Below, one piece after another: positions 1-24,076 of a stretch of 24,076 nucleotides of DNA. Location: positions 1 through 24,076 of IMG/VR virus record IMGVR_UViG_3300016659_000131. One strand, given 5' to 3'. The DNA is from a virus. Its lineage: Duplodnaviria > Caudoviricetes. The position numbers and the translations under genes were made by a program. Under the pieces are notes generated by a model. That model ran no database searches. It was not told where the DNA came from and was given only the letters and a program-made list of their open reading frames with translations. How positions within the stretch are numbered: the stretch's first letter is position 1; every line of letters begins with the position of its first letter.

Positions 1-676
1 GTCTTGGACTGTTTTTTTCTGTCACTAAATCCAAAGTTTCAATGTTGGTCCCATCTAGATTGAATTTCTGCAACATTAAAAATTGAACATCATAATGTGC
101 GACTTCACTACCGCCATCACACCCGCAGGAATGAGCGTATTGCCCTTTCATGTATTCATAATCTGTCGGTCCAATTGGAAACACATTCGGCAACCAATCA
201 GGACGAAATGTGACTAAGCCTGTGTCTTGACCTGTAAGGTAACTATAAAAAATAACATCTGCATCATATGACTTAGGAGCGTCTAATTTTTGATCATTAT
301 GATACCATGTAATGATCCTACATTTTCTTTTAAGTTGTTTTCCCTGTTCTACGCTCATGATGCCTTCTGGCCATAAATGGCCACAAGTTGCAACATATGC
401 AAGATTTTTAGAAGCATCATAATGAACTATTGTTCCTGATCCACTTGCATTTCCAACTGCAATTTTAACAGATGCTGACAAAAATCTCCTGTACTCAAGT
501 CCTCGTTTTGGTACTGGTGCAGGATTTGTGTTGCCGAATTTATCTCTTTCAAGAACCGGCATATTATCAAGCGGATGACGCTCAAAATTCCCATATGGAA
601 TTTGTGCTTCTTGACACAAAGATAATGGATTACATAAAATAAGAAGGACAAAGGTTGCAAAAATTTTATTGATCAT
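1..676 (-). CDS. Secreted trypsin-like (S1/Trypsin_2) serine protease, 3' end beyond window
   Basis: Manual translation from ATG at 676 (SD-like GCGGAG upstream): MINKIFATFVLLILCNPLSLC signal-like start, GSGTIV, VATCGHLW (catalytic His), QDTGLV (catalytic Asp), and ...TEKNSPR at the window edge just before the expected GxSGG serine motif. Frame is open for 225 codons. Confidence 0.8.
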   Translation of the reverse strand, partial: MINKIFATFVLLILCNPLSLCQEAQIPYGNFERHPLDNMPVLERDKFGNTNPAPVPKRGLEYRRFLSASVKIAVGNASGSGTIVHYDASKNLAYVATCGHLWPEGIMSVEQGKQLKRKCRIITWYHNDQKLDAPKSYDADVIFYSYLTGQDTGLVTFRPDWLPNVFPIGPTDYEYMKGQYAHSCGCDGGSEVAHYDVQFLMLQKFNLDGTNIETLDLVTEKNSPR

Positions 677-702
677 TAAAACTCCGCTTGTTTGGATTAT
701 CT

Positions 703-708
703 TATATA
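703..708. promoter_or_regulatory. TATATA motif (putative late promoter core)
   Basis: In the divergent gap between 676(-) and 719(+). Confidence 0.5.
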
Positions 709-718
709 CGGAAGTAAT

Positions 719-1186
719 ATGGCAACACTAACAATTTCACATCATATTTATTTAACAAACGAACAAAGATATAAAATTCATGAAGGCGAACCTTTGTCAT
801 TGGATGGAGTTGCAATACCAGTTTGGTTTTATAAAGGCAACACTTCTGAACCGGCACAAGAAATTTTTTGTCACTATCTTCTAAAAAATGATAAAACCGG
901 AACAAGTATTACATTCAACGCCAAAGAAGGCAAATTCATTGTGAATATGCCTCATGTTGAAATTATTTCAAACGATTCAGAAGTAGACCAAAATTTCAAG
1001 AAAGTCGTTCAAAGTAAAGTTGGTACTTCAGATAATTTACTGGAAATCAAGGATGGAGGCACTGGTTTTTGTGAATTTAAATTCTATCAAAAATTTGAAA
1101 TTGATAAAAAATTACATCATTTAATTCATTTTGTTGAAATCAAACCAATCGACATTTTGACTGATACTTTAGGGTCCGTTTCTTAG
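719..1186 (+). CDS. Hypothetical protein
   Basis: ORF 692-1186; the ATG at 719, just after the TATATA motif, is the likelier start. No recognisable motif. Confidence 0.7.
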   Translation: MATLTISHHIYLTNEQRYKIHEGEPLSLDGVAIPVWFYKGNTSEPAQEIFCHYLLKNDKTGTSITFNAKEGKFIVNMPHVEIISNDSEVDQNFKKVVQSKVGTSDNLLEIKDGGTGFCEFKFYQKFEIDKKLHHLIHFVEIKPIDILTDTLGSVS

Positions 1187-1675
1187 CTGCAAGGACATAC
1201 GCAGAGCAACTGAATCTCCATTTGCAAAAGTGACAGGAGAACTTAGTTCGGCAGAGCTTATAAGATATCCAGAATTATCTGATTTATTTGTCAAAAAAAG
1301 ATTTCGCACCGGACCATAAGTTCCCGTTGCCGAGAATGTTACAATTGATCCAACTGCTCTGTAATAGCTACCAACCAACTGAATAGTGAATCCGCCATTG
1401 GAACTTACAGTTTGCCTCGAATATCCATTTCCTGACGGTTCTAGGCTCGAAATAGTTGCCATATTATCTGCGGTAGCAAGCGAAGTTCTTGCGTCTAATC
1501 CAAAGTAATAATCTGTAGGCACTACAGTACCATCGTTGTTAAAACAACAGGTGAGAAGGAATTGTTCTCCTTCTGTGTGCAGCAAATTTAATATGTCATG
1601 ATCTTCCCAAATAACTTTTCCATCACGGATGTGTTGAATTTCCAAGATTTTTAAAATTCCATGCCAGTCTTTCAT
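1169..1675 (-). CDS. Putative small virion structural protein (tail/fiber-associated beta-rich family)
   Basis: Pattern NLLHTEGEQFLL...YYFGL...EPSGNGYSRQTV...TFSATGTYGPV...TFANGDS resembles small phage tail-associated proteins. Confidence 0.55.
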   Translation of the reverse strand: MKDWHGILKILEIQHIRDGKVIWEDHDILNLLHTEGEQFLLTCCFNNDGTVVPTDYYFGLDARTSLATADNMATISSLEPSGNGYSRQTVSSNGGFTIQLVGSYYRAVGSIVTFSATGTYGPVRNLFLTNKSDNSGYLISSAELSSPVTFANGDSVALRMSLQLRNGP

Positions 1676-2199
1676 TTTTTTCCTAACTTGTAAACTGATT
1701 GTTCTTTTAAACTTAAAGATAATACTAATTCGTCAATCTTGAATTCCTGACCTTCAAAATATGTATCGTCTAAAAATTTATCTCCATATCCTTTTTTTAC
1801 ATAGGCTATTGTAATATGAGGTATGTATAAAGGAAATTTGTTGGTATTTTTAATTGATTGACTCAAATTTTTGTTCAAAATATTTATTGAGTCATTTACA
1901 ACTTCAATATGAACAACATCATATTTGCTATTGTTTTTAAATAATTTTATTTTACCCATTTTACAAATTATAGTTTCTTCTTCGCCAATAATTTTTTTAA
2001 ATTTTTCATGACTGGTATCTTCAATATTTCCAAGTATTGTTAAATGTATATTTTTCTCCCTTCCAAAAGAAGGATCAATTGGATCATGAAAAAAATTTTC
2101 ACAATCAATATGATCATATCCCCACGATATTACTGAATCTACTATTGTTTCTGGCGGATATGCTATCAAATAATAGGATTCAAATCTATCCCATGACAT
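1672..2199 (-). CDS. 2H phosphoesterase (T4 gp57B/Acb1-like or 2'-5' RNA ligase family)
   Basis: Two HxT motifs: GREKNIHLTILG and YIPHITIAY. Likely start at MSWDRF (2199). Confidence 0.75.
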   Translation of the reverse strand: MSWDRFESYYLIAYPPETIVDSVISWGYDHIDCENFFHDPIDPSFGREKNIHLTILGNIEDTSHEKFKKIIGEEETIICKMGKIKLFKNNSKYDVVHIEVVNDSINILNKNLSQSIKNTNKFPLYIPHITIAYVKKGYGDKFLDDTYFEGQEFKIDELVLSLSLKEQSVYKLGKK

Positions 2200-2524
2200 A
2201 ATCCAAACCAGTCTGATCGTCCTGATCATTTATCTTAGGTGCATTTTTTCTTTCTTTTAATTGTTGCAATCTATCTTTTTCTTTCTTTATTTCATTCTCT
2301 ACCACATTTAATACAGAACCCAGATCAACAACTGGCATGGGATTACTTGCTGTTTTTCTTGCAATTTTATTTTCTTGACGAACTGTTCTTTTGTTTTCAA
2401 CACTTTCAACGATACTTAACGCCTTACGGATGTATGCCTTGACTTCTTGTAAAGAAAAATCATCTGGTGTGTTATGCAAAGCTTGATTCAATAAGCTTTT
2501 TACAATACCCGTGTTATTTTTCAT
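2186..2524 (-). CDS. Hypothetical helical/coiled-coil protein
   Basis: 112-aa ORF that overlaps both neighbours in a co-directional run. Confidence 0.7.
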   Translation of the reverse strand: MKNNTGIVKSLLNQALHNTPDDFSLQEVKAYIRKALSIVESVENKRTVRQENKIARKTASNPMPVVDLGSVLNVVENEIKKEKDRLQQLKERKNAPKINDQDDQTGLDYVMG

Positions 2525-3455
2525 TGCGATGTCTCCTAATCAAATTTATCCAACGAATTTGAGCATCTTCAGTTAATCTGTAACTTTCAATCGTCTCAAA
2601 CAAAGATGGATTTTTAATCTTGACTTCCCAAACATCAAGATTGCCCTTCGGCGGTTCTTTAAATATGACAACATCCTTATTTAAATAAGTTTTCATACCT
2701 AAAGCCAATTCTTTTTGCTTATTCTCATAAATTGCTTTTTTAGTAGAATCATCTCCTAAAAATCCGCTTACAAATTTGTTTATTTTCTTTTTTTGATTGT
2801 AAAATTCCATTAAATTATCTTGAATTTTTTGAGCTTTTGATGGAAGTTCTGTTGTGATATATTCAACATGAAAGTCATTGAAATTAAATTTCAAAACAAT
2901 CGGTATGATGTAATCAAATTTTGCGATCACAGATTCTGCTTTGAGTCTCTTGGGCAAACAAACTTCTAGTTGAACTGGCAAATGTTCAAGTTTATTTTGT
3001 ACTAATCCTTTGAAAATAAAGCCTTTAAGTCTTTCAATATTGGCATAACACTCATCAACAAGAGATTCCACGCAATCATCAACATCATTTGCCGTAAACA
3101 TTTGACCCAATGATTTTGCTTCAAAATTAAAGACACATGATTCCAAATAAACATAGAAATTTGAATCAATCGTTTCTTTATACTTTGCCAAACAATTTTT
3201 CATAGAATCTAAATTGTTTGATTTCATGGCTATCTGAATATTTTCAATAAACGGATAATTATCAAGACTAAGTTTTTGTTCTATTTTTTCATGGTTAATC
3301 AAAAAATCTTTTGCTTCGTCATAAAAATTCGTTTTTCTTAAAACTAAAGCGGAAAGTTCGCTGGCAATATGGTTTTTATAGTTCTCCATTGAAACAGTAA
3401 TTTCACGACTGTTCTCTTTTGCCATAACATATTCTTTATACTTATTGAATGTCAT
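2514..3455 (-). CDS. Hypothetical protein downstream of terminase
   Basis: ATG at 3455 immediately after the TerL stop, with SD-like GGTGGTGA; N-terminus MTFNKYKEYVMAKE. Confidence 0.75.
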   Translation of the reverse strand: MTFNKYKEYVMAKENSREITVSMENYKNHIASELSALVLRKTNFYDEAKDFLINHEKIEQKLSLDNYPFIENIQIAMKSNNLDSMKNCLAKYKETIDSNFYVYLESCVFNFEAKSLGQMFTANDVDDCVESLVDECYANIERLKGFIFKGLVQNKLEHLPVQLEVCLPKRLKAESVIAKFDYIIPIVLKFNFNDFHVEYITTELPSKAQKIQDNLMEFYNQKKKINKFVSGFLGDDSTKKAIYENKQKELALGMKTYLNKDVVIFKEPPKGNLDVWEVKIKNPSLFETIESYRLTEDAQIRWINLIRRHRNEK

Positions 3456-3456
3456 T

Positions 3457-5346
3457 TCACCACCCAAACTCTCGAAGAATTTTTTCTCCCCTTCTTTCAA
3501 ATCTTTGAAGCAACGACGAATCATATTCATCTCTGTCAGAAGCTAAAATATCATATTCATTTTCCAAAAGAATATCTTCTGGCCTTCCTTCCATAAGTTC
3601 TCTTTTTATGTCATCATAAACTTGTGATTTAACAGCTTGAAGGTTTTCTTTTGCAGCACCTGTGCCGAGAGGAACTTCTCTAATTAGACTATCACGAACA
3701 TATAAACCTATGCACATGGCCATGATGGCATCATCGTGTTTTCCTTTTTGTGCTTGTGCCTTCCTAGTGACCTTATTGTATTCAAAGGTATTTAACTCAT
3801 TGACAAATCTTGCACTATTTACCCTGACAGTATGATTGATCAAACGATTTTGCAAAGTTTCTAAGAACTGAGTTCTATTTGTTTGATTGACTCTTACTCC
3901 CGGTTTTGCATTTGTAGTTTTTGTATTTTCGTAATAAAGATTGTCATAGAAATGTGTATGTTGCAAAGCACTTAAAACCGCTCCGCCCGGTCCCATGTTT
4001 TCAACAACAACTAAGGCATTATTGTACATGATCGCAACTTCTTTGATAAGTTGTGCAAATTCGTGAGGATATATGATGTTTGAATAAAATTCACAAACTT
4101 GCTCTAGTGTAGCAGTATTGATTACATGAAAAACACTATTGTCATTATTTTCTCCTTGACCTTCGGCACAGTCAGCAGAAATAATATATTCTTGACCTTG
4201 AATTGGTTCTTTCCAAACCCACATCGCACCTTTGTTATTGTCTGTTTCTAACTGTGCAATACGACCGATGGTGTTGGCCCATTTGGGAAACAATTTACGA
4301 CTGGGATAATTGTTTCTTGTCTGTTCAAATAATGTGGTGAGCACATTCGTTGGAAAATATGTCTCGCCAGAACCTTGAAATTCACGCAAAACTTCTTGTC
4401 GAAAGCCTTTTTCTCCCAACTGAGCTTTTTGTTCTGCCACCCACTTTTCATCGTTGTAATCAGGATGTTCCCAATAGTCCAAATCAATTACATGAAACTT
4501 ATTCAATCCTTCCTTGGCATCATGATATGTTTGCTCATACCAGTTGCCAAGACCATTAACTGTTGATATAAGAGTGCATGAACCACCTGTTGAGAGAATG
4601 GGCCACATAGCTTTCCAATGTTTGTCCATATCGTCGATGAACGCACATTCGTCAACAATCAGAAATGTGACTGATTTACCACGGGCAGCTTCTGGCGAAT
4701 AAAATTTCAATGCCGAACCAGTATCTGTAAATTGTTTCAAGTGGTCATTCCACTTTCCATCTTTGCGAGGCTTGATCCAATCAGGAAAATTTTCGCAAGC
4801 ACGGTCTGCCATCATGCCAATATCAGTTGCTTCTCGGTCGGTTTTGCTAATCAACATGATTTGTTGATCAAGCTGAAACATACATCGCCACAATCCCCAC
4901 AATAATGTGACTGTAGTCAAACCACCCTGACGGAATTTTGAAATAATGTTGAAGCGATGATTTTCGTAATCGTGAATTGTTTTTCTTTGATATTTAAATA
5001 AAACGAATGGAATCAAACCTCTCATCGGGTGGAGGATTCTTACATATTTGTGGCAAAAGTACGCAAAACTTTGTGAACATTTAATCAGTTCTTTTTTTCT
5101 TCTATTGGGATCATAATTTTCTATGCTGCTTAAAGGTTCGTCTGGATCAATTTCCATTTCATATTTGTCGAAATCGTAATATGTCAGATCATATTGAGGT
5201 TTGCCGGTAAGAGGGTCAATTGCCCCACCGGCTTTGTAGTAATCTTTAAGTGTTTTGAATTTGCCTCGCCAAATTGAATCGGCAACACTTTTAAAATAAA
5301 TTGGTTTTTCATCCATATAATTTTTTGACCCGATAAACTCTTTCAT
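3457..5346 (-). CDS. gp17: Terminase large subunit (T4 gp17-like)
   Basis: Adenine-binding LFKYQ, Walker A-like KFRQGGLTT, ARGKS, Walker B LIVDECAF, coupling motif ISTVNG, nuclease motifs SADCAEG..DNS and HDDAIMA. Confidence 0.95.
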   Translation of the reverse strand: MKEFIGSKNYMDEKPIYFKSVADSIWRGKFKTLKDYYKAGGAIDPLTGKPQYDLTYYDFDKYEMEIDPDEPLSSIENYDPNRRKKELIKCSQSFAYFCHKYVRILHPMRGLIPFVLFKYQRKTIHDYENHRFNIISKFRQGGLTTVTLLWGLWRCMFQLDQQIMLISKTDREATDIGMMADRACENFPDWIKPRKDGKWNDHLKQFTDTGSALKFYSPEAARGKSVTFLIVDECAFIDDMDKHWKAMWPILSTGGSCTLISTVNGLGNWYEQTYHDAKEGLNKFHVIDLDYWEHPDYNDEKWVAEQKAQLGEKGFRQEVLREFQGSGETYFPTNVLTTLFEQTRNNYPSRKLFPKWANTIGRIAQLETDNNKGAMWVWKEPIQGQEYIISADCAEGQGENNDNSVFHVINTATLEQVCEFYSNIIYPHEFAQLIKEVAIMYNNALVVVENMGPGGAVLSALQHTHFYDNLYYENTKTTNAKPGVRVNQTNRTQFLETLQNRLINHTVRVNSARFVNELNTFEYNKVTRKAQAQKGKHDDAIMAMCIGLYVRDSLIREVPLGTGAAKENLQAVKSQVYDDIKRELMEGRPEDILLENEYDILASDRDEYDSSLLQRFERRGEKILREFGW

Positions 5347-5370
5347 TTTTAGAATAGTTTGTGTCTAATT

Positions 5371-5376
5371 TATATA
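5371..5376. promoter_or_regulatory. TATATA motif (putative late promoter core)
   Basis: In the divergent gap between terminase and M28. Confidence 0.5.
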
Positions 5377-5394
5377 TGGTGCAGAGGAACAACC

Positions 5395-6519
5395 ATGAAA
5401 AAACTTCAGATAATAGTTCTGACATTAGCAATATTGATGATAGTTGTCCTTTTAAGCAAAAATGAATTCCATCAAAATATTGAAGAAAAAGAAATAATCA
5501 AACCAAAAACCAAGTCTGTACCAAAACAAGAATTGCCAAAAGTATCAGATGCTCTTGAAAAAATAGACGAACAAGAAATCAAAAGAAACCTTGAATATCT
5601 TGCATCTAATGAACTTGAAGGCAGAATGTCAGGGAAAAAAGGAAATAAATTAGCCGCAGATTTTATCAAGAAAAAGTTTGAAAGCTTTGGATTGCCGACA
5701 GAATATCATAAGTTTCCAATTAGGAGAACAAACCCCGGACCTAAAAACGAATTAGGCGACGATTTCACCCAAAATGTATATGCTTGGATAGACGGAAATG
5801 ATCCTCAATTAAAAGATGAGATTGTCGTAGTTGGAGCGCATCTAGATCACATCGGTTATGGCCCATCTATGTCAAGGGCAAATAAAGTTCTGAAAATACA
5901 CCCCGGTGCCGATGATAATGCTTCTGGCTCTGTTGCTTTGCTTGAAATAGCTGAGGCGTTTTCCTTTTTGAAAGGACAAAATAAAAGAACTGTAGTTTTT
6001 ATGGCTTTTTCAGCAGAAGAAATGGGGTTAAAAGGCAGTCTGCATTATGTCAATAATCCTCTTTTTCCACGCAGTAATCCTTCTTTATCAAAACATATTT
6101 TTATGTTGAATATGGATATGATTGGTCATTTATCAAAAAATAAAACCGCTTCTTTTGATGATGCAATTAGTTCGGCAGACATAGGAGATTTAATCAAAAA
6201 ATTAAATGATAAATATTCTTTTGCTAAGAAAATAACCTTACGAGGGGCAAGCGGCAGCGATCATGCACCATTCTATAACAAAAAAATTCCAGTCGCTTTC
6301 CTTCATACTGGATTGCATGAATACTATCACACACCTAGGGATACAGCAGAAAAAATAAATTACGAAGGACTTGAAAAGGTTGCCAGATATGGCTTTGAAT
6401 TAGTATGGGAAGTTTGCAACAGTCAAAATAAACCAGAGTTCGATGTTGGTTCTTTCAGCGAAATGGACTACAGTCACGATCACGGACACAAAGATTTACC
6501 TTTTGAGGAAAAACCATGA
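5395..6519 (+). CDS. M28 family Zn aminopeptidase with N-terminal membrane anchor/signal
   Basis: GAHLDH, GADDNASG, AEEMGLKGS, NMDMIG, SDHAPF, YHTPRD motifs. Start MKKLQIIVLTLAILMIVVLLS after SD GAGG. Confidence 0.92.
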   Translation: MKKLQIIVLTLAILMIVVLLSKNEFHQNIEEKEIIKPKTKSVPKQELPKVSDALEKIDEQEIKRNLEYLASNELEGRMSGKKGNKLAADFIKKKFESFGLPTEYHKFPIRRTNPGPKNELGDDFTQNVYAWIDGNDPQLKDEIVVVGAHLDHIGYGPSMSRANKVLKIHPGADDNASGSVALLEIAEAFSFLKGQNKRTVVFMAFSAEEMGLKGSLHYVNNPLFPRSNPSLSKHIFMLNMDMIGHLSKNKTASFDDAISSADIGDLIKKLNDKYSFAKKITLRGASGSDHAPFYNKKIPVAFLHTGLHEYYHTPRDTAEKINYEGLEKVARYGFELVWEVCNSQNKPEFDVGSFSEMDYSHDHGHKDLPFEEKP

Positions 6520-6944
6520 CACTTGATGAAATGATTGGTCTTATGAATCAAGACCTTATGAACGAATGGATGCACATGAAGTTTTATTTATACCACGCAT
6601 CTGCCGTAGTTGGACTACATTGTCATGAATATAAAGAAATATTGATAAATGAAGCTAAAAGCGAAATGAATCATGTTACTGAGTTTTCTGACGCAATCGT
6701 CGGATTAGGCGGTGTCGCCACTAGTCAATCAAATGAATTTCCAAAATTTATCCAACCACAAGACATCATGAAACACGCAGTTCATATTGAAAATGAAGTT
6801 GTAGAAAATTATGCAAACAGGATCGAACAAGCCAAAGAATTAGGTGGATCAACTGGGGCTTGGTTAGAAATTTTTTATGAAAATCAACTTGAACATAGCC
6901 GTATTGATTTGGATCATTTTAAACAAATTGTCAAAGGAACTTGA
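6516..6944 (+). CDS. Ferritin/bacterioferritin-like four-helix bundle protein
   Basis: Di-iron-type residues: NEWMH..Y, SEMNH, IENEVVENY, IDLDH; also the IVGLGG turn. ATGA overlap with the M28 gene. Confidence 0.8.
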   Translation: MTLDEMIGLMNQDLMNEWMHMKFYLYHASAVVGLHCHEYKEILINEAKSEMNHVTEFSDAIVGLGGVATSQSNEFPKFIQPQDIMKHAVHIENEVVENYANRIEQAKELGGSTGAWLEIFYENQLEHSRIDLDHFKQIVKGT

Positions 6945-6990
6945 CCTAAATTTCTAAAAACATACAATTATTTGTGTTTTTGAAGAAAGG

Positions 6991-7302
6991 ATGAGTTTTA
7001 TGAAGTACAATCTTGTTTCGAACCTGCCTGTTGCTCGTTTTTGGTACAAAGGCAATCATAGCCATCCAGTACGAAGAACGATTCTCGTAACTAATCAGGA
7101 CGAGGAAACTATTACTGGCTATGAACTGCGTGAAGGTGGAAAAGTACGACCAGCAAAATACGCTCCAATCAAGACATTTACACGATCAAAGATTGCAAAA
7201 ACCAGCAATCTTCGTTCTGATAATCCGCTAAGGAAGAAAAGCGAAGCCAAGAGCACTTTAATTCGCAAACCTCTTTTGGACTTGATCGAAAGCGGAATTT
7301 GA
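6991..7302 (+). CDS. Hypothetical protein, possible stand-alone WYL-like domain
   Basis: RFWYKG...RRTILV...ITGYELRE...IKTFTRSKI follows the WYL pattern F.Y...R.V...L.a...R...RtF...rI. Confidence 0.5.
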   Translation: MSFMKYNLVSNLPVARFWYKGNHSHPVRRTILVTNQDEETITGYELREGGKVRPAKYAPIKTFTRSKIAKTSNLRSDNPLRKKSEAKSTLIRKPLLDLIESGI

Positions 7303-7323
7303 TAAAAACCCGTAAAACTTCAA

Positions 7324-7361
7324 AAAGACACTACTAGATAAAGTAGTGTCTTTATTTTTTT
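7324..7361 (+). terminator. Intrinsic terminator-like hairpin
   Basis: 12-bp perfect stem AAAGACACTACT / AGTAGTGTCTTT with loop AGATAA, followed by a T-run. Confidence 0.75.
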
Positions 7362-7373
7362 GGGAAATAAAAA

Positions 7374-8378
7374 ATGTCATATTATCTCAATCCATTCAAC
7401 GAATACCAAGGATATTATACAGTTGGTGATTCATCCGGCTTTAAATTAACCTTTAAGGTTCCCGGCAATAAAAATTTCTCTGAATTTTTCATTTGTTGGA
7501 ATCCAGAGCCTTACAACCTTTCAATTTATAGCACATTAACATTCAACTTTGCATTTGATCCATCATTCAAAAATTGGTCATCATTTAGTGTAAACATCGC
7601 TGGTCCTACCCCGGCAGTAACAACAGCAGCGGAAATTGTTAGCATTCTCAATGCGGATTCAAATTTCTCCGCATGGTACACAGCTTCTGTTTACAGCGGC
7701 AATAAAGTTGGAATCAGACAGAAAAAGCCAGTTGTTGGATTCCATACATTTATTTCAAATACAAGCGCAGAAAAAAAACTCAGATTCAATAAACAAATTG
7801 GCGTGGCAGATATCCCGTCTTATTTTGAAAAAGACACCATAGCAAACAGATTTACCTCTGATACAGCCAACAATACGCTCATTAGACTAGGCAAGGTAAT
7901 CTCCGCAAATAGTGCTGCTAATCCGACTGTATGCACCTGTACAGCGCACGGATTGTCAAATGGCGACACAATCTACATTGCCAACAGCAATTGCACACCA
8001 ACAATTGATGGTGCCAGAACTGTTACCGTGACAGGATTGGACACATTCACAATACCAGTCAATGTAACAACAGCAGGCACCTTCGCTGAATTTTATACAC
8101 AAGAAGAATATGATTTATTGACCGATCTTGGTGTTGACTACACCAAGTTGCTCACAGATTACGAGCATCTTAAAGGCAGATGTCCTGCTTTCCAATTTAT
8201 AAAAAATACATTGGATGGAAGCAGTAGAATTATTCAGCAAATTACATATGCTGCCGGATCAACAGCGGGAATGTTGGGCAAGAAAACAATTTATACTTAT
8301 ACAGGTATTGCAACCACTCCAACTACAGTAGCAGAATTTCCTTATGTTTTAACTGCCGCCGATATTCTTAGTCCTTGA
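7374..8378 (+). CDS. Putative virion structural protein with E1-FCCH-like beta domain
   Basis: T/S/A/G-rich composition; ANPTVCTCTAHGLSNGDTIYI...DTFTIPVN matches the FCCH-like module common in phage tail/neck proteins. Confidence 0.6.
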   Translation: MSYYLNPFNEYQGYYTVGDSSGFKLTFKVPGNKNFSEFFICWNPEPYNLSIYSTLTFNFAFDPSFKNWSSFSVNIAGPTPAVTTAAEIVSILNADSNFSAWYTASVYSGNKVGIRQKKPVVGFHTFISNTSAEKKLRFNKQIGVADIPSYFEKDTIANRFTSDTANNTLIRLGKVISANSAANPTVCTCTAHGLSNGDTIYIANSNCTPTIDGARTVTVTGLDTFTIPVNVTTAGTFAEFYTQEEYDLLTDLGVDYTKLLTDYEHLKGRCPAFQFIKNTLDGSSRIIQQITYAAGSTAGMLGKKTIYTYTGIATTPTTVAEFPYVLTAADILSP

Positions 8379-8555
8379 AATTTTTTCCTTGAAGTCAAAA
8401 TAATTCCATGTGGTTGCCGAATCTTGGTAGCCACTTATGCTTATTACCCTTGGTTTCTCAACAGTAATTTTTTTTTCCAATAAAGAGGGCAAGTTGTGCA
8501 AAACACAAATTGCCCATTCATCATTCATTAAATTTTTCCAGCTTTTGCTGGACAT
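8349..8555 (-). CDS. Small hypothetical protein
   Basis: 68 aa with SD GAGG; starts 9 bp after the upstream stop codon. Confidence 0.6.
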   Translation of the reverse strand: MSSKSWKNLMNDEWAICVLHNLPSLLEKKITVEKPRVISISGYQDSATTWNYFDFKEKISRTKNIGGS

Positions 8556-8564
8556 AAAACCTCA

Positions 8565-9152
8565 TTACATAAAGAAAATTATGTAAGCCAATCCAACAAC
8601 TTGTGCTGCAATTACGCAAATTAAGATTTTGTCCATCATGGACGAGCCATCATTTTGAGGAACAGACATTTTTTCAAACTCCTCGGCTAAACCCAAACTT
8701 CTCACAACTTTCTTGGGTGACTCAACCTTCGGGTTGGCATCCTTTGCCTTACTTTCTTGCTTTTCCTTGGGCTTATTGTTGGTTTTAAATTCTGCCAACA
8801 TCTCCACAAGTTCTCTTTTTGTAAGCGATACAGAATCATTTTCGGAATCATTGCTTTTAACCAAAGCAATGTGTTCAACCAGTTGCATAGGCACTCTTGG
8901 TTCCAATGATTCTAATTTTTGTTCTACGACATTACCAGTAGCAGGATCAATTACTTCTAATTTTCTTTCATAAATATATGGCTTAACCTTTTCTACGATC
9001 CTCTGTTGCAAACGCAGAGGACGGGCATCTTCGACATGTAACTCAATGACTCTTTCACCTTGACCGTTTACATCCTTGGTTTCAGTAACTCTGCGTTCGG
9101 CTCTTCTGCCATCGTCCAAAGTCCACTTTTCCACCTTTAGCTGGTCATCCAT
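8565..9152 (-). CDS. Hypothetical tail-anchored membrane protein
   Basis: Soluble N-terminus; C-terminal hydrophobic helix ILICVIAAQVVGLAYIIFFM; SD AAGGGG. Confidence 0.75.
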   Translation of the reverse strand: MDDQLKVEKWTLDDGRRAERRVTETKDVNGQGERVIELHVEDARPLRLQQRIVEKVKPYIYERKLEVIDPATGNVVEQKLESLEPRVPMQLVEHIALVKSNDSENDSVSLTKRELVEMLAEFKTNNKPKEKQESKAKDANPKVESPKKVVRSLGLAEEFEKMSVPQNDGSSMMDKILICVIAAQVVGLAYIIFFM

Positions 9153-9188
9153 AAATCCCCTTTCATTTATATTATTTATTCCAAAATG

Positions 9189-9548
9189 CTATTTTTTCAA
9201 TAAAACTTTAACTTCAAAACTCAACAATTTGACTTTTTTGGCCATATCTTCCAATTGCTCGTTTGCAAGAACAAATGCTTCTTCTTTGGTTGCCGCAAAA
9301 ACATCCGAAAGATTCTTATATTCAATGCCAAGACCACGATTATACCTAAGCATAACACCCCAGACCTGCTTTCTGGGTTTATGTAAGATTTCGATGGCGT
9401 AATCAAAAGCTTCGCCATATGTATTAAATTCTTTGATTTCTAAGGAATAGCAGCTTTCTGGGACACTTTCTTTCTTGACAACAAACTTTCCGTTTGATGG
9501 GTAAATCATAAAGCCGTTCAACAAAAGCATTTGGAGAGAATCGCTCAT
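9189..9548 (-). CDS. Hypothetical protein
   Basis: 119 aa with SD AAGGAG. Confidence 0.75.
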   Translation of the reverse strand: MSDSLQMLLLNGFMIYPSNGKFVVKKESVPESCYSLEIKEFNTYGEAFDYAIEILHKPRKQVWGVMLRYNRGLGIEYKNLSDVFAATKEEAFVLANEQLEDMAKKVKLLSFEVKVLLKK

Positions 9549-9558
9549 AATTACTCCT

Positions 9559-10080
9559 TCAAGTTAAACCCCATTTGTTTTTAAAATCATCCAATATTTC
9601 CTTTCTTTTCTTGTTTGCTTCCATGGCAATTCTTTGCTTTTCTATTGGTTTGTTTTTTCTTTCTATCTTTTTTGCCAAATCATAAAGCGATTCGATTTTT
9701 TTCTCCCATAAAGTATCAGGGACATATGCTTCTAATTCCCCATTCATTTCCTTGTAAACTTTTTTACCTTCATATTCACAAACAATTTCACGATTGTAAA
9801 AATGCATGATTATCGACATATTTACCCCTCTGGGCAATCCGTCAAAAATCAATCCCACCTCATAACTATTTTCTTCTTGCTCAAAAACAGGAATTGAATT
9901 TTCTTCCGGCAATTCAAATGGATCGGAAAGAAAACTTTGTTCAAAAGACTTGCTTCCTTGATGAATAATTGGTTGGCCAAGACGCTTGGCAATAACGGCA
10001 AATTTACCTTCCATGCCCATATATCCATGTCGCATGGCTTCTATAGTTCGAGCTTCTTTTATTTGCTCTTGACGACCCAT
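9559..10080 (-). CDS. Hypothetical protein
   Basis: 173 aa with SD GAGG. Confidence 0.75.
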   Translation of the reverse strand: MGRQEQIKEARTIEAMRHGYMGMEGKFAVIAKRLGQPIIHQGSKSFEQSFLSDPFELPEENSIPVFEQEENSYEVGLIFDGLPRGVNMSIIMHFYNREIVCEYEGKKVYKEMNGELEAYVPDTLWEKKIESLYDLAKKIERKNKPIEKQRIAMEANKKRKEILDDFKNKWGLT

Positions 10081-10098
10081 TGTTGAACCTCTAACTAC

Positions 10099-10110
10099 TA
10101 TATACTAATG
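10099..10110. promoter_or_regulatory. TATATACTAATG motif (putative late promoter)
   Basis: In a divergent gap; identical 12-mer at 14531. Confidence 0.6.
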
Positions 10111-10138
10111 TCTTTCTTAACTTATAAAAAGGAGAACC

Positions 10139-11854
10139 ATGTTAAAAGGATTGATAAACTGGTTTCAAAAAACAAGGGAATACATTTTCCCAACAATCGA
10201 TACTGTAGAAGCACAAGCGCAACCAGTAGCTCCTAAACCTGTTGTTAAAAAAAATAAAACATATTACATCGACCCAACATCACCAAAATTTTTGTTGACT
10301 GCCAATATGCCAGCAACTACTGCTTTGCCGATGCGTGGTGTGGGTGAAGGCGGTGGCGGTTTTGCGCTTGGCACTCCGCAACAACAAGCTGATGGCTTGA
10401 AACAAATGGTCAACGATGCACTTGTTTTTATGAAATCAAAATGCCCTTCCGCAATAACTAAGTGGAGAGGGACTGCAACTCTTGCTCTTTATCCCCGTGC
10501 CGGACAAGATTTAAACGCATACTACGACAGATCATCTTTGAAATTCTTCTATTTCCCAGACAGCATTCTGAAAAAAAAAATCTACGCTGCCGATTCACGA
10601 ACCGTAGTCACACATGAGTTCGGACACGCTTTCTTGGACATTTTAAGACCCGATTTTTGGAGCGCACAAGCATCAGAAGTATGGGCATATCATGAAGCTT
10701 TTGCTGACATAACAGCATTTTTAAATAATTTGCAATACGATCCATTGATCCAAAGAGCTTTAACAGAAACGAGCGGAAATTTAAGCAATTCAAATTCCCT
10801 TACAAAATTGGCAAGAGAAATGGGCATAGGATTGCACAATTTAGCCCAAGGCCAATATGGAGAACTTTCTGATTGCCTCAGAGATTTAAGTATTGAATTT
10901 AAATATGTTGTGCCTGAAACTTTACCAAACGATGGTTTAGATAATGTTCTTATCAACGAACCTCACAGTTTCAGTCGTGTTTTTAGCAGTATGTTTTATA
11001 AATTGTTCGTTGCCGTAACAAATGACAATGTCACAAAAGGCATGGCCCCCTTGGCGGCTATCAAATCAGCCCGTGATGTTCTTGCCAATTATCTCATTCA
11101 AGCTACTATCAAAGCACCTTTGACAACAAGACTATTCAAGGCAATTTGTCAAGAAATGCTTGTTGCGGACCAAAAAAACGGCAACAGATATCAAAATATC
11201 ATGAATAATATTTTTGCCGATTCAAGAATTTTATCACCAACAGTAAAATTATTGTCAGATATTAAGCTTGACTCTGTTCTTAAAAATATTACTGGCGATT
11301 ATATGCTTGAAGACGATGGTGACATTAAGGTCATTCGAATTCCAGTCGTAAAAACCATGCGTATTGCACAAAAAATGGGTGTTGTTGCTCTCAACAATAA
11401 TCCCCTTTTAGATGTTGAAATTGAAGTAGCATCACAATCTGCTTATTATTTTGACAAAAATGGATCAATGATTGAAGCAAGTGAGGCAACTCAAAGTGAA
11501 ATTATCAATTCTGCATATGAATGCCTCAACATAATCAATAATAAAAATTTGGCATCCGGTAATGATAAGGCTTTGTTTGAAGTTATTGATGGAAGATTAA
11601 CTCGCAAACAAATCATTTGCACATGTAACAAACCTAATTATTGCATTCCCGGTGCTCCAGAATATCAAAAACCTTGGAAACCAAAAAACAACGCTGGATG
11701 CGTGGCTTGCAAAAGCAAATGTGATCCAAAACCTTGCGATTGCGCTCAACCCCAGCCACCTGTGCCGCCAAAAATTGGCTGTTACACAAAAATAAACAAA
11801 CAAGGTCCAACCACTTATAAATTTGGACAATCAATTTCTAGAAAAGTTTGCTAG
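10139..11854 (+). CDS. Gluzincin metalloprotease (M4 thermolysin/M36 fungalysin-like) with Cys-rich C-tail
   Basis: LNAYY, VVTHEFGH (HExxH), third ligand in AYHEAFAD, and EPH motif. SD AAGGAG. Ten Cys in the last ~78 aa. Confidence 0.85.
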   Translation: MLKGLINWFQKTREYIFPTIDTVEAQAQPVAPKPVVKKNKTYYIDPTSPKFLLTANMPATTALPMRGVGEGGGGFALGTPQQQADGLKQMVNDALVFMKSKCPSAITKWRGTATLALYPRAGQDLNAYYDRSSLKFFYFPDSILKKKIYAADSRTVVTHEFGHAFLDILRPDFWSAQASEVWAYHEAFADITAFLNNLQYDPLIQRALTETSGNLSNSNSLTKLAREMGIGLHNLAQGQYGELSDCLRDLSIEFKYVVPETLPNDGLDNVLINEPHSFSRVFSSMFYKLFVAVTNDNVTKGMAPLAAIKSARDVLANYLIQATIKAPLTTRLFKAICQEMLVADQKNGNRYQNIMNNIFADSRILSPTVKLLSDIKLDSVLKNITGDYMLEDDGDIKVIRIPVVKTMRIAQKMGVVALNNNPLLDVEIEVASQSAYYFDKNGSMIEASEATQSEIINSAYECLNIINNKNLASGNDKALFEVIDGRLTRKQIICTCNKPNYCIPGAPEYQKPWKPKNNAGCVACKSKCDPKPCDCAQPQPPVPPKIGCYTKINKQGPTTYKFGQSISRKVC

Positions 11855-12282
11855 TCAATATTGACAAATTTTGTTGTTAATTTGGTAGGAATGCCTTTAT
11901 CGTCATAATTTACAACATTCGTGTTCGCATCAATCTGGGCATATAACAATTCGGCATACGGCTTGTCACCCATGAGATTGATGCGAACGCTCACATCGCT
12001 GATGTGCGGTTTTGCTTCTCTAATGTAAATTTTAAATTTATCTTTGTCACCCGCAACAATTTTATATCCACCTTTTACAGCTTCGTCAGAAACTATTTTA
12101 TGATCCAAATCACGCAAGGCATTTTTTGTCGCACGATACATAGTTTTAAGGTTCTCATGATAATACTTGTGTGCCTCACCTTGCTTCCACATAATAATAC
12201 CAGTCATAATCGGACCCTGAACAAAGGGCACAACTGCACAACCAGAAAATAAAAAACATAAAAAAATAACTATTTTTTTCAT
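11851..12282 (-). CDS. Lipoprotein, DUF3568-like
   Basis: MKKIVIFLCFLFSGC lipobox; SD AGGAGG; YRATKNALRDL...VSVRI pattern resembles DUF3568. Confidence 0.65.
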   Translation of the reverse strand: MKKIVIFLCFLFSGCAVVPFVQGPIMTGIIMWKQGEAHKYYHENLKTMYRATKNALRDLDHKIVSDEAVKGGYKIVAGDKDKFKIYIREAKPHISDVSVRINLMGDKPYAELLYAQIDANTNVVNYDDKGIPTKLTTKFVNID

Positions 12283-12297
12283 GAATGCCTCCTATGA

Positions 12298-12305
12298 TAT
12301 TTATA
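12298..12305 (-). promoter_or_regulatory. T4 late-promoter consensus TATAAATA
   Basis: Exact TATAAATA on the - strand just upstream of the lipoprotein SD. Confidence 0.5.
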
Positions 12306-12362
12306 TTTAATTGCGATTAGTCTAGAAAAATATCGCAAACTGGTTTTCTAAAGGAGATTTTC

Positions 12363-12668
12363 GTGACTAGAGTTGACAATTTATTCCAGCTTACAAGGTT
12401 TTTCCCTATGGCTGATTTACTTAAAGCTTCAAAGTTTGATCTTGAACTCCTCAATCATTGGTATGCAACTAGATATGACGAGGAAGAAGACGACGATGAC
12501 GAGGAAGAAGACGACGATGAGTGGGATGACGATGAGGACGAAGACGACGATGATTGGGATGACGATGAGGACGAAGACGATGAGTGGGATGACGATGACG
12601 ACGAAGACGACGAAGATGACGAAGATGACGAAGATGACGAAGATGACGATGAACTAGAAGATTATTGA
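12363..12668 (+). CDS. Small, extremely acidic (D/E-rich) protein
   Basis: GTG start with SD AAGGAG (alternative ATG at 12408). About 60-residue D/E tract containing three Trp; followed by a terminator. Confidence 0.7.
   Translation: MTRVDNLFQLTRFFPMADLLKASKFDLELLNHWYATRYDEEEDDDDEEEDDDEWDDDEDEDDDDWDDDEDEDDEWDDDDDEDDEDDEDDEDDEDDDELEDY
12476..12660 (+). repeat. Coding low-complexity tandem repeat (GAY/GAR codons; 30-33-nt TGGGATGACGATGA units and 9-nt GAAGATGAC units)
   Basis: Directly visible in the sequence. Confidence 0.85.
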
Positions 12669-12677
12669 ATTTAACCA

Positions 12678-12711
12678 AAAGCCCGGTAATATTCCGGGCT
12701 TTGATTTTTTT
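12678..12711 (+). terminator. Rho-independent terminator
   Basis: AAAGCCCGG-TAATATT-CCGGGCTTT followed by a T-run, 10 bp after the stop codon. Confidence 0.8.
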
Positions 12712-12793
12712 ATCCTATATAAGAACTAAATATATTAGGCATATGTAGATTTAATGGCAGTCTACATTTCACAATTACATGACAAGGAGGTTC

Positions 12794-13525
12794 ATGAAAA
12801 AATTTCTTAGCATCTTTGCCACATTATTGTGCTGCTTATCAGCGTTAGCACAACCACTTTTGCCTCAAATCGTTCCACCAAACGAACGGCAATATCCTAA
12901 TGTTTACCTCGCTGTAAATACTAACCCAATTGTTTCTTTTGAAGGATCGGTAGATGACGATCTTTTAGATGTCATGGTGCCTGTGCCCATGAAAGACCGT
13001 GTATTCAATAAAACCGGAATTCAATGTGTATGGGCTTCAACAGAATTGCTCGGAAGATATGCCGAAGAACCAAAACTAATCAATTTAACCAGCGATCCTG
13101 ACTGTAAAAGCTATGCCACACCTTCAAGTTTTCATCGAAAAATGAAACAACTTGGTGTCAAATATGAAACTACAACTGATCCTAAAGACCGAAGTCTCAT
13201 TATCAAAGGCGTGGTTAAAGAAAAACGAGGAGTGCTTTTCTGCGTTCCCGGTCATGCAATGGTGCTGGTTCATTACGACGAAAAAAAAGGTATCGTAAAA
13301 TATATCAACAACAGCGATAGAACCCTTGCCATTCGGACTTGGACAATGGCTGAATTTAACAAAAGATTTGATGGTTGGGTGTCAATCGTTTATGCCGATC
13401 ATGATATAATTCCACAAAAATATGCACCAAAAATTCCCACTCTCCCAATTATTGACAGAAATAGAAGCCAAGGAAATTACGATAAAGATTACATTCTTCA
13501 ACCACAAAAACTATTGTCGTTTTAA
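12794..13525 (+). CDS. Secreted papain-fold (C39-like) cysteine peptidase
   Basis: SD AGGAGG; signal peptide MKKFLSIFATLLCCLSALA|Q; QCVWAS (Cys), GHAMVLVHYD (His), YINNSD (Asn). Confidence 0.75.
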   Translation: MKKFLSIFATLLCCLSALAQPLLPQIVPPNERQYPNVYLAVNTNPIVSFEGSVDDDLLDVMVPVPMKDRVFNKTGIQCVWASTELLGRYAEEPKLINLTSDPDCKSYATPSSFHRKMKQLGVKYETTTDPKDRSLIIKGVVKEKRGVLFCVPGHAMVLVHYDEKKGIVKYINNSDRTLAIRTWTMAEFNKRFDGWVSIVYADHDIIPQKYAPKIPTLPIIDRNRSQGNYDKDYILQPQKLLSF

Positions 13526-13559
13526 TATATAAAATATTCAGCTAATTCCAAAGGAAAAC

Positions 13560-14117
13560 ATGAACAAGAATTATATCAAGTATTTAAGCGGAATTATTAA
13601 CGAAGAACAATTCCATTTTGCAGAATCTGTTGACCTTGGTAATTTCGATGAAAAAGAAATTATGGGCAAATTGCTTAAATATGCAAAACAATTAGTGAAT
13701 ATATTCAATTGGCATGAAGACGAAATGGAACAAATTGTTTCAAGCTCACTCGCTAGTAACGAATTTGATAGAGAAGCTGGGCTTGGATATTCAGGTCATT
13801 TACAAAATTATCTTATGGACCTTGCTGCTGCTCTAAATGGAGGATTAGCAGCACTTCATATGGGGGCTGGTAAAACAGCCGGTATGTATGATGGTGAAAA
13901 AATGTTGCCAATTATGCTTGATAGACTTGGCTTACTCGGACTTGACAATCCCAAAACCAGCAAGGTTACTCAAGCAATTAAGAAATGTGCTGAAATAGCA
14001 GCCAAAGACACTCACAAGGACTTAAAAAATAATTCTCCTTATGTTGTGGCTTTTCGTGATTCAATTGAAAAACTTAATCATGCAATTGTTAATCGTCAAA
14101 CAATGATGCGTGCGTGA
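13560..14117 (+). CDS. Hypothetical protein, candidate internal head protein
   Basis: SD AAGGA; N-terminal KYLSGIINE motif. Confidence 0.7.
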   Translation: MNKNYIKYLSGIINEEQFHFAESVDLGNFDEKEIMGKLLKYAKQLVNIFNWHEDEMEQIVSSSLASNEFDREAGLGYSGHLQNYLMDLAAALNGGLAALHMGAGKTAGMYDGEKMLPIMLDRLGLLGLDNPKTSKVTQAIKKCAEIAAKDTHKDLKNNSPYVVAFRDSIEKLNHAIVNRQTMMRA

Positions 14118-14296
14118 TTCAAATTCATCAGCTTCGGCAAATTATCTTGATTTTTTAAACTGATTTTCTACAATTCAAACTGAAATCTGTTTATAGATGA
14201 CAGCCGATGCAATTGATCAAACATTTTCGTCGCAAACTTCCAATCCAAACAACAAATGCTCATTTCATTAAAATAAAGAAGCATTCAAATCAAAAA

Positions 14297-14524
14297 CTAC
14301 TTTTTAATCTCTCTTGATTTTTTCTTGCAATTACAATCTTTTTTCATATATTTAATTTTATCCATCTTCGTCGGTGGTTTGTCACTATCCCCATACTGCG
14401 GCATCGCCGTTGTTCTTACAGGACTACCGAATTGATCTGCCTGATCTGAAGCCATCGATTCAGCACCCGGTTCGCCACCGTACCATTCTCGTTTTTTAAG
14501 GTATTCCGCAAAAGATGTAATCAT
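14297..14524 (-). CDS. Small hypothetical protein, candidate internal head protein
   Basis: N-terminus MITSFAEYLKKRE resembles a capsid-targeting sequence; basic Cys-containing tail. Confidence 0.65.
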   Translation of the reverse strand: MITSFAEYLKKREWYGGEPGAESMASDQADQFGSPVRTTAMPQYGDSDKPPTKMDKIKYMKKDCNCKKKSREIKK

Positions 14525-14530
14525 TTTAAA

Positions 14531-14542
14531 TATATACTAATG
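14531..14542. promoter_or_regulatory. TATATACTAATG motif (putative late promoter)
   Basis: In a divergent gap; identical 12-mer at 10099. Confidence 0.6.
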
Positions 14543-14568
14543 CACACAAATTTGTTGCAAGGAGTGCC

Positions 14569-15660
14569 ATGAAAAAAGAGTTTTCAAAAATAATCATCTT
14601 GTGCATTTTATACACATCTTTAATATGTGCATATACTTACAAAACCAAGCAACTAGAACCCAAAAAACCAGAAAATAAAATAGAACAAATTGAGGACATC
14701 CTCAAAAATACCGACGCAGCAAAGAAAACATTTCCCGATCCAGTTTCAATATCAGTAAAAATACCGCCCTTTTTAAATTATGCCCAAACCATAAATCAAC
14801 TCAAACAATGGCAATCTGAAGCTCCTGAATTAGTTGAAGTTGACACCTATGGACAAACAAAATCACATAAGGATTTATATTACATCCGTGTTCATAACCG
14901 CTTCGATAAAACAAAGAAACCCGTAGTTTTGATAACCGCTGCAATTCACGGAAATGAACCTTGGAGCAGCAGCATCACTATGGCATACATAGGAAATATT
15001 ATTGATCAATATGCAAAAAGCAAAGAAATAACAGACATGATCAATTCTAGAGATTTATATTTTATTCCAATCGTTTCGCCAGATAGCTATCCCACATCAA
15101 GGACTGTAGGCAACATTGATCCAAACAGAGACTTTCCAACACCAAAAAACAACGAACATCAAAGCATACCAGAGATCATGGCTCTAAGAGAATTTTATTT
15201 CAAAATAAACCCATCTGCCGTTATTTCTGGACATACTTATGGTCGCATTTTTATGACTCCTTACGGAGACACTCATCAAAAATCGCCTCATGAAGCTGAT
15301 TACAATCGAATCGTTGGCAAAATGGCTGAAATGGCAAATTACAAAAAAATACATTGCGTTGAACTGTACGGAAAGCCAATTGATGGATCAGAGGTAGATT
15401 GGTTTTATAGAAACGGCTCCATATCAATTTGCGCTGAATATGGAACCCATCAAAATAAACCCACCAATGATGAAATCAAAAGCGAATTCATGCGTGTAAA
15501 AGATGCAATCAACTTTTTTGTCAACGAAGCGCCGAACATTTCTGTTAAGGTAAACGACGAAGGGGTAGATTTTTCAAAAAATACAGGTATCTCTCGTAAG
15601 TACGCTCGACTTCCAAACGGGGATTTAGTCCCAGTAGGTCCGTACCAAAACCCCGATTAA
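14569..15660 (+). CDS. M14 zinc carboxypeptidase with N-terminal signal/anchor
   Basis: AAIHGNEPW (HxxE), PNRDF, ISGHTYG, catalytic AEYG; hydrophobic N-terminus; SD AAGGAG. Confidence 0.9.
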   Translation: MKKEFSKIIILCILYTSLICAYTYKTKQLEPKKPENKIEQIEDILKNTDAAKKTFPDPVSISVKIPPFLNYAQTINQLKQWQSEAPELVEVDTYGQTKSHKDLYYIRVHNRFDKTKKPVVLITAAIHGNEPWSSSITMAYIGNIIDQYAKSKEITDMINSRDLYFIPIVSPDSYPTSRTVGNIDPNRDFPTPKNNEHQSIPEIMALREFYFKINPSAVISGHTYGRIFMTPYGDTHQKSPHEADYNRIVGKMAEMANYKKIHCVELYGKPIDGSEVDWFYRNGSISICAEYGTHQNKPTNDEIKSEFMRVKDAINFFVNEAPNISVKVNDEGVDFSKNTGISRKYARLPNGDLVPVGPYQNPD

Positions 15661-16156
15661 CAGATTGCATTTCTTTAGGATCAAATTCAATCTCTGAAGG
15701 TAAATCAAGATATTCCTTTATCAAATCCATGCCTTCACCGGCACATAATTGTTCATATGTCAAAAATACAGCCCCCGGTGTTCTTTTTGCCATTTCACAA
15801 AGACGACGAATTCGGAATTTATAATGAAGAACAGCAAACGAAGGTTTTTTTCTATCTTTTGATATCAAATAATTTATGGGAATTTCAGGCTTTCTTAAAA
15901 CATAAATAAATTTACAATACTTGTAGGCATCTTTTGATGAAATTTGAAAATTAAATAAAATTTCATCCATATAAATTGCAGATCGGTTTTGGCATTTGTG
16001 ATTTTGCTGCGTTAATGTCAAAAGTTGAAATCCAGAAGAATAATTACCAAGAGTGTGGCCTTTATAGCCTTGTATTCTTGGATGTCTATTCATCGATTGA
16101 TATAAAATTTCTGACCCTGAATACTGATGACTGCAAATAAACACTATTTTTTTCAT
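15545..16156 (-). CDS. Sulfotransferase-family protein (divergent)
   Basis: VFICSHQYSGSEILYQSMNRHP (PAPS 5'-loop-like), KFIYVLRKP (3'-phosphate motif), LTYEQL. Start at MKKIVF (16156). Confidence 0.65.
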   Translation of the reverse strand: MKKIVFICSHQYSGSEILYQSMNRHPRIQGYKGHTLGNYSSGFQLLTLTQQNHKCQNRSAIYMDEILFNFQISSKDAYKYCKFIYVLRKPEIPINYLISKDRKKPSFAVLHYKFRIRRLCEMAKRTPGAVFLTYEQLCAGEGMDLIKEYLDLPSEIEFDPKEMQSVNRGFGTDLLGLNPRLEVERTYERYLYFLKNLPLRRLP

Positions 16157-16229
16157 GAAAGACCCTAGGAAGAAAATACTTTTTACTTTAATAACTAAGT
16201 GGTTAATGCGTTTGTAAGGATAATGTATT

Positions 16230-18752
16230 ATGGCTCCATCGTGGACCGACTTTTTCAAATTGTTCAGCTATGCGTCTGAGCCAGACCCTCTTTCTCGTCG
16301 CAATGACCCAAGGCAGTTTACCTCTGCTGGTGTAAGCCAACCAGAGGCACTCGGGGCTGATATCAATAGCGCACAAGTCAGCGGCGGCATGTCTAGCTAT
16401 CGTCAGACCAATGACATGATTGACACAACTACGCTGTCAAATCGTGCCATGCGTTATAAAGAGTACGAACGACTTCGTAATGTGCCAGAAATTGAAATGG
16501 CCATGACGGTTTTTTCCGATGAAGCCTGCGTTGCCGGTAATACCAAAATAGCAACTCCATTCGGTTTTGTAACAATAAAAGAACTAGCAGACAAAAGAGC
16601 CGATGAAAGATTTCTCGTTTATTGCTATGATTTTGAAAAAAATGACTACACCATCGGCTGGGGATTTGCACCTCGTTTAGTCAAAAAAGCCCGAACAGTA
16701 AGAATTGTACTCGATAATGGCAGCACCATCACAGCAACGCCTGATCATAAAGTCCTAAAACGAGACGGAACTTGGGTCGAAGCTGGCGAAATACAATTCG
16801 GCGACGAACTCATGCCATTCTATCGAATCCCGGCAAATCAACGATTAACCAAAATGAAAGTCAATCAATTCCCAAGAATTATGACCTTCAATAAAGGCTG
16901 GATTCACGAAAAACAATTCATAGATGACTGGCGCACCGGCAAAACAAATCCGTTTTATGAAAAAGTAAATCTTGCTTGCAGATTACTTGGCAGCGGATTG
17001 TCCACAAGAAAAACCATGCAGCAAATGGGTCACGATTGGCACTCCATCGAAGATTGGATTCATAAAGAAGGATTTTCCTACCGTGAAATAAAAAGACTTC
17101 ATTGGAAATATGAAGACCGAAGAAGAGTCGTTGATGTTTCAAAAGGACCGGAAATGGATGTTTATGACATTTCCGTCGAAAAACATAAATGCTTTGCTAC
17201 AGACTCCGTAATTCTTCACAACTGCCAAAGAGACGAAAACGGCAACATATTTAAAATTACCACGGAAAACCAAGATGTAAAAGAAGAAATTGAATGGCTT
17301 TTCCTCAATAGAAAAATGCTCAATTTCAATCGGCATGGCTGGGCATGGTTCAAAAACTTATGCATATTTGGCGACTTATTTGTTGAAATCGTAATCAATC
17401 CTGACAACCCCAAGGAAGGCATCTATCGTTGTGTTCATCTTCCAGCCGAAACAATGTACCGCATCGAAACAGTCAAAAATCGTCTCATTGAATTCCAACA
17501 AAGCAAGGAAGGTCCAGACTATCAAGCAATTGTCCGTGGCTCTGTCACAGATATGACCGATTCAGAAATAGCTCAAAGCACAGCAATTAGATTTGCACCA
17601 AGCCAGATAGTCCATTTCAGAATAGGTGACGATAGAAAGACATTCTATCCATATGGTCAAAGCCTTATCGAACCCGCCCGTGCTCCAGCCCACAGTCTTC
17701 GACTTATGGAAGATGCAATGGTCGTTTATCGACTAGTTCGAGCGCCTGAACGCAGAGTTTTTTATATTGATGTGGGTCAACTTCCACCATTCAAGGCTGA
17801 AGCATTTATTGATCGATTAAAAGATCAATTCCGCAAAAGAAAAATTACAAGTAACAGCGGCAGTCCCGGCGCAAACCAAGTAGAAGAACGCTGGATGCCA
17901 CCCGCTCAAGATGAAGACTACTGGTTACCTATTCGACCAAATAGCAACACCAGAATCGATACTTTGCCGGGAGCCGAAAATCTCGGCGAAATCGATGATG
18001 CAGTATATTTCCGAAATAAACTTCTTACTGCACTTAACTTCCCCAAGAATTATTTCAATAACGAAGACCCCGGTGTAACAAGAATCAGCTTGTCTGCCCA
18101 AGATGTTAAATTTGCCAGAATGATCGAAAGACTTCAAAGTCATTTTGAAGATGGATTATTAGAAATCGCAGAGAGACATTTGGCTCTCAGGGGTTTCCCT
18201 GAAGAATCCTATCGTGATCTTAGAGTCAAAATGACACCACCTAGCGATTGGCGTGAACTTTCCCGTGCTGAAGTTGTAAACACCCGTTATGGCAACGCTG
18301 GTACTCTCAAAAGCAGTCAGTTAATGTCGGATTTTGACATTATGACTAAAATATTGAAATATAACGAGGACGAAACCGAAGAAATCCTCGCCCGACTCAA
18401 AATACAAAAACTTGAAGACTTAAAATTGCAAGTTATTTCGCAAAACCCACAACTTCTCGGTGTCGGCATCCCCGGTCAACCAGAAGAAGCAGGAAAAGAA
18501 CTCGGCGCAGAAGCTGGTGGACCCTCAGCAATGCCCGAACCCGGTATGGGAGAACCACCACCACCAGCAGGCGAAGCAGGCAGCGAATTGCCGGAACCAA
18601 CTGAAGTTCCAGCAGAAAAGACTACCGCAGCAGAGCCATCAGAAATGGAAGAACCAAACGAAAAAGATATTAAAAAATATGATCTTGAAATCCAAAATTA
18701 TGACTTGGAATCAGATGCAGAAAACATCGACTTTAGCGTGGGTGACGAATGA
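16230..18752 (+). CDS. gp20: Portal protein (T4 gp20-like), intein-containing
   Basis: PEIEMAM..FSDEA, LRLMEDAMVVYRLVRAPERRVFYIDVGQLP, EDYWLP, IDTLPGAENLGEIDDAVYF, DVKFARMIERLQ; acidic Pro-rich C-tail. Confidence 0.95.
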   Translation: MAPSWTDFFKLFSYASEPDPLSRRNDPRQFTSAGVSQPEALGADINSAQVSGGMSSYRQTNDMIDTTTLSNRAMRYKEYERLRNVPEIEMAMTVFSDEACVAGNTKIATPFGFVTIKELADKRADERFLVYCYDFEKNDYTIGWGFAPRLVKKARTVRIVLDNGSTITATPDHKVLKRDGTWVEAGEIQFGDELMPFYRIPANQRLTKMKVNQFPRIMTFNKGWIHEKQFIDDWRTGKTNPFYEKVNLACRLLGSGLSTRKTMQQMGHDWHSIEDWIHKEGFSYREIKRLHWKYEDRRRVVDVSKGPEMDVYDISVEKHKCFATDSVILHNCQRDENGNIFKITTENQDVKEEIEWLFLNRKMLNFNRHGWAWFKNLCIFGDLFVEIVINPDNPKEGIYRCVHLPAETMYRIETVKNRLIEFQQSKEGPDYQAIVRGSVTDMTDSEIAQSTAIRFAPSQIVHFRIGDDRKTFYPYGQSLIEPARAPAHSLRLMEDAMVVYRLVRAPERRVFYIDVGQLPPFKAEAFIDRLKDQFRKRKITSNSGSPGANQVEERWMPPAQDEDYWLPIRPNSNTRIDTLPGAENLGEIDDAVYFRNKLLTALNFPKNYFNNEDPGVTRISLSAQDVKFARMIERLQSHFEDGLLEIAERHLALRGFPEESYRDLRVKMTPPSDWRELSRAEVVNTRYGNAGTLKSSQLMSDFDIMTKILKYNEDETEEILARLKIQKLEDLKLQVISQNPQLLGVGIPGQPEEAGKELGAEAGGPSAMPEPGMGEPPPPAGEAGSELPEPTEVPAEKTTAAEPSEMEEPNEKDIKKYDLEIQNYDLESDAENIDFSVGDE
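16527..17222 (+). mobile_element. Intein in portal (232 aa, residues 100-331)
   Basis: Block A CVAGNTKI, block B TATPDHKV, block F VYDISV, block G ILHN followed by +1 Cys; flanks FSDEA|...|CQRDENG. Confidence 0.95.
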
Positions 18753-19000
18753 TAAATTTGGCTCAATTGCCTAATCTATTTTTCAAAAACCGCAAATTTT
18801 TGGACAGTTCCACAATTGCAGGTTGTGTCAAATGCTGCTTGACCATTCAATCAAAAGAAATAATATCATTTACAGACAAGGAACAAACCTGCATATGCCC
18901 CAAATGTGGCCATGATACTATCATTTTTGACAATATGGAATTTGCAATCAATGAAAATTCTCTAAAAAAAGCAAATAATTATTTATTTAAGAAAAATTAA
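18749..19000 (+). CDS. Small Cys-rich (CxxC..CxxC) putative zinc-binding protein
   Basis: GCVKC...QTCICPKCGHDTII resembles a widespread bacterial hypothetical family; overlaps the portal stop codon. Confidence 0.7.
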   Translation: MINLAQLPNLFFKNRKFLDSSTIAGCVKCCLTIQSKEIISFTDKEQTCICPKCGHDTIIFDNMEFAINENSLKKANNYLFKKN

Positions 19001-19344
19001 CCCAGATTAAAACCATCAGCAGCAGGCGGTCTGATCTGTTCACCCTCTTCTTTACCTGATCGATCACCCAAACCCTTGTCGGTAAATCCACCATTCATTT
19101 TCTTCTTGATGTCAAGGAAGGCATCAAGGTTGTGTTTATTCAATATTTCTCGGATATCTGGGTCCATTCTTTGTTGATTTAGAAAAGCAACAATCATTTC
19201 CGGCTTGGTTTTTAACAAATGTTTCAAAGCCATGACCGCAATCGCTGTATTGTCGGCATCTTGATGTTTTTGATCCGGCTTTTTCTCTGCAATGTATGAG
19301 GGAGCATCCTCGTTTAAAGCAAGATATTCCATAAATGTTTTCAT
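18997..19344 (-). CDS. Candidate internal head protein with capsid-targeting-like N-terminus
   Basis: MKTFMEYLALNE resembles the T4 IP capsid-targeting sequence; SD GAGG. Confidence 0.7.
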   Translation of the reverse strand: MKTFMEYLALNEDAPSYIAEKKPDQKHQDADNTAIAVMALKHLLKTKPEMIVAFLNQQRMDPDIREILNKHNLDAFLDIKKKMNGGFTDKGLGDRSGKEEGEQIRPPAADGFNLG

Positions 19345-19377
19345 TTATTTCCTCAAATTCTCGTTCTATTGCATACT

Positions 19378-19386
19378 TATATACTA
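19378..19386. promoter_or_regulatory. TATATACTA motif upstream of the head operon
   Basis: In the divergent gap between 19344(-) and 19509(+). Confidence 0.6.
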
Positions 19387-19508
19387 GGCAGGTGTGAATT
19401 TAAACATACGGCTGCAAAAATGGAGCATGAAGTATACATACTCTCATTAGCAAGCACCGTCAAGAATGTATGATTTGTAATTTAACCAGATCAGGGAGTT
19501 AATAGATT

Positions 19509-21341
19509 ATGAAGAGAAAACTAATTAGCTTCGATGCTTTTAGAAAAATCGAAGAATCATCATTTACAAACGCAGAAAACGAATTGATCCAAGCAGAGGA
19601 AGTGCTTGCAAAAACTCTGGGTGTTGAACAACTAAATCTACACTCTTTCGGTGAATCAGATGTCACCTATCAAACCAACGATGGCAACTTCGTCCATGCA
19701 GTCTACACCATCGACAAAGACAAAGTCATCCTCGAAAATATCCAAATGCTTGTTATTGATGAGCAAACAGAAAAGAAAGCAGCAAGGAAAGTGATCAGCG
19801 ACATGCTTGATTCAATCCTTGAAAACAAGGACAAAAAAGCCAATGAACTTTTTGAGTCATACATGAATATGCCCTCAATCAAGCGTGAAATAAACGAAGC
19901 AGTCAGCATCGGTGGCTTCAAGCTCACAGTCAGCAAGCCCAAAGGACTTCGCAAGCCTTCCAAGCTCAAGGGAAGACACCAAAATCCCGCAGATGTCAAG
20001 AGGCGCATTGAATCCCGCATGAAAACCCTTCGTGGTCTCTCTACAGCAAAGAAGCAAACTGTCCGTGAAAAGGCTCGTAAAATTGCTGGTGCAGGACAAA
20101 AGAGAGTCTATGCACGCAAGATTAAGCCAAGTGCCATGAAAGAATGGCTCAATATGTGCGAAAATGTCATCGGATACCTTGATTTCAAGGCGACAGGATC
20201 ACTCCTTCGTGAATCCACCATGAAAACCGATAGCCAAGGCAATGTTGTCGCAGTCGCAATCCCAACCATTCAAAAGCGTAACGAAGGCAAAGTCCTTGAC
20301 ATGGGTCTTCAGACCATCGACAGCACAAGCAAAGTTCTTCGTGGCAAAATGAAGAAGATTCACGAAGACCAAAACTTCGTCAAGGCTATGGCTGACCTCA
20401 AGCGTTATAACAATATTAGCGATAGCTCCGCTCTTGAGGAAACCCTTGAAGCCATCATCAGCCGCTGGCCAGATGTTCTCTATGTCACCGAAAGCGAACT
20501 TGCCGAACAAATCGCAGTCGCTCTTGAAACAGCAGGCGTTAAAAATTATGACGATGCAACCTGTGCATTCATGGCAGAAGCAATTCTTCGCTCCGCTCAC
20601 AACGCCTACACCGAACGAGTCCGCAAGATCGCAACCCTTGCTGGCGCAAAAAACGATGTGACATCCGAGTGCGAATCATGCTCAGATGCCTACAAGGATT
20701 TCGCCGAAGTCGCAGACCTAGCATTTGCACAAATTGACGAAAGCACCGAAAACGAATTCAGAATTTTCTCTGATCTTTATAACGCTCTGCTTGAAGTTCA
20801 TCGTGTCGCTGCTGAAATTGGCGACGAAGCAACTAGAATCGACGCTGCCGACTTCATGCAGGAATGTAGCGCAATTCTCAACAACAGGGCGGATGTTGAT
20901 CTCAGTCTCGCAGAAGCAATTGCTGATTACCTCGCTGATCTTCTTGAAGCAGCAGGCGAAGGCGATGCCGGAATCGATGCAAAACCTGAAATTAGCGTCG
21001 GCGGCGACCACAGCATGACCAAATACAACGCAAAACAAGCAGCAGTATCCAGCAACAATACCGGTAGCTGGAAGGACGCTGCTCCTGTTAGCGATGGCAA
21101 AGATTACGACAAGGGTCTTGCAGACGAAATGGGAAATGACGGTTTCAGCAACATCGCTTCAGGCGACACTTGGCCAGACATGAAGAACCCTTATGTCCCC
21201 AAGTCCATGATGTACAAGATGAAAGAAAAGTCAGTTTTTGACGATTCAGAAGACCTTGGAACCATGTCTTCCGGCGACACTTGGCCAAATCTCAAGAATC
21301 CTATGGCTCCCAAGCCTGTTATGCCAAAACCAGTTGTCTAA
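19509..21341 (+). CDS. Large prohead core-like protein (gp67/gp68 position)
   Basis: Lies between portal and prohead protease; has a gp67-like helix, a basic segment, an acidic C-half and a C-terminal repeat; high-expression codon style. Confidence 0.6.
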   Translation: MKRKLISFDAFRKIEESSFTNAENELIQAEEVLAKTLGVEQLNLHSFGESDVTYQTNDGNFVHAVYTIDKDKVILENIQMLVIDEQTEKKAARKVISDMLDSILENKDKKANELFESYMNMPSIKREINEAVSIGGFKLTVSKPKGLRKPSKLKGRHQNPADVKRRIESRMKTLRGLSTAKKQTVREKARKIAGAGQKRVYARKIKPSAMKEWLNMCENVIGYLDFKATGSLLRESTMKTDSQGNVVAVAIPTIQKRNEGKVLDMGLQTIDSTSKVLRGKMKKIHEDQNFVKAMADLKRYNNISDSSALEETLEAIISRWPDVLYVTESELAEQIAVALETAGVKNYDDATCAFMAEAILRSAHNAYTERVRKIATLAGAKNDVTSECESCSDAYKDFAEVADLAFAQIDESTENEFRIFSDLYNALLEVHRVAAEIGDEATRIDAADFMQECSAILNNRADVDLSLAEAIADYLADLLEAAGEGDAGIDAKPEISVGGDHSMTKYNAKQAAVSSNNTGSWKDAAPVSDGKDYDKGLADEMGNDGFSNIASGDTWPDMKNPYVPKSMMYKMKEKSVFDDSEDLGTMSSGDTWPNLKNPMAPKPVMPKPVV

Positions 21342-21354
21342 GTAAAGGAGTTCA

Positions 21355-22038
21355 ATGGAAAACCAATTTCTGCTGGTTGATTGCTGCAACAACGGCGGAT
21401 TTACCATGAATATGAACGAGTCAGTCTCCGATAGGGGACTGACTAAATTCCGAGGTAAATTCCAAGAAGCTGAAGCCGTCAACAAAAATAAAAGAATCTA
21501 TCCTTATGCTGTTCTTGACGAAAATGTCAAAAAGCTTATGCCAATTATCCAAAATCGTGGTCTTATCGGCGAATTAGACCATCCAACAGACTCTATAATT
21601 CATTTTGAGAAATGCTCTCACATCGTTACTAAACTATGGTGGGAGGGTAATAACCTGATGGGAGAAGGAGAAATCCTTAATACCCCTCATGGAAAAATTC
21701 TCAAAGCACTACTGAATGACGGCGTTCGTGTCGGCATCTCTAGCCGAGGCGTTGGAAATGGAAGAAGCGACGAGAATGGAATTTTAGTGATTGGTGAAAG
21801 CTACAAACTCATCACCTTTGATGCCGTAGCAGACCCAAGCACTCATTCGGCATTTCAGGAGAAATTGTCGAGTGGCAAGAAAGAAAATTATTCACCTCAT
21901 CCTGCCCAAGAATTTCCGAAAAATTCGGTAAAAAACGAAAGCAGCAGCATACATAAGGTTAACAAAGAAGCCTTATTGGCATGTTTAGGTGGAATAATCG
22001 AACAACAAACAAGAAAAATCACAGCGAGGTTAGGCTAA
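21355..22038 (+). CDS. gp21: Prohead core protease (T4 gp21-like)
   Basis: NKNKRIYP, GELDHP, GISSRGVG and FDAVADPS motifs; SD AAGGAG. Confidence 0.95.
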   Translation: MENQFLLVDCCNNGGFTMNMNESVSDRGLTKFRGKFQEAEAVNKNKRIYPYAVLDENVKKLMPIIQNRGLIGELDHPTDSIIHFEKCSHIVTKLWWEGNNLMGEGEILNTPHGKILKALLNDGVRVGISSRGVGNGRSDENGILVIGESYKLITFDAVADPSTHSAFQEKLSSGKKENYSPHPAQEFPKNSVKNESSSIHKVNKEALLACLGGIIEQQTRKITARLG

Positions 22039-22934
22039 TGGATAAGATCGTAGATGCACTTAAGAAACTATTGCCCCAAAGCGAAGTCAATGAGGTTGCG
22101 GAAGCCGTCAGCGAACTGCTTGAACAAGCCAAGGCGAACCTTGAGTCTGAATACAACCAGAAGCTTGAGGAAGCTTATGCCGAACTCACCAGCGAACTTT
22201 CCGAAGCAGAGAAAGTTGCAGAGCAGGGCTACGAGGAAGCATACTCAATCATCGGCGATCTTCGCAGCCGTCTTGAACTCCAAGGCGAAGAATACAAATC
22301 TGCCCTCAACGATGGCTACGAAGAAGCTTATCAAATGTTGAAGGCAGAGCGTGAAAAGAACCAAAATCTTGAAGTTGAAATGTACGAGGAATACGACTCC
22401 AAACTCGTAGCCATGAAAGAATACATGGTTGACAAGATTAGCGACTTCCTCTCAATCAAAGGTCAAGAAATTTACGAACAAGCTCGTCGTGATGTTCTTA
22501 ACGATCCCCGTCTTGCCGAACACAAGGTCGCACTCGACAAGATCGTTAACATTGCTTCGAACTATCTTTCCGACGACACCCTCGCATCAGCAAACACCGA
22601 AAAGCTACAGGAAACTTCCAAGCAGCTTGACGAGGTTAAAGCTCAATTGCGTATTCTTGAAGCCCGTAACATCCGTCTCAGCACCGAAAACACCAAGCTG
22701 AACGAGAGCGTTCGCCAAGCCCAAGAACTCATCAGCGAAAGCCGCAAGTTTGTCACAAAGGAAAAGAAATACGCTGTCATCAGCGAACAGAAAGAAAGAG
22801 TTGAGAAAGCAAAGAATGTAACGGGGAGAGGCAATACATCCAGCGACAATGTTGTGATCTCTGAATACAACGCTTCCGCTGGTTCTGACATGGATCAACT
22901 GTTGGTCTTGTCGGGTCTGAAACAAACCAAGTAA
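22038..22934 (+). CDS. gp22: Prohead core scaffold protein (gp22-like)
   Basis: Glu-rich coiled coil between the protease and capsid genes; MVDKISDFL segment; TAATG coupling to gp21. Confidence 0.8.
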   Translation: MDKIVDALKKLLPQSEVNEVAEAVSELLEQAKANLESEYNQKLEEAYAELTSELSEAEKVAEQGYEEAYSIIGDLRSRLELQGEEYKSALNDGYEEAYQMLKAEREKNQNLEVEMYEEYDSKLVAMKEYMVDKISDFLSIKGQEIYEQARRDVLNDPRLAEHKVALDKIVNIASNYLSDDTLASANTEKLQETSKQLDEVKAQLRILEARNIRLSTENTKLNESVRQAQELISESRKFVTKEKKYAVISEQKERVEKAKNVTGRGNTSSDNVVISEYNASAGSDMDQLLVLSGLKQTK

Positions 22935-22968
22935 ATTTTACTCCTTTTAGCTAAAGAATAGGAACTTT

Positions 22969-24076
22969 ATGAACGCAAACTCAAGATTTTTGAACGAGGC
23001 TAGGGAGCTAGAAACTCGTTGGAAGCAGACCGGTCTCCTCGAAGGCATTCAGGACCGATATGTCCGCTCCGCAACCGCAGTTCTGCTCGAAAACCAAAGA
23101 CTGATGAACGAAGTCAGCACCGATACTGGCGATGTCGCCCAGTTCAAGAGAATTTCAATTCCCCTTGTTCGTCGTATCTACCCACAGCTTATCGCCAACA
23201 AGATCGTATCCGTCCAGCCTTTGCTTGGCCCCACCGGTCTTGTCTATTATCTCCGCTTCCGCTACTCCAGCAACAAGGGCGCTACCCGTGGCGCTGACAA
23301 CATCGGCGGTTTCCCCGGTGATGATGCCAACTCATTGATGCAGAAGGCTGACGGTACTGCTAATCTTGACATTTTTTACTCAAGCCAGTTCGTTCAGAAC
23401 GAAACAACCAGCACTGACGCTGGCGCAGGCGTTTTGAGCGTATTCTCACCTCTTGAACACACTCCAATCCTCCCCGGCACAATTACCGGCACTATTTATG
23501 ATGGTTCTACTGCTATCCAGACCTTCACGGTTTCTGCTGGCGGCGTTTTCACCTTCAACGATATCGGCGTTCCTGAGCCTAAAGTTACCGCTGGTACTCT
23601 TAATACCACTACTGGCGAACTAACCCTTACTTGGAACGGCGCTCCCGGTCCAAATCACGCTGTCGTCTCCTATGAGATGAACATGGAGTGCAATCAAGAC
23701 CTTCCTGAGATCAACCTTGTCGTTGAATCAGAAGAAATCGCTGCTAAGACCCGTAAGCTCAAGGCTGTTTGGTCTTATGAAGCACAGCAAGACCTCCGCT
23801 CACAGCACAATCTTGATGCTGAAGCCGAGTTGACCGCTGTTCTCGCTCAGGAAATCAACCTCGAAATCGACCGTGAAGTCCTCACCGACCTCCGTAACAA
23901 CGCAGGCACCGTGTCCGCTTGGGACTTCAACACCGCTCTTGGCGAAACCATCAAGGAAAAGTACGAAAGCCTTTATGTTAAGGTTGTCGAAATTTCCAAT
24001 GTCATCCATAGGAAGACTCTCCGTGGTGGCGCTAACTGGATCGTGACCAGCCCAGAAGTTGCTTCAATCTTTGAAA
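22969..24076 (+). CDS. gp23: Major capsid protein (T4 gp23-like), 3' end beyond window
   Basis: Manual translation: RWKQTGLLEG, AVLLENQ, IPLVRRIYPQLIANKIVSVQPLLGPTGLVY, KTRKLKAVWSYEAQQDLRSQHNLDAEAELT, EIDREV, RGGANWIVTSPEV; open to the window end. Confidence 0.97.
   Translation, partial: MNANSRFLNEARELETRWKQTGLLEGIQDRYVRSATAVLLENQRLMNEVSTDTGDVAQFKRISIPLVRRIYPQLIANKIVSVQPLLGPTGLVYYLRFRYSSNKGATRGADNIGGFPGDDANSLMQKADGTANLDIFYSSQFVQNETTSTDAGAGVLSVFSPLEHTPILPGTITGTIYDGSTAIQTFTVSAGGVFTFNDIGVPEPKVTAGTLNTTTGELTLTWNGAPGPNHAVVSYEMNMECNQDLPEINLVVESEEIAAKTRKLKAVWSYEAQQDLRSQHNLDAEAELTAVLAQEINLEIDREVLTDLRNNAGTVSAWDFNTALGETIKEKYESLYVKVVEISNVIHRKTLRGGANWIVTSPEVASIFE

Follow-up and report, generated by a model that had tools for sequence, protein, structure and literature searches.

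In holin-endolysin lysis, tailed phages express the machinery late, store a signal-less hydrolase in the cytoplasm and may add optional exported enzymes, and the T4 late promoter, which depends on gp55, is a single AT-rich element that lies ahead of morphogenesis genes, just a few bases upstream of where the transcript begins. Secreted members of the M4 and M36 metalloprotease families typically carry both a signal peptide and an inhibitory propeptide. Protealysin is described as an intracellular metalloprotease that is encoded together with an inhibitor and cleaves FtsZ and RecA (PMC9505478), while the Listeria Mtz/Tim pair is described as a phage-derived secreted metzincin and a lipoprotein that raise lysis sensitivity and virion release (PMC8235301). 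Huge phages are also reported to encode sortase B, PspA and OMPs, with peptidases as a frequent class; the main text of that report mentions neither M28, carboxypeptidases nor Planctomycetes, and its supplements may list such families (10.64898/2026.10.24.761521).

The stretch that I discuss here (the window, all 24,076 nucleotides of IMG/VR record IMGVR_UViG_3300016659_000131; Table 1) comes from a T4-like huge-phage clade, giant and widespread freshwater phages whose complete relatives measure 390-595 kb, and the five peptidase reading frames first called from its letters are real, each lying where it had been placed and each with conserved catalytic residues. I found no published description of this gene set, and term searches of PMC7162821 (main text and supplements) and 10.1101/2025.02.27.640493 gave neither a host nor a function for it; locus scans queried with the gene at 19509 and with the M14 gene returned zero matches. 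Like holin-endolysin systems, the phage set is late-type, with a signal-less core hydrolase and optional exported enzymes, whereas its genes lie dispersed in individual promoter units rather than in a cassette, the only peptidoglycan hydrolase family seen was a patchy M23 and no holin appeared in the subset scanned. It shares with Mtz/Tim the presence of proteases of phage origin, here predicted to be secreted, beside a lipoprotein, but Mtz/Tim, as described, involves another protease family and is a chromosomal remnant assisting ordinary lysins in a Gram-positive host; with the envelope proteins reported from huge phages (10.64898/2026.10.24.761521) it shares proteins predicted to be exported and envelope-acting.

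Table 1. Features of the 24,076-nucleotide window, in order of position.
Feature	Position	Strand	Basis or setting
S1 trypsin-like serine protease, 5' part; signal-like N-terminus, C-terminal tag; accessory	2..676	-	
TATATA	703..708		between divergent S1 and gene at 719
Terminase large subunit (terL)	3457..5346	-	context gene
TATATA	5371..5376		between divergent terL and M28
M28 aminopeptidase; predicted signal anchor; accessory	5395..6519	+	PF04389
Tail-anchored membrane protein, no family; hydrophobic C-terminal stretch	8565..9152	-	
173-aa core partner gene of M36-fold protease, no family	9559..10080	-	linkage
TATATA	10099..10104		between divergent partner and M36-fold genes
Core M36/M4-fold zinc endopeptidase	10139..11854	+	model fold, invariant zinc-site residues
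DUF3568 lipoprotein, accompanies exported set	11851..12282	-	
TATATA	12716..12721		upstream of C39-like gene
Stand-alone C39-fold cysteine protease; signal-like N-terminus, C-terminal tag; accessory	12794..13525	+	
TATATA	14531..14536		between divergent 14297-14524 (start 6 nt away) and M14
M14 carboxypeptidase (CPA/CPT-like); predicted signal anchor; accessory	14569..15660	+	PF00246
TATATA	19378..19383		upstream of head operon (19509 onward)

The M36-fold protease has zero Pfam matches, and PDB sequence searches with it, or with the S1 and C39-like proteins, gave no meaningful match. By Foldseek (E 1.7e-5) its structure model (pLDDT 83) resembles both fungalysin of M36 and thermolysin of M4, aligning with M36 at a VIA-align Z of 26.7 over 287 residues (rmsd 2.8) and with thermolysin at 22.5, so that M36 is the closer fold, and H159-E160-H163, E186 and D190 are invariant in 37/37 aligned sequences. 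On the model, then, this is an M4/M36 gluzincin with a thermolysin-like fold, sharing with those families the HExxH and downstream Glu of the zinc site, but departing from them in its 12-14% identity; it also lacks a propeptide, starts with an amphipathic helix and carries a further C-terminal domain and a tail rich in Cys. Both export hallmarks of the secreted members are absent: a hydropathy heuristic saw a hydrophobic N-terminal segment in 0/120 homologs and the N-terminal hydrophobic moment reaches 0.65, the background median being 0.37 (the homologs are mutually related, and these counts are not independent), and there is no room for a propeptide because the catalytic domain begins at about residue 36. 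A planctomycete genome encodes a full-length cellular homolog that passes the PF02128 cut-off; by eye the phage C-terminal domain looked like the neighbour of this homolog, a resemblance that was rejected.

The M36-fold gene occurs in 35/35 terL lineages in which its slot is visible and in all five complete-size genomes, which makes it the sole core member among the five peptidases, and terL lies within 8 kb of it in 50 of 58 clusters. The partner gene adjoins it in every one of the 58, in the window the two are divergent with a common TATATA between them, and together they form a hallmark gene pair of the clade. The partner protein resembles no known family, the ESM Atlas gave no usable match, and I regard it as a candidate inhibitor or regulator of the protease. 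The absence of a signal peptide and the fixed neighbour recall protealysin as described in PMC9505478; unlike protealysin, the M36-fold enzyme is a phage core gene with a divergent partner.

The other four peptidases are of a different kind. S1 is truncated by the edge of the window, and its catalytic serine, predicted to lie beyond, was found in an overlapping locus (terminase 100% identical) that supplies the full 310 aa; H100, D151 and S229 are invariant in 21/21 sequences, the His and Ser motifs recur in 120/120 homologs, PF13365 matches many of these, HtrA is a weak match (E 0.005), and the His-Asp-Ser triad with GxSGG indicates S1/Trypsin_2 membership. M28 passes its Pfam profile at E 4e-42 (144.6 bits, cut-off 21.3) and aligns with the Streptomyces-type aminopeptidase 1cp7 as a two-zinc M28 enzyme. 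The C39-like protein (243 aa, model pLDDT 77) has no Pfam C39 match and no ABC transporter fusion, and it is by its modelled fold (Foldseek E 6e-5) a C39 protease with a Cys-His-Asp/Asn site, C78, H154, N173 and D175 being invariant in 13/13; its profile found nothing in 121 Planctomycetota genomes, in a search that had no positive control. M14 passes the cut-off of its Pfam profile (E 1e-27, 97.8 bits), has the zinc ligands of the family and gave no NCBIfam match; among solved structures it lies nearest to carboxypeptidases of the A4/T types, and 50/50 solved matches at E <= 0.001 are CPA, CPB, CPT or CPD types, none named a murein enzyme, which weakens the suggestion that it cuts peptidoglycan stems. 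All four, and not the M36-fold enzyme, have a hydrophobic N-terminal segment, a prediction of the hydropathy heuristic that agrees with the four of five signal or anchor segments proposed at the outset, and S1 and C39-like carry a common C-terminal tag that was looked for and not detected on M28 and M14. SAR endolysins have a Gly/Ala-rich N-terminal anchor; in the four hydrophobic segments Gly and Ala amount to only 6-18%, and a SAR-endolysin reading was rejected.

These four are accessory and patchy across the clade: all are present in two of five complete-size genomes and none in another two, and the genomes lacking all four include a 98%-complete one and LR756511.1. Gain and loss of the exported genes tend to be joint: G004, G005 and G218 (the last without C39-like) share S1, M28, C39-like and M14 along with DUF3568, the tail-anchored protein and two further exported proteins, one LolA-like and one thioredoxin-like, whereas G219 has none of these, and the tail-anchored protein accompanies the exported set in 3/4 complete genomes. 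The original prediction placed a lipoprotein and a tail-anchored protein among the peptidases, a gp21-type head protease apart from them and terL and portal alongside; both membrane-associated proteins are there, the head protease is present in the window phage and the linkage to terL and portal is conserved in relatives. Its reading of the five as a single extracytoplasmic system fares less well: it named patchy occurrence in relatives as grounds for abandoning that reading, and the four exported enzymes are patchy in just this way. With a core M36-fold enzyme devoid of a signal in 120/120 and four patchy accessories, this is not one obligate system; the observation was confirmed and its interpretation is partly supported.

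What the five genes do have in common is the TATATA hexamer, which was noted at the outset to precede them as well as terL and the head operon and does so at 18-125 nt: 26 nt from the start of S1, 18 from M28, 34 from M36-fold, 72 from C39-like, 32 from M14, 24 from terL and 125 from the first head-operon gene, but not upstream of the portal gene in the window. It leads 12 of 30 window genes, including all five peptidases (P = 0.006), and its seven occurrences in the window, unremarkable against 4.1 expected, are nevertheless all intergenic; genome-wide, 36/53 are intergenic in a 53%-GC genome with 10% intergenic DNA. An ATG peak lies 5 nt downstream in 4/4 genomes, and the control hexamer TATTTA likewise peaks at +5 in G219. 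The motif leads terL, head-operon and sigma genes, and a small, gp55-sized sigma-70-like protein is encoded in 4/4 complete genomes. It thus resembles the T4 late promoter as an AT-rich element before morphogenesis genes, and differs in being palindromic, often between divergent genes, with many starts that appear leaderless. A protease-specific signal was considered and rejected, the motif being genome-wide, and in G005 the signal-bearing genes are not significantly enriched behind it (6/49 vs 51/723, p 0.16). TATATA appears to behave as a genome-wide late promoter, which makes the late expression originally proposed for the peptidases likely and offers a handle for defining the late regulon of the clade.

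The expectation that no recognisable endolysin or holin would be seen held among the families and proteins searched. With working positive controls, lysozyme, amidase 2, SLT, amidase 3 and M15 were each found in 0/13 records, NlpC/P60 in 0/5 and, in a further set, lysozyme in 0/5 and amidase 2 in 0/6; in G004, where 487 of the 848 called ORFs were covered, the only lysin family was M23, which matched weakly in 2/13 records. Coverage of G218 and G219 comprised two lysin families and one M23 query, and the GH19 and GH108 searches, whose controls were silent, are uninformative and stand outside these negatives. Apart from the patchy M23, then, the clade appears to lack the endolysin families searched with working controls, in genomes where most ORFs have no family assignment. 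Holins often escape detection; none, nor any pinholin, was recognised when 64 of the 152 small membrane proteins were scanned. Since planctomycete peptidoglycan is described as lysozyme-sensitive (PMC4432640), a divergent, unrecognised hydrolase may exist.

The mention of Planctomycetota is deliberate, as the host is likely a member of this phylum, with evidence that is mixed across genes. The EF-Tu of G004 falls within Planctomycetota (grouping with its sister at support 0.98) in a tree enriched with 25 top-scoring sequences of that phylum, an earlier tree of 80 loci from 1/64 of the collection being too weak alone, and its L12 scores best there (83 bits vs 65 outside the phylum); SmpB ties, the top scores of CTP synthase and M28 fall in Bacteroidota, and EF-Tu is present in one of four complete genomes. 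The M36-fold profile matches in 9/201 Planctomycetota genomes, in a search confined to that phylum, and is not counted as host evidence.

Taking these strands together, I propose, at a little short of an even chance, that the core zinc protease and the optional exported proteases act late to digest envelope proteins for progeny exit, replacing the endolysin. The gp55-sized sigma factor would read TATATA late in infection, and the M36-fold enzyme, with neither signal nor propeptide, would build up intracellularly, as classical endolysins do, with its amphipathic helix tethering it to the inner membrane and the partner protein restraining it. In lineages having them, S1 and C39-like would be periplasmic endopeptidases with a cleaved signal and the common tag, and M28 and M14 membrane-anchored periplasmic exopeptidases; the former would cut load-bearing envelope proteins while the latter trimmed the fragments and perhaps also returned amino acids, until lost membrane integrity let the core enzyme reach the envelope. 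The two-tier distribution, the core status, the lysin-family negatives, the late-type motif and the Planctomycetota signal count for this exit role, for which the Listeria metzincin (PMC8235301) is a precedent, and the exported enzymes, being dispensable, are not the clade's essential exit step. A bolder version, in which exit throughout this clade of 400-600 kb phages is free of peptidoglycan hydrolases, the membrane-docked, inhibitor-gated protease is the endolysin equivalent and the co-inherited, tagged exported set dismantles a protein-based load-bearing layer, is tentative and rather doubtful.

The location of the core gene alongside head genes fits a virion role equally well: the enzyme could be a second head or tail maturation protease or a packaged enzyme used to breach the envelope on entry, with the exported set as unrelated accessories. 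The constant proximity to terL, portal and tail-like genes, the late promoter, the missing signal, the strict partner and the failure to find a tail lysozyme all suit such an enzyme, yet a gp21-type head protease is already there, and the membrane-type helix and the planctomycete cellular homolog better suit a cellular substrate, and I consider it unlikely. The thought that the core enzyme, inhibited by its partner, cuts intracellular host proteins that serve division, the cytoskeleton or defence draws on the inhibitor-paired, FtsZ- and RecA-cleaving protealysin (PMC9505478) and on the same lack of a signal and fixed partner; with a late-type rather than early promoter, a fold nearer M36 than M4 and a partner resembling no known family, it is the most improbable of the readings.

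Two further readings, each quite improbable and to the same degree, concern mainly the exported enzymes. Exclusion genes are usually expressed early, and the late-type motif before the exported proteases sits poorly with the proposal that they destroy receptors or reshape the surface for superinfection exclusion or to protect the infected cell in a long infection, which would also account for neither the cytoplasmic core enzyme nor the missing lysin. Predicted export or anchoring, accessory-type patchiness and the co-present lipoprotein and membrane proteins do speak for it, as do the surface proteins of huge phages proposed to change susceptibility (PMC7162821). Alternatively, the mix of endo-, amino- and carboxypeptidases looks like a digestive set that would turn periplasmic or captured protein into amino acids for very large virions, in keeping with nearest solved relatives that are general aminopeptidases and carboxypeptidases and with the many translation genes and further peptidases of G004, but no peptide transporter was noticed near the peptidase genes, and the absolute conservation of a signal-less enzyme, its partner and the lysin absence would go unexplained.

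Even if the exit role proves wrong, the M36-fold protease and its partner stay a hallmark of this clade. A core late protease in an apparently lysin-less, large phage clade provides cloneable enzymes whose substrates can probe how phages burst Planctomycetota and how protein and peptidoglycan share in the strength of the planctomycete envelope, and, if the hydrolase-free version were true, those substrates would reveal the load-bearing protein layer of that envelope.

The window holds T4-like terminase, portal, head protease and major capsid genes, its capsid protein finds its best match among annotated phages in the 595-kb uncultured phage record LR756511.1 (77.5%), and its DNA is detected in freshwater metagenomes, some runs of which may be its own source. 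The complete relative G004 matches it at 69% in the terminase and 88% in the capsid, and the G004 Volactin, with 65-71% identity to copies in the other three complete genomes, is a core phage actin.

All five peptidases of the original prediction are real: M28 and M14 pass their Pfam cut-offs, the 571-aa protein has a predicted M36/M4-like fold with an invariant zinc site, the 243-aa protein has a predicted C39-like fold, with the Atlas in agreement and Cys78, His154, Asn173 and Asp175 invariant, and the rest of S1, Ser229 included, comes from a contig of this phage that overlaps the window. That they form one five-enzyme system was not borne out, and two tiers appear instead. A terminase scan gave 78 loci (largest contigs 572 kb), 76 of which were grouped into 51 terminase lineages, two at 28% identity being excluded; scored per lineage only where a gene's slot is visible, the M36-fold gene is found in 35/35, whereas S1 (21/26), M28 (18/45, plus one mixed), C39-like (12/30) and M14 (4/8) are patchy. 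A vacant slot is not proof that the gene is absent, because the M14 gene of G005 lies about 95 kb away from the head genes, and whole records are better than slot scoring for settling presence or absence. All five occur in complete G004, complete G005 and the fragment G001; complete G218 has four, lacking C39-like, with two tagged S1 genes; G219 (98% complete) keeps the M36-fold gene alone; and LR756511.1 has that gene and its partner, with S1, M28 and M14 not found there and the C39 search giving a weak paralogue. Neither the lipoprotein nor the tail-anchored protein is present in G219, which is likewise missing further exported proteins common to G004, G005 and G218; across these four genomes, in a comparison uncorrected for kinship, exported genes thus tend to be co-inherited.

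From hydropathy alone, the N-termini of S1 and C39-like appear cleavable and those of M28 and M14 anchor-type, and none of these four segments is a Gly/Ala-rich hydrophobic one. S1 and C39-like proteins share a C-terminal motif of about 25 residues. When 120 S1 homologs were searched with a profile built only from C39-like tails, 90 matched, and in G004 the profile also picked out a third exported protein, unrelated to these two.

Among 120 homologs of the core enzyme, HExGH is present in all and a signal peptide, by hydropathy, in none; its N-terminus is an amphipathic helix, the catalytic fold runs from about residue 36 onward, and most members, one branch excepted, end in a Cys-rich tail. 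The family counts 918 representatives at E <= 1e-30, and a planctomycete genome encodes a full-length cellular homolog, also without signal peptide, that converges on an unannotated 325-aa gene. In 80 further loci, forming 58 clusters of which many come from the same records as the 78 terminase loci, the 173-aa partner adjoins the protease in 58/58 (56 pass the strict divergent test), and TATATA lies close to the start in 51. Family searches with the partner gave no family; its linkage, together with the example of protealysin, a protease encoded alongside its inhibitor (PMC9505478), makes it a candidate inhibitor of the protease.

TATATA ranks top of 64 A/T hexamers for intergenic share in the window, G001 and G004 (36 of 53 copies in G004), gene starts cluster 4-7 nt downstream, and ATG peaks at +5 in 4/4 complete genomes. 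Among the genes it precedes are those for the terminase, the head operon and sigma factors, together with many that encode small proteins with N-termini resembling T4 internal-protein targeting sequences, and we read it as a putative palindromic late promoter. Signal-bearing genes are over-represented behind it in G004 (6/37 vs 37/650, p 0.02) and G001 (4/16 vs 2/136, p 0.001), and not significantly so in G005 (p 0.16).

Features in the window (plain coordinates), relatives and scan loci (L-number:position)
Feature	Position (strand)	Observation
S1	2-676 (-)	
M28	5395-6519 (+)	
M36-fold	10139-11854 (+)	
C39-like	12794-13525 (+)	
M14	14569-15660 (+)	
Partner	9559-10080 (-)	
2H phosphoesterase	1672-2229 (-)	below-cut-off match to anti-CBASS Acb1; G004 orthologue above both cut-offs
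Ferritin-like gene	6516-6944 (+)	adjoins terL (terminase large subunit) in 57/78 loci
Low-complexity ORF	12363-12668 (+)	Asp/Glu almost throughout; directly 5' of C39-like
Gene preceding portal	15545-16258 (-)	conserved, 23/78 loci; start sulfotransferase-like by eye; family searches empty
Portal intein	16230-18752 (+)	PF14890; weaker match in G004 portal
TATATA-led small proteins, T4-internal-protein-like N-termini	14297-14524 (-), 18997-19344 (-), 13560-14117 (+)	many more in G004, G005
Volactin, actin family	L099:4091-5095 (G004 304091-305095)	PF25216, E 1e-72
Capsid-matching short ORFs	G004 517817-518062, 58150-58437, 524328-524810, 453477-453812; G005 296072-296662 and others	distant from capsid gene; ~55 residues of major capsid protein, 48-79% identity
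Paralogue of scaffold-like gene	G004 132721-133587	202 residues
Third tagged exported family	G004 519584-520573 (-); G218 near 410474	His-Gly and Cys motifs look caspase-like, judged by eye alone
Three proteins common to G004, G005, G218	L103:495-1355, L217:3882-4766, L109:10155-10703, L104:17112-17447	exported beta-rich (LolA-like by eye, family searches empty); exported thioredoxin-like; three-helix membrane protein
Further TATATA-led exported HExxH protein	L096:353-1228; L215:12240-13178; G001 79371-80321	Gln replaces catalytic Glu in G001; 3/17 other records positive
G004 translation set	L108:9871-11052, L093:5745-6212	EF-Tu, ribosomal L7/L12, RRF, SmpB, ~12 tRNA synthetases; also MscL
Cellular homolog of core protease	L334:1417-3006	

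A six-frame search of 13 records found lysozyme, amidase 2, SLT, amidase 3 and M15 in none and M23 in two (not in complete G005); NlpC/P60 was absent from five records, and lysozyme and amidase 2 from five additional ones; in the GH19 and GH108 searches the controls themselves gave no signal. In G004, 848 ORFs were called, and the 487 of them run against Pfam (>=120 aa, not crossing a stretch boundary) included no wall hydrolase besides M23 but did include additional peptidases, namely two trypsins, a subtilase, C39, papain and ClpP. No holin appeared in the 64 scanned of 152 small membrane proteins; the three-helix membrane protein of G004, G005 and G218 qualifies as a holin candidate on size alone.

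Because the core hydrolase is probably late, signal-less and universal in a clade without recognisable endolysins of the families searched, we tentatively propose, at somewhat short of even confidence, that it would stand in for an endolysin, with the optional exported endo- and exopeptidases broadening the attack and recycling amino acids. The main rival, that the core M36-fold enzyme has a role in the virion, we consider unlikely. The protein folds are already known and the gene arrangement and proposed role appear to be new, no published description of this gene set having been found in the literature within view (subscription papers and bioRxiv supplements lie outside it).

The host is probably a member of the Planctomycetota: EF-Tu of G004 nests among them, in a tree to which extra sequences of the phylum had been added, and L12 points the same way, while SmpB, CTP synthase and M28 are non-discriminating or favour Bacteroidota. 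Huge phages predicted to infect Planctomycetes are mentioned in the PMC7162821 supplement, there with no tie to the present clade. The planctomycete wall was long held to be protein, yet peptidoglycan is present (PMC4432640), which counts both for and against the proposed role in phage exit.
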